Shown in pieces: positions 1-64,000 of a DNA stretch of 64,000 nucleotides. The first letter of the stretch is position 1. Every line of letters begins with the position of its first letter. The notes under the pieces are model-generated. The model worked only from the letters and a program-made list of their open reading frames with translations, had not been told where the DNA came from and made no database searches. Source of the DNA: a virus. Taxonomy: Duplodnaviria; Heunggongvirae; Uroviricota; Caudoviricetes. The stretch covers positions 64,001 through 128,000 of IMG/VR virus record IMGVR_UViG_3300028833_000063; one strand, 5' to 3'. The position numbers were made by a program, and so were the translations under genes.

Positions 1-2
1 GC

Positions 3-554
3 GATTTTTTCTAGCCCGGATGGCAAGATGTAATAGAAGATATTAGCGAACACAAACCATCTTCTATTAATTTTATTCATCCATTACGGCTCCATAAAAT
101 ATCTGACTTTATTGCGGTTAGAACAACAGATATTATTAGTAAAAGTAATGAAGTATTCTTAGATATATATGTACCGCTAAATGAGACAAAATATATGATG
201 AAAGAGTACAAAAATAAATTTTTAGAATTAATTGTGCCTAACTCACAAATTTTTCTTTCTATTGGCGGTTCATATCAATATCAAACAGAATATTATAAAA
301 ATTTCATATATAAAATGAACTTGCTATATACGTTTTGGGCTAATAAGATTCCGATGAAACTTAAATATGAAGAACCAACACTTGGATGCTATGATCCATT
401 ACATGAACTTTCACAACTGGTAGCAGGTTGGACTAAAAGTCCTTTAAGAGAAGAGCAAACAATATATGAACGAATACCAAAAAAGACAAAAGTGCCTGAA
501 AAACTTGCGGCAAAAGAGCAAATAAGAATATTGGTAGATAAATATCCGCAATAG
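3..554 (+). CDS. Hypothetical protein, 5-prime truncated by the window edge; includes one in-frame TAG (12-14)
   Basis: The frame of ORF 195..554 stays open back to position 3 except for TAG at 12-14 (DFF*PGWQDVIEDISEHKP...). Confidence 0.6.
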
Positions 555-601
555 GATAATTTATTTAAATAGACATTAACATCAATACAAAAGGGAGGCA
601 G

Positions 602-817
602 ATGGATCAAATGAATGAAAATGATATTCGTGCTCGATATCAAGAATTGAGTAAAGAATTACGTAATGCGCTATCTACTATGGAACGTACAGATAGAGTA
701 TTTATAATTAGAGATGAAATTAAAGAATTACAAAATATGTGTCCACATAGTAATGGTAATTATGATTTTTCAGATCAAGACGCATGTCCATATTGCGGGA
801 AAAAATTTAGGAAGTGA
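602..817 (+). CDS. Small hypothetical protein with C-terminal Zn-ribbon-like motif
   Basis: GGAGG RBS upstream; CPH...CPYCGK motif. Confidence 0.7.
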   Translation: MDQMNENDIRARYQELSKELRNALSTMERTDRVFIIRDEIKELQNMCPHSNGNYDFSDQDACPYCGKKFRK

Positions 818-821
818 TTTT

Positions 822-3131
822 ATGGATTTACAAGTACGTAAACGCACTGGAGAATTAGTACCTTTCGATAAAGAGAAAATAGAAACGGCCATATGTAAGG
901 CATGGCATGAAATCTATCCAAAAGAAACTGGCTACCCAGAATATGCCTCTGAGATTGCTAATATGATAGAAACAGTAGTTCAGCAAATGACAGTAGAATC
1001 AAATGATTTCATGGGCGTTGAAGACATTCAAGATTTAGTAGAAGACTATTTAACTGAATATGATTTGGCAGTAGGAAAAGCTTATATTAAATATAGATAT
1101 AAGCATGGAATTATGCGCGCAAACTCTACTGAATTTATTCGCGCAATTAGTGAAAAACTAAGAGCCACTAATGTACAGAATCAAAACGCCAATATTGACG
1201 AGCATTCATTCGGAGGCCGCGTTGGTGAAGCTTCTGATGAAATGATGAAGCAATATGCGTTGGATTATTGTATGTCTGATATGGCGCGAAATAATCATCT
1301 AAATAATGAAATTTATATTCATGATTTAAGCGCGTATGCGGTTGGAATGCATAATTGCTTAAGTATTCCATTTGATGATTTGCTGGCAAAGGGCTTTAAT
1401 ACAAGACAAACGGATGTACGCCCAGCTAATTCTATTAATACCGCTTTCCAGTTGGTAGCAGTTATATTCCAACTTCAATCCCTAATGCAGTTTGGCGGCG
1501 TTAGCGCTACGCATTTAGATTGGACAATGGTTCCTTATGTGAGGAAGAGTTTCTGGAAGCATTTTAAAGATGGATTAAAATGGTTCGATGAAGGTAAGGA
1601 AGCACATTATTTTGCTAATGTAGATATTAGTAAAATGCCAATTGAAGCATATGAACATTCTTCCGTAAATCCACAAACTATCGCATTAGTTCATACTGCT
1701 AAAACTACAAAAGCATACAAATATGCAATGGAAATGACGGAACGTGAACTTCAGCAGGCAGTCGAGGGAATGTATCACAACCTTAATACGCTCCAATCCA
1801 GAAGCGGAAATCAGCTACCTTTCACGTCCATCAACTATGGCACTTGTACTCTACCGGAAGGGCGTATGGTAATTAAGGCATTACTGGAAGGGTCTATAAA
1901 AGGCGTTGGAAAATATCATAAAACTCCTATATTCCCATGCGGCATTTTCCAACTTGGTAAAGGAATCAATCGCGCGCCAGATGATCCAAATTATGATTTA
2001 TATCAGCTCGCGCTTGAATCTACTGCTAAACGTATCTATCCCAATTATGCCAATATTGATTGGTCTGGAAATGCAGGTTATGATCGAAATGACCCAACAA
2101 CGTATTTCAGTACAATGGGATGCCGTACAGCAAATGGTGCCGACATAAATGCAGAACCTGGCGTGAATCCTCAACGTAAAGATGGCCGCGGTAATATTTG
2201 TCCAGTTACAATTATTATGCCAACTATTGCAATGGAGGCAAAAGAGATTGTAGATAAAATTGGTATAAAGAATGAAGAAGGAAGTACATTAACTTATGCA
2301 GTTGCAATACAAGTACAGTTTATGAAATTATTAGACCAAAAAATCCATGAAGCAAAAGATATGCTTCTTGAACGCTTTGAGTGGATTTGCAAGCAGTCTC
2401 CCGCGTCTGCCAAGTTTATGTATGAGAATCACACAATGCTCGGCTATCATCCAGAAGAAGGAATTCGTTCTGCACTAAAACACGGTACAATCGTTATTGG
2501 TCAATTAGGACTTGCGGAAACGCTTCAAATTCTAATTGGTTGCGACCATACTACTGAGAAAGGAATGGAGCTTGCCAAAAAGATTGAGCAGTTATTTAAA
2601 GATAGGTGTGCAGAGTTTAAGAAAGAATACAAGCTTAACTTTGGAGTATATTATACTCCTGCAGAAAACCTATGCTATACAGCTATGAAGAAGTTTAAAG
2701 CTAAATATGGCGAGATTGAAAATGTATCGGATCATGAATATTTTACAAATAGTATCCATGTACCAGTATGGCATAACATTTCTGTATTTGATAAGATTGA
2801 TATTGAGAGCCAGTTAACCGGATATTCTAGTGCTGGATGCATTACATACGTAGAAGTTCCTTCTGGTGTAAAGAATAACATTCCCGCGCTTGAAACTATA
2901 GTAAATTATGCTATGGATCACGACATACCTTATTTCGCTTTGAACGTGCCGCTAGATATGTGTAACGATTGTGGCTATCAGGATGAAATTGGAGAAACCT
3001 GTCCTGAGTGCGGCAGTAAGAATATTTCAAGACTTCGTAGAGTGACTGGCTATCTAACAGGTTCATATAAAGACGCTTTCAATTGGGGCAAGCAGAAAGA
3101 AACTGAAGATCGCGTCAAACATATACATTAA
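822..3131 (+). CDS. nrdD: Anaerobic (class III) ribonucleoside-triphosphate reductase
   Basis: N-terminal ATP cone (VRKRTGELVPFDKEKI), FSTMGCRT finger-loop Cys, YYTPAENL, Zn site CNDC...CPEC, glycyl-radical motif RRVTGYL. Start placed at ATG 822 rather than 714. No in-frame TAG. Confidence 0.97.
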   Translation: MDLQVRKRTGELVPFDKEKIETAICKAWHEIYPKETGYPEYASEIANMIETVVQQMTVESNDFMGVEDIQDLVEDYLTEYDLAVGKAYIKYRYKHGIMRANSTEFIRAISEKLRATNVQNQNANIDEHSFGGRVGEASDEMMKQYALDYCMSDMARNNHLNNEIYIHDLSAYAVGMHNCLSIPFDDLLAKGFNTRQTDVRPANSINTAFQLVAVIFQLQSLMQFGGVSATHLDWTMVPYVRKSFWKHFKDGLKWFDEGKEAHYFANVDISKMPIEAYEHSSVNPQTIALVHTAKTTKAYKYAMEMTERELQQAVEGMYHNLNTLQSRSGNQLPFTSINYGTCTLPEGRMVIKALLEGSIKGVGKYHKTPIFPCGIFQLGKGINRAPDDPNYDLYQLALESTAKRIYPNYANIDWSGNAGYDRNDPTTYFSTMGCRTANGADINAEPGVNPQRKDGRGNICPVTIIMPTIAMEAKEIVDKIGIKNEEGSTLTYAVAIQVQFMKLLDQKIHEAKDMLLERFEWICKQSPASAKFMYENHTMLGYHPEEGIRSALKHGTIVIGQLGLAETLQILIGCDHTTEKGMELAKKIEQLFKDRCAEFKKEYKLNFGVYYTPAENLCYTAMKKFKAKYGEIENVSDHEYFTNSIHVPVWHNISVFDKIDIESQLTGYSSAGCITYVEVPSGVKNNIPALETIVNYAMDHDIPYFALNVPLDMCNDCGYQDEIGETCPECGSKNISRLRRVTGYLTGSYKDAFNWGKQKETEDRVKHIH

Positions 3132-3631
3132 TGAGTAAGATCGCAGGAATTTACTGGGATGATACCGCGGCTGCGCCCGGTATCTCCCTCTCTGTGTATT
3201 TTTCGGGATGTCATTTCCATTGCCCCGGATGTCATAATCCCGAAGCACAAGATTTTAACTATGGTGAAGAATATGGAGTAGATATTCGCCAAGAGATTAT
3301 GCAGAAGCTTAATAAAAATGGAGTAATGCGGACATTATGTATTCTCGGCGGTGAACCGTTAGCTGATGAAAATCTACAAGATGTAATGAGTTTATTAGGA
3401 TGGTGTAAATTAGATTATCCGAATTTAAAAATTTATTTATGGACAGGTTATACTATAGAAGAGCTAGAAAAACGCAATAATAAATCTGTTAATACTATTC
3501 TATATATGATAGATTACTTAATAGATGGTCGCTATGAACAAGACAAACGTGACACTACATTACCGCTTCGTGGCTCTTCTAATCAACGAATAATTAATAT
3601 GGAGAAATATCGTGAAGAAGGACATATATAA
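3131..3631 (+). CDS. nrdG: Anaerobic RNR activating enzyme (radical SAM)
   Basis: CxxxCxxC (GCHFHCPGCHN), LGGEP, IDGRY, LRGSSNQR; directly follows nrdD. Confidence 0.95.
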   Translation: MSKIAGIYWDDTAAAPGISLSVYFSGCHFHCPGCHNPEAQDFNYGEEYGVDIRQEIMQKLNKNGVMRTLCILGGEPLADENLQDVMSLLGWCKLDYPNLKIYLWTGYTIEELEKRNNKSVNTILYMIDYLIDGRYEQDKRDTTLPLRGSSNQRIINMEKYREEGHI

Positions 3632-4163
3632 ATCAATACTTGCCGGAATGGCAATCTCATTAGGCTGCTGGATGTATTTAGCAGCCTCTAATCCAATAGT
3701 TGGCGCTTTTCTATTTTCATGCGGTTTACTTACAGTTCGGCTATATAAGTTAAACTTGTTTACTGGAAAAATTTAGTTTATGGTAACTAAGCAATATACT
3801 TGGTATTTTTATTTAATAGTATTTTTAGGAAATATCATAGGTGTTTCATTAATGGCACTCCTTGCCCATAATAATGCTTCAGCTGCTATTGCAACCGCAA
3901 AGCTTTCACAGCCGATATGGGAGGCTGCCACAAAAGGAATTGGATGTGGTATGTTAATGTCAATTGCCACATATGAAAAATCTCCGTTATGGATGTGCTT
4001 CCCGTGTGTAATGGGCTTTATTCTAGGCGGTTTTAATCATTGTATTGCAGACGCATATTACATGATCGCAGCAGGTACTATTGGATTTCCACTAATTGGT
4101 ACTATTATTGGTAACATATTCGGTGGTGTTATTTTTAGTAATTTAGTAGAATCAAATATTTGA
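3612..4163 (+). CDS. Formate/nitrite transporter (FNT) family channel, 183 aa with one TAG read-through
   Basis: GTG start at 3612 with GGAG RBS. Reads KSILAGMAISLG...LFTGKI(TAG 3774)F...GNIIG...GFNHCIAD...GNIFGG, the hydrophobic helices and signature motifs of FNT channels. Confidence 0.85.
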
Positions 4164-4188
4164 CATTTCCCCAGAATTCTGATATAAT
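4160..4188 (+). promoter_or_regulatory. Consensus sigmaA promoter TTGACA-17-TATAAT (extended -10)
   Basis: ttgaca 4160-65, tataat 4183-88; overlaps the FNT stop codon and precedes the gene at 4216. Confidence 0.8.
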
Positions 4189-4215
4189 TAAGTATCAAGA
4201 GAAAAAGGTGATGAT

Positions 4216-5250
4216 ATGATTGTAGTATTAATTATCTGCTTAATTATTATTGGAGTTCTGGGGTATCAATTATATTAGAAGAAAACAGTTGATACTTAGT
4301 TGGTTGATGAGTATAAAGAACAAATAAACAACGTTAAAAAAGAACTTAATCATAATAAAGAAGCATTAGAATAGTATCGTGGTAAATTATTAGATACTTA
4401 GATTGAGGTCAATACTGAGCGCCAAAAACTAAATAACTTATATAATTAGTTAGATAGCGCATAGACTAGTTTGAAAGATGCGCGTGATGAATACTAGAAT
4501 CTAGTAAATGAGCGTATGCAAGAAATTGACCAGTTAATGGATGAACAACGTCAACGGCGCTAGGAATCATTGGATGAGACTTTTAAAGAAAAGAAAGCAG
4601 TATTGGAATCTGAACTGGACAAAACTCTGAAAGAATGCGATGAGCAGGCTGAATATGCTAAAAAATGGATGGCTAACCAAATTGAAGAGGCTTAGGCTAA
4701 GGTTAAAGAATATCAGCTTGCAGAAGAACAATAGCGCGAACGTTTCTTTAGCTTACGGAAGCCCTTACTTCAATATGAAATGGATAAGCAGGCAAAATTA
4801 TTCTATACTATATAGTTGCCTGAAGAATATCGAGACGATATTGAATTCTTGCTTACAACTGTCGCCGCGAAAGTACAACATCCAGACATTATATCAAAGC
4901 TAGTTTGGGCAGAGTATGTAAAGCCTTATTTGGACGATACTTTTAAGAGAATTGAAATTAAGGCAGAGCCAGGTATTTATAAATTAACTAATTTGGATAG
5001 CGGCAAAGCCTATATCGGAAAGAGTACGGACATAAAGAAACGAATTGCAGACCATTTTAAATCCTCGATTGGTATTAAGAGTATTGCAGATCAAGCAGTA
5101 CATCATGAGATATTGAAAACTGGATTCTGGAATTGGTCAATCGAAGCAATTACTTATTGTGATAAAGATAAGCTTTCCGAACTTGAAAAATATTATATTG
5201 AATTTTTTGATACTCAGACATTCGGTTATAACCGCAATGCAGGAGGATAA
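4216..5250 (+). CDS. N-terminal TM helix, coiled coil and C-terminal GIY-YIG nuclease domain (344 aa, 11 TAG read-throughs)
   Basis: MIVVLIICLIIIGVLG TM segment; heptad-rich middle interrupted only by TAG; same frame as 4816..5250 with GIYKLTN...YIGKS...R...H...E...YN. Confidence 0.85.
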
Positions 5251-5601
5251 ATGGAAAATGACTTAATTAAGCGCTTTGCGGAGATTCAAAAGATGAATTA
5301 CGCAGAAGCGGAAAAACTCGTTGGCGCCGATACTGAAGAAGAAATCATGAAGAAAATTACAGACTTCACGGTTCAAAAAATCAACGGCGGTGTCAAGCTT
5401 AATCGTGCACAAAGACGCGCTTTAGCTAAAAAGAATAAAGGTAAAAAAGCACAGACGGCGCAAAAATCTCATATTGACGAGATTAATGAAACCGCCGCGA
5501 AGCTTAATTACATAGATTTAATTCAGAAACTAAGAGTACTAAATGAAAAGAAAGCAAAGGAGATTGAAGAAGATGGCGATGCAGAAACTGAAGACAACTG
5601 A
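5251..5601 (+). CDS. Hypothetical protein
   Basis: Directly abuts the upstream gene (GGAGGATAAATG); contains a LNRAQRRA motif. Confidence 0.7.
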   Translation: MENDLIKRFAEIQKMNYAEAEKLVGADTEEEIMKKITDFTVQKINGGVKLNRAQRRALAKKNKGKKAQTAQKSHIDEINETAAKLNYIDLIQKLRVLNEKKAKEIEEDGDAETEDN

Positions 5602-5782
5602 TACTTATAGGGTGGATACCGAAGAAGAAGCTATGGGCATGATTGAAGATGCTAAAGATCAGCAGATTTCTGGCGGATATACTCTTACTAAGTCCAGCTA
5701 TACACTTAAAACAAAAAAGTCTAAAGGAGAAATAGTTGATCAATGGTTTATTGTGCTTACTGAAAAAACCTTTGGCGACTAA
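5573..5782 (+). CDS. Small hypothetical phage protein
   Basis: ORF 5543..5782 with a likelier start at ATG 5573 (MAMQKLKTTDTYRVDTEEEA). Confidence 0.65.
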   Translation: MAMQKLKTTDTYRVDTEEEAMGMIEDAKDQQISGGYTLTKSSYTLKTKKSKGEIVDQWFIVLTEKTFGD

Positions 5783-5793
5783 GGAGGACATAA

Positions 5794-6588
5794 ATGAACG
5801 AAGAGCTATTAATGGATCCAAGCATCAAAAGTTTTGTAGATGCGATAAATTCACTAACAAATATGGAAGAGAATGTATTTTCTGATGAAGCCGTTGGCCC
5901 GATTATTGAGGGGATTGAAAGCTCATTCTCTCCAGTACAGGTAAATCAGGCTATCAATCAAATTATTCAAAATTTAGAAAATCAAGGGACTACTAAGGCA
6001 GAAGCAATGGAATCCGTCACTGCTTTGAAAGACTTTGTAAATACGATTGTTTATGGGGAAAAGGTTATTACTGGTAACAAGCGTAAAGTAGTCGATACGA
6101 TTGTAGAAAAGATATTTAATATCTTTGATACAGCATTTGATAAGTATCATTCTTATGCTATTGAGCTTCCTATTCAGCTAGAGGAAGATGCGCAGGTTCC
6201 TACTTATGCTCATGATAGCGATGCCGCCGCAGACCTCTATGCTCTTGAAGATGTAGAAATTCCCGCGCATTTTTACAGTGTACCAGTAAAAACTGGCGTG
6301 CATATCCAGCTTCCTGAAGGTTGGGTTGCAATGGTACTACCTCGTTCTAGCATTGGAACAAAAACTACTCTGCGCCTAAGTAATTCTCAGGGTGTAATAG
6401 ATAGCGGCTATAGAGGAGAAATCCGAGCAATCTATGATAATGTTGGAAATGAACCCTATCAAATTCATAAGGGCGACCGCATCGCTCAGATGTATATTAT
6501 GCCTTCTTATCGTTTCAAGGCAAAAGTAGTAGACTCTCTGGAAGATTCTGACCGCGGAGAAGCGGGTTTCGGCTCTACAGGGACATGA
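5794..6588 (+). CDS. dut: Trimeric dUTPase with ~120-aa N-terminal extension
   Basis: Motifs AAADL, PRSS, GVIDSGYRGEI, GDRIAQ, RGEAGFGSTG; AGGAGG RBS. Confidence 0.93.
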   Translation: MNEELLMDPSIKSFVDAINSLTNMEENVFSDEAVGPIIEGIESSFSPVQVNQAINQIIQNLENQGTTKAEAMESVTALKDFVNTIVYGEKVITGNKRKVVDTIVEKIFNIFDTAFDKYHSYAIELPIQLEEDAQVPTYAHDSDAAADLYALEDVEIPAHFYSVPVKTGVHIQLPEGWVAMVLPRSSIGTKTTLRLSNSQGVIDSGYRGEIRAIYDNVGNEPYQIHKGDRIAQMYIMPSYRFKAKVVDSLEDSDRGEAGFGSTGT

Positions 6589-7334
6589 GTAGTATAAATA
6601 TTTATACTGTATAGAACGCTCTTGAAACGGAAGGCTGGGAGCTTGTAAGTGAAACTTATAAGAACCTAAAAACACCCCTATAGATGAAATGTCCAGCTGG
6701 ACATTCACAGGAATAGACATTCGAATATTGGCGTAAACATAAGATATGCGATATTTGTATGGCTGGCGACCCTTATAAGGTCAAAAAAAATAAGGTGCCA
6801 CATAAAGGCGAAAATGTAACACGCATTCTCGCGCTTGATGCAGCAACTGGGATTACTGGTTATTCGATATATGATAATAGAGCGCTAGTAGGATATGGTA
6901 CTTATAAAACAAGCGCTATGCTGCCAGCGACTGAGCGTATCAATAATGTAAAGAATTGGCTTAAAGCCGCGCTAAAAGAATGGACTCCAGATTTTGTAGG
7001 TATTGAAAATATACAATTATAGAAGTATGGGACTGGCGGCGCGCAAGCTCAAGTCAAAACCTTTTAGACTCTCGCTAATCTATAGGGAGTATTATTGGAT
7101 ACAGTATTTGAAGCTTGTATAGATAGCGATACCGTATATCCAAGCGAATGGAGAAGCTTTTGCGGCATTGGTGATGGAGATTAGCATCGTGAAGCAAGAA
7201 AAAAGGCCGCATAGGCAAAGGTAAAAATTTGGTATAATTTGCAATGCTCTGAAGATGAAGCAGACGCAATTTGTATAGGAAAATATTTTTGTAATAAAGT
7301 GAAGGTACATAGTACCTGGGGAGAAGACATATGA
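6585..7334 (+). CDS. RuvC-like Holliday junction resolvase with N-terminal Zn-binding segment (249 aa, 8 TAG read-throughs)
   Basis: With TAG as sense: CPAGH...CDIC, then the RNase H fold motifs ILALDAATGITGYSIYD, VGIE and DEADAICIG; ends at TGA 7332-34. Confidence 0.85.
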
Positions 7335-7720
7335 TTAGAGTAACATTACGAGATGTATTAGAAGGACAGGAAGCTCTACAGAAGCTAAGTAATCAGCAAT
7401 TACCCGGAAGGACAGCTTTCCGAATTGGTAGACTCTTGAAGAAACTAGAAGATGTGCTTACTTCTTATAATGAAGTAAGAACTAGCTTACTTGAAAAGTA
7501 TGCTAAGCATAAGGAAGATGGAAGCTTTGAAGTGAATGATAAAAATGAATATATTTTCGAAGATGTAAATGTATTCATTGAAGAAATGAACAAGCTGATT
7601 ATGGAAGAAGTTGAAGTTGAAGCCGATCCAATCGACTTCAAGAGCATTGAAAATGTAAGTTTTACACCAGTGGAGATTACACTTCTAGAGCCATTCATTA
7701 AGTTTGAAGATGAAGAGTAA
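7331..7720 (+). CDS. Hypothetical phage protein (DUF1617-like by recollection)
   Basis: Intact 129-aa ORF overlapping the upstream stop (ATGA). Family assignment is from memory only. Confidence 0.7.
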   Translation: MIRVTLRDVLEGQEALQKLSNQQLPGRTAFRIGRLLKKLEDVLTSYNEVRTSLLEKYAKHKEDGSFEVNDKNEYIFEDVNVFIEEMNKLIMEEVEVEADPIDFKSIENVSFTPVEITLLEPFIKFEDEE

Positions 7721-7768
7721 AAAAATAAAGGCCCGGACGTTTAATAACGCCCGGGCTTATTTTTATTT
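7720..7768. terminator. Bidirectional intrinsic terminator between convergent blocks
   Basis: A-tract, gcccgg-acgtttaataacgc-ccgggc hairpin, T-tract. Confidence 0.75.
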
Positions 7769-7778
7769 GTGCAAATAA

Positions 7779-10700
7779 TTAAATAAGGTTAGGATCTTTT
7801 TCCTTGGCATTGTGCACGACAACCGATTCTGCTACATATGTATCATATGGTTCTACATCAATATTATAAACATCTGTATCAGTTAAATCAGTGCGTTCTA
7901 TAATCTTTTCTACAATGACATTTGAGGAATCTGTAGTAACTAGAGTATCACCTTCCTGCAATATGGTTGTTCTAACATGATGCTCTAAGAATGCTGTAAT
8001 AGCGTCTAAAGATTTCCAGCCTTCTATAGTTAATACAGGATGCGATTTTGTAAGTGTTAAAGTACGGTTATTTGAAAGAACTAAATCTACTATATTAGAC
8101 TTGTGTTCGAATAGCTATACTGACACAACACTAGCTTCTACATAAGATTTAGTATTTTCATCATAGGCTTTTATTAAAGTATTTACTGTTAGCTCTTCAA
8201 TCGGTATTTCAGAACCATCAGCGAGCTAAGTTAATGTACCTTTAATAAAGCATCCATCAGTAGGCGCCTCTGTATTGCCCTTACAAGCGTCTGCGCAAAC
8301 AGTATGGCAAGTTATGCTGCAATTAGCAGAACAGTTATTAGTGCATGCTACAGAGCAGCCGCTACCGCACTATATACTACACTATGTTGTGCATTGATCC
8401 TTGCAGCTACCATAGCATCCACCTATACAACTGTTATAACAATTTGTCTCGCAATTAGCAGAGCAACTATTAGAGCATTTTATAGTACAACCTGCTGTGC
8501 AGTTACCATCGCAGTTACCCGAACAATTACTAGTACATTTGGCGCCACATTTACTTTTACAAGTACCTGTACAAGCTCCACCGCAAGTATCAACATAGGT
8601 AGTACCTGAACTGGTATCTTCACTAGGTGTATAAGCGGTTGCTTGCTCAACAATCTTCGCCTATAAAGCTTCCATCTATGTTAGATTGATTTTTACGCTA
8701 TTACCATTTACTTTGTATAAGGTAATCGTCCCTTCTTTAGTATCTATGGCCACATCATAAAAACAATTTTCATAATATGAACTACTGTAAAACTTTTTGT
8801 TGCTACCATAAATACCACAATTCATTATTTTGCTATTAGATAATGTACCATTGAGTAATCCATCAGAATTTAGATCAAAATTACCCATACGCCCGTTGTC
8901 TACGGTCATATATCCATCTGTCGCACGGACGCTAAATGTAACTGCGTGTGAACTCTTTTTAGTTAACCTGGTACCAGTTGCAATATCTTCTGCAGGCTAT
9001 AAAGAAGTAGCCTCAGAATAAATATGGTTGACATATAGAGTACCTAATTCATCCTCCTCAACAGCTTTTTTTAAATTTTTATACCACTACGCTGTAGGGC
9101 TAGTCGATGAATTATAAACTATAGGAGAATTATTATATAATACTTCATTGCCACCAGGGTCAGTAACATATACATCAGTATAAGTATATAAAACTTCAGG
9201 ATCACCAGTTTCGTCACTTTCTTTATTAAGAATTGCTTGCTTATAAACTGTTTTTGTATTTTTAGGACTAACGGCCACTAAGGTAGGCTAATATTGTAAA
9301 ATTTTTTTCTAACTAATATCATTATCAGTTACTTCATAAGGCGATTCAGTACTGTATACATAATATATATTACCTTCTGAGTCTTCGTATGCATAATATG
9401 TCTTTTTATCATATACTACCTTTAAGGCATCGGTAACATTACCATTGGCCAAGTAAATACCACTATTATATTTAATATGATTAAATGTCTCCTCACCATT
9501 AAGAAATATTAACTAATCTCCAGAGAGAGCGTTATCAGTAATATTCCATCCGCCTATACGTCCACCAGATACGGAAAATAACTTTCCTTTTATATATAAA
9601 CTTCCACCATTATATAAAAATCCTGTTGTTTCACTATTAGGCCATGTACTTAAATCAGTATCAGAAGCTCCTACTCCCGCGCCAACACCAAAAATAGTGG
9701 TGCCATCAGATGCAGTAGATAAATACATATTATTAGCCCGAATACTCAAGTTCTAATTGACAGTAACAGTAGAACCACTAACGGTCATTACTGGATTGCT
9801 ATTAAGGTCATAGAATCCCAATCCATCTCCATTTGCAAAGAAATATCCATACCCCGCGCTGCTAGCTTTAAAGGCACTAGCATTTACTACTCCATTGATA
9901 TACAATCCATTTGAATTCAATAATAAATTCACATTTGAGCCAGTAATAAGTGATGGGTCGGTGCCAACATCAATGCCATTCAAATTCTTACCAATTGCAA
10001 ATATCGTGTTACCTAATTCAGTTTTCCATGCGCCATTTGCATATGTATCTGTCTGTAACTTAAAGTTATTACTGTTAATATATAAGTTCGCCAATGAACC
10101 AATATCAATACCATCGCTAGCGATACGTACATAAGAGCCTTTCTCTACATTACTATTACGTAAGTCAGAAGTGGACTAAGTGACATTAATACTGCCGCTA
10201 CCAACAGTAATACCATTATTATTCATTAGAATAGCATTAATCTTATTTCCACTTCTGGTCGCAAAACCAATACTATTCTATGTAAAGAGCGCGCCGACAA
10301 GACCATCAGAATCGCCAGTTATGTTATAAGTATGGCTATTCCATTTAGAGCTATCCCAAGTAGTACCACTAGTATGAGCAGTTTTACATTTATAATACTT
10401 GTTTTTATACATAACAATATCGCCAATGGCATAAGGTACTGACGGACGCCATTCAAATCCCGTCATCTCTCCAGCAGCAATTATAAGATGTTCTTGATTC
10501 ATTTCAATTGCAGTGCCGGTATTTGCCTATGTAGAAGAATAACCTAAAATTAAATGCTAATCATTTAATTCTACAGAAGCGCCCTAAACACCAGTAGAAG
10601 AAGTAGGATCAAAAATACGACCGCTAAATAAACGAATTCCATTACCAGCTCCTATATATACTCCTTCTTCCGCGCTAATATCTACAACAGAAGTATTAGC

Positions 10701-13700
10701 ATAACTACCAGTAGAAGCCTATAAAGTAATCCTACTACTAGATTTCATCAGAATTGTTGAAGATCCCATTTCTATCTTATAAGGAGTAATAAGTACTTTA
10801 CTTGAACTTGCATCTCCTTTTTTACTGCTAACTTCATCATAGGAAGCAGCAACTAAATTGATTCCTCCATAATCAGACCCGCTAACCGTTGTGGAACCAA
10901 TATTAATCTAAGTACCTCCAATATTTACAGCTTTATTTCCGACAATATTTACATTATCCTTCGCGGATATTTTAATATCGCCACCGCTTCCTATATCAAT
11001 TTCATTATGAGCTAAAATATTAACCGTGCCTTTTACTGCATCAACTTCTAAGCTCGCGCCTGTAATTGCGGCTAGGGTGCCATCATATGTTCTTGTGAAG
11101 CCATTTATAGTAGAACTCCCATTCGCATCTGAAGTTGCGACGTAACGTCCAACTTCTTTCCCGTGTTCATCTAACTCAATCCAAACATCACCAATTTTAT
11201 AACTATCAGGCTTAGTCTAACTATAAGTTACCTTTGGAGTTAATTCCGCTGCAATATTATATACAAATCCAGATAATATTTCTGAATTTTTTAAAGCAAG
11301 AGAGCCAACTCGATTGATAAGTTTACCGGAATCACTAAGAATCTCTCCTGCTTCTGTGAATAATTCTTTTAATTTATTTTTGACTACTTGACTACTATCA
11401 AAATGACTATCAAGATAGGCATCTAGTATGTTAGTATTATTATAAATAGCATTTTCAACTGTGCTAGAAGTCAAAGACAAATTACCATTAGCTAATGCCG
11501 CAAGTACTCCACCATTGCGCTGCATCGCGGCAGTCTGTGCAACAATATTAGAAAATAAATCTTCAAACTTTGTAGTATAATTCTATACTTCTACCGTATC
11601 TTCCCAAAACTTATCGAGTTTCATCGTTACAGCAGAAATATATCCGCTTACGTTTTCAAACTTTAAATCATTATCGTTAATATGAACAATCTAGTTTAGA
11701 CGATTATAAGCGGTACGTATAAATTCTGGATTAAGTACACTTAACTCTAAATTATAAGATACTTTGGGCCTTGCATTCTCATTCATAACTTTTATTGCAT
11801 CCAAGTAAATAGCAATATCTAAGTTGGATAGAGAATATGCAATAGTGATGTTGTTTGTATCAGTATCATTTTGAATATTGGTTGGCGCAAAAATTACTTC
11901 CGGTTTTAAAGTCACATAGTACCCAATTCCTTGCGGCGTCAGACCAGTAGAACGATCGTCTGATACAGTATAATAATCCTCGTATTCCTTTAATAATCTA
12001 TTATTTCTAATAATAGTAACGCTATCTTTCTTTAGCTTTAAGGTATTGAAATAAAATCTAGGATACTCGCGCACCCATGTGTAGCTTTGAGGAGTAGGAT
12101 GTCCGGATACTTTTCTAGTACCTATAAATGGGCTAGGAGTAGTGCCGCCGACGGTCTTTATTGTAGTCCAAGCATTGGGTATAATATTGCCCTGGCTATC
12201 ATATTGCGGAAATCCAATAAAAGATTTTGCTTCATCACCGGCAGTATTGGTAATTTTCTTTATTTTCTCGGTATCTACATCCACTATTGAAACTGTATAT
12301 TTATTTGTCTTTATAAAATTAAATGTATCATTATCTAATTCTTTTACGCCAGTAACTATTAACACAGGTTTTCTAGTGCTTCCAGATCTAACCCATCCTA
12401 ACTCACAGCCACTACCAATTCTATAACTAAAATACATACTATTCTATAATGCTGCAATCCATTCATCAGCGTTTTCCACGCTCTGATTGTTTTTAAGTTT
12501 CTCTTGAATTTCAGCAATAGTAGCTACATTAGAGGGATTACAGTAAACAAAACAAAGGTCATCTAAATGATTTGATACCGCCGCTAGGCGGTCACTAATA
12601 TCTATAACCAAATGCTAATTCATGCTACCTTCTGCATCGGCAGTATAAATCAGTGGCTCTTCACCCTCATAATATTTATTACCATCCCACATAAACTTTA
12701 AATATGCGGTTTGTCCCTATGTTATATTACTATTATTATATCCTATTGTTAGGGAGTCAGAAAATAAATCACCATAGTCATGATAATTCTCTGGATTCCA
12801 ATATCCTTCTCGCAGCGCTGGCCCCATCATGCGCTCAAACTTACTTATTAGAGCCTCTTTTCGCGCAATTAGTTCTTTTTCCTAATATAATAGGTTGGGA
12901 CACGCATCAGAAACTAAAGTAGGATTATTCTTATCACCCTCTAGATAATAAGTAAAATTCTCTACTTCTGCTGTTGCTTTATTTAATTCTGCCTAATCGT
13001 AGGCAAGGCGCTGTTCCCAAACTGCCTATACTTTATCATAAGCCAATGTTGGATTATAATATCCTCGAGCCCATAGCGTATCTCCTTCGTGCAACTACGG
13101 ATTATTATCTGTTGTAATATGCTCTACACGAATTACGTTATGATATTCATCTTCCGCGAAATTGTACTATGTAACAATATTGCTAAAACTCGCTTTGGCT
13201 CCTGTAAAGTTAGAAGTTCTATATAAACGCAGCGTCCCTCTTTCTAAACCTTCCCAACGAATATTTATATAAAAACCACGTTCAGTAGAAGATAAAACAG
13301 TACATGGCGTACCTTCAATAGGAATAACATTTGTCCCGCCAGTCAAAGCCGCGCGAAGTTTCCCGGCTTCTTGTTCTCTTTCCTAATCTAATCCAATCGC
13401 ATTTTCATATGTAGTTTTTCTAGCTTTTGCTTCGGTAAGCTGATTTTCTACAATGCGAATGCGTTCTTGAATTGCGGCTAAAGTAGTATTCAATGTATGC
13501 ATCTACTTTTCATATTCAGGAATTTCAGCATATTGCTCGTCAGAAATGGCCTAAATATCATGTAGATAGTCGAAGTTTAACAGATAATCTTCACCGCTTT
13601 TATTAGCATCCAAATCCATAATAGTAACAAGATTAGAATCGTAATCTACGGCGCTAACATACATTTTGGTAGTTACATTACTACTGTCAACCGTGCGCGT

Positions 13701-14633
13701 TACTGCGGAAGAAGAGTAAGGATAAGTTAAATCTATATGACCTTTTGCGTCATATAAATAATTGTTATAATAAATAACATGTCGGCCAGTAATCTAATAA
13801 TTGTCATTATAATCATATTCATAACGACAAAAAACACCAAATTGTTCCGCGATTGTCTGAGTTATGTTATAAATATTGCTTTCTTTCGTTTCAATAATAC
13901 GGCACTTTTCGCGCGTATTTTGAATCGCGCGAGGAAGCAATTTATCATTAGATTTAAGCTCCCATGCGGTTACGTATTCATCTTCATATAATACGCTACT
14001 TAACTTTTTTTGACTAGAAGCCTAAGTACTAAATGAAGACCAATCCATTTCTATACTGTAATCCCAGTTAGTCTTCCATTTTTTCTTTCCGTCTGTGCCT
14101 TTCTCCTTAAATACTATATCATTCCAAAACTGTATATTATTGAGCGGCTATTCTCCGCTCATACCTTTTTGTTCCCATTCTTCTAAAGCATCAATATAAT
14201 TTTGCTCAGATAGAGAAATTTTATATCCTATTTTCCCTAACTCATGGAAAGCTAAACCTTCAGCTTTTACAGTCAAGTCCACATTATCGGACGAATGGTC
14301 ATAGGTGACTTCTGTTACTAAAAATTCAAAGACCTTTTCATCATCTTTTACACCCTTATTAAAAATAACTTTCAATTTATGCATATTAGCCTCAAGCGGC
14401 TAATTCTGCAAATGCAACCACATCGGATTATCTACGCGGTTTGCGCCAAGCCAATAAAACTTAGGAATAGAAAAAGTAAATTCCTACGTTCCATCATCAC
14501 GCAATACTACTTCTGGCTCCTAAATTTGTCCTTTACAATCCATATCGGCCCACTTCAGGACAGATAAAAACCTGTCCTGAAGTGTCCAAATAGAAACCTC
14601 ATAGCTGCGCACAGTGTTCATATTCTCAGCCAT
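7779..14633 (-). CDS. Large tail-tip/host-specificity protein (~2,284 aa with TAG as sense): tail N-terminus, CBM5/12-like module, CxxxC repeat, C-terminal Hint domain
   Basis: ATG 14633 with AGGAGG RBS. Nine supplied fragments (7779, 8676, 9087, 9513, 9753, 10278, 11217, 11691, 14148) share one frame. Lies after the TMP and Dit genes. Not every codon was checked for TAA/TGA. Confidence 0.8.
7809..8252 (-). other. Hint (intein-like) domain, 148 aa, no endonuclease
   Basis: CFIKGT N-terminus, TKSHPV block B, VYNIDV...YVAESVVVHN C-terminus; the +1 residue is Ala. Confidence 0.9.
8283..8585 (-). repeat. Coding repeat: 26 Cys at exactly every fourth residue
   Basis: CGGACTGTCKSKCGAKCTSNCSGNCDGNCTAGCTIKCSNSCSANCETNCYNSCIGGCYGSCKDQCTT*CSI*CGSGCSVACTNNCSANCSITCHTVCADAC, where * is TAG. 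Confidence 0.9.
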
Positions 14634-14655
14634 GAAAAATTCCTCCTTTTACCTC

Positions 14656-16539
14656 TTATAAATACATATTTTTAAATTCAAAATGTAAATCCTGTAACCC
14701 ATTAGCAACGTCGTGCGTAATCAAATAAGCATAATCAGGATGTGAACTAGTCCAAGCTTGAACTTGGTAATTCTTATCTAATACATTTCTTTCATCTAAA
14801 ATTAAGTAGTTACTCCGCACCATATCTCCAACATTTTCTTCTTGTGTTGTAGTATAATTTTCACCTGATACAGAGTTTTTAACCTATGTTTTTAATGAGG
14901 TACTGCCGCTAGTAATACTAACTTTACTAATATCACGATATGTAAATTTCCCTATTGCCAAACCAGTTTTACCATCAAAGGTAAATTGGGCAGAGAACGG
15001 TTCATCATTATTATCGCATAATAGAGTAGACATGCCTTCTTTTAAATCCGTGCGCACACTTGTGCTTTGAATAGTGCTATTACCGCCTGTACTATCATAC
15101 TTATTAATGAGCATGTTTGCCCATGCGCGAACAACCGGATGCCTAATCGTATCACGAATAGCTTCACGTACATTCAGCCAAGCACCACCAACTGCCATAA
15201 TATCAGTATTACTAAATATTTCTAATACCTAATTATAACTTAGCCAGAAAGTTGGTAATGTAAACTTGAATGTACGAGTTCCAACAGACTTAAGAGTTAT
15301 TGTATTATATTTATTTCCACTTCCAGATGAATGATTATTCAAAGGAGTAATAATATAATAAGCACCACTCGTTCCCGCCGCGCGCATTTGAGGTATAAGT
15401 GAGAAGCGTAATTTTACAGGAGATGGAGCTGTCCCGGCATAGTATAAGTTTGCAGGAGTCTTATATGGTAAACTAATTCCCTCCACGGAAGTACCTGCGC
15501 CAGAAAGCTCTGCGCCGCCGATTTTCCCGCCAACCTAATTTCCATTGTTCTTATACGAAATTACCGCACCTCTATAATAACAGGTAACATTCTGAGTAGA
15601 AGTTGTTCCGGTAGACGCATTTGTAACAGCACGAGGCTCAACGGTAGTAAAATATGCAGAACGTAACTAAGGTGTAATCGCTTCTGAGCTTATTGCCTAA
15701 TTATACTATGCTTCTGTAATTTCTACAGGAATGCGTGACCATACTTCATAACTTACAGAAGCATAGACTCCACCGCCTAGGAATACATTAATACGAGTTG
15801 TACTTCCTAATGGGATATGATCTTCATATATAATTTTAAGAGCATCAGGAGATTCCCTAACACGAACAACTTTCCCATTAGCGTCTACCCAATTATCTTC
15901 ATAATATCCTTCTAGCGTATTCTATGTACCAAGTACATTTTTTATAGAATACCAGAAAGGTTCATCCATTACAAATTCAAGATCAATTTCACCACGGTAG
16001 ATGGTTGTATAAGTGGAATAAGTTGTTGTTGTCACGGTTTCCCCTGCGTTAGTATCACCAACTGCAAATGGCACTTCTACTTCCTGTTTAAAGGCAAGTA
16101 AATGTAGCCGCGGCGGGGCCGCTATTCGCGCCATAATCGCGCGATTAGGATGCTCTGCCATTATTAGTTCTCGTATTGAACCGGCCCTAAACCAGCGCTT
16201 GAAATCATCCAATTCTACTTGAGTCATAGCATCAGTTGCTAATGTTATACTCAAAGTATTCTAATGAAAATAAGTTCCCCAGTAAAATTGCCCCTAAATT
16301 GTATCATATACAGAAGTTAAGTCTTCAAATTCTGCATATCCTTCACGTTCCATACGGTCACCGCTTGTATATGCTAATACATTGAAATCTTCAATATTTT
16401 TCCCGCCATAGGAAAAACTAATAAAAGAACGTTGCATGAAGGGCAAGTAAGATTGCCCATCATGCGTTGCTTGATAAACCTGGGTACGAGGTGACGTCGA
16501 AGACGCCACCTCATTACCCACTAATTTTGCTATTGCCAT
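14656..16539 (-). CDS. Distal tail (Dit)-like protein, 627 aa with TAG as sense
   Basis: Fragments 16294, 15922, 15229 and 14884 share a frame; ends FKNMYL-TAA; lies between the TMP and tail-tip genes. Confidence 0.75.
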
Positions 16540-16546
16540 ACTCCTT

Positions 16547-19500
16547 TTACCTCCTTATACTATTTGTTGCGCCTGTTTTACGAGCAATTCTCATCATCTC
16601 GTTTAGAGCTTGTTCGCCTGCGCGACGAGCATCATAGTCATTAGCAATTTGTTTAACTTCCATATTGAGTTCAACCTTCTCGATAACAGTAGAGTTGTCT
16701 TCAATAGGAGCTATACCGTTAACGGAATTATTAATTCCATCGTAGCCCTCGTTGTAGGACTTAAGTAGAGAGATGAGAGAATTTGGACGGTTAGAGAGAA
16801 TATTGTCACGGAGAACTTTGGTTTGAGAAGCAGTAAAGACTGTTTCAGTACCACGTTCACCAAGTTCGTAGATACCATGATTTACGTAACCGCCAGAAGC
16901 TGCTTTAGTTCCTCCAGCTGGTTTTTTCAGCCAATCTAAAACGGTACTTGCCGCATTCGCCATCGCACTTATACCGGTATTTATTAGAGATGTTACAGGG
17001 CTATTAGATATCTCTTTTTTGGAATAATCTGATACTGGATTGGGTTTATTAGATATATCCATTGGGTTTGTGCTAATAGAATTAGAATTATTGGCATTAG
17101 TAGAATTTGAAGGTTTCGCGGTTGAGCCACCTGAACTATTAGTTGGAGCAACTTTTTCCTAATAATCACACTGAGTGCAATAAATAAAACCATTACTGCC
17201 ATTCACATTAAGAGAGTGTACCTATAAACTGCCATATTCTTTATGCCCATCTGCATATATTTTTACATGTTTATGTCCACTCTTACCTTGTGATTCATTG
17301 TATTCTCGTTTAACGGCTCCGTGCCCCGACTTATTAGTTTTACCGGAGTCACCTCCACCACCGCCAGAACCTCCGGATGCTGGTGCAGCCGTTGTTGGCG
17401 CTGCCGCTGGTGCAGCAGTCTATTCCGCAGCCTTCTTAGCAGCTTCCGCCGCAGCTTTATCGGCAGCATACTTAGCTCTCGCACTCGCGGAAACCTTTGT
17501 TAAATCTCCATGCTCTTGATACTCAGAATAGAATAAATCCTTATAGGTACCGTTCTTATCATAGTTATTACCGAATTCCTTCTTCATGGCTTCATCGAAT
17601 ATCCTATAATCATTATCTTTCATTTGTTCACGATTCATAGTGACCATTAAAGCGACATTTTCTTTAATATCTTTCGCGGTAACACCATTCTCACCGATAC
17701 CAGTTTTTGCGGCGGCTAAATCTTCTCTATAAGAAGTCCACTGCTCGGCAGCGAATAGTTGTTCATTAATAGCTTTCTTACTAGCTAATTCCGAACTAGC
17801 CCAAAATTCAGAATTTCCGTTTGTAATGAAAGAAACAATCTTCTCAGAGGATTCCTGCATTACTGCGTAGACGTTACCCCACAGCAATCCATATTCTTTC
17901 TAATATTCTAATGTTTCTGTCATTATCTCGATCTAAGAATCCATACGCTCGATTTCTAGGTCAGAAGCGGCCTAAATAGCATCAATCTGCTATTGCTATA
18001 AATTAAAGTATCTATCACGTTCAGAAGAGTCAATTTCGGAGCGGAGATTAGCGATATCTTGCGCACTACTTCCAGACCGCTGTAGAATTGCTAAACGGCG
18101 CTTCTACTAATTAAGTGAGTTATCCGTTTCTTGATTCTCATACATCTGACGCTCATTATTAAGCGCATCAGTTAAGCCATCAATATACTTCTAAGTAGAT
18201 TCCTCTAACTTATCACGCTCATCTTGCAATGTATCAATTTCACGCTAGCGCATATCTACGATAGCATCAAGTACGGCATCTTCGACCTCCATCTGATTGT
18301 CTCGAATTTCTTCGAATATATCATTTTGGTCAGCTTGAAGTTTTAGTAAATCATCTTCGCCCTCTTTAATGGAATCCCATAAGCTTTGAGTAGTTTCCTT
18401 ATATTCATCAATCCTATCCCAGAAAGCCTTTGTGGCATCACTATAGAAAGATTGACGTTCTTCATCGGTAACTTTCCCATCGTTATCTCCATCCATCTTA
18501 ATTTCGCCGCCATCGTTATACTTCATATAGTCGCCATAACCTGCAGCAATAAGTCTATTATACTTCTCTTCATCAGTATAATTGGCTTTTCCATAGGAAT
18601 CGAAACCAGCTAAATCAGTTAGCCATTCCATTGCTCCTTTCTAGAAGAACATTTGTCCTTCATTATTAAAACTAATGAGCTTTCCGAATGGACTCTTTTC
18701 TAGAGCTTCAACTCTCTAATCATAATATGCCTAGCGACTTAGATTAAGTCGCTCTTGCGCATCAATCTAATCACGTAATGCTTCAAGAGAACGTTTCTGA
18801 CTAGCATAATAATGATTACCATTTGCATTCCAGTCAGACTACAACTTAGAACGTAAGGTTTCTTCATGTGTAATTTCTTTCTCAAGCTAGGCAATCTTCT
18901 GCATTAGGTTATACCAGCGTTCAACTGTATCAATCCAAATAGAAGGATCAACGACTTTGGATTTGTCTCCTCCACCGCCGCCTCCACCGCCACCACCGGC
19001 GCCGGCGAGATCAGATATAGAAGCGCCCTTGAGAGATTCCCACATTGCGCGAAGTTGTTTTAAAGCAGCTAATGCCGCGGATGCAGATGCCATTGCAGGG
19101 CCAGTGTTACCAGTTGCGAATGCGACTGCATTCTTTTCAGAGGTAACGGCTTTGCCGCGGCCATTGGACATTCCTTTCTTTAGAAGTTGCTCGGTTTGTA
19201 AATGGTTGAAAACAATTGCATCATCTGCAAGATCAACCATTTCTGCACCATTTTGTCCTGCGACAAAATAGCGCCCGTTGGAGACTACAAGTTCGGGGCC
19301 GAGTTCACCCATAAGGGTTCCTTTAGCTTTAGCAAGTCCGATATTACCTGTTGCACCAAATCCGTCAATAGGGAAAGGTACTTTTCCACGGCTGCCATCA
19401 TCCGTACCCATGCCACCAGGATATTCTCTTCCGCCACTTTTGCCACTAGTTGTATAATTAGTATGAACATTTATGGTTATATTCTTAGAGACAACAGAAC

Positions 19501-22500
19501 CCAATAATGTTACTACTTGCCTTAAAGCACTAAGAGCCTAATCTACTTGAGCCTTAATAGTCGCTTCAGCGCCTTCATTAATTTTATCAAGCATAGCTTG
19601 AACAGAATCAAGATCCTTCTCTGCTGTATCTTTATCAACCTACAACTCAGATTTCTGCTTTACTTTCTATTGAAGTTCTTCAATTTTCTCATCTAATTCT
19701 TTTAGAGTATTTAAAGCAGCATTACTATTAAAATCTATTTTAGTACCATTTAATTCAGTAAGATCTTCAGCAAGTTCATCTACGCCTTGTCCTTCTGCAT
19801 CAAATGTTTTACCGGATTTTTTACTTTCTTGTTTTTTCTAAGGTTCCTAATCAGGAACTTCTGGTATCTATAATTGTTTAATTGAATCAACTATTGTTGC
19901 GATTTTTCTAGCTAAAGTATCCCAAAAAGAACTTGTTGCTAGATTCTGTAAAGCCGTTAAAGCTGAAGTAAAGGATTGCTCTATAGTTGTAAGTTTATTA
20001 GTATCTAATTTCTCAATAGCTTCAGGTAGTGAAGAGAAAGCTTTAGTAATTGCTTGAGTAATAGTATCAGTTAAAGATTCATCAATTCCCATTGCTTCTC
20101 GTATTTTAGATTTTACCAATTCAGCATCAAAATTACCATCAGTTGTAATATCATCGGCATCTAATGATAAACTATAGTCATTGCCAATATCAATTTCAAC
20201 TTTACCTTCACCATTTGGTTTTAATGCTTTAATAATTTCATCATTAGCTTTATTTAAAACTGAATTAGCTTCTCGTCTAAACTTGGGATCTTTAGAGGGA
20301 TCTTCAACAGTTTCGCCATCTTTTTTTACCTCTGCTTTCACTTTCATATGAATGCCAAAAGTCTAATAGATCCAAGATTCTTTTGTTGGGAATTTTATTG
20401 GCTTACCTTCTTTATCTTTAGCCATATTTTTAGTAACATGAGCATACATATCATCTAATAAGTCAGATTGAGTTCTTATATCCTTTTTCGGCGTATAATT
20501 CTCTAATCCTGGGATTGATTTATAATCATCGCCTAAATCCCAAGTAACTTTACCATCTTTACCGACAGTAGCTTTCATCGTTACATGCGTTTTAAGTTCT
20601 TGCCCATAAGTAATTTCAGCTGTAGTAGTTCCTGTTTTTTCATTATAATTCCCAATTTTAGCTTTAGAATCAATACCCTACTAATCTTTTAATATAGTTT
20701 TCTAAATCGTTTTATACCAATTATCACTACCTTCATAATACTTTTTCCCGTCAGGGCCTTCAACATAATCACCTTTCTTATCATGTTTAATCAAAGTATT
20801 ATGACGAAGTTTAATAATTTCAGTTACTGGTAATTCTGTAGTTGCTCCTTCGCCATTTAAGTATTTCTAAATTAATTCAGAAATTTCTTGACGAGCTTTA
20901 GTAGCATCTTTTTGTCCAGCTTTTGCCTAATACTACTTTAATACATCTTTAGCTTGATCGGTACTCCAATCAGCAACTTCAACCACAACTCCATTAGAGA
21001 TAGTATAAGTAATATCTCCAATATCAATAGTAAAGCCATCAACTAATTCTCCAAATTTTCCGCTATTAAGCATCTATTGAAGACTTCCACCAATATCATC
21101 AAGATTCCAATCGGTGCTAATTGCTGCCTAGTATAATGCGTCTAAAATCTAAGCATCCGCTTTCGACCACTGAGCCGCATCACGCTCTAACCAATCTCGC
21201 CACGTCATGCCATTAATATTAATACCATCTACTACTTCTTTTAACTTATCATTTGTCTCATATAATTCATCAAATTTATTTAACCATGTCTAATATTGTT
21301 CTGTAAGAGCATCTAACTTTCCATCTCCATCAGTGTCAACGGCTATATCTGGTAAATCAATTGTTATATCTTCACCGGCAATATCGCCAAGAGATTCCAT
21401 TGCAACAATTAATTCAAGCATAGCAATCATGCCATCTAATGCATGAATCTAAGCATCAGCGACTGCATCAATGCCCGCATCAATATTGTTTTCAAAATCT
21501 TTTCCGCCTTTAGCAAGATTAATACCAAGTGCACCAATATTAACCATCATTTCACCAGTATCAACAGCAGTTAATGTATTGATACCGTGCATGATTGCAT
21601 CGGAAGCAGATGTTAAAGAGCCATCTAGAGTAATAGCATCTCCTTCAATGGTTTTACCAATAGTCATAGGCTATTTCATAATTCCTGCCATGTTATTAAT
21701 TTCATTAATAACATTGTAAAAATCTTCATAACCCATATAACCAGTACGAGTACGCTTTACTCCGCCAGCTTTTAAGTCTCTAGTATTTTTAACTTTATAA
21801 GCATCTTTAATGGTCTTTAAAGCTTTTGTCCAATTTTTAGCATAATTTAATGGATTATTCTAACCAGCAGGAATTTTATTATCCATAAAATTGAAAGAAT
21901 CATCCTCAGTGGCGCTTCGAACGGCAACTATTTCTTTAGCAACTTCTAGCTCTGCTTTATATTGTTCTAATCTGGCTTCAGAAATTCTTTCATCCGCGGC
22001 TAATGTATTATCCCGCATCCCATTAATTGTTTTTGTTAAGTATGCAATACGATTTAATAATGCAGGAGTTGTAGCAAAATGCTCATTAGATTTCTTCAAA
22101 GATTCTGCTAATTTATCAAATACAATTTTCCCTTGCAAAGCATCAACTTTAGCCAATGCCTAATATAATTCAATTGCAGATTGCTAAGATAATTTTAATC
22201 CTTCAGTAGTCTATTCAAAATGAAGGTTATTAATACCTAAATTATCTGCCATTTTAATTAAGTTAGAAACATCTGTATTAGATAGCCCACCTCCAATGCC
22301 AGAAACAATAGCATCGGTATAAGATTTAAGTATGTTTAATACTGTATCTTTTACTTCTTCAAGTCCATTGCCAAGCTCTAAACCGGCTTCTTGTGCTGCG
22401 CTCTCTAATGTCTATGCTATACCTAATAAATTAGCATTGTCGCCAATCTTAAGGATACCATCTTCTAAAGAAGCTCCCCACATATTCAATTCTGCATTAA

Positions 22501-25500
22501 CAATATCTGTTAAACTATAAGCCTATTCTTCGGCAATATGAAGCTATTCAGCTCTCTTAATACCTGCTTCAAGAGCCTAATCTTTCGTAAAGCCTTCATA
22601 TTCTTGAATATCTAATAATAAACGCTTTTGCGCTGCATCTAAAGCTTTTATATATTTAGGAGCAGTTGAGCCAAACTATTTTGAAGCTTGTTCATAAAGC
22701 TGTGCCACATAAGATTCTACATCCTCAACAATTTCACCAGCTTCAGTCATCTAGGCAAACGTAGCTACAACATTTTTTGCTCCATTTTTAAAGTCTGAAG
22801 CACTAAAAGTTACACCATTTATAGTTCCCCAGCCGTCGCCTGGCCCAAAAGCTTTATCCATTAAAAGATCAGGAATAATTTTACGATTTCCAAGATTTCT
22901 AACATTTCCATTATATCCATCAAAATTAAATTCAACTGTATTAATAGCTTCCTCTAATTTTGTCCATAGCTAACTTAAATTAAGCCAATCTCCAGCTTTT
23001 GCGCTTTCAATTTGCTTAATTTCTTCAACTATAGCATCTTCTGCATTTTTATTTAACTCAATAAGTCCATCATTATATGCTTTAAATGCACTTGTATATT
23101 CCTACGTGTTTTTAACCTGATCTAAATTGTCTCCCCAAATACTTTCTGCAAATGCATTCCAATCAGTAATACGAATATTACCAAAACCATCACGCATAAC
23201 AGTATCAGAATACTTAGTCATATATTCTTCAAAGCTGATATTATACTTAGTTAAGAGATTACCAAAATCAGCATAAGACATGCCTGCGCCATTTTTTAAT
23301 GCTTCAGTAATATCAATATTACGCTAATCTTCCGCAGTAAGCATTTCTGCATAGACGTCATTTAAGCCAGCAACTGTTGCACCAGCAGCTGTACGCATTT
23401 TATCATAAATTGCATGATAAGCTTGAACCATATTAAAGGTATCATTTACAACGCCATTTGCATCTGCCATTCCTAATTCAGGGCTAGATAAAATTTTTCT
23501 TAGCTCGCCAGTGACTACTGAACCTTTGGAAACCTCTGACAATTGTTTAATAACATTACTATAATTATCAAATGGCGCGGAATAAATTTTAGCTAGCTCT
23601 TCTTCAGATATATTAGGATATAAGTCTTTGGCTTTCTCCATTGCGGCTTGGCCGCCAGCCTCAAAAGTAGAAATCCATGATTCAAGTGTATTTTCATCTG
23701 CTTCTTGTCCATATTTTTCTAGAGCGACTTTCGCTAAACTAGTCTTAAAGTCTGACCGATTCTTAGCAGTTCGCTCACCAAGCAAGTATTCACTTATTTT
23801 TAAACCTTCTTGAGCAGTATTTAGGAGAGAGTCAAGGAACCATTGGCCTAGTTTATCTGCAGTATCATTAGCATCAGAAATAGTATCTTCCGCTGCACTA
23901 CTTAATTCTTCTCCAATAGTAGATATATCCATCTCTGAATCAAGTAACTATATCTAGTTATCGGCATCCTTATAAAAATAATCATTAAATTTACTTAACT
24001 ACTCAGCATATTCTGCTAACTTTTGAATATCTTCTTCAGAACTTGCATTATCACGAATATCTTCTAATTTGCCTACTTCTTCACGGACACTATCTTTATA
24101 TTTCTTAACATATCCTTCACGAAGCGCGGCTATTTGTTCCATGGTGCCATAAAACTTTCCATCAATAAACTGTAAGTCTGTTAATTCTAAATTCTAGAAT
24201 TTTCCAGCTGCATCAAAATATTGTTTAGTATCGGATAGCCATGTTTGAGCAGCAGCAATATCCATACCAGATGAAGACGCGGAAAGGTTGTTCTCGGTAT
24301 TTTTCCAGGCAGAGGTAAATTCATCCTAAAGTGCCTAGAGACGTAAAGAAATACTATTAACATAAAGCTCAGATAAAGTGTCAAGACTATTTGCAATTTT
24401 TTCAGCATCATCTGAAGATAAAGTTTCTTCATCTTGCGCTGCACGTATTGTTGCCGCAGCTTTTTCTAAACCTTCCTAGGAAACCCCATTCGTAGCAATA
24501 GTTTTTTCTATAAAGGCCGCAGCGGCGCCATCTAAGCCAATTATAGTCTTAATTAGACTAACGGCTTCTTTAGCATATTGTGTTGCACGAGAACCTATTC
24601 CGGTACCATATATTGCTAATTTTTCATATTGATCTTGTAAATTATTGAAAAGATTTTCATCGCCGAGAGTGAATCGCGCTTGACCAAAGCTTAATGACTA
24701 CCTAATCGCAGATGCTATTGCAGAATCCTAGTTTAAAAAATGTTCGGCCAAACGATCATTAATATTAGTTTCATAATCGGTATAATATTTTTTAATAGCA
24801 TCTTGCACTTCAGAAGGCATTTTTGTTCCAAATTCTTTAATAATATCTTCAGCATTATAATATGTCTAATCATTAAACATTGTTTCAAATGCTTTTTGCC
24901 TATCTTCAGTCATAGAATTATACCACTGTTCAGCTAAGGTGCCAAGCCCCTCTTCGCTGAATATACCTGCATAACTCTATAAATAAGTCTTTAAATCAAT
25001 ATCTTTTCCCTGCTCAGTTTTTATAAACTCTTGATACTGTTTATATATTTTATCAGTTATAATGCCTAGCATCGTTCCAGAATTAGCTATAGCCAAATTT
25101 AAATTATCAGCCTACCCTTCTAAGAACGAATTAATCTATAATTTTTCAGCAGAAATCTAAAGTAAATTTTCTGAATTATATTCAGCTAATTTTTTATATC
25201 CATCGCCAAGACTATCTTCAAGTTGGTCTATCTGTTTATATAATCCATATTTCGCATCGCGCCATTTATTTAAAGTATCGGTTAATTTCTTTTGAGCATT
25301 AAAAATATCCTAATCATTATCTGAATCAAGTGCAGTTTTCATTTCAGAAATCGCATTATTGATTTCATCAACTGCTTGTAACTAGGTTTCTTCAGTCACT
25401 TCAGGATTTATTATTTGCTATAAAACATTTAACAATGTTGGGAGATCTTCAGTTAAAACTGTATCATCACTATTTTCTATAAAAGGTTGTTGATAAAGAT

Positions 25501-28500
25501 TGTTTAAAGAACTTATAAATTTATTGATATCTATAGTTTGCCCAAAATCATTCGGATTTTCCCAAAATTGTGTTTCATCAAACCAATTACCAAGCTCAGT
25601 CTGTTTTAGCGCAGTATATGCTAGCACTTTGGCAAAATCATAATTATTTCCACTAATTGACTCAGCCATTTCGGTTAACTTAAAACCTTCATAGCCACGA
25701 TACTTTTTAAGCTCCTACATATAATTTGAATCGCTAAACGCGTCAATATCGGACATTCCAACAGTAGATTCAGGACCTGTAATTGCACCTTCTGCCACAG
25801 TAATAGTACGCTTTAAACTTTTTTTAGCATCTTTTAAATCCTATTCCTTCGCTGCTTTCGCTCTTTCAACCTCAGCTTTCGCAGCATCATATGCTGCCTA
25901 AGCACTCTTTTTTCTTGCTTCTGTTAAGGTATCAGTTAATGCAGATTCATTTAAAATTGCATTTCCAGCATTATCGAAAGATGCAATAAGTTCTGGGAAC
26001 TTAGAAGTTAAATCTTCAACCGCGGACTAATATGCTTCGGCGGATTCAGCACTCTCGTACCTTTTTTCTTTTAACTCTTCATATTTTTCTGAAGTACTTT
26101 CTAATGTTTTATACTCATTCTTACTGACTTTCGCCGCATCAGACAGTTCCTAAGACTGCTTAGTTAAACGTTCTAACCTTTCACTGTCATCTTCTATCAT
26201 AGTATCAATGGCATTTATTACCGTAATAATACCGCTAACAATAGCCATTATACTACCGCCACTAGAAAATATCTTTAAGGCGCCGCTAACTAGCTATAAG
26301 GAGCCAGCCATAGTCTTTCCGGCTTGACTAGTCTAATCAAATACCCCAGATAACATTGACATTGCGCCTGCAACATTACGAATTGTACTAGCATTTTTAC
26401 CATTAAAAAAGTTAAGAGCATTTCCTAATTTTTGTTTCATGGAAAGCTTTTCTTGAGCTTTCGTGGCAGTTTCTAGTGCTTGAGCTTCCTCATCAAGAGC
26501 CTCTATGTTTTTGAAATTAGTCTCAGCTACATGCTCTTTAATACGCTTAGCATTTTCCTAAGCTTCAGCTTCTTCTGTAGCGGCTTCTGCGGCTTCGGCC
26601 TCGGCCTCGGCTAGCTCTTCTGCAATTCTCGCAGCTTCGGCCATCGCAGTGTCCTTATTAGATTCTTCGAAATCTTTATAAAGCTGTTCTAAATATAACT
26701 ATTCATAGTAATCATAACTTGGCTATTCTTTAGACGGGTTCTGCTCTTCAGAAGATGCTTCAGTTTCTTCATTTGTAGTATTCTACTATTGAATTAACTC
26801 CGCAGCCTTATTCGCTGCTTCTTCAGCTTTTTCAGCAGATTCTTTTGCCTGTTCGGCGGATTCTTGCGCTTTCGCAGCAGCCTATTCGGCTATACTACCC
26901 TAAGCATCTATATTAGCATTTTTTGTTTGCTGTTCTAAAACCTATGCTTCACTCGCAGATTCTACAGCAGATTCTGTAGCAGGTTTTTCAAGAGCGTCAA
27001 TACGCGCTTGTAAATTTTTCTCGCCAGTATTCCAAGAAACCTAAGTCGCGCCTTGTGGTCCATAAATCTAATTATACTATTTACGTACATCAGAGAACTC
27101 TTTTTCAGCACCCTTATCTCCGCTATTAATTCTCTAACGTAAAGCTAATAATTCTTTTAAATATTCAATTTGAGATTTAATAGTTTGAATTTCTGTGCTG
27201 TTATCACTATCTGTAGTTTCTTGTTTAGCTTCAGAGTATTCTTCTGCTGCTTCAGTTGCTTCTTCATATGCTTCAGTTACCTATTCCAGACTAGAAGCAT
27301 CTGTATCACTATTTTCATTAGTTTGTATATCTGCTGCTTTTTCTTGAGTTGCTTTCCATATCTATAACTATTTCTATACATAATCTTCTCGAGACATTCC
27401 AACCATAGGCGCTGCAAATTCTGCCTCATCCTCATATTTCCGGCGCATTTCAGCTTCTTCTGGAGATTCTTTCTATATTCCGATATCTTGTAATGTTAAC
27501 TTTTCAATAATACCTTTATATGAATCTTGTAATTCTGGTGCTAAATTTTTAACTTGTTCAAGTAATGCTTGTTTAAGTAATTCTAATCCTTCAGGAGTCT
27601 TTGTCAATTCACTATCAAATTCTGCAATAATAGCTTTTCCAGCTTCAGCCGCGGCTTTTAATGCTTCAAGTTTACCCTCATCAATACCTTCTTTACTGCC
27701 TAGCATTAAGAATTTACCATCTTGAATGCCATAAATAGAAGGAGAAGAAACTCCCATACTAGTTCCAAGAGTATCTACAATGGCCTCTCCTGCAGCAGAC
27801 ACACTAGTCGTAGCTTCTGGAAGCCCTTCTTGCACACCACTCGCAACGCCAGCCATAAGTTGTTTTCCAGTTTCATCGGAATCAGTGGTACTATTTGCTA
27901 ATTCTTGTTGTATATCTTCCGTCCATCCGTCGTCTGCTTCTTCAAATTCATCAAGTGGAAGATAATTCTTAAGTGTTAACCCCATAAGAGACTTCGGATT
28001 AAGTAACTCTGAAGTCGAATCTGGCATACCGAGCATAGCTCCAGCAATAAGCTGCCTTCCTCCTCCTTGCTCAGCTACGCCCCAATTCTCAGCTAAATTT
28101 GAATAAAAACTAAGTATTTTTTCTATTTCAGAGGTGTCACTATTAGAAAAATCAATACTAGACATTGAAGCTTTTAAAGAATTAAGTAATACTTCGCCAA
28201 AATCATTATCGAATAGTCCTGTAATATCTTTCTCTAGAATTTCTTGCCATAGTTCATCTATTCCCCAATCTGAACTAGTTAAAGCCGCATGTAATCTATC
28301 TAAATTTATCGCTTCTAACGCATCTTGGCCTACCAATTCTTCGCCATGTGCTCCGAAAGCCACGCCAGGAACATTATTCTTTATATAATTTTCAATTTCT
28401 TTTTTACTTGTGGGCCCAGCCTCTGCGTGATTATCAAATATAAAAGTACGTTTTGGATCTAAGCCATTTTGCGCATCAAATGCCGCCTATAATTCTTCTT

Positions 28501-31500
28501 CATACCCATAAGGAGCAGCGAATGCCGCTAAATCACTAAACTATACATCCCCTTTGGGTTTAACTTCCATCCAATCATATCCTGGATTGTCTTTAACAAA
28601 ATGTATAAAATCAAGAGCCTCTTCTACTAATCCTTCAGCACTACTATCTGCAAATCTAGAACCGACATCTATTTTAGCTTTATCCTTAAAGCTTGTATAA
28701 AGATCAGCTTTTAATAGTGTAGATTCTAATTCTGGATTTAAAGGCCTATTCATCATTAGTTCAAGAGTATGATATAAAGCATCCTATAATGCGCCACGCC
28801 CAGTAAGTTCTGCGCCCGGCATACGTGTATTAAGAGTTGCTCCCTCGGGAAGAAAACCACCTTTACCTAAATAATATGATACTAAGCTTGATAATATATT
28901 TTCCTTTCCTGAGATAAGATCTTTATCACGAGTAGGCGTAATACGATAATCATTCTTACCATATGGTAAAGCCGCAACTTTATCTAAGTGCTCCTATGCA
29001 ATTTCTAAATTAGAAACATGAATAGCATCACGTAAAAAGTCCGTAAATCTAGTCTTAAAATATGCAAGATCAATTTCTGGCGATGCATCCAATGATTCTC
29101 TTGCTTCATCATATGTATTAGCGCCAACTGGGATCGTAGGGGTATAAGCATCGCCAGTGTATAAATGAGATAATCCTAATTCTGGATTTGCAAACTTATA
29201 CGGCATATATGCAGTGGCTGAATTACGCCCTCCAAAATCCTCTCGGAATTTAGCATCTTTAGGTAACAAAGCTATTGAAGGACTTGGCATACGTCCACCC
29301 CAACTTGCCATACCTTCTAAAAATTGAGGATCAAAATTATGCGTAGCGGTCATAAATTTTGAAGATATACCTTCATAGCGTATATTTCTAATACGTCCTT
29401 GCATATCTTCAAGCGCCTCTATTTTTTCTTCTACTTGCTGTGCTTGTTTATTTAAAATATCTGTATTTTCATTATTAAACGTAGCATGAACAAATTTTCT
29501 TGAAACCTCTTCATAAGCTTTATTTATATCCTATAGTTCTTTATGTATAATTCCCTAAAAAAGTTTTTCTGAGGTATTCGCATCAAAAAAATCATTTAAT
29601 GTAATTTTATTGTTTTGTGACAAACTTTCGCGCAAGGCTTCTGGTATTGATAATCCTAAACGTGCTGCTGCAGCTTCAATCGCTTCTATAGACGAATTTA
29701 AACCAATTGCAACAGCATCCCCCACACCATTCTAAAACATTGCAATAATAGTGGGAGATGGTGAATGCATATTTAATGCCGCTCGTATTGTAGGAATAAT
29801 GCCCGAAACCATTGTTTCTGCTGCTTGGCTAATAGGTTCTTCTCCTGCAACTAGTCCTATTACAATACTCTATATCACATCATTGGGAATAGCCTTCATT
29901 TCTTCCGGCAACTCATCAGCTTTCGTTTTTAAAGATTCTATCCAAGCATCTACAGCAGATTGGTCAGTAAAATCTATGTCTTTTGCGCCACTTAAAACGT
30001 TTTCTAAAACTGCTCTCTTTGTATCTTCTAAGGCTTTTACTTCTTTTTGAACAGTTTCTACCTTCGTATCAGTCGCCGGTTTTTCAGATTCTTGTACTTC
30101 CGCTTCTTTCTATTCTTGTTTAGCCGTTTCTACTATTTCCTAAGTTGCTTGCTATACTTCTTCTTGCTTATTTTTTAAGCCTTCCGCATATGCTTTTGCG
30201 CCTTCTTCACCGATAGTACGTAAAGTCGCCGCTATTTCTGTATTAATGTTTTGAGGAGGAAAAATGTTCTACCAAACATTTGCAATTCCCTATAATACAG
30301 TTCTTCCAATATCTTTAAGTAAAAGAATGCTGTCAATAATAACTGTAATCGCGCCAACAGGTAATTTATTTCCAACTTTCCATAAGCCATTTAAATTATC
30401 AATAAAATTCTTAATACCATCTAGCGCATTTTTCCAAACGCCTTCCGCGCCAATAGAAGTATAAAATTGCTAATAAGCAACCCGAACCTATTCTAATTTA
30501 GTTTCAACAGAATCTAAACTCTTTAACGCCTATACAGTACCGGTATCTTCACTGTTATTAGCAACATCAATATTAGCTTTTAAAGTATCAACATTACTAA
30601 CCAATGCTAAGAAACGAGATTGCTATCTATTTCCTGCAAATTGAGTCGCAATATAACGCTATTGCGTGCTATCTAAGTCATCCCACTTTTCACCTAATTC
30701 TATAATAACATCTGTGAAATTACGAAATTGACCATCAACAGTTTTCATAGAAATACCAACAGACTATAAAGCGGTATCAACCTTATTGAAGCTATATGCT
30801 TCACCTTCAGCATCTTTGAATCCTAATGGGTCTTTAGTCAATTCACCATAGCGAGATGCTATAGATTTCATGGCAGAACCAATATTAGTTGCAGATTCAC
30901 GAGTAACAGCAACCATTGTACCAATCATTGCAGAAGCTTCTTCAAATGTTGCACCAACGCCCTCCATAGAAGAAGCAGTCTTACTCATTGCAACTGCCAG
31001 TTCTTCCTGCGATACTGCTGTATTCGCGGCTAATGCAGAATATACGTCGACTACTGTCGCTGCATCCTACATTTCCATTTTAAATCCACGAATTGCAGTA
31101 GTCATATAGTCAGTCGCAGTTGCATAATCCATACCGGAAATCTTAGATAACTTTAAAGTTTCATTTGTTAATGTCATAACATCAACAGTTTCTAGACCTT
31201 GCTGATAATAAATCTTAGAAACTTCATATGCACCTTGAATACTTACACCATAGCGTTGTGCCATTGCACTATATGAATCAATCTAATTCCATAAATCTCC
31301 AGTTGTCATATCGGTAACAATGGCAATACCGTTCATAACACTATCTAATTCTTTAATATGATTAGCAGCTTCGCGAACTCCACTCTTAACTAAATTTAAA
31401 ACCTAACTAAATCCCATAAAGTTAGTAACTGCCATTTTTAAGGAATTAAATGTATTAGTCTAAGATTGGAATTTCTAGAAAGCTGCTGAGCCTTCATTTA

Positions 31501-32602
31501 ATGCATGACGTAAGTTATCAAACCCAGCAACAGCGCGGGAAGTAGCAGACTCTAATTCTTTTGGACTTCTCGCCGCAGCGGCTTGAGCATCCTTCCAATC
31601 ATTTAAAGCTTTAGTCGCCTGCTCTAATGCAGGTTTTTGCTATTCAGCGATTTTAGCAATATTATCATTACTCTCATTAATGACCCCATTAACTTTTGAC
31701 AAATCGCTACGCGCACTTGCTTTTTCACTAAAAATTTTCTTTAATTCAGGAATTTGAGTTTGCTCTGTAATTGTCCCCTATGCAGAAAATTGCTTTAATG
31801 CTTTATTTATATCTGAATTAGTATCTGCTAGCAATTTACGCACTTCATTCGCTGTTTTTCCTCTAATTGCTTCAACGTCTGATTCATTTAATTGAAATCT
31901 ATCCTTTAAATATTCTGCAAATAACTGACTTCCATTAGATTTAAAATCATTTTTCTTAGTAAAAAAGTTCGTATACTTATCGCCAAGGATATCTTTTAGA
32001 GGATCGACTTGTCCTTTAGTATTCGAAAGTTTATTTGCAACTTGCCCCTCAAGTACTGTTTTTTCAGCAGTTCTAAGATTCCTTTCTGCTATTTCATATT
32101 CCTTTTCTACTTGTTTTGTTTTTGACTATATTACTTTAATTATCTAATCAAAAGTTTTAGTCGCTGCATTTGCATCTATGTTAGTAATAACGCCTTTTGT
32201 AAAATCATCAGATAATAATGAAGTCTTAGCTTCCTCTTTCGCCGCGCGAATGCTGTTTTTAATATTTGTAATTGCCTATTCTAACTAATTGAATTCCTTA
32301 GTTGCATTTTCATCTAGTTTTAAATCAGAAAAACTTAAACGAGACATAACAAGTTCAACTTTTCTAAAACTATCTTCCATATTATCAATAGTCTTTTCCA
32401 CAGACGTAAATTGTGACTAATTAATAAAAGGTTTAGAAGTTCCAATAGCTAACTTGTCCATATCTGCCCGTAAGTTCTAAATAATGGCCTATAGCTATTT
32501 AAATCCAGTAGTATTAGGCTTCAATGTAGACAATGTTTTCTATAAATCAGCTACAGAAGACTATAAAACTTCTAAGCTAACTGGAAGTTTAATACCATTC
32601 AT
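16547..32602 (-). CDS. Tail tape measure protein, ~5,351 aa with TAG as sense
   Basis: Fifteen supplied fragments share one frame. TP901-type core (YQQGL...TLKLSKISGMDYATATDYMTTAIRGF...AMSKTASS...GSAMKSIASRY) and C-terminal GGYV...GERGTE motif. Spot-checked gaps read as sensible helical sequence. Confidence 0.85.
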
Positions 32603-32633
32603 TTAATTCCATCTCCTTTTACCACAAAATAAA

Positions 32634-32664
32634 AAAAGAGCCACTTTCTCGCAAGAAAGTGGCT
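32634..32664 (-). terminator. Intrinsic terminator
   Basis: gccactttc-tcgcaa-gaaagtggc hairpin with adjacent A-tract on the + strand. Confidence 0.7.
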
Positions 32665-32665
32665 A

Positions 32666-33541
32666 TCATATATCAGCATCCAAATCTTCTCCCAGATGCT
32701 AAATCTCAACTATTAAATTCTATTCGTCACCGACAGTCTCCGGCAACCCTATTATATCAAACGCGGACACCGTTGGATCAGCCCTTTCTCCCAATCGCAA
32801 GTTAATGTCGCTTACGATCCTAACTTTAGGCATATACAAAATATTTGTATAATTCATGCCCTCATTCTCGTCCTTAGAATAAAATTTCCCTTCTAAGGTA
32901 AACAAGCCATTAAAACGCTCTTTCTTTAATGTATAAGAGAGAGCCTCTTTCCCATACTCATAGTAATAATCTACTACATATTTCTTATTGGTGTCTGCCA
33001 ATACTGTCAATTCTTTATTTTCGTATAACTCCAAGCAAGGACGATCCTTTTTATCATCAAAGGGATCCTTTTTCCCTGTAATGCGCTTTCCATATATTTT
33101 CTTTTGCACGGAATCACGCGCGAAATCAAATATAAAAGTCTTTTTTCTATTATTTTCTACAGGCCAATGCTCTAAAAATAACTAATGTTCTTCATTAATT
33201 TCCATTGGCCCTTCTTTTTTATGCATTAAAATTGGTTTATCTATACCCTTAATCGCGACTCTCGCGCCCAAAAGCACACCCAAACCAAACTAAGATATAA
33301 CGCCTTGAGCCATTTGAAATCTAACTTCAGATCTATCTTGCCAAATAACTTTAGGCTAATTTTCCCAACCGCCTCGCGCGAAAATTGCTCTATTCTACTC
33401 TGATAACATTGACATTGCTATATGGTCAAAGTAAAGGACTGGCTCATCTGCCTCAATATAGCGTTCGCCAAAATTCATAGCGGTTTTCGCGCGAAGAACA
33501 ACTTCATATAATTCTTTTATACCAAAATATTCTTCTACCAA
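32666..33541 (-). CDS. Tail-tube protein paralog (291 aa, TTG start, TAG read-throughs)
   Basis: GIKELYEVV, ARGGWEN and LGERADPTVSAFDI align by eye with GIKEVANVY, AQGGWGN and LQAEGDPSTFEMTL of 33604..34560. Confidence 0.7.
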
Positions 33542-33559
33542 GGTTTTCACCTACCTAAT

Positions 33560-33596
33560 AAAAACCCAGGGACTCCGAAGAGTCCCTGGGATTTGT
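33560..33596 (-). terminator. Intrinsic terminator after the major tail gene
   Basis: cccagggact-ccgaag-agtccctggg hairpin. Confidence 0.8.
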
Positions 33597-33603
33597 TAGT
33601 TAA

Positions 33604-34560
33604 TTAAGGGGTCTGAGAGCTCTCAGCGGTTAGAGAACCGATGTCCTTCTCATTATCGCCAGAGCCGCTAGAGGTTACATTGTAACGAACTAGCTTCATC
33701 ATTTCGTCACCATCACGTAGAACGTTTAGGGTCATTTCGAAAGTAGAAGGATCACCTTCAGCCTGTAGAGTAATAGTAACATTACTCTGTACCTTAGCCT
33801 TATTGATGATGAACTGGAATGGCTCGTCACGACCGGTCTTTTCAGAACGGATTAGAGTATCTCCAACTACCTTATAAGTGCCAGGGAAGGTATCTGGAGA
33901 AATAGTAACTTCTACTGCATCTTCTTTAGTAGTACTAGCATCTACGATCTCATCCCAGAAAATACGAATCTTATCACCGTCAGCAGGAGCTTCTCCAGCA
34001 GAAGCAATACCAGCCTTTGGATTTATGAAAGTAATGGTATTTAGAGCAGCCATTGTTCCTTCAGTAATCTGAGTACGATAACCCTTAGTTAAGTTAATTA
34101 GTTTAATTGGGTGTGCGGTAGAAGCAGCGGGCAGCATCTGAATACCAGTAATATGATCCTTAGGAGCTGGTACAAATACTTTACCTGCATTGGCGCCAGT
34201 GCCTGCTACAGCTGTTACTTCTTCAGTGTGATGTACTACTATAGTATCAGTGCCCATAGGACGCTTGATAGCGCCACCTAGCATGAAACGTAGAGATTCT
34301 AGAGACATTAGAGCATCTTCTAGAGTGATATTGATTTCCTTACCATAGTCCCACTGCACTAGTTTTGGGTTGCCCCAACCGCCCTGCGCGGCTACGTTCT
34401 CCGCAGTGGTCTCAATGGTGGAAACTTTTAGGGTATCTAGGAATAGTACGATATCGCCCTCATAAACGCCAGTCTTGGGATCGTCTGCTAGGGCTTCAAA
34501 ATATACGTTAGCTACTTCTTTAATACCATACTTGTCAAAAATATTAACATTGTTAGCCAT
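33604..34560 (-). CDS. Major tail (tube) protein
   Basis: Intact 318-aa ORF with GGAGG RBS, followed by a terminator, upstream of the TMP; no TAG. Confidence 0.8.
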   Translation of the reverse strand: MANNVNIFDKYGIKEVANVYFEALADDPKTGVYEGDIVLFLDTLKVSTIETTAENVAAQGGWGNPKLVQWDYGKEINITLEDALMSLESLRFMLGGAIKRPMGTDTIVVHHTEEVTAVAGTGANAGKVFVPAPKDHITGIQMLPAASTAHPIKLINLTKGYRTQITEGTMAALNTITFINPKAGIASAGEAPADGDKIRIFWDEIVDASTTKEDAVEVTISPDTFPGTYKVVGDTLIRSEKTGRDEPFQFIINKAKVQSNVTITLQAEGDPSTFEMTLNVLRDGDEMMKLVRYNVTSSGSGDNEKDIGSLTAESSQTP

Positions 34561-34577
34561 AAAAGTTACCTCCTAAA

Positions 34578-35357
34578 TTATGACTTGTCGCCATCAGCTA
34601 TTGAGCGCATCCAATGCTTTAATTGCGACTTTTGTATTTTAGCACCCGCTAATGCGGCTTGCTGATTTATATTAAACTAATCACGCCACCCCATCCGCTT
34701 GAGTTGGTCGTGAAAAGCGTAATATGTAATATCCCAAATATTTAATATATTTAGACCACAATCATTCAAAGGAATACTTGCTATTAAGTCTGAGAACTTT
34801 AAATCCGTTCCATTTTTCTTTGCTTCTTTTGCTTTTGCACGACGAAGCTTTTCACGCCTATCACGCTATTGCATTTTAAGCCGCTTAGTAATTTCTGGAT
34901 CATCCTCATAAATAATAATTTCTTCATCCTCTGTTTCCAAAAAATACATTCTACGAAGTAATCGCTAAAAATCATAGAATTTATCCTCAGTTAATAGGTG
35001 TTTTTCCGCCAAAGGGCCTATAATAATTTGTGCAGGTTCCATTGAAAAAATTGCGTCTTCGTGAGTGAAAAATTTGAAACCTTTTTTCATTAGGGTATGA
35101 ATTTGTGGGTCTAAATTAGCCATTAGTAAGATATACTAAAAATCTGTTAATTTAGACATTAGCTCTTTTAATTCCTAATCGGCATCATGCTAAGTACTTG
35201 GTTTAACTGCTGTAAGTACGCTCAAATACTTCTAAAATTCTTCATACCCTTCATCAACAATTTGCCCTAAAGTGGCAGGAAACACCGCGCATATGTCATC
35301 TATAAATACCGGTGAGCCTTTTAAAAATCGTAAAACATCATCATCAGTTAAATTCAT
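34578..35357 (-). CDS. Neck/tail-assembly region protein (259 aa, TAG read-throughs)
   Basis: Hand translation MNLTDDDVLRFLKGSP...WMRSIADGDKS-TAA, broken only by TAG; absent from the supplied track. Confidence 0.7.
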
Positions 35358-35850
35358 TGATTTTATACACCATTGAATAACCGCCGATCCAAGGAGTCAA
35401 TGTTAATGGATCTGCACGATAAAATTGCAACGTACCAATACCTGCCATTTTCGCGCCATTAAACATCTCATCTATTTCTTGCATAATAAGATATGGCCGC
35501 AAAGACTAATCATCCATAAGCCATTCCTCATAAGGGCAAGCAATATCAAACCGGACAGTAGATATTTTAAATTCTGGATTTAACTAATTAACTACAAATC
35601 CATCAAATAGAGCAGTTACATAAGACATTTTTTCAGTACTATCATCAAATATCTTAGGAACAATTAAAATTTGCTTATTAATTAAATCTGCTCCATCCAC
35701 TGGAGGATATTTTTTTTCATTAAAAGGATCTCTAACCTAATATTTTAATAGGCGGCAAAGCCGCGGATTTGACATTAATTTATTAGCGATTTTAAATGTA
35801 TTAAGTCCCATCACAGCGAATCGGCGCTGAGTTGGCTGTTCTAATGCCAT
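35344..35850 (-). CDS. Putative tail-completion/terminator protein (168 aa, TAG read-throughs)
   Basis: MALEQPTQRRFAVMG...LRPYLIMQEIDEMFNG...YKINEFN-TGA; function inferred from position. Confidence 0.65.
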
Positions 35851-35860
35851 TTTATTCACC

Positions 35861-37240
35861 TCACCATAATGGAATTATTTCGACTGTTTTGGTATATTGT
35901 TTTGTTTCAGATAAAACCCACTTGTCATCTAATTCTACAGAAGAATCCCAATGATAGACCGAATAATTTAAAGCTAAAGTTATTGTACCAAGATTATTTT
36001 TGTTGTTTGCGCGTAGAACGAAGACATCAGGAATCTCATTCCATGTTGGACTTTTAATAATAGTACCATAATCTTTTGCTTGTTTTTTCTTATCTGAATA
36101 ATCCTAAATCTCAAGAGAAATTATTACTTTTTCCTACTCAGCATTTGTATACGAATGTATAATATTTTCTTTGCCTTCAGAGTCGAATGTGCCATCTGTT
36201 AAATAATAAGAATTTTCTCGGTCTAGTCGAATTTTATCGTTTCCCATAATATAGTAAACCTTATCTGCATCATTAATAATAATCTCTATTTTCTTTTCTA
36301 TTGCATGCCTCTGTTTTAGGCGCATAGTTACTATACACTGTCCTGCCGTAGAAGCATGTAATTCTTGATACCATTTTTCCTCTTGCCCTTCTTCCTCTTT
36401 TTGTTCACTAACAAGACTAAAGTCAGAAGGACGCATTTCAATTTCCCATTGATTTAAAGTATCGGTTTCAAACTGAGGAATAATAGTATCTCCAGATTTA
36501 TATATCGTAGGAAGCTTTGGAAATTTGTATTTATCTAAATCGGCTAAATCATCAGTTCCTTCACCAAGATAATCATACTGAAGATTTACTTTGTTTTCTG
36601 TTAAAGACATATAAATAATGCCTTTAACGCTAGTAAAATCTGACTCAACCATTTTCCAGCTTTCATCTTCAATAATAAAATTTGTACCTCGGTCAACAGT
36701 ATCAAGAATCTCGGCGCCATCATTAACTGGCCGCGGCATGATGATTTCAGCATATTTATTTGGTTGTGGTGTTATTAGGTTATGCCACGTTCTAAAATTG
36801 CCTTTAACCTTATCATCAGTTGAGCTTAAAACATACGCCCAAGATTGCCGCAAATATCCTTTGTTATTAATCCATTTAATTAAATAATTACATTTTAATA
36901 TATCAAAAGTACGATAAGTGCCGTTTACTTTCTTTTCCTCTGAAAGTAAAAGCCATTTCTCAATTGACCCATCATTTTGCGGCCAATTCATAATGTCTCC
37001 AACCTTAATAGGAATATCGTTAGAAACATTCAAATGCATAATCTTCTAATATGCCTTATCCTTACTTTGTAAAATAATGCCATCAAAATATAATCCACGT
37101 TCTACAGAAAGAGTAGAAACTGTATGTGGAGATTCACTTTTCCATCGCTGAAAAGTACGAATACCTCCATTAGTTATACGTTCACCAATAGTATCACCCA
37201 AGTGATTTAAGCGCGAATGATATACTTCAAGATAATTCAT
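35861..37240 (-). CDS. Putative head-closure/neck protein (459 aa, TAG read-throughs)
   Basis: Joins 37046..37240 and 36134..37039 in frame and extends to TGA at 35861. Confidence 0.7.
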
Positions 37241-37562
37241 CTGGAACCTCTAATCCATCCACTAAGTGCATACTTTCAAATATTGTACGCCTAAAGTGTT
37301 CATATGTTAAATAGCGCAAGGAATTGATTTTTCCTATTAATGCCCACCAATTAATACTATTCGCGCCAAGTCCTATCAATTCTATTGTAATAGAATCAAG
37401 AAACTTAAGCCATTCGCCACCTTTTTCGCGCTCACATAAAAGGCCATATAACCGACCTTTTAATTTATTTAAATAACCATCAAAAGTTTCGTTAGATATA
37501 TTTCTGTTTTCCGGCCAATCGCTTAAAGATTGCGGCTGGACTATGGTTACGCGATCTATCAT
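37227..37562 (-). CDS. Hypothetical protein in the head-tail region
   Basis: Intact ORF (KLKGRLYGLLCEREK...); start uncertain because it overlaps the upstream gene. Confidence 0.6.
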   Translation of the reverse strand: MIDRVTIVQPQSLSDWPENRNISNETFDGYLNKLKGRLYGLLCEREKGGEWLKFLDSITIELIGLGANSINWWALIGKINSLRYLTYEHFRRTIFESMHLVDGLEVPDELS

Positions 37563-37974
37563 ATCGTCCCTCTGCTTTATGAATCTCTAGCGCGACTTGA
37601 GATTCAAGTTTATTTAATTTATCAAGGTGGTTAGCTTGAGAATAATCACTGTCAACATATAACTAGCGTATATTTTCCCAACTAGCAATACAACGTTTAA
37701 CCCATTCATGCTTCATATAAAGCGCAAGCATCTATATTTCTGCATTGGTTAAATCCTCTTTAAACTGCATTACTGTAATGGGATTATTACCTTCTGACTG
37801 TTCTAACTCTTCCATTTCTAAACTAATACGTGGATATTTAAAGCGTTCAATGGCCATCTTGAGAAGCTCTTGCCAATCTCGTTCAACAATGGCGAGCTCT
37901 TCCTCCAATGTCCATTCATCTGCGGTTATCCGCGCCAAAAAAGCGTCATAAACTTTTAAGAAAGGGGTCGCCAT
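37492..37974 (-). CDS. Putative head-tail adaptor (160 aa, TAG read-throughs)
   Basis: ORF 37732..37974 extends through TAG to TAA at 37492; function inferred from position. Confidence 0.65.
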
Positions 37975-37979
37975 TCAAA

Positions 37980-38423
37980 TCACTTCTCTTCTGCCTGATG
38001 TTTCATATTAATGGCATTAATAATATCAACATCGCAGTATTTCTTAATTAGACTTACGAAAGCAGGTGCTGTAATTCCCTTATCTACTGCAATCTTTACA
38101 ACAGAATCCTTTTCAGATTCAGTAGCATTAGGAATAAATTTTGCAAAACCAGTGATATCATTATTGTCAAACATAGCCGCAATATCGGTAGCGCTCACTA
38201 CAGTGCCTACTTCTTCAACCTGTTCATCCTTCGCAATGCCTTCAACCTTAATGAAGTGTCCATTAACGAGAGCCATAAAGCCAGGATCAAAAGTCATTTC
38301 TTCATAATCTTCCTGTGATACAGGAACGGCACGTCCGGGTGTTAATTCACGACTCCACTTAATATTTGGGAAAGATAGCGATACGGTTGCCGTGCCAACA
38401 TTAGTTAATGTAATTTTACTCAT
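37980..38423 (-). CDS. Hypothetical virion/head-associated protein
   Basis: Intact 147-aa ORF with AGGAGG RBS directly after the capsid gene and its terminator. Confidence 0.75.
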   Translation of the reverse strand: MSKITLTNVGTATVSLSFPNIKWSRELTPGRAVPVSQEDYEEMTFDPGFMALVNGHFIKVEGIAKDEQVEEVGTVVSATDIAAMFDNNDITGFAKFIPNATESEKDSVVKIAVDKGITAPAFVSLIKKYCDVDIINAINMKHQAEEK

Positions 38424-38454
38424 AATAAATTCCTCCTTTTATCTCCAAAAGAAA

Positions 38455-38490
38455 AAATGGGGTGGGTGAGCAAATCACCCACCCCAGTGG
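38455..38490 (-). terminator. Intrinsic terminator after the major capsid gene
   Basis: tggggtgggtga-gcaaa-tcacccacccca hairpin. Confidence 0.8.
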
Positions 38491-38501
38491 TTATCAATCA
38501 A

Positions 38502-39620
38502 TTACTGATTGTTGTTAGTATTGTCATCGAACTTCGGAACTAGACCTTGGTTGTAAGCTTTCCAGCCGCTACCTTCATCTAGTGCCGCATTGTAATAAAT
38601 TCCCCAGTAGTTGGGCATAGTGAACATGCCGACACCAACCTTTACATATCCCTGTAGGACGAAAGAATTGTCGCCTTCATGGTCATCCCATTCACGGAAA
38701 TAGGGAGATCCTTCGAAAGCCATCTTAATTAGCTTTTCCTTACCAGCTGGTAGAACATAAGCGAAAGATGGATTCATAACAGTCTTAGAGTTAGTTTCAT
38801 CGGTAAAGGACTGAGGCATAACAACAATTGGTACACCCTGGAACTTGCCGATATATCCGCGTTCACGAATATCAATCATATCCTGATCAGAAATCTTTCC
38901 ACCAACCCAGCTTGGATTAGCATTGCTATAAACGATAGCATTAACCATCTCAGCAGCAAACTCAGGCGTGCAGTAGATGATTGGAGAGCCGTAAGCCGCA
39001 ACAGTGTTGCAGAGCTTCTTCATAGCAACAGGATTAAAGGTATTAGCTGCAACCTTGTTGCGAGAAGGACGACCAGCGGCATTCCAAGAAGCAAGTAGTA
39101 CTTCCTGAACCATCTCAAATAGACGGTCAACAATACCTTCCTGAATTACTTCATAAATATCGGTCATGCTTTCTAGACCATCGAGATAACGCTCGAAGTC
39201 TACATATCCAGCGCCACCAATGGCCTGAATGTAAACATCGAAACGATCGCGGTCTAGTCTAAAGGTCTCGTAGTTACCAGACTCGGTAGCACGAGTAACA
39301 AACTGCTTGCCCCTCTGCTTGCCGCGAGTTACACGGAACTCAGGACGAGTGCCTTGCTCGAAATGTATAGTCTCAACGAACATATCTAGAGCAGACTGTA
39401 CACTCTGAGGTAGAACTTCTTCTAGATTCTGCTCAAGTAGTTCAAAAATGTCTTCCTTGTTACGATTGAAGACGTGACGATTAAAATGACGACCATCCTT
39501 GGTCATTAGCTTAGCTAGCTCATCACGAAGAGCAGCTTCATAATCATAATCGGCGGCTGCGAACTCAGCAGGAACTTTACGTCCAAATACGCCGTTCATT
39601 AAAATATGTAGATTATCCAT
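38502..39620 (-). CDS. Major capsid protein
   Basis: 372-aa intact ORF, AGGAGGT RBS, highly biased codons, followed by a terminator, after portal and protease; no TAG. Confidence 0.85.
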   Translation of the reverse strand: MDNLHILMNGVFGRKVPAEFAAADYDYEAALRDELAKLMTKDGRHFNRHVFNRNKEDIFELLEQNLEEVLPQSVQSALDMFVETIHFEQGTRPEFRVTRGKQRGKQFVTRATESGNYETFRLDRDRFDVYIQAIGGAGYVDFERYLDGLESMTDIYEVIQEGIVDRLFEMVQEVLLASWNAAGRPSRNKVAANTFNPVAMKKLCNTVAAYGSPIIYCTPEFAAEMVNAIVYSNANPSWVGGKISDQDMIDIRERGYIGKFQGVPIVVMPQSFTDETNSKTVMNPSFAYVLPAGKEKLIKMAFEGSPYFREWDDHEGDNSFVLQGYVKVGVGMFTMPNYWGIYYNAALDEGSGWKAYNQGLVPKFDDNTNNNQ

Positions 39621-39637
39621 AACGTTCGCACCTCCTA

Positions 39638-40288
39638 TTAAATTCTAATAATCTGATACTTAACGCCAAGACCGCCATTAGGAATGGTATAGAACTTTAC
39701 GATCTTGCCATAGATACCAGCTTGTGGAATATTCTTAACAATTTCTGGAACTGCATTAGCAGCAGAAACAGTTTCGTTCTGTCCGACAGCCTTAATAGCA
39801 ACATATAGAGGAGTAGTATCAATTGCCTTTAGAGCGTCTAATAGTACTTGTTCTGCAGTCTTGCCATTAGCGGCGGGGAAAGTAGTGTCATTATACTGTA
39901 AGCAGTTAGTAGTTACAGTGTCGCCAACTCCTAGTAAGCCTACACGTGGATAATCGCCAGCAACCTTGCGGCCAAACCTCTGTAGACCATAGTGTTCACG
40001 ATCATATTCTTTTTCAGTTGTGTATACAATACCAATTGGGGCGGAAGTTGCAGCAGTTGGTGGATTAATAGCACCAGCAGCCTTATCTCCTACGACCCAC
40101 ATACCATTCTCACAAGGAGTTGCCTTTGTAAAGGCTGCTCCTAGAGGAGTCTGGGAAACTACCATGCCAGTCTTTGGGAAAGCTACTTGATTTAGTTCAA
40201 GGCTGGCATATAATTTTTCGTCTGGATCACGATACTTATCTACCATATCGCCAACTGGATTGGTGATAGGAAATCTATTCATACCCAT
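39638..40288 (-). CDS. Capsid decoration/minor head protein (216 aa)
   Basis: Start reassigned to ATG 40288 behind AGGAGG; lies between scaffold and MCP; no TAG. Confidence 0.7.
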   Translation of the reverse strand: MGMNRFPITNPVGDMVDKYRDPDEKLYASLELNQVAFPKTGMVVSQTPLGAAFTKATPCENGMWVVGDKAAGAINPPTAATSAPIGIVYTTEKEYDREHYGLQRFGRKVAGDYPRVGLLGVGDTVTTNCLQYNDTTFPAANGKTAEQVLLDALKAIDTTPLYVAIKAVGQNETVSAANAVPEIVKNIPQAGIYGKIVKFYTIPNGGLGVKYQIIRI

Positions 40289-40301
40289 AACATATTCCTC
40301 C

Positions 40302-41588
40302 TTAATTCTTACGATACTTCTCAATGAGAAGTGCAAATTCATTTACTGCAGGTTCTGGCTGTGGAATTACATTAATTGTATTATCTTCAACCATCATCTG
40401 CTTATTAGCAAAGCTAATGGCGAGTTTACTTTCTAGCTCGCTATAAGTAAAGTTAGAAACTTCTGCGCGAACTTTAGCAATTTCTTCTTCGTCAATAACT
40501 TTTTCATATTTTTCAATTAACTGATTTTTCTTCTCTTCTTCAATCGCAGCTTGTGCAGCTTCATACTGAGCAATAGAACTTTCTAATTCAGTAATGCGAT
40601 TATTTGCGGTTTCGTTTGCGGCGGTAGCATCGGCAAGCGCCTACTCCAACTCAGCAATACGACTCTGAGCATTTTCATAATTGGTGCTTAGCTCAGCATT
40701 AGCATTTGTTAATTCAGTAATAGAGTTCTGAAGAGCTTCAAAATCAGTTGGCTCATCCGCAGGTTCGCCTGCTGGCTCTGCTAAAGCCGGATCATCTACT
40801 AAAGGTAGCTCTGGTTCAATTGCAGATTCTGTATCAGGCGCGTTGTCCTCAACGGGCTGCTCGACATCTGTAACTTGAGCTACAGGCTCTTCTGCGGGAG
40901 TGCCTAGGTTATTTTCAAAATTATCCATAGGTTGTTCTCCTCCCTTTGGTTGTTTTTCCGTCTCTTCGACTAATTCCTTCAAGCCGGATAAAAGTGAAGA
41001 GAACTTTTCATATTGAGATGCATATTTATCATCGTCCTTAGAGAAGAATGTAGATACAGAAAAACAAGGTTCATGTTCTCCTATAATGCATAGCCCCATT
41101 ATAGAAGCTTTGGTATAGACGAAATATTCGTTATCTTCAATATTTGCCCAGTCTCCTTCGATACTATCCCTATCTAATTCCATTGATTGATGCTATCCAA
41201 CAACTAATTTGGCTTCATCGAAATATTTGTTAAAAATTACTACAGAGAAAACAGCGTATTCGCGCTCAATTCCATCTGTATCAGTAAAAGGCTGCCACCC
41301 TTCAAATGATTCTACATAGCCATAAGCGCTAGCTAGTAGTGGACCCGTGTGCCCTGCCCAGCTTTTGGATTCTGGGTCAAAAAATCCAACAACTGGAGTA
41401 TTGCCCATGGTCGCGCTGGCAATAAGTTGTTCTGCGATTTCATCCGTAATATAAGAACCATTACGATTCCCATATTTTGTGAAAACACCAACCTTTAAGC
41501 GGCCTAGTTCTGGGTTACTACTAGAAATTGGCACTGTAGGAGAAGCGATGACAACGCTATCAAAATAAATAGGTATTTGTCTATCCAT
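40302..41588 (-). CDS. Prohead protease/scaffold (428 aa, TAG read-throughs)
   Basis: Fragments 41193 and 40641 in frame; SIMGLCIIGEHEPCF protease-like core, then an acidic Pro-rich linker and a coiled coil. Confidence 0.75.
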
Positions 41589-41599
41589 CTTAATTCTCC

Positions 41600-43123
41600 T
41601 TAACCCATGGCCGCAATATTGGCCTGAGTTTTCTCAGATTTCTCTTCATCGGGTAACTCTGGACGGCCACCTTGATTGTTCACAGTTACCGAAGTTTTTT
41701 TACTTCCACCGCCACTACCTGAATTTTCGCCACCAGGAGTAGTATAGGCAGACTATAATGGTATCATCTTATCCGCCATGTGAAGGAAGTCATTTTCAAA
41801 ATTCATTAGACTTAACTAAGCTAATTGGTCAATGCCGCTAGCAACGCCAGCGCGCATCTTAGAATAGCCATACTACGCACCCTAGAAATACATACTCTGG
41901 TAATCTTTAATATTAAACATAGTAGTGGGTAAGATTTCAAAGCCAAACTATAGCCCTGTACGGGAAAACCTATGATTAATTTGAAATCTTATCCACGTAC
42001 TATATACGTTTAGATAACCTTTCATAAGACTTTCATCCTTCTTTATGCTATACGCGAGAGTAGAACTATTCTCAGCGTTAAACAGAATTGAGCCTCTTCC
42101 TAGAGCATTCCAAGCATTCTTTGCATACTTATCAATACGATCAGCAGACTGAGATGCCGCAGAGGAATCCTAAAGATTCTCTAATGTAGTTTCTCCAAAA
42201 GTAGTCAATACATCTACAGTATCTAAGTCTTTGAGCATTTCCGCTACTCCTGCGTGGATATCTTCAACTTCCTCTAATTCAAATACTAATTCGCCGTTGG
42301 AATCAATCGGCATGCGCTAAATTAGTAATTTGTATAGTTCGTTTTCATCCCGCTTTTCTTCGCGGCCAACTGCGTCTTTAAGTTTACGTAATTGAGGTAT
42401 TGCGGCAATGAGTAATGGTGTCTGGTCATCAGCAAAACAAAAATTTATGCCGCCGTCTGCGGATGAAATCATAATCCATGGATCACTTGTTTTCTTGTCT
42501 TTCCAATTTTTCCACGCCTTTTGTACAACCTCTGGAAAGGTTAAAAGTATGCGCGCTCTTTCTTTATCATCAGAAAACTTACGTTCAAAATAGGTTACGT
42601 TAAATTCAAGAATATTTAAATTATTATAATCCTTGAATCTCGTGCGGCAATATTCTAATGGGAGATCCTAAATAGCAAATTTACTCCCAACCTGACGCAG
42701 AATACCATTATACATACCATTAATTAACCATGCTTTTGTAATACGAGTTAAAGTATTGCGGATATCTAAATCGTCTACAAAAGTACAAGCATTATAGAAT
42801 GCTTTAACAATCTAAGCCTTAGAACCCTTGCCTTCCTCAAAGATAGGGGTGACAATTGTATCATAGTAAGGTAAGGTGGCTAGGTAATCAATATTCTCAC
42901 GATATTCACTATTTGTACGATAATAATAGCGAGATAATTGTCGTAGTGAATCTAAATCGCCAGAACGAATTATTTGTTCAATTTCTTCTAAAGAAAAATC
43001 GTGCTACCCTACTGAATTGATACGGCTATTCGCGCCATAGCGACTAACACGATAGCTATCAATTGGTACTGGCATAATGCGATTTTGTTTAGCAAAATTG
43101 AAATATGGTTTGAAAGAACTCAT
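41600..43123 (-). CDS. Portal protein (507 aa, TAG read-throughs)
   Basis: ATG 43123 to TAA 41600 is a whole number of codons; lies between TerL and the protease; missed entirely by the code-11 track. Confidence 0.75.
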
Positions 43124-43128
43124 AAACC

Positions 43129-44919
43129 TCACCCCCTACTTTTAGGACTGAAGAAAGCATATTGATTTATCTTTTTCTTCCGTTTTTTAAAAATTTCTTT
43201 ATCTTCATAGTATTTAATTCTATATAAAGAATATTCTAATGCAGAAAAACGGTCTTTTTCAATTGATCTAGAAATTCTTTCAACCTTAAATTTATTTTCG
43301 ACTCCCGTCGGCTTTAAACGTAAATTATTAAGCTCGTCCATCAGCCGAGAAGTCATTTCATATGGCATCAAAAATATGCGTCTATCATAAGGCGTCATTT
43401 TAGCACCTTTCTTCGTTTTCATTAATTTTTCTTTAACAATTCTTTCATGTGCTAAAAATGATACTGATCCAGTATTGATTGCAGAAAGAAACGCAGAATG
43501 GATTTCATCTTCATTTGAAGCGCTAGCTTTTATGTCATATAAAATTGCATTATACGCCGGAACAGGAGAATTTTGTTCCTCTCTTAACTCTGGCGGTAAA
43601 TGGTTTTCGTTGTTAAAGGTGAAATATGCCGGGAACTACTCGCCCGTGTGCGAATCATAAGATGGTAATGCCATCGCATCCATTAAACCAATACCTGGAC
43701 CGTTACCGTCAATAACGACTTCGCGCGGATTGTATAATGAAATTAATTTTTTGATACGCGGCGCCTACTCAGTAATAAAGTTTTCACCGTTAATAACTTC
43801 GGTATATACAACATCTTTCTTAAAGCGCTAGTCATTAGGTAGTACTTTAATAACCATAATAGCAGTATTGGCATGATATCTACCTACGTCAATTCCTATT
43901 TCATACCATGCGTCAGGACATAACTCACTATAATATGCATGTCGTTCACATTTAAGTAAAGAACGATGCTTATTCAAGCGGCGTGAATCTAGCCATGCTT
44001 CTGAGCTATTACCAGTCCATATTGAAAGATTTTCGCGCGCGAATGCATCTTCATTAACAGAGGTGGAATATCTCTAGTCTTCCATGGTCGCTCTATCTAT
44101 AAGCCCATAATGTACGGGAATTTCGTAACTGAGGCCCCAACAGAAGAACTCCTTCGGCCGCAATACTGCATTTACCGCTATCTCAATAAGTCGTGAATAC
44201 ATATAGACAGTACGGTCACTAGCAGTTGTAATAAAGGTTTGCGGCGAGCTTGGCTCATCTACATTTAAAGATCCATCGGGCTCACGGCGCTTAATGTTAA
44301 GCTGCGGCCATAGTACTTCTGTATAGGCTTCTTCGGATATAAGCGCACACTCCTCCAATATACCAGCAGTCGCACGCAATCCACGGGACGTATCTTTTGA
44401 TACAACAGTAATTTGACTACCATTCTTAAAATTAACTTCATAATAGTTAGTACTGGATTTAATACCGGTTTTCCCGTCATCAGTGCGAGTAGTAAGTTCT
44501 TTTTCGAGCAAAGGCCAATGGGTAAAGAACTAAGCGAACTTATCGCGTGCAATATTAATAACTGTACCCTTAACTTCAGATGCAATCATTACGCTAGACT
44601 TTGGCAGCAGAATAGCACGTACTAGCGCGCATAGATATGCAGTGAAGGATTTAGATGTAGCACGAGTGCCAGTCCAAAAATGATACCTGTAGCGCATTGA
44701 GGCGCGAAGAGCTATGCGCTAAAATGGCATGAGGTGAAAGTGCTATGCATCTTCAACCAACTGTACTGCATCTAAAAACAAGTCTGGATATAATATCCAA
44801 AGATTTAAATATTTAGTGAATAGTTCTTGATTGCGGTCTAAGAATTCCTTAGTAAGGGTAACGCCCTTTTCAATTGGTATGCCATCTCTTAGCAGGGGTT
44901 CCTATAAGTTTTCATTCAT
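43129..44919 (-). CDS. terL: Terminase large subunit (596 aa, TAG read-throughs)
   Basis: Deviant Walker A GTRATSKSF, Walker B GILEEC, nuclease GIDVG, IDGNGPG and KDRFSALEY; fragments 44074 and 43129 in frame. Confidence 0.9.
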
Positions 44920-45856
44920 CCTATCCCCCCTCCTATAGTTCTGCGGCTAATTCTCCTTCACCTTCGTACTCTATATCTGCGGTTTCATCAAATTCTACTT
45001 TTTCATTTTCAATTTCTTCAAGACGTTCAGTCATATTATAGCGTGCACGTTTATCTTCAACTTGTTCTGCAAAGTTCCCTTCATTAATGACTAGCCGCTT
45101 CAAATAGTTTTGAATATTTTCCATCATAAAGTCAATGGAGTCTTGTGGTTCGGTATGCCAATTTGGATGCCATCCTTTCTTACCATAATACACCATCAAC
45201 TCTCCAACGGATTCAAAGTCGGCCGCAGATTTAGCATTAGAAGCTTCAAAATGATAGGTTTTTACAATGTCGTCTGCCTATTTCATCATTTTGGAAACAT
45301 CAATGTTTTGGCGCAGCCCCTACTTAATATGTAACTAAAGCTCACAGAAATCTCTTGCTTTTTCTTGTAGGATTGGGGTCGATACATTTTGGGTTGCAAC
45401 GATTTTATTATAAAAATCTTCAAGCCAAAGAAGTTCGTTTGGCTCGTATTCGGCACCCCATACCTTTTTCAAATGGCGCATTTGCCCTTCAGAAATAGCT
45501 TTAATCTCATCATTAATTGTGCCTTCTTTTCGCGCGATTTCCCATCTTGTATTTTCATCCTACCATTTTAAGCCTTCATAATGGTCATCATATAGTAAGT
45601 TAAAGTAGGCCGTAAATGTATGGTCTTTATGCTACTCATATAGCTGCGTCCATTTATTAAGATCAAATGGGAGGTCGAGCCAGCGTAGTACGCGGTCAAC
45701 TTCACCTAGGTTGTCTTGCGGCGTTGTAGCTTCAAGGCAAGAAGTACAATATAGGGAACGATGGCCCGGGAAAAAGCGTGAAGATGTTGCCGCGAACGCA
45801 GTAATTGGTTTTTCTTGTTTGCAGCGCAAACATTTACGTAGTTTTTTGTCTTCCAT
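44912..45856 (-). CDS. Zn-finger protein upstream of TerL, possible small terminase subunit (314 aa, TAG read-throughs)
   Basis: CLRC...CTSC N-terminus; joins 45632..45856 and 44933..45199; overlaps the TerL start. Confidence 0.65.
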
Positions 45857-47125
45857 CTACTTTCAGCACCTCCCCTTTTTCAATGCGAAGTTGACGTTCA
45901 CATTCACGGCATCGTGATTGAAAGCCATCTTTTCGGCCTGAATTTTTAGTAAAAAAGAGTGGATGGCGTGGCAAAACGCGGCCGCATCGTTTGCAGGCTT
46001 TACGTTGGCTGGCAGGCGTTTCGCATAATATTCGGTGTTTTGCGGCGGTTCGCGCAATTTCTTTTGGAATATCGTTGGCGATGATTGTGCTTAAATAAAA
46101 TGTGTTGTAAGTAAAACCAAATTCCTGCATTAGTTGATTACGTATGTCTTCGCGCGGCGTTTGCTGCATTACTTTATCTACAATGGCGCGGCGAATTGGA
46201 GTTAGCGGGGTCATTTGTACATAACGTTCTAAGTCCCAAATAAGGCAGCGCCCGTATGTATCCAGTTTATCCTTTAGCTGTTCCTTTAGCGGCAAATAGT
46301 TATTCATAAGTGCATAAACATGTTTAGGGTTCTCCCAGTCAAAGTTATGCTAACAGACTACCCATTTTACCTCCAACTAATCCCCCTCCCCTCGCGTTTC
46401 ATAGTCTTCTAGGTTGCGTGAAATGCGGGTTGTATAGGAGTGGGATACACGCTATTCCCAGTCTGCGTAAGGAATCCAATATGCGGCCGCCCCGTCCCAA
46501 TCATAAAATTGTGTCTTTGGGTGGTCAAGTTTCTGGAAATGAAGCTGCGGCTTATAAACATCTTTTAAATAATATTGCGTTCTTTTCATATCAATTAGGT
46601 TATGTTTAAGACGATAAAGGCGATAGTCGTCTTCAAAAAGGGGAAAGTTTTCGTCTGGCGGCAACTTGCCTTGTAAAATATGGATCCATTTGTCAAAGTA
46701 ATCAAGGCGTTCCCATAGTTCTACCATGCCTGGAATATCGGAGTCGCCCGGGTCAATAAGTTCGCCAGTTTTTTTATCGTATTTGGGACGCCGAATTGTA
46801 GGAATAGACTTTTTATATACGTCGCGCTTGTATGCACTTCTAAATTCTTGTTCGTCGGTGGCTGGATTTTCAGCATCTCATCAAGTGATACCACATAGTC
46901 ATCGGAAGTTTTAAAGGAGTTATAGCGTTTGGAGTTATCATAGACTTCGCCTCTGCGCAAAGAGGAAAGCCCGTTTTCATCTTTACCGTATAGAATGTAG
47001 GTGGCCATTTGCTCTATATCGGTTTCGGATGGGTCGTGATCCAAAGTGTCTAAAATCCCTTCAACTAGCTTTAGACGATCGGTATCTCTTTCAATGGTGT
47101 AATCTAATGAATATGGTTTCTTCAT
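45834..47125 (-). CDS. Putative DNA-binding protein (~430 aa) with C-terminal Zn finger; needs a -1 frameshift near 46868 plus TAG read-through
   Basis: 46721..47125 joins the frame of 46452..46727 and 45834..46307 after a 1-nt shift (LDEML/ENPATDEQ...); CKRC...CREC at the C-terminus. Confidence 0.6.
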
Positions 47126-47151
47126 TTCATTTCAACACCTCCTTTGTTTTT

Positions 47152-47181
47152 ATTTTATCATATGGGATTGCGATTTGTCAA
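47152..47181 (-). promoter_or_regulatory. Promoter heading the leftward morphogenesis block
   Basis: TTGACA (47181-76), 18 bp including TG, then TAAAAT; AAAGGAGGT RBS follows. Confidence 0.6.
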
Positions 47182-47317
47182 GTGTTTGACTTTTAGAAAA
47201 AGTTGGTGGAAAGTGTAGACGTCCCCCCCTGTTCGAGTCAATTTGTTCGTCAATTTCCTGAAATACTCCCCCGATTTGGTTGGAAAATCGACCAAAAACG
47301 ACAAAAAGCTAGGGGGG

Positions 47318-47346
47318 TTGCATTTTTCGCTGAATTGTGATAATAT
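47318..47346 (+). promoter_or_regulatory. Promoter heading the rightward early block
   Basis: TTGCAT, spacer with TG, then GATAAT/TAATAT; followed by a ~235-nt structured leader. Confidence 0.55.
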
Positions 47347-47585
47347 ACAGTCACGGGGACGGGAAAGGGAAACAGCCCCGGGTTGACGGTTTAAGCTAAC
47401 CGGAAAAAGGCGCGCAAGACTGCTGTAGGCAAGGCCCCGAACCTTGGCAATTATATACCCCCACACGGCAAAAAATAGGTGTGTTTGCTGTGCCCAGAGA
47501 TGGGATACAATCTTCCCCGGGGAGCTGAGTGCAAAACCGGGCGGCGACCTATGGGTTTACACCATAAAGAAAGGAGAATTTTACC

Positions 47586-48260
47586 ATGGAAAAGCTTGAA
47601 AAATTGGATTCTGTCACTTATGACATCCTTATGTATACGCTGAAAAAGAAGCGCAATACATGGGATTATGAACAGTTTCGGTCGTTCCGGGAAGAACAGG
47701 GCATTTATAAAGAGACGATTATTCCGGCCACTTTTATCATTGGTCTGCTTGCCTATCGGCAAGCTGAATATAGCCCTACAGATAAAGGTTGGCAGGGAAA
47801 GTTTAGCGAGGTGCGCGAGCGGTTGACAAATAAAGCTCTTAAGGGCTTGCCTGTCCGCTGGGTAGAATATGCCGCCCACAAGCCGGGCGAAACCGACTTG
47901 TTTTATGGTAAACGTCCGGTCGAAAAAAAGACTGGTGCTGGTGATTGGCTTTACTCTCATAAAGCCTATACCCGTGAGGGTATCGTCAAAGAGTACAGCA
48001 AGAAGAAGACCCTGTTACATTTCGAGGCCATAAGCTACGGAATTGACATTGTTTGTGAGTGGAATGAATTTATGGCATACCTTGCCGAATATCGGCGTAG
48101 CATCAAGGGCCCGGCCATGGGAGCTGAATATTGGTTCAAGAGTGAACCGAAAGCTGGGGCAGACGGTAGCAAGTGGATCCTGGAGCTGCAGATCTGGCAG
48201 AACAGCGACAAAAAAGTGAAATACCTTCGGGCTTGCCCTTTCAACAAGCTGAATGGCTAA
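47586..48260 (+). CDS. Hypothetical protein (224 aa)
   Basis: AAAGGAG RBS, intact ORF, terminator ggggcagggc-gaaa-gccctgcccc downstream. Confidence 0.8.
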   Translation: MEKLEKLDSVTYDILMYTLKKKRNTWDYEQFRSFREEQGIYKETIIPATFIIGLLAYRQAEYSPTDKGWQGKFSEVRERLTNKALKGLPVRWVEYAAHKPGETDLFYGKRPVEKKTGAGDWLYSHKAYTREGIVKEYSKKKTLLHFEAISYGIDIVCEWNEFMAYLAEYRRSIKGPAMGAEYWFKSEPKAGADGSKWILELQIWQNSDKKVKYLRACPFNKLNG

Positions 48261-48312
48261 GACAATCGGGGCAGGGCGAAAGCCCTGCCCCATTAATAAA
48301 GGGGATAAAACA

Positions 48313-48477
48313 ATGGCTGAATTAATTATCAATCATCAGGAAATGACGGTTTTTGTCGACGACTTCAAGGGGTTTACCCCTGACTGGGATGAGATCATTC
48401 TTCCGTTTGATCGTAAAGCGGTACAAGCTCTGGAAGAGCTGGGTTATAAAATCTTTTACGGACATGATGATATTTAA
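48313..48477 (+). CDS. Small hypothetical protein
   Basis: AAGGGG RBS, ATG 48313. Confidence 0.65.
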   Translation: MAELIINHQEMTVFVDDFKGFTPDWDEIILPFDRKAVQALEELGYKIFYGHDDI

Positions 48478-48492
48478 GAAAGGGGAAGGAAC

Positions 48493-48675
48493 ATGTTTAC
48501 AGAAATGATTATCCATGATAAAAAGTCTAACGAATATTTTTGGACGAACGGACAAGAGCGGAAAGCTATTACAGAGACGCAAGCTGATGAAATTATCGGC
48601 GACTGGGAGATGCAGGGGCACTTTGCAAATTATGCAACCTATTTGAACGGCAAAATAGAAAAAGAGTGGTATTAA
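48493..48675 (+). CDS. Small hypothetical protein
   Basis: AAGGAA RBS; terminator gaagggc-ggaa-gcccttc-T8 follows. Confidence 0.7.
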   Translation: MFTEMIIHDKKSNEYFWTNGQERKAITETQADEIIGDWEMQGHFANYATYLNGKIEKEWY

Positions 48676-48845
48676 GGGAAGGGCGGAAGCCCTTCTTTTT
48701 TTTATTTATTCATTTGAACAATTGCTCAACTGTTGCACTTTAGCGTGCTAAATTAAAAAATTAGATGCAGTGCATCTAATTTTTGGCCTTGACGTATCTA
48801 TGCCCACGTTGTATAATATAGAAAATAGCAAAGGGGGTTATTGGT

Positions 48846-49034
48846 ATGTGGTATGTATTCGGAGGGCTGGCCTGGGCCGGATTGGTAGCTATGCCGTTAG
48901 TGGGTATTATTCCGGGTTTATGCATCGTAGGGGCTGGATTAGGATTAGCTGCGCTGGCAGCTGGAGAAGCTGAGCGAAAAACGCAAGCTGGAGAACGGCG
49001 CAAGCTGGCGCAATATCCGAGCTATAAATATTAA
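48846..49034 (+). CDS. Small membrane protein
   Basis: Two hydrophobic Gly/Ala/Leu segments and a basic tail; first cassette. Confidence 0.7.
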   Translation: MWYVFGGLAWAGLVAMPLVGIIPGLCIVGAGLGLAALAAGEAERKTQAGERRKLAQYPSYKY

Positions 49035-49048
49035 GGAGGATAAAAGAA

Positions 49049-49330
49049 ATGAAGAAATTTATCATGATTCTTGCTCTGGCGCTTGCTCTGTCTATTAGTG
49101 TGGCTTATGCAGATATTTACCCAACTACCGTTATTGTTCGTGATCTTGATTATCAATATGACTTAGTCATTTGTGAAGATTACAATGGAAATGAGTGGAT
49201 ATTTGAAGGGATTGATGATTGGGATATTGATGACATGATATCAATGATTATGGATGATATGGATACATCAATTATTGAAGACGATGAAATTATCATGGTT
49301 AGATATAGCGGTTATGCGGGCGGGCTTTAA
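49049..49330 (+). CDS. Secreted/exported small acidic protein
   Basis: Signal peptide MKKFIMILALALALSISVAYA/D; AGGAG RBS. Confidence 0.75.
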   Translation: MKKFIMILALALALSISVAYADIYPTTVIVRDLDYQYDLVICEDYNGNEWIFEGIDDWDIDDMISMIMDDMDTSIIEDDEIIMVRYSGYAGGL

Positions 49331-49442
49331 TGCCCGTCTTTTCTTGCTATACATTATTAGATGTAGTACATCTAAAAAAAAGACTTTACAAGTATAGCAC
49401 AAAGTGCTATACTTGTATCATCAAAGAAGGAGGTACACGGCA

Positions 49443-49610
49443 ATGGCACTGTGGCAGGAATTGATGAACAAGTGGGAAAAGGAAGACCTGGTAGATGTCG
49501 ACAACGATCCGTTTAACCCTGATGACGATCCTTGTGACGAGCTGGATGCCGATCCTTTCGATCCAGCTGGTGAGGATCCGGTCGATCTGTATGGACCGTG
49601 GTGGGAATAA
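49443..49610 (+). CDS. Very acidic small protein with DPF(N/D)P repeats
   Basis: AGGAGG RBS; DNDPFNPDDDPCDELDADPFDP. Confidence 0.7.
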   Translation: MALWQELMNKWEKEDLVDVDNDPFNPDDDPCDELDADPFDPAGEDPVDLYGPWWE

Positions 49611-49714
49611 TCCCATCACTTTTCTTTTTTAGATGTAATACATCTAATTTCTACTCTTGCGCTTTTCTCTACTCCATGTTATACTTATACCATCAAATGA
49701 AGGAGGTGCCCACC

Positions 49715-49906
49715 ATGACCCGTATTGAGAAAGCCGCCGTCGCCATCGCCGCTCGCGTTGAACGCGAAGGATATGCCTATCTGTATGAGCGCGAAGGCAT
49801 GTCTAACCGCGCGCACCATGTGATATTTGTACTAAATTGCCTCTTATACAAACGTGGATTTTATATGGTACAGTGCGGCGATCGCGTTGAGGTAAAGAGG
49901 GCATAG
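49715..49906 (+). CDS. Small hypothetical protein ending in TAG used as stop
   Basis: AGGAGGT RBS; TAG 49904-06 sits inside the terminator hairpin aagagggc-ata-gccctctt. Confidence 0.75.
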   Translation: MTRIEKAAVAIAARVEREGYAYLYEREGMSNRAHHVIFVLNCLLYKRGFYMVQCGDRVEVKRA

Positions 49907-50026
49907 CCCTCTTATTTATTTAGATATATTAGATGTAATACATCTAATAATCAGTATTGACATATAGATAAAAATGAGTATAATTATACTTGTCCGAAGG
50001 GACAAAAAAGAAAGGGGAATTTCAAA

Positions 50027-50194
50027 ATGAAAGAGTATTGTTGGATGCACAAAGAATATGGATATCTTATCCCGGAACACCTTCTGTATAATGATGCCGA
50101 AGAAATGGGTTATGATGATATTACAGACCCTTGCTCTGTAGAATATGGCAATTTCAATTTGTATTATGAAAAGACGAACATGACGGTCGAATGA
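50027..50194 (+). CDS. Small hypothetical protein
   Basis: MKEYCWMHKEYGYLIPEHLLYNDAEEMG...; absent from the supplied track; stop lies within a hairpin. Confidence 0.7.
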   Translation: MKEYCWMHKEYGYLIPEHLLYNDAEEMGYDDITDPCSVEYGNFNLYYEKTNMTVE

Positions 50195-50311
50195 CCGTCA
50201 TTCCCGAAACTAGATGTAATACATCTAATAATTGGGATTGTAATTTCATTCTCATTTTGATATAATAACATCATGAAAAGGGATTGAAAAAAATCCCGAA
50301 TTGAGAGGAGA

Positions 50312-50539
50312 ATGGATATGATACTGTTTGAAGAAACAATGTTGGATGCAAGCAAGATTTTTCTCGCCGAAATTATTGACAATTTCAATTCAAAAAAAGT
50401 ATATTGTAATTCTACTCTAATAATTGAATTTCTTCCCGAAATGCAAACATTACACGTCCGATTCAATTACAAAACTCATGAAGAAGCAATTTCAAAATTA
50501 AATCAACTCATGACTATGATCAATTTACAGAAAAAGTAA
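50312..50539 (+). CDS. Small hypothetical protein
   Basis: GAGGAG RBS; cassette-borne. Confidence 0.7.
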   Translation: MDMILFEETMLDASKIFLAEIIDNFNSKKVYCNSTLIIEFLPEMQTLHVRFNYKTHEEAISKLNQLMTMINLQKK

Positions 50540-50666
50540 TTCCCATAACGGCATCACCGATGCCGTTATTTCATTTTCAAAATTAGATGTAATACATCTA
50601 AAAAACTCTCTTGCTATTATCCCGTTTTTATGCTATACTTATACCATCAAAAGAGGGGAGGACACC

Positions 50667-50978
50667 ATGATGATTAACATTCGAACCATCCGGAAACTGA
50701 AGGAAAACGACGGGCTGACCCTGAAGGCGGGGCGTATCATTACGCACAAAACCGGGTATCAGGTAGCCGACTATGGTTACGAGCTGCGGACAGCTGAGGA
50801 AGCTATCGCCTGCGTGCGCAAGCTGCAAGGCAATTGTGGCATCTGGTACAGCGAAGGAATTTACTATATTGACCATTCCTTCCGTATCAGCACAAAAAAG
50901 GAAGCGCTTCGCATCGGGCGCGAGCACAATCAAATTTCAATTTTGAAATGGTCTAACATGACTCTTGTCTACTGCTAA
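50667..50978 (+). CDS. Hypothetical protein
   Basis: GGAGG RBS; cassette-borne. Confidence 0.75.
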   Translation: MMINIRTIRKLKENDGLTLKAGRIITHKTGYQVADYGYELRTAEEAIACVRKLQGNCGIWYSEGIYYIDHSFRISTKKEALRIGREHNQISILKWSNMTLVYC

Positions 50979-51120
50979 AGTTGTGGCCCGAAACCGGGCC
51001 ACAATTTCATTTTGTTTTTTTAGATGTAATACATCTAATAATTACTATTGCTTTTTCCCTAAAAGCATGTTATTATATACTTGTCCCAAGGGACAAGAAA
51101 AAAGAAAAGAGGTAACTATC

Positions 51121-51273
51121 ATGAAAACTATTTCCTATACCCTTGAACGGCTTGATACCCCTAACTTTCACGGATGGATTGTACTCGAAGGCTCCGAAGG
51201 CTATGACGAAGAAGTTTTTTCCTCCACTTCTCTGGAAGAAGCACTAACGTTTCTGTATGAAATGACCGCGTAA
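51121..51273 (+). CDS. Small hypothetical protein
   Basis: GAGGT RBS, start reassigned to 51121. Confidence 0.7.
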   Translation: MKTISYTLERLDTPNFHGWIVLEGSEGYDEEVFSSTSLEEALTFLYEMTA

Positions 51274-51399
51274 GCGGTTATTTCATTATCAATTTTTAGA
51301 TGTAATACATCTAATAATACCCCTTGCATTATTCCCGAAAATGTGGTAATATACAATTGTTCCAAGGGGGAACGATAAAAAGAAAGTGAGGGAAACACA

Positions 51400-51675
51400 A
51401 TGAAGGTTCGGAAAATCAATGGTCACGAGTCCGCGCAGGTGAAGGTCTATGAATACGACAACGGCGCTATGACGCTGGTAAGCTACACCACCGCCGTGAT
51501 CGGGATCAATTCGGAAGGCTGGCTTGAAGTGAGTGGGCTGTATAGCCGCACCACCATTAAGCACATCGGCTGGTTCATGCGCGAGCTGGGTTTCACCTAT
51601 CAGCTGGCAAAGGAACTGTATCTCAACAACATGCGGTTCAACATTCACACGGGTGAAATTGAAAACCGGGGTTAA
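51400..51675 (+). CDS. Hypothetical protein
   Basis: GAGGG RBS; cassette-borne. Confidence 0.75.
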   Translation: MKVRKINGHESAQVKVYEYDNGAMTLVSYTTAVIGINSEGWLEVSGLYSRTTIKHIGWFMRELGFTYQLAKELYLNNMRFNIHTGEIENRG

Positions 51676-51799
51676 CCCGGTTTTCTTTTATTCAAATAAA
51701 TTAGATGTAATACATCTAAAAACACCTCTTGACTTCTATAGGGAAAATGATATAATGATATTGTCCTCAGAGAGAGGAACAAGAAAGGAGATTGAAACA

Positions 51800-52039
51800 A
51801 TGTACATGTTCTATGCTGACCGCTCCGGATGGATTCCTATGGGAAATGATGGACAGCTTGTCGTGCCGAAGTCTATTCGTTCTCGCCGTGCCCTCCTCAA
51901 GCTGGCGGAAAGCTGGCTGGGCAATAGAGCTGGACGAGTATACCTTATGACTAGCTGGACTCAGGCCATGAGCGAGCTGGGACCACGTGCTTTTGAAGAG
52001 TACATCATGCGCAATGCCGAAGTCCTTATCAGCAGATAA
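51800..52039 (+). CDS. Small hypothetical protein
   Basis: AAGGAG RBS, start reassigned to 51800. Confidence 0.7.
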   Translation: MYMFYADRSGWIPMGNDGQLVVPKSIRSRRALLKLAESWLGNRAGRVYLMTSWTQAMSELGPRAFEEYIMRNAEVLISR

Positions 52040-52411
52040 GGACTTTCCCTTTATCCCGAAATTAGATGTAATACATCTAAAATTGACTATTGACTTCTCT
52101 TATGATATATGATATCATACTATTGTCGAAAGGGGGAAGGGATGATGAGTCCACCGGGTTAGTAGTTCCAAGGTCACGGGTTGGTACCGGACTGGCGGGA
52201 TTCATACTTATCGCAACCAACTGCCGCTGGCTTGTAATGGCAAAGCAAGCTGGTGACTTGTGCCAATTGGCGGGCTGATCACCCGCCAATTTTTTACATA
52301 TAATTATTAGATGTAATACATCTAAAATCAACTGTTGACTTTCTCTTTTCTTTATGCTATCATATAATTGTTCCAAGGGGAACGAAATAAATATGAAAGA
52401 AGGACACGAAC

Positions 52412-52651
52412 ATGACAATGACGATTGAAAAGAAACTGAGAGACTTCCATTTCTGGGGCGGTGCCGCAAGCAATGCCGCTAAGTTGACGCCCGAAGAGCT
52501 GGATACCATAGAAGAACAGCTGGAAGAGCTGAAAGACTACAATGAAGAACCCTGGAGCACTACAGAAGTCAACGATTTCTTCTGGTTCCAGTTTGAAGAT
52601 GTTTGCGAATGGTTGGGCCTTGATTATGAGGAAGTAATGGCGAGGGAGTAA
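52412..52651 (+). CDS. Small acidic hypothetical protein
   Basis: DFHFWGGAASNA...TTEVNDFFWF; cassette-borne. Confidence 0.75.
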   Translation: MTMTIEKKLRDFHFWGGAASNAAKLTPEELDTIEEQLEELKDYNEEPWSTTEVNDFFWFQFEDVCEWLGLDYEEVMARE

Positions 52652-52770
52652 TCCCTCGCTTTTATTTCATTTTGAGTTTAGATGTATTACATCTAAAGTT
52701 ATAGTTTGACATTTTTCTTAAACTATGTTATCATATACTTGTCCGAAGGGGACAGAAAGGCGGTAAGCAT

Positions 52771-52992
52771 ATGATTAAGATTACTAAAGGCATGGCGCGG
52801 AAACTGTACAATGAAGGAAAAGAAATCATGGTTCTTCCGAATCGTATCAGCACCACAAGCTCGCTGGCTGGATGGATTGAAAAGCCCAAAGACAATCCCG
52901 TTTCCTTCGAGCAGGTATGCAATACTATCTTCTATTATAACTGCTCTCCCGAAACCGGCATGAGCCTTGCCTATTATGCGAAAGAGGTGTAA
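52771..52992 (+). CDS. Small hypothetical protein
   Basis: Cassette-borne, followed by a short hydrophobic ORF at 52996..53097. Confidence 0.7.
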   Translation: MIKITKGMARKLYNEGKEIMVLPNRISTTSSLAGWIEKPKDNPVSFEQVCNTIFYYNCSPETGMSLAYYAKEV

Positions 52993-53307
52993 GCTGTGAA
53001 CTTCATCCAGGCGCTTGCACTTGACAAGCTGTGGCCTGTATACATTATTATGATATTCACCGGCATATATTTCATATGTTGGGACAAATGGGGATAATAT
53101 CCCCTTCAATTATTTAGATGTATTACATCTAAACATACTTATTGACTCTATCCCCATAATATGATATGATATCAGTGTTGAAAGGGACGGACTCAAGAGC
53201 ATGAGTCTTAAAGCGGTTAGCATAACGCAATTGTTTGATGGGCGATGACCCTATAGTAACTGAAGCGAAGCCGCCGCCCCAATCTAATTCTGAAGGGAGC
53301 AACGAAG

Positions 53308-53532
53308 ATGAACGAACTGTATGTATTGATGAGAGATGGCGAATTGATCGGAGTTTATACTACACATCAAAAAGTCATACAGCAACTGATTCTGTCCACT
53401 CAGAAAGAGCGCCTTACCCTTGGAAACTATTCTTTCGAGTTTGGGATTGAATTCTTTGATTATATCGGCCCAGAATCCGGTTGCCACTTTTTATGGGAAA
53501 TTTACGAAATTACACCCGATGAACGGGTGTAA
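53308..53532 (+). CDS. Small hypothetical protein
   Basis: AGGGAG RBS, after a ~130-nt leader. Confidence 0.7.
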   Translation: MNELYVLMRDGELIGVYTTHQKVIQQLILSTQKERLTLGNYSFEFGIEFFDYIGPESGCHFLWEIYEITPDERV

Positions 53533-53642
53533 TTTCATTTTCTATTTTTAGATGTAATACATCTAATAACCATACTTGCACTTTTTCCCGATTTGTGTTA
53601 CAATACACTTGTCCGAAGGGGACTAAGAAAGGAGAAAGAACA

Positions 53643-53966
53643 ATGGAAATGACTTATCATGTGGCGGTTCAGAGGGCAGACAGAGTAAAGCATATCATGG
53701 AAGAGATTGGTCTGGGGCAAATCATCAAAGAAAAGTATACCCGTTTCAATCTTGATCAAGCTGGACGCTGGGTATGCCTCACTGATACAGGTGTGACTAT
53801 TATTAAGAGCGAAGATAAGCAGAAGATTATCACCATGTATGTAACCACACAGAGAGAGCTGGTACTTGTATATGGTGGAGCAAAGAATGTGCCGGCGTTC
53901 CTGCGGAAAAAGGTAGATAAAAACCAGTCTAAGTATACGCAAGCTGGGAAAACCATTTGGCGCTAA
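53643..53966 (+). CDS. Hypothetical protein
   Basis: AAGGAG RBS; the TAA forms the loop of ttggcgc-taa-gcgccaa. Confidence 0.75.
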   Translation: MEMTYHVAVQRADRVKHIMEEIGLGQIIKEKYTRFNLDQAGRWVCLTDTGVTIIKSEDKQKIITMYVTTQRELVLVYGGAKNVPAFLRKKVDKNQSKYTQAGKTIWR

Positions 53967-54074
53967 GCGCCAATTTGGTTGTGCATTATTAGATGTAATA
54001 CATCTAATTCAGACTCTTGCAATTTTCCTTAATCTATGATATTCTATACTTGCCCAAAGGGGAAAGGAGAGGTT

Positions 54075-54305
54075 ATGATGAGAGACAGCAAAGAAGGAAC
54101 TTACAACGGAGAGCCTACGTTCTGCACAGTCAATGCCTATGGCGATTGCCCTTACTGTGACCAATGCGGCATTTGCCATATTGATGACCCCATCGCCGAT
54201 TGTGATGACTTTGCTATGTTCTTTGAAGATTGGGACGAATGGCTTAGGTGCGATAGTGTACCAGAAGAGGGAGAAGACGCCGATGAATTTTGGTGGGATT
54301 ATTAA
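54075..54305 (+). CDS. Small Cys-rich acidic protein
   Basis: CTVNAYGDCPYCDQCGICHIDDPIADCDDF. Confidence 0.7.
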   Translation: MMRDSKEGTYNGEPTFCTVNAYGDCPYCDQCGICHIDDPIADCDDFAMFFEDWDEWLRCDSVPEEGEDADEFWWDY

Positions 54306-54315
54306 GGAGGACAAA

Positions 54316-54585
54316 ATGGCGACTAAAATCTACATTATTACTCTTGAAGGTGAACCACAAGTTGCTTATACTGATTTCAGTAAGGTTGAAGACAGATGTT
54401 TCAAATGGTTAGATGAGTGCCGAAACGGTTGGTTTGTTAGTAGAGATTTTAACCGTTGGGTTGAAGGAAGAAACTATCCCGAGACCGAAGAGGGCGAAGA
54501 GGAGGCTTGGGAAGAATACAAGCGTGAAGCCGTGGATAATGGCAAATGGGGCGATTATGCTTGGCATGAGTGCTACCTCAAATGA
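54316..54585 (+). CDS. Small hypothetical protein
   Basis: AAGGAGG RBS, start reassigned to 54316. Confidence 0.75.
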   Translation: MATKIYIITLEGEPQVAYTDFSKVEDRCFKWLDECRNGWFVSRDFNRWVEGRNYPETEEGEEEAWEEYKREAVDNGKWGDYAWHECYLK

Positions 54586-54678
54586 GGTAGCCTTTTACTA
54601 TTAGATGTAATACATCTATTTTATCATTTGACTTTCTCTTAATTTTATTATATAATGCCAATGTAAGGAGGGGATAAA

Positions 54679-54831
54679 ATGAGTAAGAAGAAAAACCCTA
54701 AACAGAAAACATGGGTTGAAGTATTCCAGTCTGAGCGCAAAGAGTTTCCGCAAGGATATTGCGTCACTCGCATTATCCCCGATAAGCGCAAGAAGAAACC
54801 GAAGCATAAGGGAAGGGAGTTGGAGGAATGA
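54679..54831 (+). CDS. Small basic protein
   Basis: AAGGAGG RBS; MSKKKNPKQKTW...DKRKKKPKHK; absent from the supplied track. Confidence 0.7.
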   Translation: MSKKKNPKQKTWVEVFQSERKEFPQGYCVTRIIPDKRKKKPKHKGRELEE

Positions 54832-54989
54832 AATATAAATGGGTCATCATGCAAGAACTTGAAGATACTAACTGCGCGAATCCCTATTTGATTGTTGATT
54901 CAGAAGAGCGCGCCGAGGAACTTTGCTATCAGTTGGAATCCGAAAACCCCGGTTTCATCTTTTGGACTTATATGTGTGAGGAGGAATAA
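54828..54989 (+). CDS. Small hypothetical protein
   Basis: ATGA overlap with the upstream gene, GGAGG RBS. Confidence 0.6.
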   Translation: MKYKWVIMQELEDTNCANPYLIVDSEERAEELCYQLESENPGFIFWTYMCEEE

Positions 54990-54993
54990 TAAA

Positions 54994-55197
54994 ATGACTA
55001 CTCGTACTTATTACATGCCGAAGAACCGCATTTCCCTTTATATTATCAGCAACATCATTGACAAGGTTGGGTGCAGTATTGGAGATATCCGTGTTCAGCA
55101 GATTTCTAATACTATTAAAGTCCCCATTACTTGCAATGATAAAGATGTTCCTAAGGTTGAAAAAATTCTCAGACGATATGACATTCTTGGGGAGTAA
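54994..55197 (+). CDS. Small hypothetical protein
   Basis: GGAGG RBS, start reassigned to 54994. Confidence 0.65.
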   Translation: MTTRTYYMPKNRISLYIISNIIDKVGCSIGDIRVQQISNTIKVPITCNDKDVPKVEKILRRYDILGE

Positions 55198-55313
55198 TCC
55201 CCATTTCATTTCTAATATTAGATGTAATACATCTAAAATAACCGTTTGACAATATTCCCGGATTGTGTTAATATATACTTGTTCCAAGGGGAACAGAAAG
55301 AGAGGAATTGAGA

Positions 55314-55757
55314 ATGAAGATTATGTTTGACATGGACGGAACAATTGCCGACCTGTATGCCGTGGATAATTGGCTTTCTAAGCTTCAGGCTTCTGACCCT
55401 TCTCCGTATGTAGAAGCTGAAGTTATGCTGAACATGAGCATCCTTGCCCGGTATCTCAATAAGCTCCAGAAGCTCGGCTATGAAATCGGAATCATCAGCT
55501 GGACTTCCAAGAATGGTACTGAGCGATACAACCGGGCGGTTGCGGTGGCTAAGCTGAACTGGCTTCATGACCACCTGAGAAGCGTTTCCTTCGATGATAT
55601 TTACATCGTAGAGTATGGCACTCCCAAGCAGAACTTTGCGGATGAAACCGATATTCTGTTTGATGACAACGAAGAAGTCAGAAATGACTGGACAGGAAAA
55701 GCATATGAACCTTCCGAAATCCTTTCCATCCTCTCTGGGTTACTCCATCAGGAGTAA
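55314..55757 (+). CDS. HAD-superfamily phosphatase/nucleotidase-like protein
   Basis: FDMDGT motif I, SWT motif II, K, LFDD motif IV. Confidence 0.85.
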   Translation: MKIMFDMDGTIADLYAVDNWLSKLQASDPSPYVEAEVMLNMSILARYLNKLQKLGYEIGIISWTSKNGTERYNRAVAVAKLNWLHDHLRSVSFDDIYIVEYGTPKQNFADETDILFDDNEEVRNDWTGKAYEPSEILSILSGLLHQE

Positions 55758-55878
55758 CCCTATTTCATTTCTGGGAATTAGATGTATTACATCTAAAATC
55801 TCCTATTGCATTTTCCCTTTAATGTGATATAATAGCATTGTTCCAAGAGAGAGGGAACAAAAGAGAGGAGAATGAGAA

Positions 55879-56895
55879 ATGGAGTATCGTAAGGAAAAGA
55901 ATCTGCTGATTGCGTTTGACGGCGAAGTGATTAAGGCGCAGTATGATTGGAATACCAACATCTGCTATGGCGTAAAGGGAAATGAACTCAAGGGCATTTC
56001 TCCTGCTTTCCGCAATTCTATCTATGACCGCATGATTACTTCTGTCCGGTGGATTTACGGCCATTTGTCTGGGGAAATCCTGTCGCTGGCTCTGGACAGG
56101 TGGGAGCGTCTGGCAAGTGTTGGACTGTATACTTCTGACCACGATTTGCTGACTGATGAAACCTATGAGTTCCCGAATCTGAAAAAAGATTTTGTCCAGT
56201 ATTTGAAAACTAATTCTTATGGTGAACTTACCCGTTACCGTCAGGCTCTGTATCCCTATACTCAGATGCAGGAATACCAGATGCTTGACGGTAATTATAG
56301 AGTACAGGTTGATCGAATGGTTAGTCATAACTGGACACATATGCCTGTAGAATGGGCAATCAAGGCTCTGCTCAGACTCCAGTTAGAAGATTTCCAGTAC
56401 CTGCCCCGTTATTTTGATGAAACTTCACTGTTGGATGGATACTATAATATGTGCACCACAATGGGACAGGAAAATCCTGTAATTACTAAGAACTTTCTTA
56501 CCACCATTTGTAAGACTCATCATATGTATAACATTTGGAAGAAAGCACATATGAATGAAACTCTCAAACAGTACAACGACTTGAAAGAACTGTATTATGA
56601 AAACGATACTTATACCATGTATCCGCTCATCACGACCGAGCAGTTCCATGAAGAAGCAGAAGCGCAGAACAACTGTGTTGAACGGTTGTATATGGAACAG
56701 GTAGCGTATGGACGCACCCATGTTGTAGTTATCCGCAGAAAAGACTCCCCGGAAAAATCCCTTATTACTTGTGAAATCAATAATAACTGGCGTATTATCC
56801 AGTATTACGCCAAGTATAACCAGACTCCTGCCGCGCCCGAACTGGCTTTCAAAAAAGAACTTCAGTCCTATCTCAATTCTCTCTCTCAGAAGTAA
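55879..56895 (+). CDS. PcfJ-like domain protein
   Basis: C-terminus EEAEAQNNCV...IRRKDSPEKSLITCEI...IIQYYAKYN. Confidence 0.7.
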   Translation: MEYRKEKNLLIAFDGEVIKAQYDWNTNICYGVKGNELKGISPAFRNSIYDRMITSVRWIYGHLSGEILSLALDRWERLASVGLYTSDHDLLTDETYEFPNLKKDFVQYLKTNSYGELTRYRQALYPYTQMQEYQMLDGNYRVQVDRMVSHNWTHMPVEWAIKALLRLQLEDFQYLPRYFDETSLLDGYYNMCTTMGQENPVITKNFLTTICKTHHMYNIWKKAHMNETLKQYNDLKELYYENDTYTMYPLITTEQFHEEAEAQNNCVERLYMEQVAYGRTHVVVIRRKDSPEKSLITCEINNNWRIIQYYAKYNQTPAAPELAFKKELQSYLNSLSQK

Positions 56896-57054
56896 GGCGA
56901 AAGCCTTACTTCTTTTTTCCCGAAACTTATTAGATGTAATACATCTAAATCAAACACTTGCATTTTTCTAAATTTGTGATATACTATAATCGTTCCAAGG
57001 GAAGGGCGAGCGAAAGCAGACCCGAACAAGAAACAAAAAAAGTTTCAGAAACCC

Positions 57055-57422
57055 TTGACAAGCCCTACAAAATGTGATATAATCACATTGTTCCAAGGCA
57101 AGGGATGGACTTCAAAAGGAGTTGAGAACTGAAGGGTTACGGATTGCACGGGTTATCCCACCGGAGCATGAAGTCGGAGTTTCTATCACTCTTCTTCGAA
57201 AGCAATCGGGAAAAAGAGTGAAAATAATACTTGACATTCACCACAAATTGTGGTAGAATGAATATGTTCCAAGAGGATGCCTGATCAGCGAGTCAAGGCG
57301 GTTACCGACAGGCAACAGTAACAGGACGCACGGAAACAGAAACTGTACGGTTATCAGGAAAATAAATTTGCGAAAAAAATTTTCCGAAACTACTTGACAA
57401 TCCTCTTAGAACATGATATAAT
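57055..57422 (+). promoter_or_regulatory. Three tandem near-consensus promoters lacking the palindrome
   Basis: TTGACA-17-TATAAT at 57055, TTGACA-17-TAGAAT at 57231, TTGACA-17-TATAAT at 57394. Confidence 0.8.
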
Positions 57423-57475
57423 TACTATGAAAGATGAGGGGAAGGAAAACCCCATAAACCAGAAAGGAATTTATT

Positions 57476-57796
57476 ATGAAGAAATCCACTATCGAGACTC
57501 TGGTTGCCTATCTGAACGGTGAGACTGTTACCAATCTGGACGAAATCAAGGCCGAGCTGGAAGCCGAACTGACCAAGGGCAAGGAGAAAGCCGATGCGAA
57601 TCGGGCGCTCTACGAAGAAATCCACGATGCGGTGATTGAGGCCCTGACTTCCGCCACCGCTCCTGTGACCGCTCAGGAACTGGCCGATGAGACTGGCTAT
57701 GCCAAGGGCAAGATTGTCTACGGTCTGCGGAACTACTGGGCCGATGAGGTCGAGAAGATTGAGGGCAAGGTCAACTCCTACGCCCTCAAGAGGTAA
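57476..57796 (+). CDS. Winged-helix-like DNA-binding protein, paralog 1
   Basis: PVTAQELADETGYAKGKIVYGLRNYWADEVEKIEGKVNSY; similar to the genes at 61685 and 62389. Confidence 0.75.
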   Translation: MKKSTIETLVAYLNGETVTNLDEIKAELEAELTKGKEKADANRALYEEIHDAVIEALTSATAPVTAQELADETGYAKGKIVYGLRNYWADEVEKIEGKVNSYALKR

Positions 57797-57954
57797 TGCC
57801 CTAGCGCCTTCGGGCGCTTTTCTTCTATACGATCATTAGATGTATTACATCTAATTTGTATACAGTATACATATTTGACAAATAATCAAATTTATGTTAT
57901 ACTTTATACGAAATCAGGGAAGGAATACCCTATAAAACCAGAAGGAGATTTGAA

Positions 57955-58365
57955 ATGGGTAAAGAAGCAAACAAAACCAAGATTCGTGATGCTATTCTGA
58001 CCAAACTTTCCGCTTTTCTGGAAGATGAGTTTGACACTTATGTGAAAGTGGTTGCTTCGGGTGAAGTGACTATGCTGATTCCGGACGAGAATGGTGAAAA
58101 AATTTATGCAAACGTTAAAATCTCCATTCCTCGTGGCAGTCGCAATGGCGAAGGTGGTTATAATACCTATGACGGCTATGCCGAAGCTAAAGCTTATGCT
58201 CAGGAGCAGAAGGACAAGGCAGAGGAAAGAGCCGAAAAAGAGGCTAAGAAGCAGGCCAAAATTGCCGCCGATGAGAAGAAGCGCGCGGAAAAGAAAGCCC
58301 TTGCCGAAGCTAACAAGGGCTTGAAGGAACTCCGCAAGATTGATATTACTCCCAAAGGGGAGTAA
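57955..58365 (+). CDS. Hypothetical protein with Lys/Glu/Ala-rich coiled-coil tail
   Basis: AAGGAG RBS; EKEAKKQAKIAADEKKRAEKKA. Confidence 0.75.
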   Translation: MGKEANKTKIRDAILTKLSAFLEDEFDTYVKVVASGEVTMLIPDENGEKIYANVKISIPRGSRNGEGGYNTYDGYAEAKAYAQEQKDKAEERAEKEAKKQAKIAADEKKRAEKKALAEANKGLKELRKIDITPKGE

Positions 58366-58485
58366 TATCATTTTGGAAAAATTAGATGTAATACATCTAA
58401 TTATATGACTTGACCTCTCCCGAAATTCATGCTATACTATGCGTGAAAGGTGAAGGAAACACCGCAAACCAGAAAGGGAATTAAG

Positions 58486-58830
58486 ATGGCTAAGATTTCT
58501 AAGACCGTAGTGGATAAGGCTCTGCGCGATGAAGTATTCAATGATATCTTCGCAGACCCTACTGATACTGGATATACTCGCATTAACGACAGGCAGTGGG
58601 GCATTATCTTGACTGACTTGAATGGTGTCAAGCGCTATGTCCGTATCGGTGCTATCGTTGCCGAAGAGCGTGAAGACATGACTGCCGAGGAACTGATGCA
58701 GGCCGAAATTGATGCTTACAACGCCAAGCAGGCCGAAAAGGAAGCCAAGGCGCAGGCTCGCGCCGAAAAGGCGAAGAAGGATAAGGAACGTAGGGCAAAG
58801 GAAAAGGAGGAAGAAGAAAATGTTCGGTGA
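58486..58830 (+). CDS. Hypothetical protein with Lys/Glu/Ala-rich coiled-coil tail
   Basis: Start reassigned to 58486; architecture resembles the gene at 57955. Confidence 0.75.
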   Translation: MAKISKTVVDKALRDEVFNDIFADPTDTGYTRINDRQWGIILTDLNGVKRYVRIGAIVAEEREDMTAEELMQAEIDAYNAKQAEKEAKAQARAEKAKKDKERRAKEKEEEENVR

Positions 58831-59008
58831 GGAAAAATGCCCCAAGTGCGGTTTTGAAGATTACGAAATTAACGAATACTGGGATGATTTCGATGAGGAA
58901 AACGGTATTCGGGTATGGGAATGTACCTGTGAGAAGTGCCATCAAAAGTTTGATATTATCTATACATACAAATGTACAGGAATTACCGCGGAAGTTAGCG
59001 CAAGCTAA
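58820..59008 (+). CDS. Small Zn-ribbon protein
   Basis: CPKCG...CTCEKC; AGGAGG RBS. Confidence 0.7.
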   Translation: MFGEEKCPKCGFEDYEINEYWDDFDEENGIRVWECTCEKCHQKFDIIYTYKCTGITAEVSAS

Positions 59009-59158
59009 CTTCCTTTTCAAAACTTAGATGTAATACATCTAATACTTCCCCTTGCAATTTTCCATAATCCTGTTATAATATACTTGTTCCTGATGAGGAA
59101 CCCCAAATTAGGAGAAGGAAAACTCCCGTAATGAAACCCATGACAGAAAGGATTTTAT

Positions 59159-60148
59159 ATGGCTCGTAAGGAAATCCGGTATCTTGTTCTTGACTGTGAA
59201 ACCGCAACCCTTCCCTTCGCGTCTGAGATTGCAGAAGGTGACGCGGAGAAGAAGAAAAAAATTGCTATCGCTCGTCCGCTGATTTATGATATTGGTTGGA
59301 CTATCACGAACCGAAAGGGCGAAATTCTGGACAGCAAGCAATTCCTGATTGCCGAAACTTTTTCCGTTCCTGCCGTTTTCAATACTGCATATTATGCAGA
59401 AAAGCGTCCCCTGTATCTGGATATGCTCAAGCGCAAGGAAACCGAAATCAAGCCTTGGAATGAAGTTGCGGAAATCCTGCTTTCCGACCTTCGCAATGTC
59501 GATTCTGTTGGGGCTTATAATTCCATGTTTGACTTCAAGAAAGCCATTCCCTTCACCGACCTGTATATCAGGAAACTGTATTCTCCGGACTATTTCCAGT
59601 GGGAAGCAATCCAGCGGAGACTTTGTTATAAAATCGCAAATGAGCGTTATCGGAAGGATGAAGAGAAAGAGTTTGACGGCGAAAATTTCCGCTTTCGGGA
59701 CGAAGAGTTTCCGCTGTTTGACCTGTGGGGACTTGCCGCTCGTCACCTTCTGAATAATGCAACTTATAAGAAAAACTGTCTGAAGCATGAGATGCTCACC
59801 GCCAGCGGAACTTTCTTCAAGACCAGCGCCGAAGCAAGTTATCGTTATCTGCAAGATAAATATGACTTTGACGAAGCACATACGGCCCTTGACGATGCAA
59901 TCATTGAAACCTATATCCTTAGTCAGATTGCAAAGCGTCACGCCATCACTATTGGGATTATCTTCTTCCCCTTCCGGGAACTGGGGACAACCGATGAATT
60001 TGTCATGAGAAGGAAGAACCCGGATGAAGATGAAGTGAATACTGTGATTGATGCAATCGAAAAGTATCTTGAGAGCAAAGAGCAGAGTAACTATACCGCC
60101 AGACTTGAAAATATCCTTGCTCGTCTGGCGAAGTACCTCACAAAGTGA
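59159..60148 (+). CDS. DEDDh 3-prime-5-prime exonuclease family protein
   Basis: ExoI VLDCET, ExoII AYNSMFD, ExoIII EAHTALDDA. Confidence 0.88.
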   Translation: MARKEIRYLVLDCETATLPFASEIAEGDAEKKKKIAIARPLIYDIGWTITNRKGEILDSKQFLIAETFSVPAVFNTAYYAEKRPLYLDMLKRKETEIKPWNEVAEILLSDLRNVDSVGAYNSMFDFKKAIPFTDLYIRKLYSPDYFQWEAIQRRLCYKIANERYRKDEEKEFDGENFRFRDEEFPLFDLWGLAARHLLNNATYKKNCLKHEMLTASGTFFKTSAEASYRYLQDKYDFDEAHTALDDAIIETYILSQIAKRHAITIGIIFFPFRELGTTDEFVMRRKNPDEDEVNTVIDAIEKYLESKEQSNYTARLENILARLAKYLTK

Positions 60149-60255
60149 GGTACTTCTTTTTCTCCCGAAAATTAGATGTATTACATCTAACTCTTTGTAT
60201 TGACTTTCTGTCCGAATAGTAGTATACTTATACCATCGAGAGGGGGTACGGAAGA

Positions 60256-60768
60256 ATGAGTAATTACGAGGTTCGGGCTAAGAAGTTCATCGCCGAGGTT
60301 TATCCCTATATCAAAGATTGTGGTGACAATTTTGATTTTTCAGTAGCTATTCGCCGTTTCAACTATGACCACCATCGCAACGTGCAGATTGCCAGTGGTT
60401 CAACTCGTGTCGTGATGATTACCTCTGACTATGTAATTAAGGTTGACTATGATGGTTGGGGACGAGGGCAGTTTGGCTCTTGCGCAGATGAAGTGCGCAT
60501 GTACCGCAAGGCAAAGCGTGACGGATTCGCCCATCTGTTCGCCAAAGTCACGCCTGTCCGCAAGGGCTATGACCGCACGTTCTACATCATGCCCAGAATT
60601 AGGGGCATTGGAAAGGAACCGTATGATGCCACTATGTTTGTAGACGGTGATGAGTATCATTATCTGGATAACAATGTTGGTGATTTGCACCATTTCAACT
60701 ATGGTTGGAAAGACGGCCACATTGTTATGATCGACTATGCTTACAACAGCACACTCCGGCACTTCTAA
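60256..60768 (+). CDS. Minimal protein-kinase-like protein
   Basis: IASGSTRVV (Gly loop), YVIKV (Lys), ADE (helix C Glu), GDLHHFNYG (catalytic D...N), MIDYA (DFG-like). Confidence 0.7.
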   Translation: MSNYEVRAKKFIAEVYPYIKDCGDNFDFSVAIRRFNYDHHRNVQIASGSTRVVMITSDYVIKVDYDGWGRGQFGSCADEVRMYRKAKRDGFAHLFAKVTPVRKGYDRTFYIMPRIRGIGKEPYDATMFVDGDEYHYLDNNVGDLHHFNYGWKDGHIVMIDYAYNSTLRHF

Positions 60769-60912
60769 CCGGAGTTTCATTTTCGGCTATTAGATGTAAT
60801 ACATCTAACATTAAGACTTGCAATTTTCCTATAATATGATATAATAGCATTGTTCCTGAGGGGGACACAAAAAAGGAGAAGGTCACTCCACAAACCAGAA
60901 AGGATTTATGGT

Positions 60913-61269
60913 ATGGAAATGAAGCAGATGGTGTACGTGGTGATTGAGAACGGTTATGTGACTGGCGTGTGGAATGAGTATAAGGATGCCGAAAATCATG
61001 TGGGCGAAGACGGCGTGATTATTCCCGTGGTTGTCGATACCTATGGGAAGCGCGCAGGTTGCGAAACTCCCAGCGAAGTCGTAACCGCTATGGAGAAGGA
61101 ACTGCAGAATATGTATTCTTCCTACTCCACCTCTGACGATGATGAGGAAGAGGAAGAGGAAGAGGATGAGGAAGACGAGGAAGATGAGGAAGGGGATGAA
61201 GAAGATGAAGAAGGGACACTGACTGATGATGATATTATCGGTGGACTTCTGGGTATGCTCTACGACTAA
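60913..61269 (+). CDS. Protein with long poly-Asp/Glu tract
   Basis: DDDEEEEEEEDEEDEEDEEGDEEDEEG; start reassigned to 60913. Confidence 0.75.
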   Translation: MEMKQMVYVVIENGYVTGVWNEYKDAENHVGEDGVIIPVVVDTYGKRAGCETPSEVVTAMEKELQNMYSSYSTSDDDEEEEEEEDEEDEEDEEGDEEDEEGTLTDDDIIGGLLGMLYD

Positions 61270-61479
61270 TAGAGGGGCTTTGCCCCTTCTATTAGTATTA
61301 GATGTAATACATCTAACACAAGCAGTTGACTTTTTCTAAAATTGTGATATACTATAATTGTTCCAAGGGGAGAGGAAAAGAACCCAGCCCGACTTCTTCG
61401 ATACATTACTGAAGAAGTGCTAAAGAGCCGCTGTGCATAACAAACCTCACTTGCAAGTCCCCTAAGAACAAAAAAATGC

Positions 61480-61633
61480 TTGACAACAAGCAAATCCTGT
61501 GCTATAATAAGGATGTTCGAGGTAAGGGTTGAAGCTATCTTGACATGGGCTAACGTAATTGGTGGTCATTGTACTAATCCCTTCCCAAGCCTCAAAAAAA
61601 ACACTTGACACCCCACCAAAACTGTGGTATAAT
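61480..61633 (+). promoter_or_regulatory. Two tandem perfect consensus promoters lacking the palindrome
   Basis: TTGACA-17-TATAAT at 61480 and 61605, each preceded by an A-tract. Confidence 0.8.
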
Positions 61634-61684
61634 AACCACGTAAGAAAGGGAAGGACACCCTACAAACCAGAAAGGAATTTAAAA

Positions 61685-62011
61685 ATGAAGAAAGCCACTC
61701 TGATTGCCATCAAGAACGCTCTGACTGATTATGGTTACATGGATTCCGATGTTCTGTCTGAACTGAATCGGGAAATTACCAAGGGCGAAGATGCCAAGGC
61801 GAAGAACGCCGAAGCCTATGAGGGCATCCATGATTTGGTGATTGGCGTCCTGTCTGATACTCCCGCAACCTGTGCCGAAATCTTCGAGCAGATTGCGTCC
61901 GAACTGCCTGAGGGGATGGGAAAGGGCAAGGTTCAGTACGCCCTGACTCATCTGTGGCAGGATGAGATTGTGAAGATTGAGGGCAAGCCGAACACCTATC
62001 GGCGCGCTTAA
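61685..62011 (+). CDS. Winged-helix-like DNA-binding protein, paralog 2
   Basis: PATCAEIFEQIASELPEGMGKGKVQYALTHLWQDEIVKIEGKPNTY. Confidence 0.75.
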   Translation: MKKATLIAIKNALTDYGYMDSDVLSELNREITKGEDAKAKNAEAYEGIHDLVIGVLSDTPATCAEIFEQIASELPEGMGKGKVQYALTHLWQDEIVKIEGKPNTYRRA

Positions 62012-62301
62012 TCCCCAATGAAAGAGTTTTCGGGAGTACAGTTCTCTTGGGGCGAAAAACAAAACTGCTCTCTGACGGGTGTCAAAGATACCACCAGCCG
62101 CCTTCGGGCGGTATTTTTATTTCCAAATTATTAGATGTATTACATCTAATAGAAACACTTGCATTTTTCCTAAATTTGAGTATAATAATAATTGTTCCGA
62201 GGGGAGAGGAAAACGGAACGAGGCCCCTGATAAGTCATTCGGGGTAAGGCATCCTCACAGACAACCTCACTTGCAAGTCCCCAAGGAACAGAAAAAAATG
62301 C

Positions 62302-62330
62302 TTGACAAAAGCAAAAATCCATGATATAAT
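62302..62330 (+). promoter_or_regulatory. Perfect consensus promoter lacking the palindrome
   Basis: TTGACA-17-TATAAT with upstream A-tract. Confidence 0.8.
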
Positions 62331-62388
62331 AACCGCGAAAGATAAAGAGAAGGAAAACTCTTAAAAAACCAGAAAGGATACTATCGCT

Positions 62389-62715
62389 ATGAAGAACACC
62401 ACTTATGCCACTGTTTACTCCTTCCTGACTGCCAATGGTTTCGACAACGCCGAGATTCTCGCCGAGTTCGAGAAGGAAATCAACCGCAACGCCGAAGCGA
62501 AGCAGGCGAAGGAAACTCTGTACGCCGAAGCCAAGCCCATTGTTCTGGGCGCGATGGATGCCCCTGCCACGATTACCGAAATCTACGAGGCCATCGAGGA
62601 TGAACTGCCCGAGGGGTTCACGAAGGGCAATCTCCAGTATGCGGTGACTCGCCTGTGGAAGGACGAGATTGAAAAGACCGAGGGCAAGGTTAATACCTAC
62701 TCTCGCAAGGCGTAA
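62389..62715 (+). CDS. Winged-helix-like DNA-binding protein, paralog 3
   Basis: PATITEIYEAIEDELPEGFTKGNLQYAVTRLWKDEIEKTEGKVNTY. Confidence 0.75.
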   Translation: MKNTTYATVYSFLTANGFDNAEILAEFEKEINRNAEAKQAKETLYAEAKPIVLGAMDAPATITEIYEAIEDELPEGFTKGNLQYAVTRLWKDEIEKTEGKVNTYSRKA

Positions 62716-62856
62716 TAAGAAAATGCTCCCTCAGAGAGAGGGAGCATTTTCATTTTACATTTATTAGATGTATTACATCTAATTATGAGCGTTGACTTTT
62801 CCCATAAATATGATATAATAGCATTGTTCCAAGAGGAACGGAAAGGAGTTAAAAAT

Positions 62857-63069
62857 ATGAGAATACATAGATGCACCTATGATAACGATTATGTCCTTGA
62901 AGATAATACATTAACAAAGCAAGAACGTGAATTAAGTATCATTTATATTACTTATTATGGTTATTGCCGCACATGCCATCGTAAATATAGTTGGATGGAA
63001 GCATTTGTCCAGAACAGAGGCGATGATGGGTTTGAAGAAGTCAATGCAGAACCCCTTGACATTAAATAA
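62857..63069 (+). CDS. Small hypothetical protein, possible Zn-binding
   Basis: AAGGAG RBS; HRC...CRTC; start reassigned to 62857. Confidence 0.65.
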   Translation: MRIHRCTYDNDYVLEDNTLTKQERELSIIYITYYGYCRTCHRKYSWMEAFVQNRGDDGFEEVNAEPLDIK

Positions 63070-63084
63070 ATAATATGATATAAT
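63056..63084 (+). promoter_or_regulatory. Perfect consensus promoter lacking the palindrome
   Basis: TTGACA-17-TATAAT overlapping the upstream stop. Confidence 0.75.
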
Positions 63085-63116
63085 TCAACTGTTCCAAGAG
63101 GAACGGAAAGGATGAA

Positions 63117-63389
63117 ATGAAAATGACAGGGAATACAAAAATCTATATTCTTGATTATCAAAATTATCAGGGTGAGTATTTCACAGAGTATTATCTCAGC
63201 CTCAAAGCCGCACTCGAACAACTGACAGCATTGGCAAATGAAGCCAAACAGAAAGACGAATACAAGTGTAATGGTATTGATTACCTCAGCTTCTTCGATG
63301 CCGATTACAATTCTGATTCTACTTTTATCGCTTTGTCAGATGGCACAGTAAAAAACCTTTTTCAGGATTGGAAGGATGAAAATGAATAA
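63117..63389 (+). CDS. Hypothetical protein
   Basis: AAAGGA RBS; intact ORF. Confidence 0.7.
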   Translation: MKMTGNTKIYILDYQNYQGEYFTEYYLSLKAALEQLTALANEAKQKDEYKCNGIDYLSFFDADYNSDSTFIALSDGTVKNLFQDWKDENE

Positions 63390-63555
63390 AATCATCCCTA
63401 TAAATAGCGATGAAAAATATCTCTGTTGCCTTTGTATTTTGAAACTCATTCATTATAATGATATGTCGCTTTTGGCAAAAGAATTATTTAACACACTCAC
63501 GGAAGAAGATAAAGAAGAGATAAGGAGAAAAATTGAGAATGAGAAACGAAATTAA
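63382..63555 (+). CDS. Small hypothetical protein
   Basis: Overlapping ORF MNKIIPINSDEKYLCCLCILKL...; absent from the supplied track. Confidence 0.5.
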   Translation: MNKIIPINSDEKYLCCLCILKLIHYNDMSLLAKELFNTLTEEDKEEIRRKIENEKRN

Positions 63556-63736
63556 AGAGTATAATTATGTTAATGACCTTAACGAGCCCAAGAAACTGGT
63601 GGTCCATCCTTTGAAAGATGGAAAATATCCGTGTACTCTATGGAGCAGGAGAACGGGCGATTTTTGTGGTAGTGGCAGTTTAACTCCTGATGAATTGCAC
63701 AATTGGCTTGCGCACTATGGTTTAAAGGAGAATTAA
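63539..63736 (+). CDS. Small hypothetical protein
   Basis: AAGGAG RBS. Confidence 0.6.
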   Translation: MRNEIKEYNYVNDLNEPKKLVVHPLKDGKYPCTLWSRRTGDFCGSGSLTPDELHNWLAHYGLKEN

Positions 63737-63739
63737 GAA

Positions 63740-63997
63740 ATGCAGACAATTAAGAATTGGTTCGGAATCGAAACCGCTTACCGTTTCGAATGGAATGATG
63801 TTCGTTGTGGAATCACCATCTTGAACGTGGTTCTGATTATGCTCTTCGGCCTTCAGGTATCATGGTTCGGCCTTGCTATCGCGCTTTTTGGTGTATGCAA
63901 AGACCTCTCACAGCATCGGCACATCAATGATGTTCTGATGCACCTCTCCAGCGTTGCGCTTAATGTTTACTTCCTTCTCCTTCTCTACCGGGGCTAA
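63740..63997 (+). CDS. Small multi-pass membrane protein
   Basis: Three hydrophobic segments; AAGGAG RBS. Confidence 0.7.
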   Translation: MQTIKNWFGIETAYRFEWNDVRCGITILNVVLIMLFGLQVSWFGLAIALFGVCKDLSQHRHINDVLMHLSSVALNVYFLLLLYRG

Positions 63998-64000
63998 TGC

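Follow-up and report, generated by a model that had tools for sequence, protein, structure and literature searches.

When read in the standard code, most of the virion genes of this tailed phage from a rumen-type community break into short open reading frames (ORFs), and the question that the locus raises is whether TAG is a sense codon here and, if so, which amino acid it encodes. The 64,000-nt stretch analyzed (the window) belongs to a 188-kb genome with a completeness rating of 100% and ends that overlap by 127 bp. When TAG was translated as sense, 0.96 of positions 7779-47125 lay in ORFs of 100 or more amino acids, compared with 0.35 under code 11, as expected from the original prediction, which had placed a TAG reassignment in this interval and proposed comparing tables 15 and 11. 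Reading TGA or TAA as sense gave coverages of 0.39 and 0.62, respectively. Twenty-seven short ORFs became long ORFs once TAG was taken as sense. In the coding frame of the minus-strand genes of the interval, 224 TAG, 0 TAA and 0 TGA were found in 12,190 codons, while the two non-coding frames of the same genes contained 577 TAG, 1034 TAA and 875 TGA. The in-frame TAGs of the whole genome number 607.

The fragmented code-11 ORFs, and nothing more, could also be explained by damage or artefact, such as a decaying prophage, pseudogenes or an assembly error. We consider this practically negligible, since only one stop type occurs in frame, some 70 related contigs, which come from many samples, carry TAG in the same genes and often at the same sites, the recoded proteins align end to end with their homologues, and the record is complete with overlapping ends. 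Two of the TAGs (8382-84 and 8370-72) correspond to residues 2084 and 2088 of the 2284-residue ORF, which between residues 2017 and 2117 has a cysteine at every fourth position, and both keep the CxxxC register, as had been claimed. The features of the window are collected in Table 1.

Table 1. Genes and blocks of the window, ordered by position
Feature	Position	Strand	Codons	In-frame TAG	Matches and remarks
NrdD and NrdG anaerobic ribonucleotide reductase	714-3631	+		0 among 37 Gln codons	
Coiled-coil and GIY-YIG homing-endonuclease gene	4216-5250	+		11	Holds EA*AK and EEQ*RER
dUTPase	5794-6588	+		0	
RuvC-like Holliday junction resolvase	6585-7334	+		8	phrog_827 1e-19
Tail-tip or fibre-like gene	7779-14633	-	2284	39	CBM_5_12, CxxxC run, C-terminal Hint
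Gene in Dit position	14656-16539	-	627	9	
Tape-measure-like gene	16547-32602	-	5351	127	PF10145 PhageMin_Tail 1.8e-27; ends in TAA; open only with TAG as sense
Virion structural protein, paralogue of 33604-34560	32666-33550	-		6	phrog_2729 5e-16
Probable major tail protein	33604-34560	-	318	0 among 8 Gln codons	phrog_2729 1.8e-50
Three neck or head-tail genes	34578-37303	-	259, 171, 480	7, 3, 5	phrog_4051, phrog_6123, phrog_31155
Two small virion-module genes	37492-38423	-	160, 147	2, 0	phrog_3853
Major-capsid candidate	38502-39620	-	372	0 among 15 Gln codons (13 CAG)	phrog_4088
Gene in scaffold position	39638-40342	-	234	0	
Prohead-protease homologue	40302-41588	-	428	2	Aligns to annotated Bacillus phage Thrax1 prohead protease
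Portal	41600-43132	-	510	10	phrog_2739 5e-66
Terminase large subunit (TerL)	43129-44916	-	595 from likely start	8	
Terminase small subunit homologue (YonG-like)	44912-45856	-	314	7	Aligns to Thrax1 terS, Sundance YonG-like gene, E3 GP12
Two further ORFs	45834-47125	-	297, 176	3, 1	297-codon ORF sigma-factor-like or Zn-ribbon-like
TAG-poor block of small early cassettes	49358-64000				Each opened by palindrome TAGATGTAWTACATCTA, then a sigma-70-like promoter

The claim that the virion genes exist only if TAG is read through holds for the tape-measure gene (TMP), TerL, portal and others, but not for the TAG-free genes at 38502-39620, 33604-34560, 39638-40342 and 37980-38423. The longest ORF of TerL reaches 45021 and then includes 11 TAGs. 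Of the gene names given earlier, terminase, portal, protease and tape measure are backed by sequence matches, whereas 'Dit' and 'tail tip' come from position and gene order only: the gene in the Dit position had no Pfam, PHROG or PDB sequence match, and a PDB sequence search with the N-terminus of the tail-tip gene had no match. The gene at 33604-34560 is probably the major tail protein from its position upstream of the tape-measure gene. The capsid candidate had no match in a PDB sequence search and is syntenic with genes in phages phAss-1 and E3; its function is thus a putative one. The peptide contexts EEQ*RER and EA*AK, cited earlier in favour of glutamine, do exist, but at 4687-4743 in the plus-strand homing-endonuclease gene, outside 7779-47125, and recoding therefore extends to the plus-strand genes at 4216-5250 and 6585-7334.

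Three independent comparisons support the assignment of TAG to glutamine predicted earlier. In alignments with standard-code cultured phages, TerL TAG site 101 corresponds to Gln in 8 of 8 phages and site 419 in 7 of 8, and portal TAG sites 155 and 272 each correspond to Gln in 6 of 7. A profile of 131 diverse portal homologues gave log-odds over the 10 portal TAG sites of +16.2 bits for Gln, -3.2 for Ser, -4.1 for His, -19.8 for Leu and -28.2 for Tyr. Among 80 IMG/VR relatives, the codons facing the TAGs of this phage were CAA (423), TAG (251) and CAG (162), followed by GAA (76), and the substitution profile of TAG was that of CAA and CAG. At the level of sequence, TAG in frame is thus a sense codon that exchanges with CAA and CAG. 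For two crAss-like phages, metaproteomics has been reported to confirm the decoding of TAG as Gln (PMC9523058).

The TAG positions, once aligned to homologues as the original prediction had suggested, face Gln at conserved sites rather than varied residues, and the other contrary signs it had named (TAG positions facing gene ends in homologues, frequent in-frame TAA or TGA) were looked for and not seen. The stops of this phage are TAA and TGA, and TAG is a glutamine codon (genetic code 15). No gene is required to end in TAG, which lies near the end of at most a handful of ORFs; because a few ORFs have their sole TAG 4-7 codons before the ORF end, a small number of genes could still terminate at TAG.

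No tRNA gene was found in the 64-kb window, in agreement with the earlier reading. Extending the search beyond the window, as proposed there, was successful for the suppressor and not for release-factor or GlnRS genes: in the complete genome, a single tRNA(CUA) lies at about genome position 183528-183615, some 55 kb past the end of the window, and this tRNA is syntenic in relatives. Its own sequence, together with relatives that encode the CCA end, gives the acceptor marks A1-U72, G2-C71 and G73, plus G10. The E. coli GlnRS identity set consists of a weak 1-72 pair, G2-C71, G73 and G10, and the marks of the phage tRNA match this set. In other respects the molecule does not look like a normal tRNA-Gln. 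Its variable region has 19 nt and is class-II-like, and the tip of this extra arm is a 7-nt loop, UUCUGAG, which resembles a Gln anticodon loop; in other phages the arm loop is YUCUGAR or a UUG variant. With the arm removed, the tRNA is identical to the phage tRNA-Gln(UUG) at 42 of 72 positions, below several other tRNAs, and a recent copy of tRNA-Gln(UUG) is unsupported. The same identity and the 19-nt variable region do not fit an ordinary class I tRNA-Gln(CUA) body of the supE type. An 8-bp acceptor stem or tRNA-Sec-like fold, as in the ARAGORN drawing and a weak Rfam match, was rejected since the CCA-encoding relatives show a 7-bp stem from A1. The best Rfam match was indeed tRNA-Sec, at a sub-threshold 27.7 bits against a cut-off of 47, and sparse, context-dependent stop decoding of the Pyl or Sec type agrees neither with this score nor with 607 TAGs and Gln as the residue.

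It could be argued from the class-II-like variable region that TAG is sense but encodes Ser, Leu or Tyr, from the ARAGORN name tRNA-Pyl, which is given from the anticodon alone, that it encodes pyrrolysine; in the portal profile, Ser ranks second after Gln. We regard any of these identities as very improbable. The log-odds of Ser, Leu and Tyr are all negative, invariant Gln sites occur in TerL and portal, TAG swaps with CAA and CAG and not with Ser, Leu or Tyr codons, the discriminator is G73, and none of 93 tRNAs for Ser, Leu and Tyr taken from the same loci had the loop motif U[CU]UGA.

The glutamine codon TAG is used unevenly across the genome. Its share of the Gln codons is 38% in the virion block versus 10% in the 8.5-64 kb block. 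TAG is enriched in the genes for late functions (packaging, virion, resolvase and homing endonuclease) and nearly absent from the nucleotide-metabolism genes and the roughly 30 early promoter cassettes; all 30 genomic copies of the palindrome TAGATGTAWTACATCTA fall at genome 113358-129881, in TAG-poor DNA, and none in the recoded blocks. A mosaic of early and replication genes that can be read in the standard code and late genes that are recoded is thus observed, with exceptions: a 969-codon gene with 23 TAGs lies inside the replication block, and TAG is not strictly 'late'. Within the virion module, the proteins of highest copy number (the capsid, tail tube and scaffold candidates) avoid TAG and the low-copy ones are rich in it. 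The probability of 0 TAG in the capsid candidate is 8e-4, and the gene is TAG-free in 39 of 40 relatives. Because the highest-copy proteins avoid TAG and the low-copy ones do not, we infer that decoding is less efficient at TAG than at CAA and CAG.

The same avoidance by high-copy virion genes, and the failure to find an RF1-disabling function, might suggest that TAG is mainly a stop that is merely leaky, with the in-frame TAGs acting as attenuators and no true reassignment. We assign this a very small probability, since the 127 and 39 TAGs in single genes, the 127-TAG gene being essential, would leave a negligible yield unless read-through were about 98% or more, which amounts to reassignment, and no gene need end in TAG. 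The 127-TAG gene requires about 98-99% read-through per codon (0.99^127 = 0.28; 0.95^127 = 0.0015), which requires that RF1 be outcompeted or disabled almost completely. Searches in six frames of the whole genome found no release factor (PF00472) and no GlnRS/GluRS catalytic domain (PF00749), with control genomes positive, and no other code-switch gene was found in the genome.

Taking these results together with the published late-gene regulatory model for such phages (bioRxiv 10.1101/2021.08.26.457843), we propose that TAG would be a stop for the host, so that early genes could be translated immediately; the phage tRNA(CUA) would then be produced, a host enzyme would load it with Gln, and the charged tRNA would allow completion of the TAG-bearing late genes. 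If the host already decoded TAG as Gln and the phage matched it, with no switch in infection, that would be consistent with a phage that has no RF or GlnRS gene. Such a host seems very unlikely, since the phage has its own tRNA(CUA), its early and metabolic genes avoid TAG, sister phages in the family use the standard code, and the survey cited above predicts standard-code Firmicutes and Bacteroidetes hosts. As a whole, we are highly confident in the explanation that 7779-47125 and its flanks are the virion module and neighbouring genes of a complete code-15 phage with TAG as Gln, its own tRNA(CUA), late-weighted TAG and a proposed timing by the host stop. A bolder combination is tentative, and we think it rather less likely to be right than wrong: the extra arm may be a second anticodon-type hairpin that displays the normal Gln anticodon so that the Gln-charging pathway of the host accepts the CUA tRNA, TAG density may be inverse to protein copy number, and a phage function may neutralise RF1 enough for 127 TAGs in one gene. 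No description of this extra-arm design of a suppressor tRNA was found in the literature searched.

About 100 IMG/VR relatives of the phage were found, and recoded and standard-code members of the family coexist at 64-70% TerL identity. The recoded relative G013 has a tRNA(CUA). In G017 and G020, relatives with the standard code, the two codes give the same coverage, and the available parts of these genomes contain no tRNA(CUA). At least four code changes are counted in the family, a provisional number from a quick TerL tree only. Related contigs were binned in rumen Bacillota MAGs (one bin, Nanosyncoccus, is implausible), and cultured phages related by TerL infect Bacillota; both are hints to a Bacillota host. 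Since the standard code fragments most virion genes, table 15 is required to annotate this phage and its IMG/VR relatives. The recoded and standard-code members form a natural series for the change of a stop into a sense codon, and the 127-TAG gene, the TAG-free capsid candidate and the lack of an RF or aaRS gene sharpen the question of how RF1 is overcome and how the suppressor is charged.

The E. coli amber suppressor supE (glnV44) is a tRNA-Gln whose CUG anticodon is changed to CUA, an ordinary 75-nt class I tRNA with weak suppression. Like supE, the phage tRNA has a CUA anticodon predicted to insert Gln, a weak 1-72 pair, G2-C71 and G73; unlike supE, it has the added 19-nt arm bearing a second loop and is not close to the phage tRNA-Gln. 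The large standard-code Bacillota siphoviruses Geobacillus virus E3, Enterococcus EF1 and VRE9, Bacillus Thrax1 and PBC2, and Brevibacillus Sundance, together with the SPbeta-like YonF/YonG packaging genes, have homologous terS, TerL, portal and protease genes in the same order and are the source of the Gln residues that face the conserved TAG sites; in-frame TAG is absent from them, and their TerL identity to this phage is 28-34%. The closest described phage is phAss-1 of the proposed genus Phassvirus (OQ749652; PMC10607447; 'Caudoviricetes code 15 clade' at NCBI), whose genome is likewise large and of the siphovirus type. Its TerL, portal and TMP genes contain TAG, its tRNA-Sup(CUA) genes include one of 91 nt that shares the long-arm design seen here, a dedicated aaRS is absent, and a Bacillota host is predicted. 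However, phAss-1 has 136 kb, comes from the human gut and carries three suppressor tRNAs, compared with 188 kb, a rumen-type source and one suppressor here. Members of Phassvirus share 80-86% nucleotide identity (PMC10607447), and amino-acid identities to phAss-1 of about 32% in TerL and 29% in portal place this phage outside that genus.

The recoding itself is already well described from the gut and the rumen, in code 15 phages such as the crAss-like and Lak phages and the clades infecting Firmicutes that Borges et al. surveyed (bioRxiv 10.1101/2021.08.26.457843). These phages share with ours in-frame TAG in structural and late genes, a low code-11 coding density that is restored with TAG as sense, TAG-free early and replication genes, close standard-code relatives within a clade, and a phage-encoded tRNA(CUA), which is common but not universal among them. 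Our phage differs from them in its 127 TAGs in one ORF, its consistently TAG-free capsid candidate and its lack of an RF or aaRS gene. It adds a member from a different lineage, with a TerL of the SPbeta/E3 type, to the code 15 phages already known.

Under the standard code (code 11), the window contained 27 ORFs of at least 150 amino acids, and the virion-gene block (window 7779-47125) was broken into fragments. When TAG was read as a sense codon, the minus-strand fragments of this block merged into long ORFs (see table), and coverage of the block by ORFs of at least 100 amino acids, selected greedily, rose from 0.35 to 0.96. As controls, reading TGA or TAA as sense gave a coverage of 0.39 or 0.62, respectively; genome-wide, coverage was 0.53 under code 11 and 0.84 with TAG as sense. 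The fragments thus join as originally predicted, and re-calling genes under code 15 (TAG as Gln) gave a much higher coding density than code 11. The coding frame of the region's minus-strand genes contained 224 TAG, 0 TAA and 0 TGA in 12,190 codons, and frequent in-frame TAA or TGA, which would speak against recoding, was absent; the two non-coding frames of the same genes contained 577 TAG, 1034 TAA and 875 TGA. In-frame TAG codons might also arise from gene decay or assembly error; since TAG alone of the three stops occurred in the coding frame, both were ruled out.

Features of the phage (window coordinates unless marked as genome)
Feature	Coordinates	Strand	TAG codons	Remarks
Merged ORF, 2284 aa		-	39	
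Merged ORF, 627 aa		-	9	
Merged ORF, 5351 aa	16547-32602	-	127	one tape-measure domain, PhageMin_Tail
Portal, 510 aa		-	10	phrog_2739; PHROG, Pfam, tblastn
Large terminase subunit (TerL), 630 aa		-	11	PHROG, Pfam, tblastn
Small terminase subunit (terS) homologue	44912-45856		7	
Prohead-protease homologue	40302-41588			aligns to annotated protease of phage Thrax1
Several virion structural families				PHROG, Pfam, tblastn
Capsid candidate	38502-39620	-	0	15 Gln codons, 13 CAG; P = 8e-4
NrdD, NrdG, dUTPase	left part of window		0	
GIY-YIG homing endonuclease	left part of window		11	recoded
RuvC-like resolvase	left part of window		8	recoded
ORF	genome 54496-56100		1	4-7 codons before TAA/TGA
ORFs	52062-52469, 52699-53109	-	1 each	4-7 codons before TAA/TGA
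tRNA(CUA)	~genome 183528-183615			
Rfam cow-rumen-3	genome 187192-187337			130 bits
Rfam cow-rumen-4	genome 183087-183150			65.6 bits
tRNA-Leu(CAA)-like gene	genome 187729-187860			47-50-nt anticodon-loop insertion; ARAGORN with introns; Rfam tRNA, 43 bits

The gene names of the original prediction found support for the portal, TerL, the protease and the PhageMin_Tail protein; 'Dit' and 'tail tip' had no match in family or PDB sequence searches, and these two names reflect gene order only. If the 5351-codon ORF were wholly tape measure, 1.5 Å per residue would correspond to a tail of about 0.8 micrometre. The TAG codons at 8382-84 and 8370-72 (residues 2084 and 2088) keep, as had been claimed, the register of a run with Cys at every fourth residue (2017-2117). 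At its C-terminus, the tail-tip-like protein (window 7779-8585, minus strand) carries a stretch of about 26 CxxxC units and, after it, a Hint/intein-like domain (PF14890, 1.7e-9).

The TAG sites were compared first with cultured standard-code relatives (Geobacillus E3, Enterococcus VRE9_4, Alicyclobacillus KKP_3916, Bacillus PK-3, Bacillus Thrax1 and Brevibacillus Sundance). TerL site 101 was Gln in 8/8 sequences (motif FQR) and site 419 in 7/8, and portal sites 155 and 272 were Gln in 6/7 each. An exhaustive profile search provided 131 full-length portal homologues (50% identity clustering); over the ten TAG sites of the portal, the summed log-odds were +16.2 bits for Gln, -3.2 for Ser, -4.1 for His and lower for the remaining residues. 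In 80 IMG/VR relatives (TerL identity mostly 64-90%, two about 45%), the codons opposite the TAGs of this phage were CAA (423), TAG (251) and CAG (162), with GAA next (76), and several sites, among them TerL 66, 281 and 384 and portal 321 and 420, faced solely CAA, CAG or TAG. The TAG substitution profile (Q 0.40, TAG 0.17, E 0.08, K 0.07, S 0.05) matched those of CAA and CAG, and the codons of this phage most often opposite a TAG in the relatives were TAG, CAA and CAG. Taken together, the homologues favour Gln rather than varied residues, and by these comparisons TAG encodes Gln. The contexts EA*AK and EEQ*RER, cited earlier for Gln, exist; they are located at 4687-4743 on the plus strand, in gene 4216-5250, outside the virion block. 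The recoding observation and its Gln interpretation both hold.

The original prediction saw no suppressor tRNA in the window, and a tRNA search of the window found no tRNA at all. The 22 tRNAs of the genome lie in two arrays (183.5-188 kb and 0.2-8.6 kb) and include one tRNA(CUA), which reads TAG, and a tRNA-Gln(UUG). As for the other decoding genes for which a search had been proposed, the genome encodes neither an RF-1 domain nor a class Ic synthetase domain (controls were positive). Relatives have the same tRNA(CUA) at the syntenic position with an encoded CCA; therefore, the acceptor stem is a normal 7-bp stem (A1-U72, G2-C71) with discriminator G73 and G10. The variable region is unusual (19 nt), and the top Rfam match is a sub-threshold tRNA-Sec. 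Without the arm, the tRNA resembles the phage's tRNA-Gln no more than it does other tRNAs. The tRNA region also contains two Rfam 'cow-rumen' RNA motifs, with cow-rumen-4 about 380 nt upstream of tRNA(CUA). In a related recoded phage (IMGVR_UViG_3300021387_001034, L016:11479-11552), ARAGORN reported a tRNA whose anticodon has four bases (UAAA).

Among relatives identified using a covariance model that left the arm unconstrained, an arm hairpin with CUGA in the loop was present in 8/8 long tRNA(CUA) genes, one from the described code-15 phage phAss-1 (OQ749652; PMC10607447). These genes have CUCUAAA as their main anticodon loop, and in the arm the loop reads CUCUGAA or UUCUGAG; the arm repeats the anticodon loop with G at position 36, giving the Gln anticodon CUG. 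In the present phage, the 19-nt extra arm of the sole tRNA(CUA) has the loop UUCUGAG, a copy of the Gln (CUG) anticodon loop. Scanning IMG/VR for any long tRNA with a CUCUAAA loop gave 29 unique genes: YUCUGAR was exact in 13 and CUG was in the arm of 10 more, with three CUG cases being 84-nt tRNAs whose short arm may hold CUG by chance; of the six without arm CUG, two had UUG, the other Gln anticodon, in the arm loop. The arm stem showed paired changes between phages (GCC/GGC, GCG/CGC, CCA/UGG, AUC/GAU, CCUG/CAGG), and the motif was in 0/93 Ser, Leu and Tyr tRNAs from the same loci. With covarying stems, this design occurs in more than 70 phage tRNA(CUA) genes. A literature search found no paper linking a variable arm to phage stop-codon recoding. 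In these sequences, the arm of the suppressor tRNA resembles a spare Gln-anticodon hairpin of putative function.

The share of TAG among Gln codons was 38% for the virion block, 33% for another late-looking block (143-183 kb), 19% at 111-143 kb and 10% for the replication block (8.5-64 kb), the low values being inflated by over-extended ORF starts. The palindrome TAGATGTAWTACATCTA has 30 copies, and every copy is followed by a sigma-70-like promoter and a small gene; all lie at genome 113358-129881 (window 49358-64000 and just beyond) and are confined to TAG-poor DNA, and the recoded blocks hold none. The capsid candidate is TAG-free in 39/40 relatives, whereas TerL has up to 12 and the portal up to 14 TAG; a probable tail-tube gene and a scaffold-position gene in the virion block also lack TAG. 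Reading TAG as sense also yields a spurious 381-aa antisense ORF over the capsid candidate (38457-39602, 15 TAG). The TAG-rich genes encode low-copy proteins (tape measure, tail tip, portal, terminase). We infer that TAG is somewhat costly and is excluded from the most heavily translated genes; the 127-TAG gene requires almost complete read-through at each codon. A lone TAG within the final 7 codons occurs in just three ORFs; therefore, TAG is at most rarely a terminator, and early in infection it might be the end of these three.

The phage is a single IMG/VR record of 188,358 bp (GC 38%, CheckV completeness 100%), of which the window covers bases 64001-128000. The final 100 bases of the record recur at positions 27-127; thus, the genome is circularly closed. 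Close relatives are plentiful in IMG/VR and in assemblies from ENA and Logan, with 531 TerL homologues and contigs as long as 190 kb, and related contigs are binned in rumen Bacillota MAGs. Among the compared loci, L057, L058, L060-L062, L074, L080 and L085 have no TAG in TerL, portal or protease; two TAG-free relatives, partly assembled, were covered equally well under the two codes, and their assembled parts contained no tRNA(CUA). A short tRNA(CUA) is present in a complete recoded relative. In a quickly built TerL tree, standard-code lineages were scattered among recoded ones, which provisionally points to at least four changes of code state and suggests that recoding was gained or lost repeatedly. 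Points of note are the extreme TAG load of individual genes, the conserved TAG avoidance of the capsid candidate, the mixed-code family and the suppressor tRNA with its additional Gln-anticodon arm.

Such recoding is a known phenomenon, and the present phage adds another instance. The mixed codes on the TerL tree are consistent with the published finding that a single phage clade can contain both codes (bioRxiv 10.1101/2021.08.26.457843). The closest described phage, phAss-1 (NCBI 'Caudoviricetes code 15 clade'), has a TerL only about 32% identical to that of the present phage, and one long tRNA(CUA) of phAss-1 has the CUGA-loop arm hairpin found in the relatives of the present phage.

What the first reader, a model, noticed from the sequence alone, without database searches (positions are those of the whole stretch)
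7779..8585. Tail-tip protein ends in 26 Cys spaced every fourth residue followed by a non-splicing Hint domain
Seen: a 101-aa perfect CxxxC repeat with mostly small flanking residues, a short linker, a 148-aa Hint domain (C1, TxxH, terminal HN), then Ala and an 8-aa tail. Established: canonical splicing needs Cys, Ser or Thr at +1; Ala fits bacterial intein-like domains that cleave or ligate instead. Cys-every-fourth repeats resemble radical-SAM-modified CXXX-repeat peptides. Inference: the Hint domain self-cleaves (like the S74 intramolecular chaperones of tailspikes) or attaches the new C-terminus to a partner, exposing a metal-binding or crosslinked Cys rod at the adsorption device.
Basis: partly seen in the sequence, partly recalled or inferred. 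Interest (0 to 1): 0.75.

Follow-up and report, generated by a model that had tools for sequence, protein, structure and literature searches.

The report
Cysteine-ladder, self-cutting phage tail tip
A large gut or rumen-type phage that reads TAG as glutamine ends its 2284-residue tail-tip fibre in 26 cysteines spaced every fourth residue plus an intact intein-like (Hint) domain, and it also encodes the radical-SAM enzyme family that goes with such cysteine repeats, so the tip is probably enzymatically cross-linked and then trimmed by its own end domain; no paper I could search describes this.

Summary
Window 7779-14633 (-) is one 2284-codon gene, open only if TAG is read as Gln. It ends in a 101-aa CXXX repeat with 26 Cys, a 10-aa linker, a 148-aa Hint domain (C1, TxxH, HN), then Ala and 8 residues.

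TAG=Gln is supported by a tRNA(CUA) in the genome and by Gln at TAG positions in unrecoded homologues. The N-terminus folds like a tail hub (Tal/gp27/VgrG), and the gene follows a 5351-aa tape-measure protein.

The 188-kb genome encodes a radical SAM/SPASM enzyme about 109 kb away. Its best match by far is TIGR04115, 'peptide maturase, CXXX-repeat target family' (E 2e-100), and a conserved small partner gene sits beside it. The tail protein holds the only CXXX run in the genome. In IMG/VR, 7 of 7 records with diverse CXXX repeats carry this maturase, against 0 of 77 controls.

Orthologous tail proteins end in CXXX only, CXXX+Hint, Hint only or neither, so the Hint is a removable cap.

Best reading: an enzyme-cross-linked Cys ladder at the fibre tip whose Hint cap cuts itself off. 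Both chemical steps are inferred.

This scan has met CXXX/rSAM fibre systems before on other DNA. New here are the fusion to the hub fibre, the Hint cap and the unlinked maturase.

The parts
7779..14633 (-). Tail hub / central-fibre gene: 2284 codons, 39 TAG read as Gln, stop TAA at 7779-7781
   Evidence: Follows the tape-measure gene. Large orthologous family, 669 hits.
13284..14633 (-). N-terminal 450 aa: conserved hub (Tal/gp27/VgrG-like) domain followed by a long helix
   Evidence: AF2 mean pLDDT 70. Foldseek matches the monocin tip, VgrG, the phi812 and 80alpha baseplate hubs, NF5 Tal and T4 gp27 at prob ~1.0, but TM is only 0.2-0.3. One orthologue carries PF06605.
10353..10454 (-). CBM_5_12 carbohydrate-binding module, aa 1394-1427
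   Evidence: Pfam 31.3 bits, cut-off 26.2
8283..8585 (-). CXXX repeat: 26 Cys at period 4, aa 2017-2117; the presumed rSAM substrate
   Evidence: AF2 pLDDT below 56, so no confident unmodified fold. Weak sub-threshold match to TIGR04117.
8253..8282 (-). 10-aa linker (aa 2118-2127) ending in Gly at position -1 of the Hint
   Evidence: Gly is the commonest -1 residue in 80 cap Hints.
7809..8252 (-). Hint (BIL/mini-intein-like) domain, aa 2128-2275: Cys1, T2195xxH2198, H2274-N2275
7782..7808 (-). 9-aa tail after the Hint: Ala at +1, then 8 residues including two Lys
14656..16539 (-). 627-aa protein between the tape measure and the hub fibre, in the distal-tail position by gene order only
   Evidence: Syntenic 612-670-aa genes in relatives.
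16547..32602 (-). 5351-aa tape-measure-type protein with 127 TAG
   Evidence: PF10145 PhageMin_Tail, 97.7 bits. Syntenic giants of 4537 and 5568 aa in relatives.
7730..7756 (.). GC-rich hairpin flanked by A and T runs between the convergent genes; a likely two-way terminator
   Evidence: read directly from the sequence; not tested further

Best explanation
The gene encodes the tail hub (Tal-type) protein of a TAG-to-Gln recoded phage of about 188 kb, extended into a long central fibre. Its far end is a 26-rung Cys ladder. Late in infection the phage's own radical SAM/SPASM maturase and its small partner, encoded about 109 kb away and themselves full of TAG codons, most likely modify this ladder. 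By analogy with PapB and CrpC the product would be thioether cross-links, giving a compact tip that resists reduction and proteases. The C-terminal Hint domain then undergoes an N-S acyl shift at Gly2127/Cys2128 and the thioester is resolved, most simply by hydrolysis. This removes the 157-residue cap and leaves an end like that of the Hint-less orthologues. Shown here: the anatomy, the recoding, the hub identity, the presence and specificity of the maturase family, its co-occurrence with the repeat, and the intact Hint catalytic residues and fold. Inferred: that the maturase acts on this protein, what bond it makes, that the Hint cleaves, and the order of the two steps.
For: Maturase and partner:
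- The maturase P0006 (430 aa, G000 181767-183059) matches TIGR04115 at E 2.3e-100, 336.6 bits, model positions 2-359 of 359. The next family, PapB, scores 147 bits. It has CX3CX2C at residue 33 and SPASM Cys motifs at 278 and 345.
- The 92-aa ORF just upstream has TIGR04116 as its only NCBIfam match, full length though weak. Its homologues sit directly upstream of the rSAM in relatives and in unrelated phages.

Link to the repeat:
- Only one CXXX run, and only one Cys-rich ORF, exists in all six frames of the genome.
- In IMG/VR, 7 of 7 records with diverse CXXX repeats hold a TIGR04115 match of at least 100 bits, against 0 of 77 simple-repeat records (Fisher 2e-10).
- Within this lineage, 18 near-complete genomes have neither repeat nor maturase. 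G123 keeps the flanking genes but has neither.
- A T4-like contig has a CXXX protein with two Hint domains followed two genes later by a 634-aa rSAM.
- The maturase has 8 in-frame TAG, like the structural genes, whereas NrdD and NrdG have none.

Hint domain:
- C1, the block-B His and the terminal HN are invariant or nearly so in 43 relatives.
- pLDDT is 91-98. The best structural matches are BIL domains: 6y75 at TMt 0.90 and 2lwy at 0.83.
- BIL domains lacking a +1 nucleophile give mainly cleaved products (PMC7664689).
- Orthologues 90-92% identical at the N-terminus end right after the repeat.

Precedents:
- PapB makes Cys-Asp/Glu thioethers (PMC9413430).
- CrpC installs thioethers on a repeat-containing Cys-rich protein (PMC13692751).
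Against: - No biochemical data exist for any TIGR04115 member, so the bond type is a guess. The X positions are mostly G, S and T, with no fixed acidic acceptor of the kind PapB and CrpC use.
- The maturase scores 13 bits under NCBIfam's curated cut-off and is not adjacent to its presumed target.
- The three CXXX-bearing relatives in IMG/VR are fragments without the maturase, so co-occurrence inside this lineage rests on one complete genome plus a contig-length match.
- The diversity threshold used to call 'true' repeats was set after seeing the data.
- Hint cleavage is inferred from conserved residues only. The Lys-rich tail (67 of 80 caps) hints at a role beyond simple hydrolysis.
- AF2 gives no confident structure for the repeat.
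Confidence: 0.6

Rival explanations
1. The Hint does not simply fall off. It uses its thioester to ligate. Either the Gly2127 carbonyl is joined to the amine freed by Asn cyclisation (BIL-type splicing without a side-chain nucleophile), or it is joined to a Lys side chain in the short tail or on another virion or host-surface protein, as proposed for ciliate BIL-ubiquitin-like proteins.
For: [quoted passage not shown] 67 of 80 C-terminal cap Hints, and all 14 that follow a CXXX repeat, keep a Lys in a tail of typically 4-7 residues. The +1 residue is Ala in 31 and Lys in 14.
Against: BIL domains give mostly cleaved products (PMC7664689). Hint-less orthologues work with a free end. The Lys enrichment may reflect shared ancestry of the caps. 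The tail sequence is otherwise unconserved.
Confidence: 0.2
2. The Cys ladder is not enzymatically cross-linked. It binds metal ions or Fe-S, or forms disulfides after lysis, and the rSAM enzyme has another target or another role.
For: Dense Cys with small neighbours is typical of metal-binding proteins. The maturase is about 109 kb from the tail gene. There is no conserved acceptor residue in the repeat. The unmodified repeat has no predicted fold.
Against: No other CXXX run or Cys-rich ORF exists in the genome for the enzyme to act on. The enzyme family and the repeat co-occur tightly across unrelated phages, usually side by side. Relatives without the repeat also lack the enzyme.
Confidence: 0.1
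3. The Hint is a passenger: a decayed or selfish intein-like insert near the 3' end. It is either inactive and stays on the virion, or it is removed with no benefit to the phage.
For: Hint domains come and go among close orthologues: 8 CXXX+Hint, 11 Hint only and 28 CXXX only among 121. Inteins also invade the rSAM gene itself in relatives (P0339 and P0386).
Against: All catalytic residues are intact and conserved across 43 relatives. There is no homing endonuclease. The same cap ends many unrelated fibre proteins, with a characteristic Gly at -1 and a short Lys-bearing tail. That pattern points to selection for a function at protein ends, not homing into conserved sites.
Confidence: 0.08
4. 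The TAG codons are real stops, and the repeat and Hint are not part of the tail protein.
For: Under table 11 the frame is broken 39 times.
Against: The genome carries a tRNA with anticodon CUA. TAG positions in the rSAM align with Gln in unrecoded homologues. TAG is the commonest Gln codon of the gene. Homologues align across the TAG positions. Relatives are also found only with TAG=Q.
Confidence: 0.02

Closest known systems
NCBIfam/Pfam CXXX-repeat radical SAM system: TIGR04115 maturase, TIGR04116 partner, TIGR04117 and PF27846 (tSAM_targ_Cxxx_rpt) targets
   Same: Cys at every fourth residue in long runs. A SPASM radical SAM enzyme whose best match is TIGR04115 over its full length. A ~90-aa partner gene directly upstream of the enzyme. 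Orthologues of the tail protein carry precomputed PF27846 hits.
   Different: The family is defined by comparative genomics only, and I found no biochemistry for it. Here the target is not a small peptide next to the enzyme. It is the last 5% of a 2284-residue virion protein about 109 kb away, followed by a Hint domain. The enzyme scores just under the curated cut-off, and the repeat scores well below TIGR04117's.
PapB/PapA (freyrasin) and CrpC/CrpA: thioether-forming rSAM/SPASM enzymes
   Same: Same enzyme superfamily: PapB is the second-best match at 147 bits and TIGR04463 (CrpC's family) scores 57 bits. The substrates have repeated Cys motifs. CrpC shows that a protein-sized repeat substrate can be cross-linked (PMC13692751; PMC9413430).
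   Different: PapB and CrpC use Cys-X3-Asp/Glu or C-X-X-Q/D motifs. The phage repeats have mostly G, S and T between the cysteines and no fixed acceptor. Neither known system is viral or structural.
Bacterial intein-like (BIL) domains, e.g. C. thermocellum BIL (2LWY) and Tetrahymena BUBL BIL2 (6Y75)
   Same: HINT fold with Cys1, block-B His and terminal His-Asn. No +1 nucleophile, no endonuclease, and a location at the end of a variable surface protein. These are the best structural matches.
   Different: By sequence the nearest solved relatives are DnaB mini-inteins. Type-specific BIL motifs were not tested. This domain is a strictly C-terminal cap with a 9-residue tail on a phage fibre.
Intramolecular chaperone auto-processing domains of tailspikes and fibres (peptidase S74: endosialidases, T5 pb1)
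   Same: A C-terminal domain of a phage fibre that is expected to be cut off by itself after doing its job. This is analogy only.
   Different: The fold and chemistry are unrelated (S74 uses a Ser-Lys dyad). No S74 family matched.
Tal / gp27 / VgrG-type tail hub proteins with C-terminal fibre extensions (e.g. 80alpha Tal, NF5 Tal, monocin tip)
   Same: The N-terminal fold class and the position after the tape-measure gene.
   Different: No sequence-level family match. TM-scores are low (0.2-0.3). The C-terminal Cys ladder and Hint are not features of the solved examples.

Membership tests
HINT superfamily (Hedgehog/intein fold) | N-terminal nucleophile (Cys/Ser 1), block-B T-x-x-H, C-terminal His-Asn | tested here: met
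   C2128, T2195/H2198 and H2274-N2275. C1 is invariant and H and HN are conserved in at least 90% of 43 relatives.
HINT superfamily (Hedgehog/intein fold) | Family model score over the curated threshold, and the HINT fold | tested here: met
   PF14890 scores 38.1 against a 35.8 cut-off on the whole protein. TIGR01445 scores 29.5 against 24.5, and TIGR01443 scores 18.8 against 15.6. pLDDT is 91-98 and Foldseek prob is 1.00 to BILs and inteins.
Canonical class-1 intein | Cys, Ser or Thr at +1 of the C-extein | tested here: not met
   +1 is Ala2276. Only 8 of 80 related caps have C, S or T at +1.
Canonical class-1 intein | Inserted within a conserved host protein whose intein-less homologues are continuous across the site | tested here: not met
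   The C-extein is 9 unconserved residues. Hint-less orthologues simply end after the repeat.
Bacterial intein-like (BIL) domain | HINT domain without a +1 nucleophile or endonuclease, in a variable secreted or surface protein | tested here: met
Bacterial intein-like (BIL) domain | Auto-cleavage at the N and/or C junction | not testable with these tools
   Needs expression and MS. The property is documented for BILs (PMC7664689).
Bacterial intein-like (BIL) domain | Type A or B specific sequence motifs (Amitai 2003) | not tested
   No BIL-type profile was available. Pfam Hint_2 scores only 13.6 bits.
CXXX-repeat rSAM target (TIGR04117 / PF27846) | Long run of Cys at every fourth residue | tested here: met
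   26 Cys in a perfect period of 4
CXXX-repeat rSAM target (TIGR04117 / PF27846) | Score over the family model cut-off | tested here: not met
   TIGR04117 scores 13.7 bits against a 50 cut-off. PF27846 is not in the local Pfam copy; orthologues P0005, P0155 and others carry precomputed PF27846 hits.
CXXX-repeat rSAM target (TIGR04117 / PF27846) | Cognate TIGR04115-type maturase in the same genome | tested here: met
   P0006, 336.6 bits, full length, in the same 188-kb record. It is not adjacent, being about 109 kb away.
TIGR04115 rSAM maturase (for P0006, outside the window) | CX3CX2C radical SAM motif plus SPASM auxiliary-cluster cysteines | tested here: met
   CX3CX2C at residue 33, CX13GX4C at 278, CX2CX5CX2C at 345, plus C376 and C386
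TIGR04115 rSAM maturase (for P0006, outside the window) | Score at or above NCBIfam's curated cut-off (350 bits) | tested here: not met
   336.6 bits. It is the best family by 190 bits, and homologues are named 'CXXX-repeat target family' by JGI.
Peptidase S74 intramolecular chaperone | Match to the S74 / Peptidase_S74 model | tested here: not met
   No such family appears among Pfam matches at E up to 0.1
Tal / gp27-like tail hub | gp27/VgrG-like N-terminal fold and a gene position after the tape measure | tested here: met
   Foldseek hits to hubs, Tal and VgrG at prob ~1.0 but TM 0.2-0.3. PF10145 lies in the 5351-aa protein two genes upstream.

The most novel reading that the evidence does not exclude
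Phages use a dedicated radical-SAM maturase to staple a cysteine ladder at the distal end of their central tail fibre. This would be a RiPP-type modification applied to a virion protein. A Hint domain would act as a built-in, self-removing 'follower' that holds the ladder accessible or in register for the enzyme. It would then either leave a defined C-terminus or ligate it through the conserved Lys. If so, a widespread class of receptor-binding tips depends on two post-translational chemistries never described for viruses.
Probability: 0.4. Interest if true: 0.85.

Novelty: new variant of a known kind. Interest (0 to 1): 0.68.

Why it matters
Host recognition by phages is thought to rest on ordinary folded tip domains, sometimes helped by chaperones. 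An enzyme-stapled cysteine ladder on a tail fibre would be a new kind of virion maturation. It would give the orphan CXXX-repeat radical-SAM family a natural substrate that can be purified from virions. It would also give a concrete function to the many Hint 'caps' on phage and surface proteins. The system is directly testable: co-express three genes and weigh the product. The modular tips (ladder, ladder+Hint, Hint, none) within one orthologous fibre family offer a natural experiment on host-range evolution in gut and rumen phages.

Tried and rejected
- Relatives found through the rSAM (G001-G003) are fragments lacking the tail gene, so they say nothing on co-occurrence.
- The 12-Cys DNA pattern scan of IMG/VR mostly returned simple tandem repeats read in a Cys frame. 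These were reused as negative controls.
- Pairing fragments by sample (3300032030: CXXX fragment at 54% completeness plus rSAM fragment at 48%; 3300028591: 22% plus 78%) is only suggestive, because several related phages share those samples.
- G123, from the sample of rSAM fragment G002, overlaps the rSAM-flanking region, so it is a different phage. It has neither repeat nor maturase.
- PF27846 is not in the local Pfam copy.
- Pfam gave nothing for the large ORFs upstream of the rSAM cassette. PHROGs gave nothing for the tail protein beyond the Hint.
- Literature searches for 'CXXX repeat' with radical SAM, TIGR04115, ranthipeptide with bacteriophage, radical SAM with tail fiber, and Hint domain with tail fiber found no description of this arrangement. 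The paper I recalled as defining these families (Haft & Basu 2011) was not held under the id I tried.
- Mycobacteriophage tblastn hits to the repeat were not followed up and are probably compositional.
- I considered and rejected a crAss-like identity: the locus has a tape-measure/hub layout.
- I considered and rejected a true intein: no +1 nucleophile and no extein continuity.
Full report
WHAT IS THERE

The finding lies at the 3' end of a minus-strand gene. Under the standard code the frame is cut into short pieces. With TAG read as a sense codon it becomes one ORF, window 14633 to 7779, of 2284 residues with 39 in-frame TAG and a single TAA stop.

- 26 Cys at every fourth position, aa 2017-2117 (101 aa, nt 8283-8585), with mostly S, G, T, N and A between them.
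- A 10-residue linker.
- A 148-residue Hint domain from Cys2128 to His2274-Asn2275, with T2195-x-x-H2198.
- Ala2276 and eight more residues.

The repeat is not a DNA tandem repeat. TRF finds only 2.2 copies of one 12-nt unit, and TGC and TGT codons are mixed. Cys is 0.55% of the rest of the protein, so chance can be dismissed.

IS TAG REALLY READ THROUGH?

The window is part of a 188,358-bp IMG/VR virus record rated complete. Four lines of evidence support TAG=Gln:
- The genome carries a tRNA with anticodon CUA at 183,528-183,615.
- In the phage's radical SAM gene, three of the eight TAG positions align with Gln in most of seven unrecoded homologues: 5, 4 and 6 of 7.
- TAG is the commonest Gln codon of the tail gene, 39 of 72.
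- Relatives of the protein in public data are likewise recovered only with TAG=Q.

Early-type genes in the window (NrdD, NrdG, dUTPase) have no TAG, whereas most of the large ORFs of the virion-gene block do.

WHAT PROTEIN IS IT?

The gene order is a 5351-aa protein with a PhageMin_Tail tape-measure domain, then a 627-aa protein, then this gene. An AF2 model of the N-terminal 450 residues (mean pLDDT 70) matches tail hubs: the monocin tip, VgrG, the phi812 and 80alpha baseplate hubs, NF5 tail-associated lysin and T4 gp27. Probability is about 1, but TM-scores are low, 0.2-0.3. A CBM5/12 module sits at aa 1394-1427. 'Tail-tip protein' is thus supported: it is a Tal-type hub extended into a central fibre, and the Cys ladder is at its distal end.

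THE HINT DOMAIN

- Pfam Intein_splicing passes its threshold, as do the TIGR intein N- and C-terminal models.
- In an alignment of 43 relatives, C1 is invariant, and the block-B His-Pro, a G-W motif and the terminal H-N are at least 90% conserved.
- AF2 predicts the domain at pLDDT 91-98.
- The best structural matches are the BIL2 domain of the Tetrahymena BUBL locus (6y75, TM 0.90 on the target) and the Clostridium thermocellum BIL (2lwy), then DnaB, RecA and gp41-1 mini-inteins and Hedgehog.
- By sequence the nearest solved relatives are DnaB mini-inteins, E 2e-8.

It is not a canonical intein. The +1 residue is Ala, the 'C-extein' is nine unconserved residues, there is no endonuclease, and orthologues without the Hint simply end after the repeat.

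Among 80 related Hint domains that cap a protein's C-terminus:
- +1 is Ala in 31, Lys in 14, and Cys, Ser or Thr in only 8.
- -1 is Gly in 38.
- The tail is typically 4-7 residues.
- 67 tails contain a Lys, including all 14 that follow a CXXX repeat.

BIL domains without a +1 nucleophile give mainly N- and C-cleaved products (PMC7664689). Self-removal is therefore the simplest expectation. The conserved Lys and the BUBL likeness keep ligation open as a rival.

THE MATURASE

A scan of the genome with Radical_SAM found two hits. One is NrdG, inside the window. The other is a 430-codon gene at 181,767-183,059 with 8 in-frame TAG.

- Its best NCBIfam match is TIGR04115, 'radical SAM peptide maturase, CXXX-repeat target family': E 2.3e-100, 336.6 bits, model positions 2-359 of 359. 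That is 13 bits under the curated cut-off and 190 bits above the next family, PapB.
- It has the CX3CX2C motif and SPASM cysteine motifs.
- The 92-aa ORF that overlaps its start has a single, weak but full-length match to TIGR04116, the 'CXXX repeat peptide modification system protein'.
- Homologues of that ORF lie directly upstream of the rSAM gene in close relatives and, after iteration, in unrelated phages.
- The tail protein holds the only run of four or more period-4 cysteines, and the only Cys-rich real ORF, in all six frames of the genome.

CO-OCCURRENCE

A 12-Cys DNA pattern scan of IMG/VR returned 120 loci, most of them simple tandem repeats. Of the 84 records that could be searched, 7 have diverse, small-residue CXXX repeats. 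All 7 hold a TIGR04115 match of at least 100 bits, six of them at 298 bits or more, and usually within a few kb of the repeat. None of the 77 simple-repeat records does (Fisher 2e-10). The diversity threshold was chosen after seeing the data, although the two groups also separate on composition.

Within the phage's own lineage I examined 49 IMG/VR records carrying the tail N-terminal domain:
- 18 near-complete genomes have neither a CXXX run nor the maturase.
- The three records with CXXX runs are 22-54% fragments without the maturase.
- Fragments carrying an 81-84% identical maturase come from the same metagenomes, but lack the tail gene.
- One relative, G123, keeps the genes flanking the maturase cassette but has neither maturase nor repeat.

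Two further points link the pair. A 149,928-bp contig length is shared by a CXXX-ending orthologue (P0204, on ERZ914847 scaffold_11) and by an rSAM 70% identical to ours (P0286). This suggests one contig with both genes, though I did not see the record name on the rSAM side. In an unrelated T4-like 243-kb contig, a protein with a CXXX repeat and two Hint domains is followed two genes later by a 634-aa radical SAM protein.

MODULARITY

The tail protein belongs to a large orthologous family: 669 hits, and contigs up to about 190 kb. Among the best 120 plus this one, 28 end in a CXXX repeat, 8 in CXXX+Hint, 11 in Hint alone and 74 in neither. The closest orthologues, 90-92% identical at the N-terminus, have a CXXX repeat and no Hint. 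In syntenic relatives the CXXX+Hint module is a separate 300-340-aa gene right after a 1736-1901-aa fibre gene. The ladder and the Hint are therefore independent, exchangeable tip modules, and here both are fused to the hub fibre.

MECHANISM, WITH ITS LIMITS

I conclude that the ladder is most likely the substrate of the phage's own maturase, and that the Hint most likely removes itself.

The chemistry is unknown. PapB makes Cys-to-Asp/Glu thioethers in CX3D/E motifs (PMC9413430) and can also use a C-terminal carboxylate (PMC12373016). CrpC installs thioethers on a protein with repeated C-X-X-Q/D motifs (PMC13692751). In 2229 phage CXXX units from 54 proteins, however, the X positions are mainly G, S and T, with no fixed acidic acceptor. 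A different acceptor, or even a different reaction, is possible. AF2 gives no confident fold for the unmodified repeat, which fits a segment that needs modification or assembly but proves nothing. I could not model a trimer.

NOVELTY

The CXXX-repeat system is catalogued in NCBIfam and Pfam (PF27846, tSAM_targ_Cxxx_rpt) but, as far as I could search, not studied. No paper I found links it to phage fibres or to Hint caps.

This scan has noted CXXX/rSAM cassettes in phage tail-fibre modules many times on other DNA, and twice a small Cys-repeat/Hint protein next to its maturase. I treated these notes as leads and tested the claims on this genome. The variant here has three new points: fusion to a 2284-residue Tal-type hub fibre, a Hint cap recently gained relative to its closest orthologues, and a maturase cassette unlinked from its target in a TAG-recoded genome.

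Noticed in passing
whole window; tRNA at G000:C1:183528-183615 (outside the window): TAG is recoded to Gln. The suppressor tRNA(CUA) lies about 470 nt downstream of the rSAM cassette. ARAGORN gives it as 88 nt, which is long for a Gln-type tRNA. Several early-type genes (NrdD 714-3131, NrdG 3131-3631, dUTPase 5794-6588) are TAG-free, while most of the large ORFs of the virion-gene block have 1-3 TAG per 100 codons.
   Followed up: partly
window 16547-32602 (-): A 5351-aa protein with 127 TAG and a PhageMin_Tail domain at aa 445-657. This is an exceptionally long tape-measure-type protein. Syntenic relatives have 4537 and 5568 aa.
   Followed up: partly
P0339 (719 aa) and P0386 (628 aa), homologues of the rSAM maturase: In some relatives the maturase gene itself carries an intein with a LAGLIDADG domain (precomputed PF14890, PF14528 and PF07591). 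Hint-type elements therefore circulate in these phages in both the homing and the cap form.
   Followed up: no
L001:652-1059 (G000 181002-181406) and window 10353-10454: A 135-aa protein with two CBM5/12 modules lies just upstream of the maturase partner gene, and the tail protein has one CBM5/12 module. Upstream of it are 1633-aa and 650-aa TAG-containing ORFs with no family match, possibly a second fibre set.
   Followed up: partly
proteins P0010, P0008, P0011, P0024 and others: Many hits carry 3-7 Hint domains in direct tandem, with junctions of the type HN-K-G-G-x-C-F. Ciliate BUBL-like proteins with ubiquitin after each Hint are also among the hits.
   Followed up: no
window 4216-5250 (+): A 344-codon ORF with 11 TAG. 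Its C-terminal part looks GIY-YIG-like, and the syntenic gene in L195 carries PF01541. It is probably a homing endonuclease-type gene beside the dUTPase.
   Followed up: no
Mycobacterium phages Che8, Tweety, DeadP and others, genes 54-60: tblastn of the Cys-repeat region hits hypothetical proteins of cluster-F-type mycobacteriophages at 25-34% identity. This may be compositional or a tetrapeptide-repeat likeness.
   Followed up: no
P0003, P0004, P0015, P0016, P0025 (1600-1800 aa): Proteins with 140-170 CXXX units (about 600-700 residues of Cys ladder) after Listeria-Bacteroides repeat domains. They end in a short conserved G-x-A-x-K-type tail and have no Hint.
   Followed up: no

Follow-up and report, generated by a model that had tools for sequence, protein, structure and literature searches.

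Architecture of the early-gene array

The 64,000-nt stretch analysed here (hereafter the window; positions 64,001 to 128,000 of IMG/VR record IMGVR_UViG_3300028833_000063) belongs to a large rumen phage that carries the same 19-bp palindrome, TTAGATGTAWTACATCTAA, upstream of approximately 30 early promoters. Scanning the window with up to three mismatches allowed returned 28 raw matches, against 0.05 expected from shuffled sequences; the match at 49920 was an overlap artefact, leaving 27 real copies between 48761 and 62782. Twenty-two copies were exact, three had one mismatch, and the first (48761) had three, in a symmetric-looking arrangement. The first-pass annotation had also proposed scanning the whole genome and related phages. 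The full 188,358-bp record contained 31 copies, all at genome positions 112,761–129,898 in a single 17-kb early-gene array and none elsewhere in the record, so the array extends about 1.9 kb beyond the window end. The motif was also present in approximately 20 related IMG/VR phage records, with 24–40 copies per complete genome. The core conserved across relatives was TTAGATGT-N3-ACATCTAA, two 8-bp arms whose centres are separated by about one helical turn and whose central three nucleotides vary freely. The 19-bp motif as first described is thus real, with conserved arms, but slightly too long, since relatives keep only this core. We know of no transcription-factor consensus that matches the TTAGATGT motif.

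Each cassette had been described as a terminator, the palindrome, a promoter, a 5' hairpin and one to three ORFs, with about 35 genes in total. The terminator and promoter components held up. By a simple scan, at least 19 of 27 cassettes had a terminator-like hairpin ending 10–19 nt upstream of the palindrome, and most of the others were visible by eye; at the first copy (48761), the hairpin ended 62 nt before the palindrome. The 5' leader hairpin was common (17 of 30 leaders at a ΔG of -6 or lower) but not universal. The total of approximately 36 small ORFs agreed with the earlier figure, but the range was one to five per cassette, and two cassettes had no ORF of their own. The array genes are small ORFans, the host appears Firmicute-like (Shine-Dalgarno sites and TGn extended -10 elements), and the genetic code of the phage is recoded.

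All 27 modules lie on the plus strand, with a 9-bp gap between palindrome and -35 unless stated otherwise; modules 4, 7, 8, 9, 11, 12, 14, 17, 18, 22, 24 and 27 carry a 5' hairpin. Except at modules 10, 13, 19, 25 and 26, each module drives the ORF or ORFs named with it. Module 1 (48761–48817; degenerate palindrome TTAGATGCAGTGCATCTAA; TTGACG-17-TATAAT) precedes ORFs 48846–49034 and 49049–49330. Next come module 2 (49357–49413; palindrome with a central G; TTTACA-17-TATACT), module 3 (49629–49685; TTGCGC-17-TATACT) and module 4 (49929–49984; TTGACA-16-TATAAT), with ORFs 49443–49610, 49715–49906 and 50027–50194, respectively. Modules 5 (50210–50266; palindrome with C as first base; TTGTAA-17-TATAAT), 6 (50583–50639; TTGCTA-17-TATACT), 7 (51020–51076; TTGCTT-17-TATTAT), 8 (51296–51352; TTGCAT-17-TAATAT) and 9 (51701–51756; TTGACT-16-TATAAT) lead into ORFs 50318–50539, 50667–50978, 51121–51273, 51400–51675 and 51806–52039, respectively. 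Module 10 (52062–52118; TTGACT-17-TATCAT) has no called or convincing ORF before module 11 (52307–52363; TTGACT-17-TATCAT), which serves ORF 52412–52651. Module 12 (52678–52734; TTGACA-17-TATCAT) precedes ORF 52771–52992, and module 13 (53114–53170; TTGACT-17-TATGAT) has no called ORF before the next gene. Module 14 (53548–53604; TTGCAC-17-TACAAT) leads into g222 (ORF 53643–53966), and module 15 (53989–54045; TTGCAA-17-TATTCT) into ORFs 54075–54305 and 54316–54585.

Module 16 (54601–54656; palindrome with T as last base; 8-bp gap; TTGACT-17-TATAAT) is followed by three ORFs from 54679 to 55197. Modules 17 (55218–55274; TTGACA-17-TAATAT) and 18 (55778–55833; TTGCAT-16-TATAAT) serve a 5'-nucleotidase-like ORF (55314–55757) and a PcfJ-like ORF (55879–56895), respectively. 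Downstream of module 19 (56930–56985; TTGCAT-16-TATACT) are palindrome-free, near-perfect promoters at 57055, 57231 and 57394 and then a winged-helix gene (57476–57796). Module 20 (57836–57903; TTGACA-17-TATACT; ORF 57955–58365) has a 20-bp gap, one extra helical turn, which contains a second palindrome, TGTATACAGTATACA. Module 21 (58382–58438; TTGACC-17-TATACT) precedes ORFs 58486–58830 and 58820–59008, and modules 22 (59024–59079; TTGCAA-16-TATAAT), 23 (60172–60228; TTGACT-17-TATACT) and 24 (60790–60845; TTGCAA-16-TATAAT) precede ORFs 59159–60148, 60256–60768 and 60913–61269, respectively. Module 25 (61298–61353; TTGACT-16-TATACT) is followed by palindrome-free perfect promoters at 61480 and 61605 and a winged-helix gene (61685–62011), and module 26 (62131–62186; TTGCAT-16-TATAAT) by one such promoter at 62302 and a third winged-helix gene (62389–62715). 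Module 27 (62764–62819; TTGACT-16-TATAAT) opens a run of five small ORFs from 62857 to 63997.

Helical phasing to the -35 element

The fixed gap reported for the window gave the same counts on recount: 9 bp from the palindrome to the TTG of the -35 in 25 of 27 copies, 8 bp at 54601 and 20 bp at 57836. We then tallied 133 distinct sites from this genome and 24 related loci. Exactly one strong promoter lay on exactly one side of 124 of the 133 sites, and only 4% of random 45-position windows had such a promoter. Among these 124 sites, the gap was 8 bp at four, 9 bp at 111, 10 bp at three, 19 bp at two, and 20, 21, 29 and 30 bp at one each, with none at 11–18 or 22–28 bp. Peaks at 9, approximately 20, approximately 30 and approximately 40 bp recurred independently in five other complete genomes. 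When the genomes with an N3 spacer were pooled, a hand tally placed 20 of 23 gaps above 10 bp within 1 bp of 20, 30 or 40 bp, with 26% expected by chance. Genome G024 has an N4 spacer and gap peaks shifted to 8, 18 and 28–29 bp, which indicates that positioning is set by the middle of the site rather than by its edge. The palindrome serves promoters on both strands, with a gap of 9 bp either way. Gaps of 9, about 20, about 30 and about 40 bp amount to helical phasing and point to RNA polymerase being contacted along a single face of the DNA.

A protein on the palindrome might instead act mainly as an insulator, a roadblock to upstream read-through that keeps each cassette separately transcribed. 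The palindrome does start 10–19 nt past the terminator stem in most cassettes, and four phages share a promoter-less copy that lies exactly between a pair of convergent terminators. However, a roadblock requires no fixed helical phase to the downstream -35, and it is the promoter, rather than the terminator, with which the sites at 20–40 bp stay in phase. We regard this explanation as improbable.

Promoter strength with and without the palindrome

The promoters are of sigma-A type, mostly with an extended -10, and take the form TTGnnn, 16 or 17 bp, TAnnnT, usually with a preceding TG. As the first-pass annotation had stated, no palindrome-linked promoter in the window (0/27) was a full TTGACA-17-TATAAT, whereas the seven palindrome-free promoters within the array were near-perfect, six having that exact form and the one at 57231 having TAGAAT. 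Across this genome, perfect consensus occurred in 0 of 29 motif-linked versus 6 of 13 motif-free in-array promoters. Motif-linked promoters pooled from seven genomes had TTGAC[AT] in 78%, a 17-bp spacer in 78% and the TG in 78%; perfect consensus occurred in 30 of 220, compared with 25 of 74 motif-free in-array promoters.

Motif-free promoters within the array had A/T-tract, UP-like sequences at the position of the palindrome. In motif-free sister phages, that position was occupied by similar UP-like A/T tracts or by palindromes resembling the Clostridial Rex box (TTGTTAANNNNTTAACAA), some matching the Rex consensus exactly. These Rex-like boxes lay one helical turn further out on the same face, 18–20 bp from the -35. 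The Rex motif itself is documented (PMC5367854, PMC8457756).

Independent variation of the two arms

In genome G040, arm position 3 is A or G, and the two arms vary independently (GG at 14 sites, AG at 13, GA at 6 and AA at 6). The relative L052 showed the same independence at arm position 5, with counts of 14, 13 and 11 hybrids. Such variation fits a protein site rather than a hairpin.

A nucleic-acid structure, either an RNA hairpin (a second terminator or an RNase III site) or a DNA cruciform, would account for a perfect inverted repeat directly after a terminator and for arm variants that are symmetric, such as the G in both arms at every site in genome G028 and the G at position 5 of both arms in L051. 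However, hybrids that break a base pair made up approximately one-third to one-half of the sites in G040 and L052, the stem is AT-rich, and no constant T-run follows it. Lying between a terminator and the next promoter, the palindrome is mostly untranscribed, and a structural role would leave both the -35 phasing and the use on both strands unexplained. A structure is therefore a highly implausible reading, the least likely of those we weighed.

A candidate operator for the early promoters

Judging from these sequence patterns, the palindrome is probably a protein operator acting on the promoters beside it. It had been proposed as the site of a dimeric activator near -55. A symmetric protein site near -54 and a regulon of approximately 30 promoters are supported by the invariant arms and free centre, the independent half-sites in relatives and the strict phasing to the -35; the activator part fared less well, since the core promoters are near consensus.

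In the mechanism we favour, a sequence-specific dimeric protein would bind TTAGATGT-N3-ACATCTAA as its operator and sit on one face of the helix, centred near -54 or up to three whole turns further upstream. The dimer would touch RNA polymerase, most likely at the alpha C-terminal domain, and in this way control all the small ORFan genes of the host-takeover array together. The effect would be to boost or activate transcription as class I activators do, P2 Ogr at -55 being an example; the same geometry would also permit repression by over-stabilising the polymerase, like phi29 p4. Taken whole, with activation of the approximately 30 early promoters included, we hold this statement tentatively, at slightly below an even call.

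Evidence on the sign of regulation was mixed. Stimulation is suggested by the UP-like tracts that replace the motif, both in motif-free relatives and at motif-free promoters within the array. A near-consensus core with an extended -10 should fire unaided, which speaks against an activator being strictly required, and an activator of immediate-early genes could not be a newly made phage protein, so a host or injected protein would be needed. The lack of a host-like motif regulon in the scanned genomes tells against such a host protein. The promoter-less copy between convergent terminators in four phages counts against the favoured mechanism as a whole.

Alternatively, a repressor could use the palindrome as its operator and silence the early genes in concert. 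It would be a host state sensor or a phage protein of the early or middle class, and it would act from upstream by holding RNA polymerase at strong promoters, like phi29 p4 at A2c, or like a Rex-type protein. Most repressor operators overlap the core promoter, and these palindromes never do. Whereas the motif-linked promoters are intrinsically strong by the three consensus measures above, they are less often perfect than their motif-free neighbours, the usual sign of reliance on an activator, and the UP-like tracts of motif-free relatives stimulate from the very position at issue. For a phage-made protein, coordinated shut-off would be the only possible control of early genes. Rex is a known repressor, so the Rex-like boxes at an equivalent phased position favour repression as much as activation. 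The phi29 p4 protein can work in either direction, activating or repressing according to the strength of the core promoter, and its sites are centred further upstream than the palindrome here. It represses A2c through the alpha subunit, a precedent for repression from upstream, and its sites at A3 and A2c resemble the palindrome in being dimer sites upstream of the -35 with alpha-CTD contact. The p4 sites are few and work with p6, however, whereas here one site type serves a 30-promoter regulon. Another precedent is host Spo0A, which controls phi29 early promoters through Spo0A boxes found there and in Nf (PMC2731898). Spo0A and Rex boxes resemble our motif as palindromes at phage early promoters, bound there by a dimer that the host already has; unlike them, the TTAGATGT motif marked no regulon in any bacterial genome that we searched. 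A repressor of the p4 or Rex kind at this position would fit equally well, but overall we consider a repressor somewhat unlikely.

A precedent for the favoured activating dimer is the P2/P4 late promoter family, where Ogr/Delta, a small phage protein, binds an inverted repeat centred at about -55 and acts through the RNA polymerase alpha subunit (PMC3152322). In both systems, a set of phage promoters shares an inverted repeat centred close to -55. P2 late promoters, however, number about four to six and lack a good -35, whereas those described here are early, number approximately 30 and are near consensus; the arm sequences are unrelated, and no Ogr-like zinc-finger gene tracked the motif.

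Among related phages, no phage gene tracked the motif distribution perfectly, so the regulator may be a host protein. The best phyletic correlate was g222 (53643–53966, plus strand), which encodes a 107-aa protein in which we found no recognisable DNA-binding fold; it was not universal and is a lead only. A winged-helix fold is supported for the three plus-strand paralogs in the array (57476–57796, 61685–62011 and 62389–62715), which do not track the motif and are probably not its binder. No host-like regulon with the exact 19-mer was found in 185,579 species genomes scanned, and a scan for the N3 form in a sample of 400 genomes from a single bacterial class likewise found none.

Cassette rearrangement among related phages

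A comparison of cassette order, as had been suggested, showed that relatives are not collinear and differ by indels, permutations and one translocation. The order of three cassettes is reversed in genome G026, g249/g250 are translocated between relatives, and cassettes are scrambled in G028 and G024. The whole intergenic module containing module 13 (52994–53307) is absent from a co-occurring strain and from G040. The repeated promoter module also marks the points of gain, loss and reshuffling of small early genes.

The first-pass annotation had cast the palindrome as a recombination anchor. Shuffling of cassettes stands as a pattern, but nothing points to an integron-like, site-specific mechanism. 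If recombination were its primary role, the palindrome would resemble an integron attC: a site-specific recombinase or nuclease would use it for crossover and so mobilise the cassettes. Cassette content and order do differ among relatives, strains differ in the presence of one promoter module, and many homology breakpoints lie at the palindrome. However, BLAST would in any case report breaks at a 19-mer that stays invariant while the DNA around it evolves fast, and contig joints at the repeats are short-sided and come from mixed strains. A domain scan of approximately 30 array proteins found neither an integrase nor a recombinase, and a crossover site would have no reason to keep strict helical phase with the -35. 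We consider this role very improbable.

The module of approximately 100 bp is itself repeated at 73–89% identity, enough for ordinary homologous exchange, as in PeSLs (PMC2839356, PMC4122927). The repeated unit of terminator, operator, promoter and 5' stabiliser hairpin would thus provide, as a by-product, the homology for cassette gain, loss and reshuffling. The PeSL analogy drawn earlier proved apt, homologous exchange between repeated terminator/promoter modules being the better fit. PeSLs (promoter-early stem-loops) of T4-type phages are likewise repeats of about 100 bp that combine a terminator hairpin with a host-type early promoter (PMC2839356, Arbiol et al. 2010; PMC4122927, Comeau et al. 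2014). They too flank small ORFan genes in a hyperplastic region, and in both systems indels and swaps at cassette boundaries distinguish relatives. PeSLs have not been described with a regulator site, whereas here an extra, invariant palindromic operator, phased to the -35, lies between terminator and promoter. Further differences are the 5' leader hairpin of most modules (17 of 30 leaders, as above), the Firmicute-like host and the recoded genetic code.

The palindrome and its promoters

The first-pass annotation had described 27 expression cassettes, each opened by the same 19-bp palindrome at a fixed distance from the promoter, and our recount bore this out. The window holds 27 copies of the inverted repeat, where 0.05 would be expected, and the genome holds 31, all of them within genome positions 112,761-129,898. 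The gap from the palindrome to the TTG of the -35 element in the window is 9 bp for 25 of the 27 copies, 8 bp for one and 20 bp for one. The promoters take the form TTGnnn, 16 or 17 bp, TAnnnT, most with an extended -10 TG; for at least 19 of the 27 copies, a terminator hairpin ends 10-19 nt 5' of the palindrome. Stable hairpins of the type UUGUCC-GAAG-GGACAA open 17 of 30 leaders; by analogy with Bacillus leaders, we take them to be putative 5' mRNA stabilisers. The finding is genuine, has overwhelming statistical support and is conserved, and a full-text literature search found the motif's 15-mer core in no paper. Read from the sequence, the palindrome is a candidate promoter-proximal operator that follows an unusually clean helical-phase rule within a putative PeSL-like shuffling module. 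It would offer a sequence-defined handle on the timing of early host takeover in abundant, uncultured rumen phages.

The phage record was rated complete by CheckV (188,358 bp), and the window encodes an anaerobic ribonucleotide reductase, a topoisomerase II, a DnaB-like helicase and a RecJ-like exonuclease. The stretch was present nearly completely in sheep gut metagenomes, and about three quarters of it in two metatranscriptomic libraries, whose RNA contigs, as assembled, run across palindromes. The G+C content is 41-45% in the array of cassettes (46000-64000) and 34-41% in most of the upstream window (1-46000). The sign of the GC skew switches at about 46-48 kb, where the leftward late genes and the rightward array diverge. 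By megablast, the array had no match among GenBank phages, and neither Rfam nor tRNA scans gave a match in the window. Cassettes carry one to five small ORFs. Almost all of these are ORFans in Pfam, against which we ran about 30 array proteins, and in PHROGs, against which we ran ten of these; the products with matches were one 5'-nucleotidase-like and one PcfJ-like protein.

Elsewhere in the genome (82-71,000 and 130,000-186,000) we observed a second class of about 45 near-consensus promoters, TTGACW-17-TGnTATAAT (for example at window position 4160). They are free of the palindrome, share a conserved 'aaattt' in the spacer and drive AT-rich replication and nucleotide-metabolism genes, possibly with a timing different from that of the array.

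Helical phasing of the site

We scored sigma-A-like promoters by a generic consensus in the 45 bp flanking each site in both directions. Against a background in which about 4% of random 45-position windows hold a passing promoter, exactly one promoter, on one side, was found at 124 of 133 distinct sites. The gaps over those sites were 8 (four sites), 9 (111), 10 (three), 19 (two), 20, 21, 29 and 30 bp, with none at 11-18 or 22-28 bp.

The related genomes repeated this spacing. Gaps in G026 were 8, 9 (27 sites), 10 (four), 20 and 31 bp; in G040, 8 (three), 9 (32) and 21 bp; in G028, 9 (20), 10 (three), 20 (four), 29 (two), 39 and 40 bp; in G036, 9 (17), 10, 30, 38, 40 (three) and 41 bp; and in G035, 8 (two), 9 (18), 10, 19, 20, 23 (two) and 29 bp. 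Thus, gaps of 9, 19-21, 29-31 and 38-41 bp, a class I-type spacing, recur in six genomes, over which gaps of 11-18 and 22-28 bp are almost empty, the exception being the two sites at 23 bp in G035. Gaps in G024, whose spacer is N4, were mainly 7-9, 17-19 and 28-30 bp; these peaks lie about 1 bp lower, so the position of the site centre is kept. Among gaps longer than 10 bp in the N3 genomes, 20 of 23 by hand tally fall within 1 bp of 20, 30 or 40 bp, compared with about a quarter by chance. In three phages, one and the same orthologous cassette shows gaps of 20, 21 and 30 bp, which indicates that insertions there kept phase. Assuming that transcripts start about 7 nt past the -10 element, the site centres lie at about -54, -64, -74 and -85.

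Such phasing is a classic hallmark of factors that must face RNA polymerase, and class I activators achieve it through the flexible C-terminal domain of the alpha subunit (alpha-CTD). We propose that a putative dimer at the palindrome, on one face of the helix, would touch RNA polymerase via alpha-CTD. A site that served in occlusion, as a roadblock or in recombination would not yield such phasing.

The motif in related phages

An exact-pattern scan of IMG/VR found motif arrays in 24 stretches from about 15 records, and a search seeded with a neighbouring gene gave 33 loci more. Complete or near-complete genomes carry 24-40 copies, in a single array each time. The core conserved across relatives is TTAGATGT-N3-ACATCTAA; its three central bases are free and symmetry is not needed. 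Variants of the arms occur, namely TTGGATGT...ACATCCAA at all 36 sites of G028 and TTAGGTGT...ACACCTAA in the loci L051 and L061, and the N4 spacer is found at all 38 sites of G024. Two genomes hold both arm alleles, each arm choosing independently: the pairs are GG (14 sites), AG (13), GA (6) and AA (6) in G040, and AA (14), GG (13) and hybrids (11) in L052. Half-sites that vary independently point to a protein reading each arm and argue against a base-pairing requirement.

In a tree built from eight conserved proteins, the motif-free genomes G015 and G023 stand apart from each other, G023 being sister to the motif-bearing G028, and the distant G035 and G036 also bear the motif. These positions indicate that the motif is old, and would mean either that loss or replacement happened on more than one occasion or that arrays are exchanged between lineages.

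Activation, repression and Rex-like boxes

The position and phasing of the site fit activation, and P2 Ogr provides a precedent, with inverted repeats centred at about -55 and action through the alpha subunit (PMC3152322). At the equivalent position, motif-free relatives and motif-free promoters within the arrays carry A/T tracts that resemble UP elements. Over seven genomes, 34% of the motif-free in-array promoters have a perfect consensus versus 14% of those linked to the motif; in this genome, the counts are 6/13 and 0/29, respectively. It is quite possible, if short of probable, that the site boosts or activates the early promoters.

The same site could instead repress or shut off the early array, a role that we consider rather unlikely. 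The motif-linked promoters are still near consensus, and a newly made phage protein can impose only shut-off on early genes. In sister phages, exact matches to the Clostridial Rex box lie one turn further out, including at the promoter orthologous to that at 56958, and Rex is a repressor. Judged by sequence, the core promoters look self-sufficient. The phi29 protein p4, a single upstream dimer that contacts alpha, activates or represses according to the strength of the core promoter.

The Clostridial Rex motif is documented (PMC5367854 and PMC8457756), and its consensus, TTGTTAANNNNTTAACAA, is absent from this genome at one or fewer mismatches; the arms of the Rex operator are unrelated to the TTAGATGT arms of this phage. 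Boxes of the TTGTTAANNNNTTAACAA type are confined to motif-free relatives, with exact or near-exact examples in L047 (9474 and 10969), L048 (16083 and 18240), L075 (678 and 10384) and G015 (13000 and 13115). Where a promoter was called alongside (L047, L048 and L050), 18-20 bp separate the box from the -35 element downstream, so that the box is centred one helical turn further out than the TTAGATGT site. The Rex N-terminal domain was found in none of five records, and no Rex-like gene was found in the box-bearing phages. The Rex-like boxes, as predicted sites, show an apparent use of host-type boxes by this phage group. The slot exists in hundreds of natural variants (half-sites, N3 versus N4, one to four turns, Rex-like and UP-like swaps), a ready-made mutational scan for studies of promoter architecture.

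Search for the binding protein

We profiled all 368 called ORFs across six motif-bearing (including G024) and two motif-free complete genomes, and no gene combined presence in all motif-bearing genomes with absence from those without the motif. We built a second profile from 18 motif-bearing and 18 motif-free records. The best correlate was g222, a 107-aa protein encoded at 53643-53966, which occurs in 14 of 18 motif-bearing and 0 of 18 motif-free records. Its conservation is unusual for an early ORFan (at least 76% identity over the best 120 of 427 clusters). We regard g222 as no more than a lead to the binder: it is missing from the complete motif-bearing genomes G024, G035 and G036, even by profile search; in its structural model, we found no DNA-binding fold and only faint RelE-, BrnT- and colicin D-like resemblances.

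Three winged-helix paralogs of 106-108 aa (57476-57796, 61685-62011 and 62389-62715) lie behind palindrome-free perfect promoters. They are modelled with very high confidence (pLDDT 93) as two helices plus a winged helix, with weak PadR-, Fur- and ArsR-like matches. We do not favour these as the binder, since their distribution does not track the motif across genomes: orthologs with 60-92% identity occur in the motif-less records L047 and L048, and family matches occur in 18 of 18 motif-free records and are absent from the motif-bearing G035 and G036. Several Ogr-like small zinc-finger proteins exist, none of which tracks the motif.

For bacterial copies, we searched 185,579 species genomes with the exact 19-mer and obtained nine single matches, an estimated chance level, none with the promoter arrangement. 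A scan of 400 sampled genomes from one bacterial class for the N3 form found none beyond the seed genome; its power was low because real host transcription-factor sites are usually degenerate, and the 19-mer search likewise had low power to reveal a host regulon. One exact copy, on a high-GC bacterial contig (L039, 846-864; Clostridiales MAG SFFS01000044.1), is followed after about 40 bp by a TctC-like transporter gene and preceded by a LacI-type regulator gene. This copy may be due to chance, yet it is the only bacterial match in a promoter-like place.

A host factor would fit the patchy distribution of the motif. We offer, tentatively and with considerable doubt, the reading that an as yet undescribed host transcription factor recognises the palindrome, and that through it a clade of rumen phages gates host takeover on the physiological state of the host; different lineages would plug different host sensors (this factor or Rex), or simple UP elements, into one shared phased slot. 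Such a reading would account for the lack of a phage gene that tracks the motif, for its presence in distant phages when closer ones lack it, and for the fixation of arm variants and the N4 spacer in individual genomes. A host protein as binder would make this a clear example of lytic phages sensing host state simultaneously at about 30 promoters; a phage protein in that role would represent a new regulator family.

Cassette shuffling

The first-pass annotation had also proposed that self-contained cassettes are gained, lost or shuffled, as in an integron, and had named perfect collinearity among relatives as the opposing outcome. We found indels and permutations relative to related phages, and cassette order was not collinear in G026, G028 or G024. 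Compared with G040, the backbone is collinear and many cassettes are missing on one side. Three cassettes stand in reverse order in G026 without an inversion, and the g249/g250 pair is placed differently in G040 and G026. Cassette order is scrambled in G028 and G024, with the flanking structural genes syntenic. A 314-bp module at 52994-53307, consisting of a bare palindrome, promoter and leader, is absent from G040 and from a co-occurring strain (DNA and RNA libraries). Assembled contigs contain joints at repeats, which are unreliable as evidence of circles.

The integron comparison did not hold. Pfam searches of about 30 array proteins and a 224-aa upstream gene product, with ten proteins also searched against PHROGs, revealed no recombinase domain. 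Integrons have a cognate integrase or recombinase gene beside the array and promoter-less cassettes under one common promoter; here, we found no such gene among the proteins searched, and a separate promoter and terminator serve every cassette. Thus, the analogy fails on its defining features.

The likeness to PeSLs is closer in structure. As in those systems, a terminator stem-loop followed by a host-type early promoter is repeated in a variable region, and indels and replacements are bounded by the repeated motif, whose repetition blurs the exact breakpoints. Homologous exchange between repeated motifs has been proposed for PeSLs (PMC2839356, PMC4122927), and matches between modules in this phage (73-89% identity over about 80-130 bp) would be enough for such exchange at about 100 bp. 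PeSL systems belong to T4-like myoviruses, whereas the promoters and Shine-Dalgarno sites of this phage are of Firmicute type, and we treat the resemblance as analogy, not homology. With this repeated module, the PeSL idea of gene shuffling bounded by promoters would extend beyond T4-like coliphages to phages of Firmicute type.

Additional features of the array

Four further palindrome copies lie past the window end at genome positions 128,013-129,898 (window 64013-65898; 13-1898 of the following stretch, L033). Three drive leftward promoters with the same 9-bp gap as elsewhere, and one copy also has a TTGACA 9 bp off on its other side, without a -10 element there. The orphan copy has no promoter and lies between two convergent terminators; it is kept in three relatives (L005 10151, L008 1422 and L024 8197).

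Seven promoters in the array (57055, 57231, 57394, 61480, 61605, 62302 and 63056) are free of the palindrome. Six are exact TTGACA-17-TATAAT and one has TAGAAT; each has a TG and is preceded by an A-tract, and they stand in tandem ahead of the three winged-helix paralogs. No obvious ORF is present in the 100-180 nt that separate the tandem promoters, and these stretches could correspond to small RNAs. The modules at 52062-52306 and 53114-53307 are followed by no convincing ORF; the leader of the former has an ATG and, six codons on, two TAG codons.

In the cassette at 57836, a second palindrome, TGTATACAGTATACA, at 57855-57869 occupies the 20 bp that separate the main palindrome from the -35 element. 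It recurs upstream of promoters in relatives without the main motif (L047 11823, 14874 and 17168; L048 14362). Finally, a conserved leader, 'aaaccagaaagga', stands directly 5' of the start codon of six genes (57440-57475, 57920-57954, 58455-58485, 60880-60912, 61650-61684 and 62350-62388), only three of which are paralogs.
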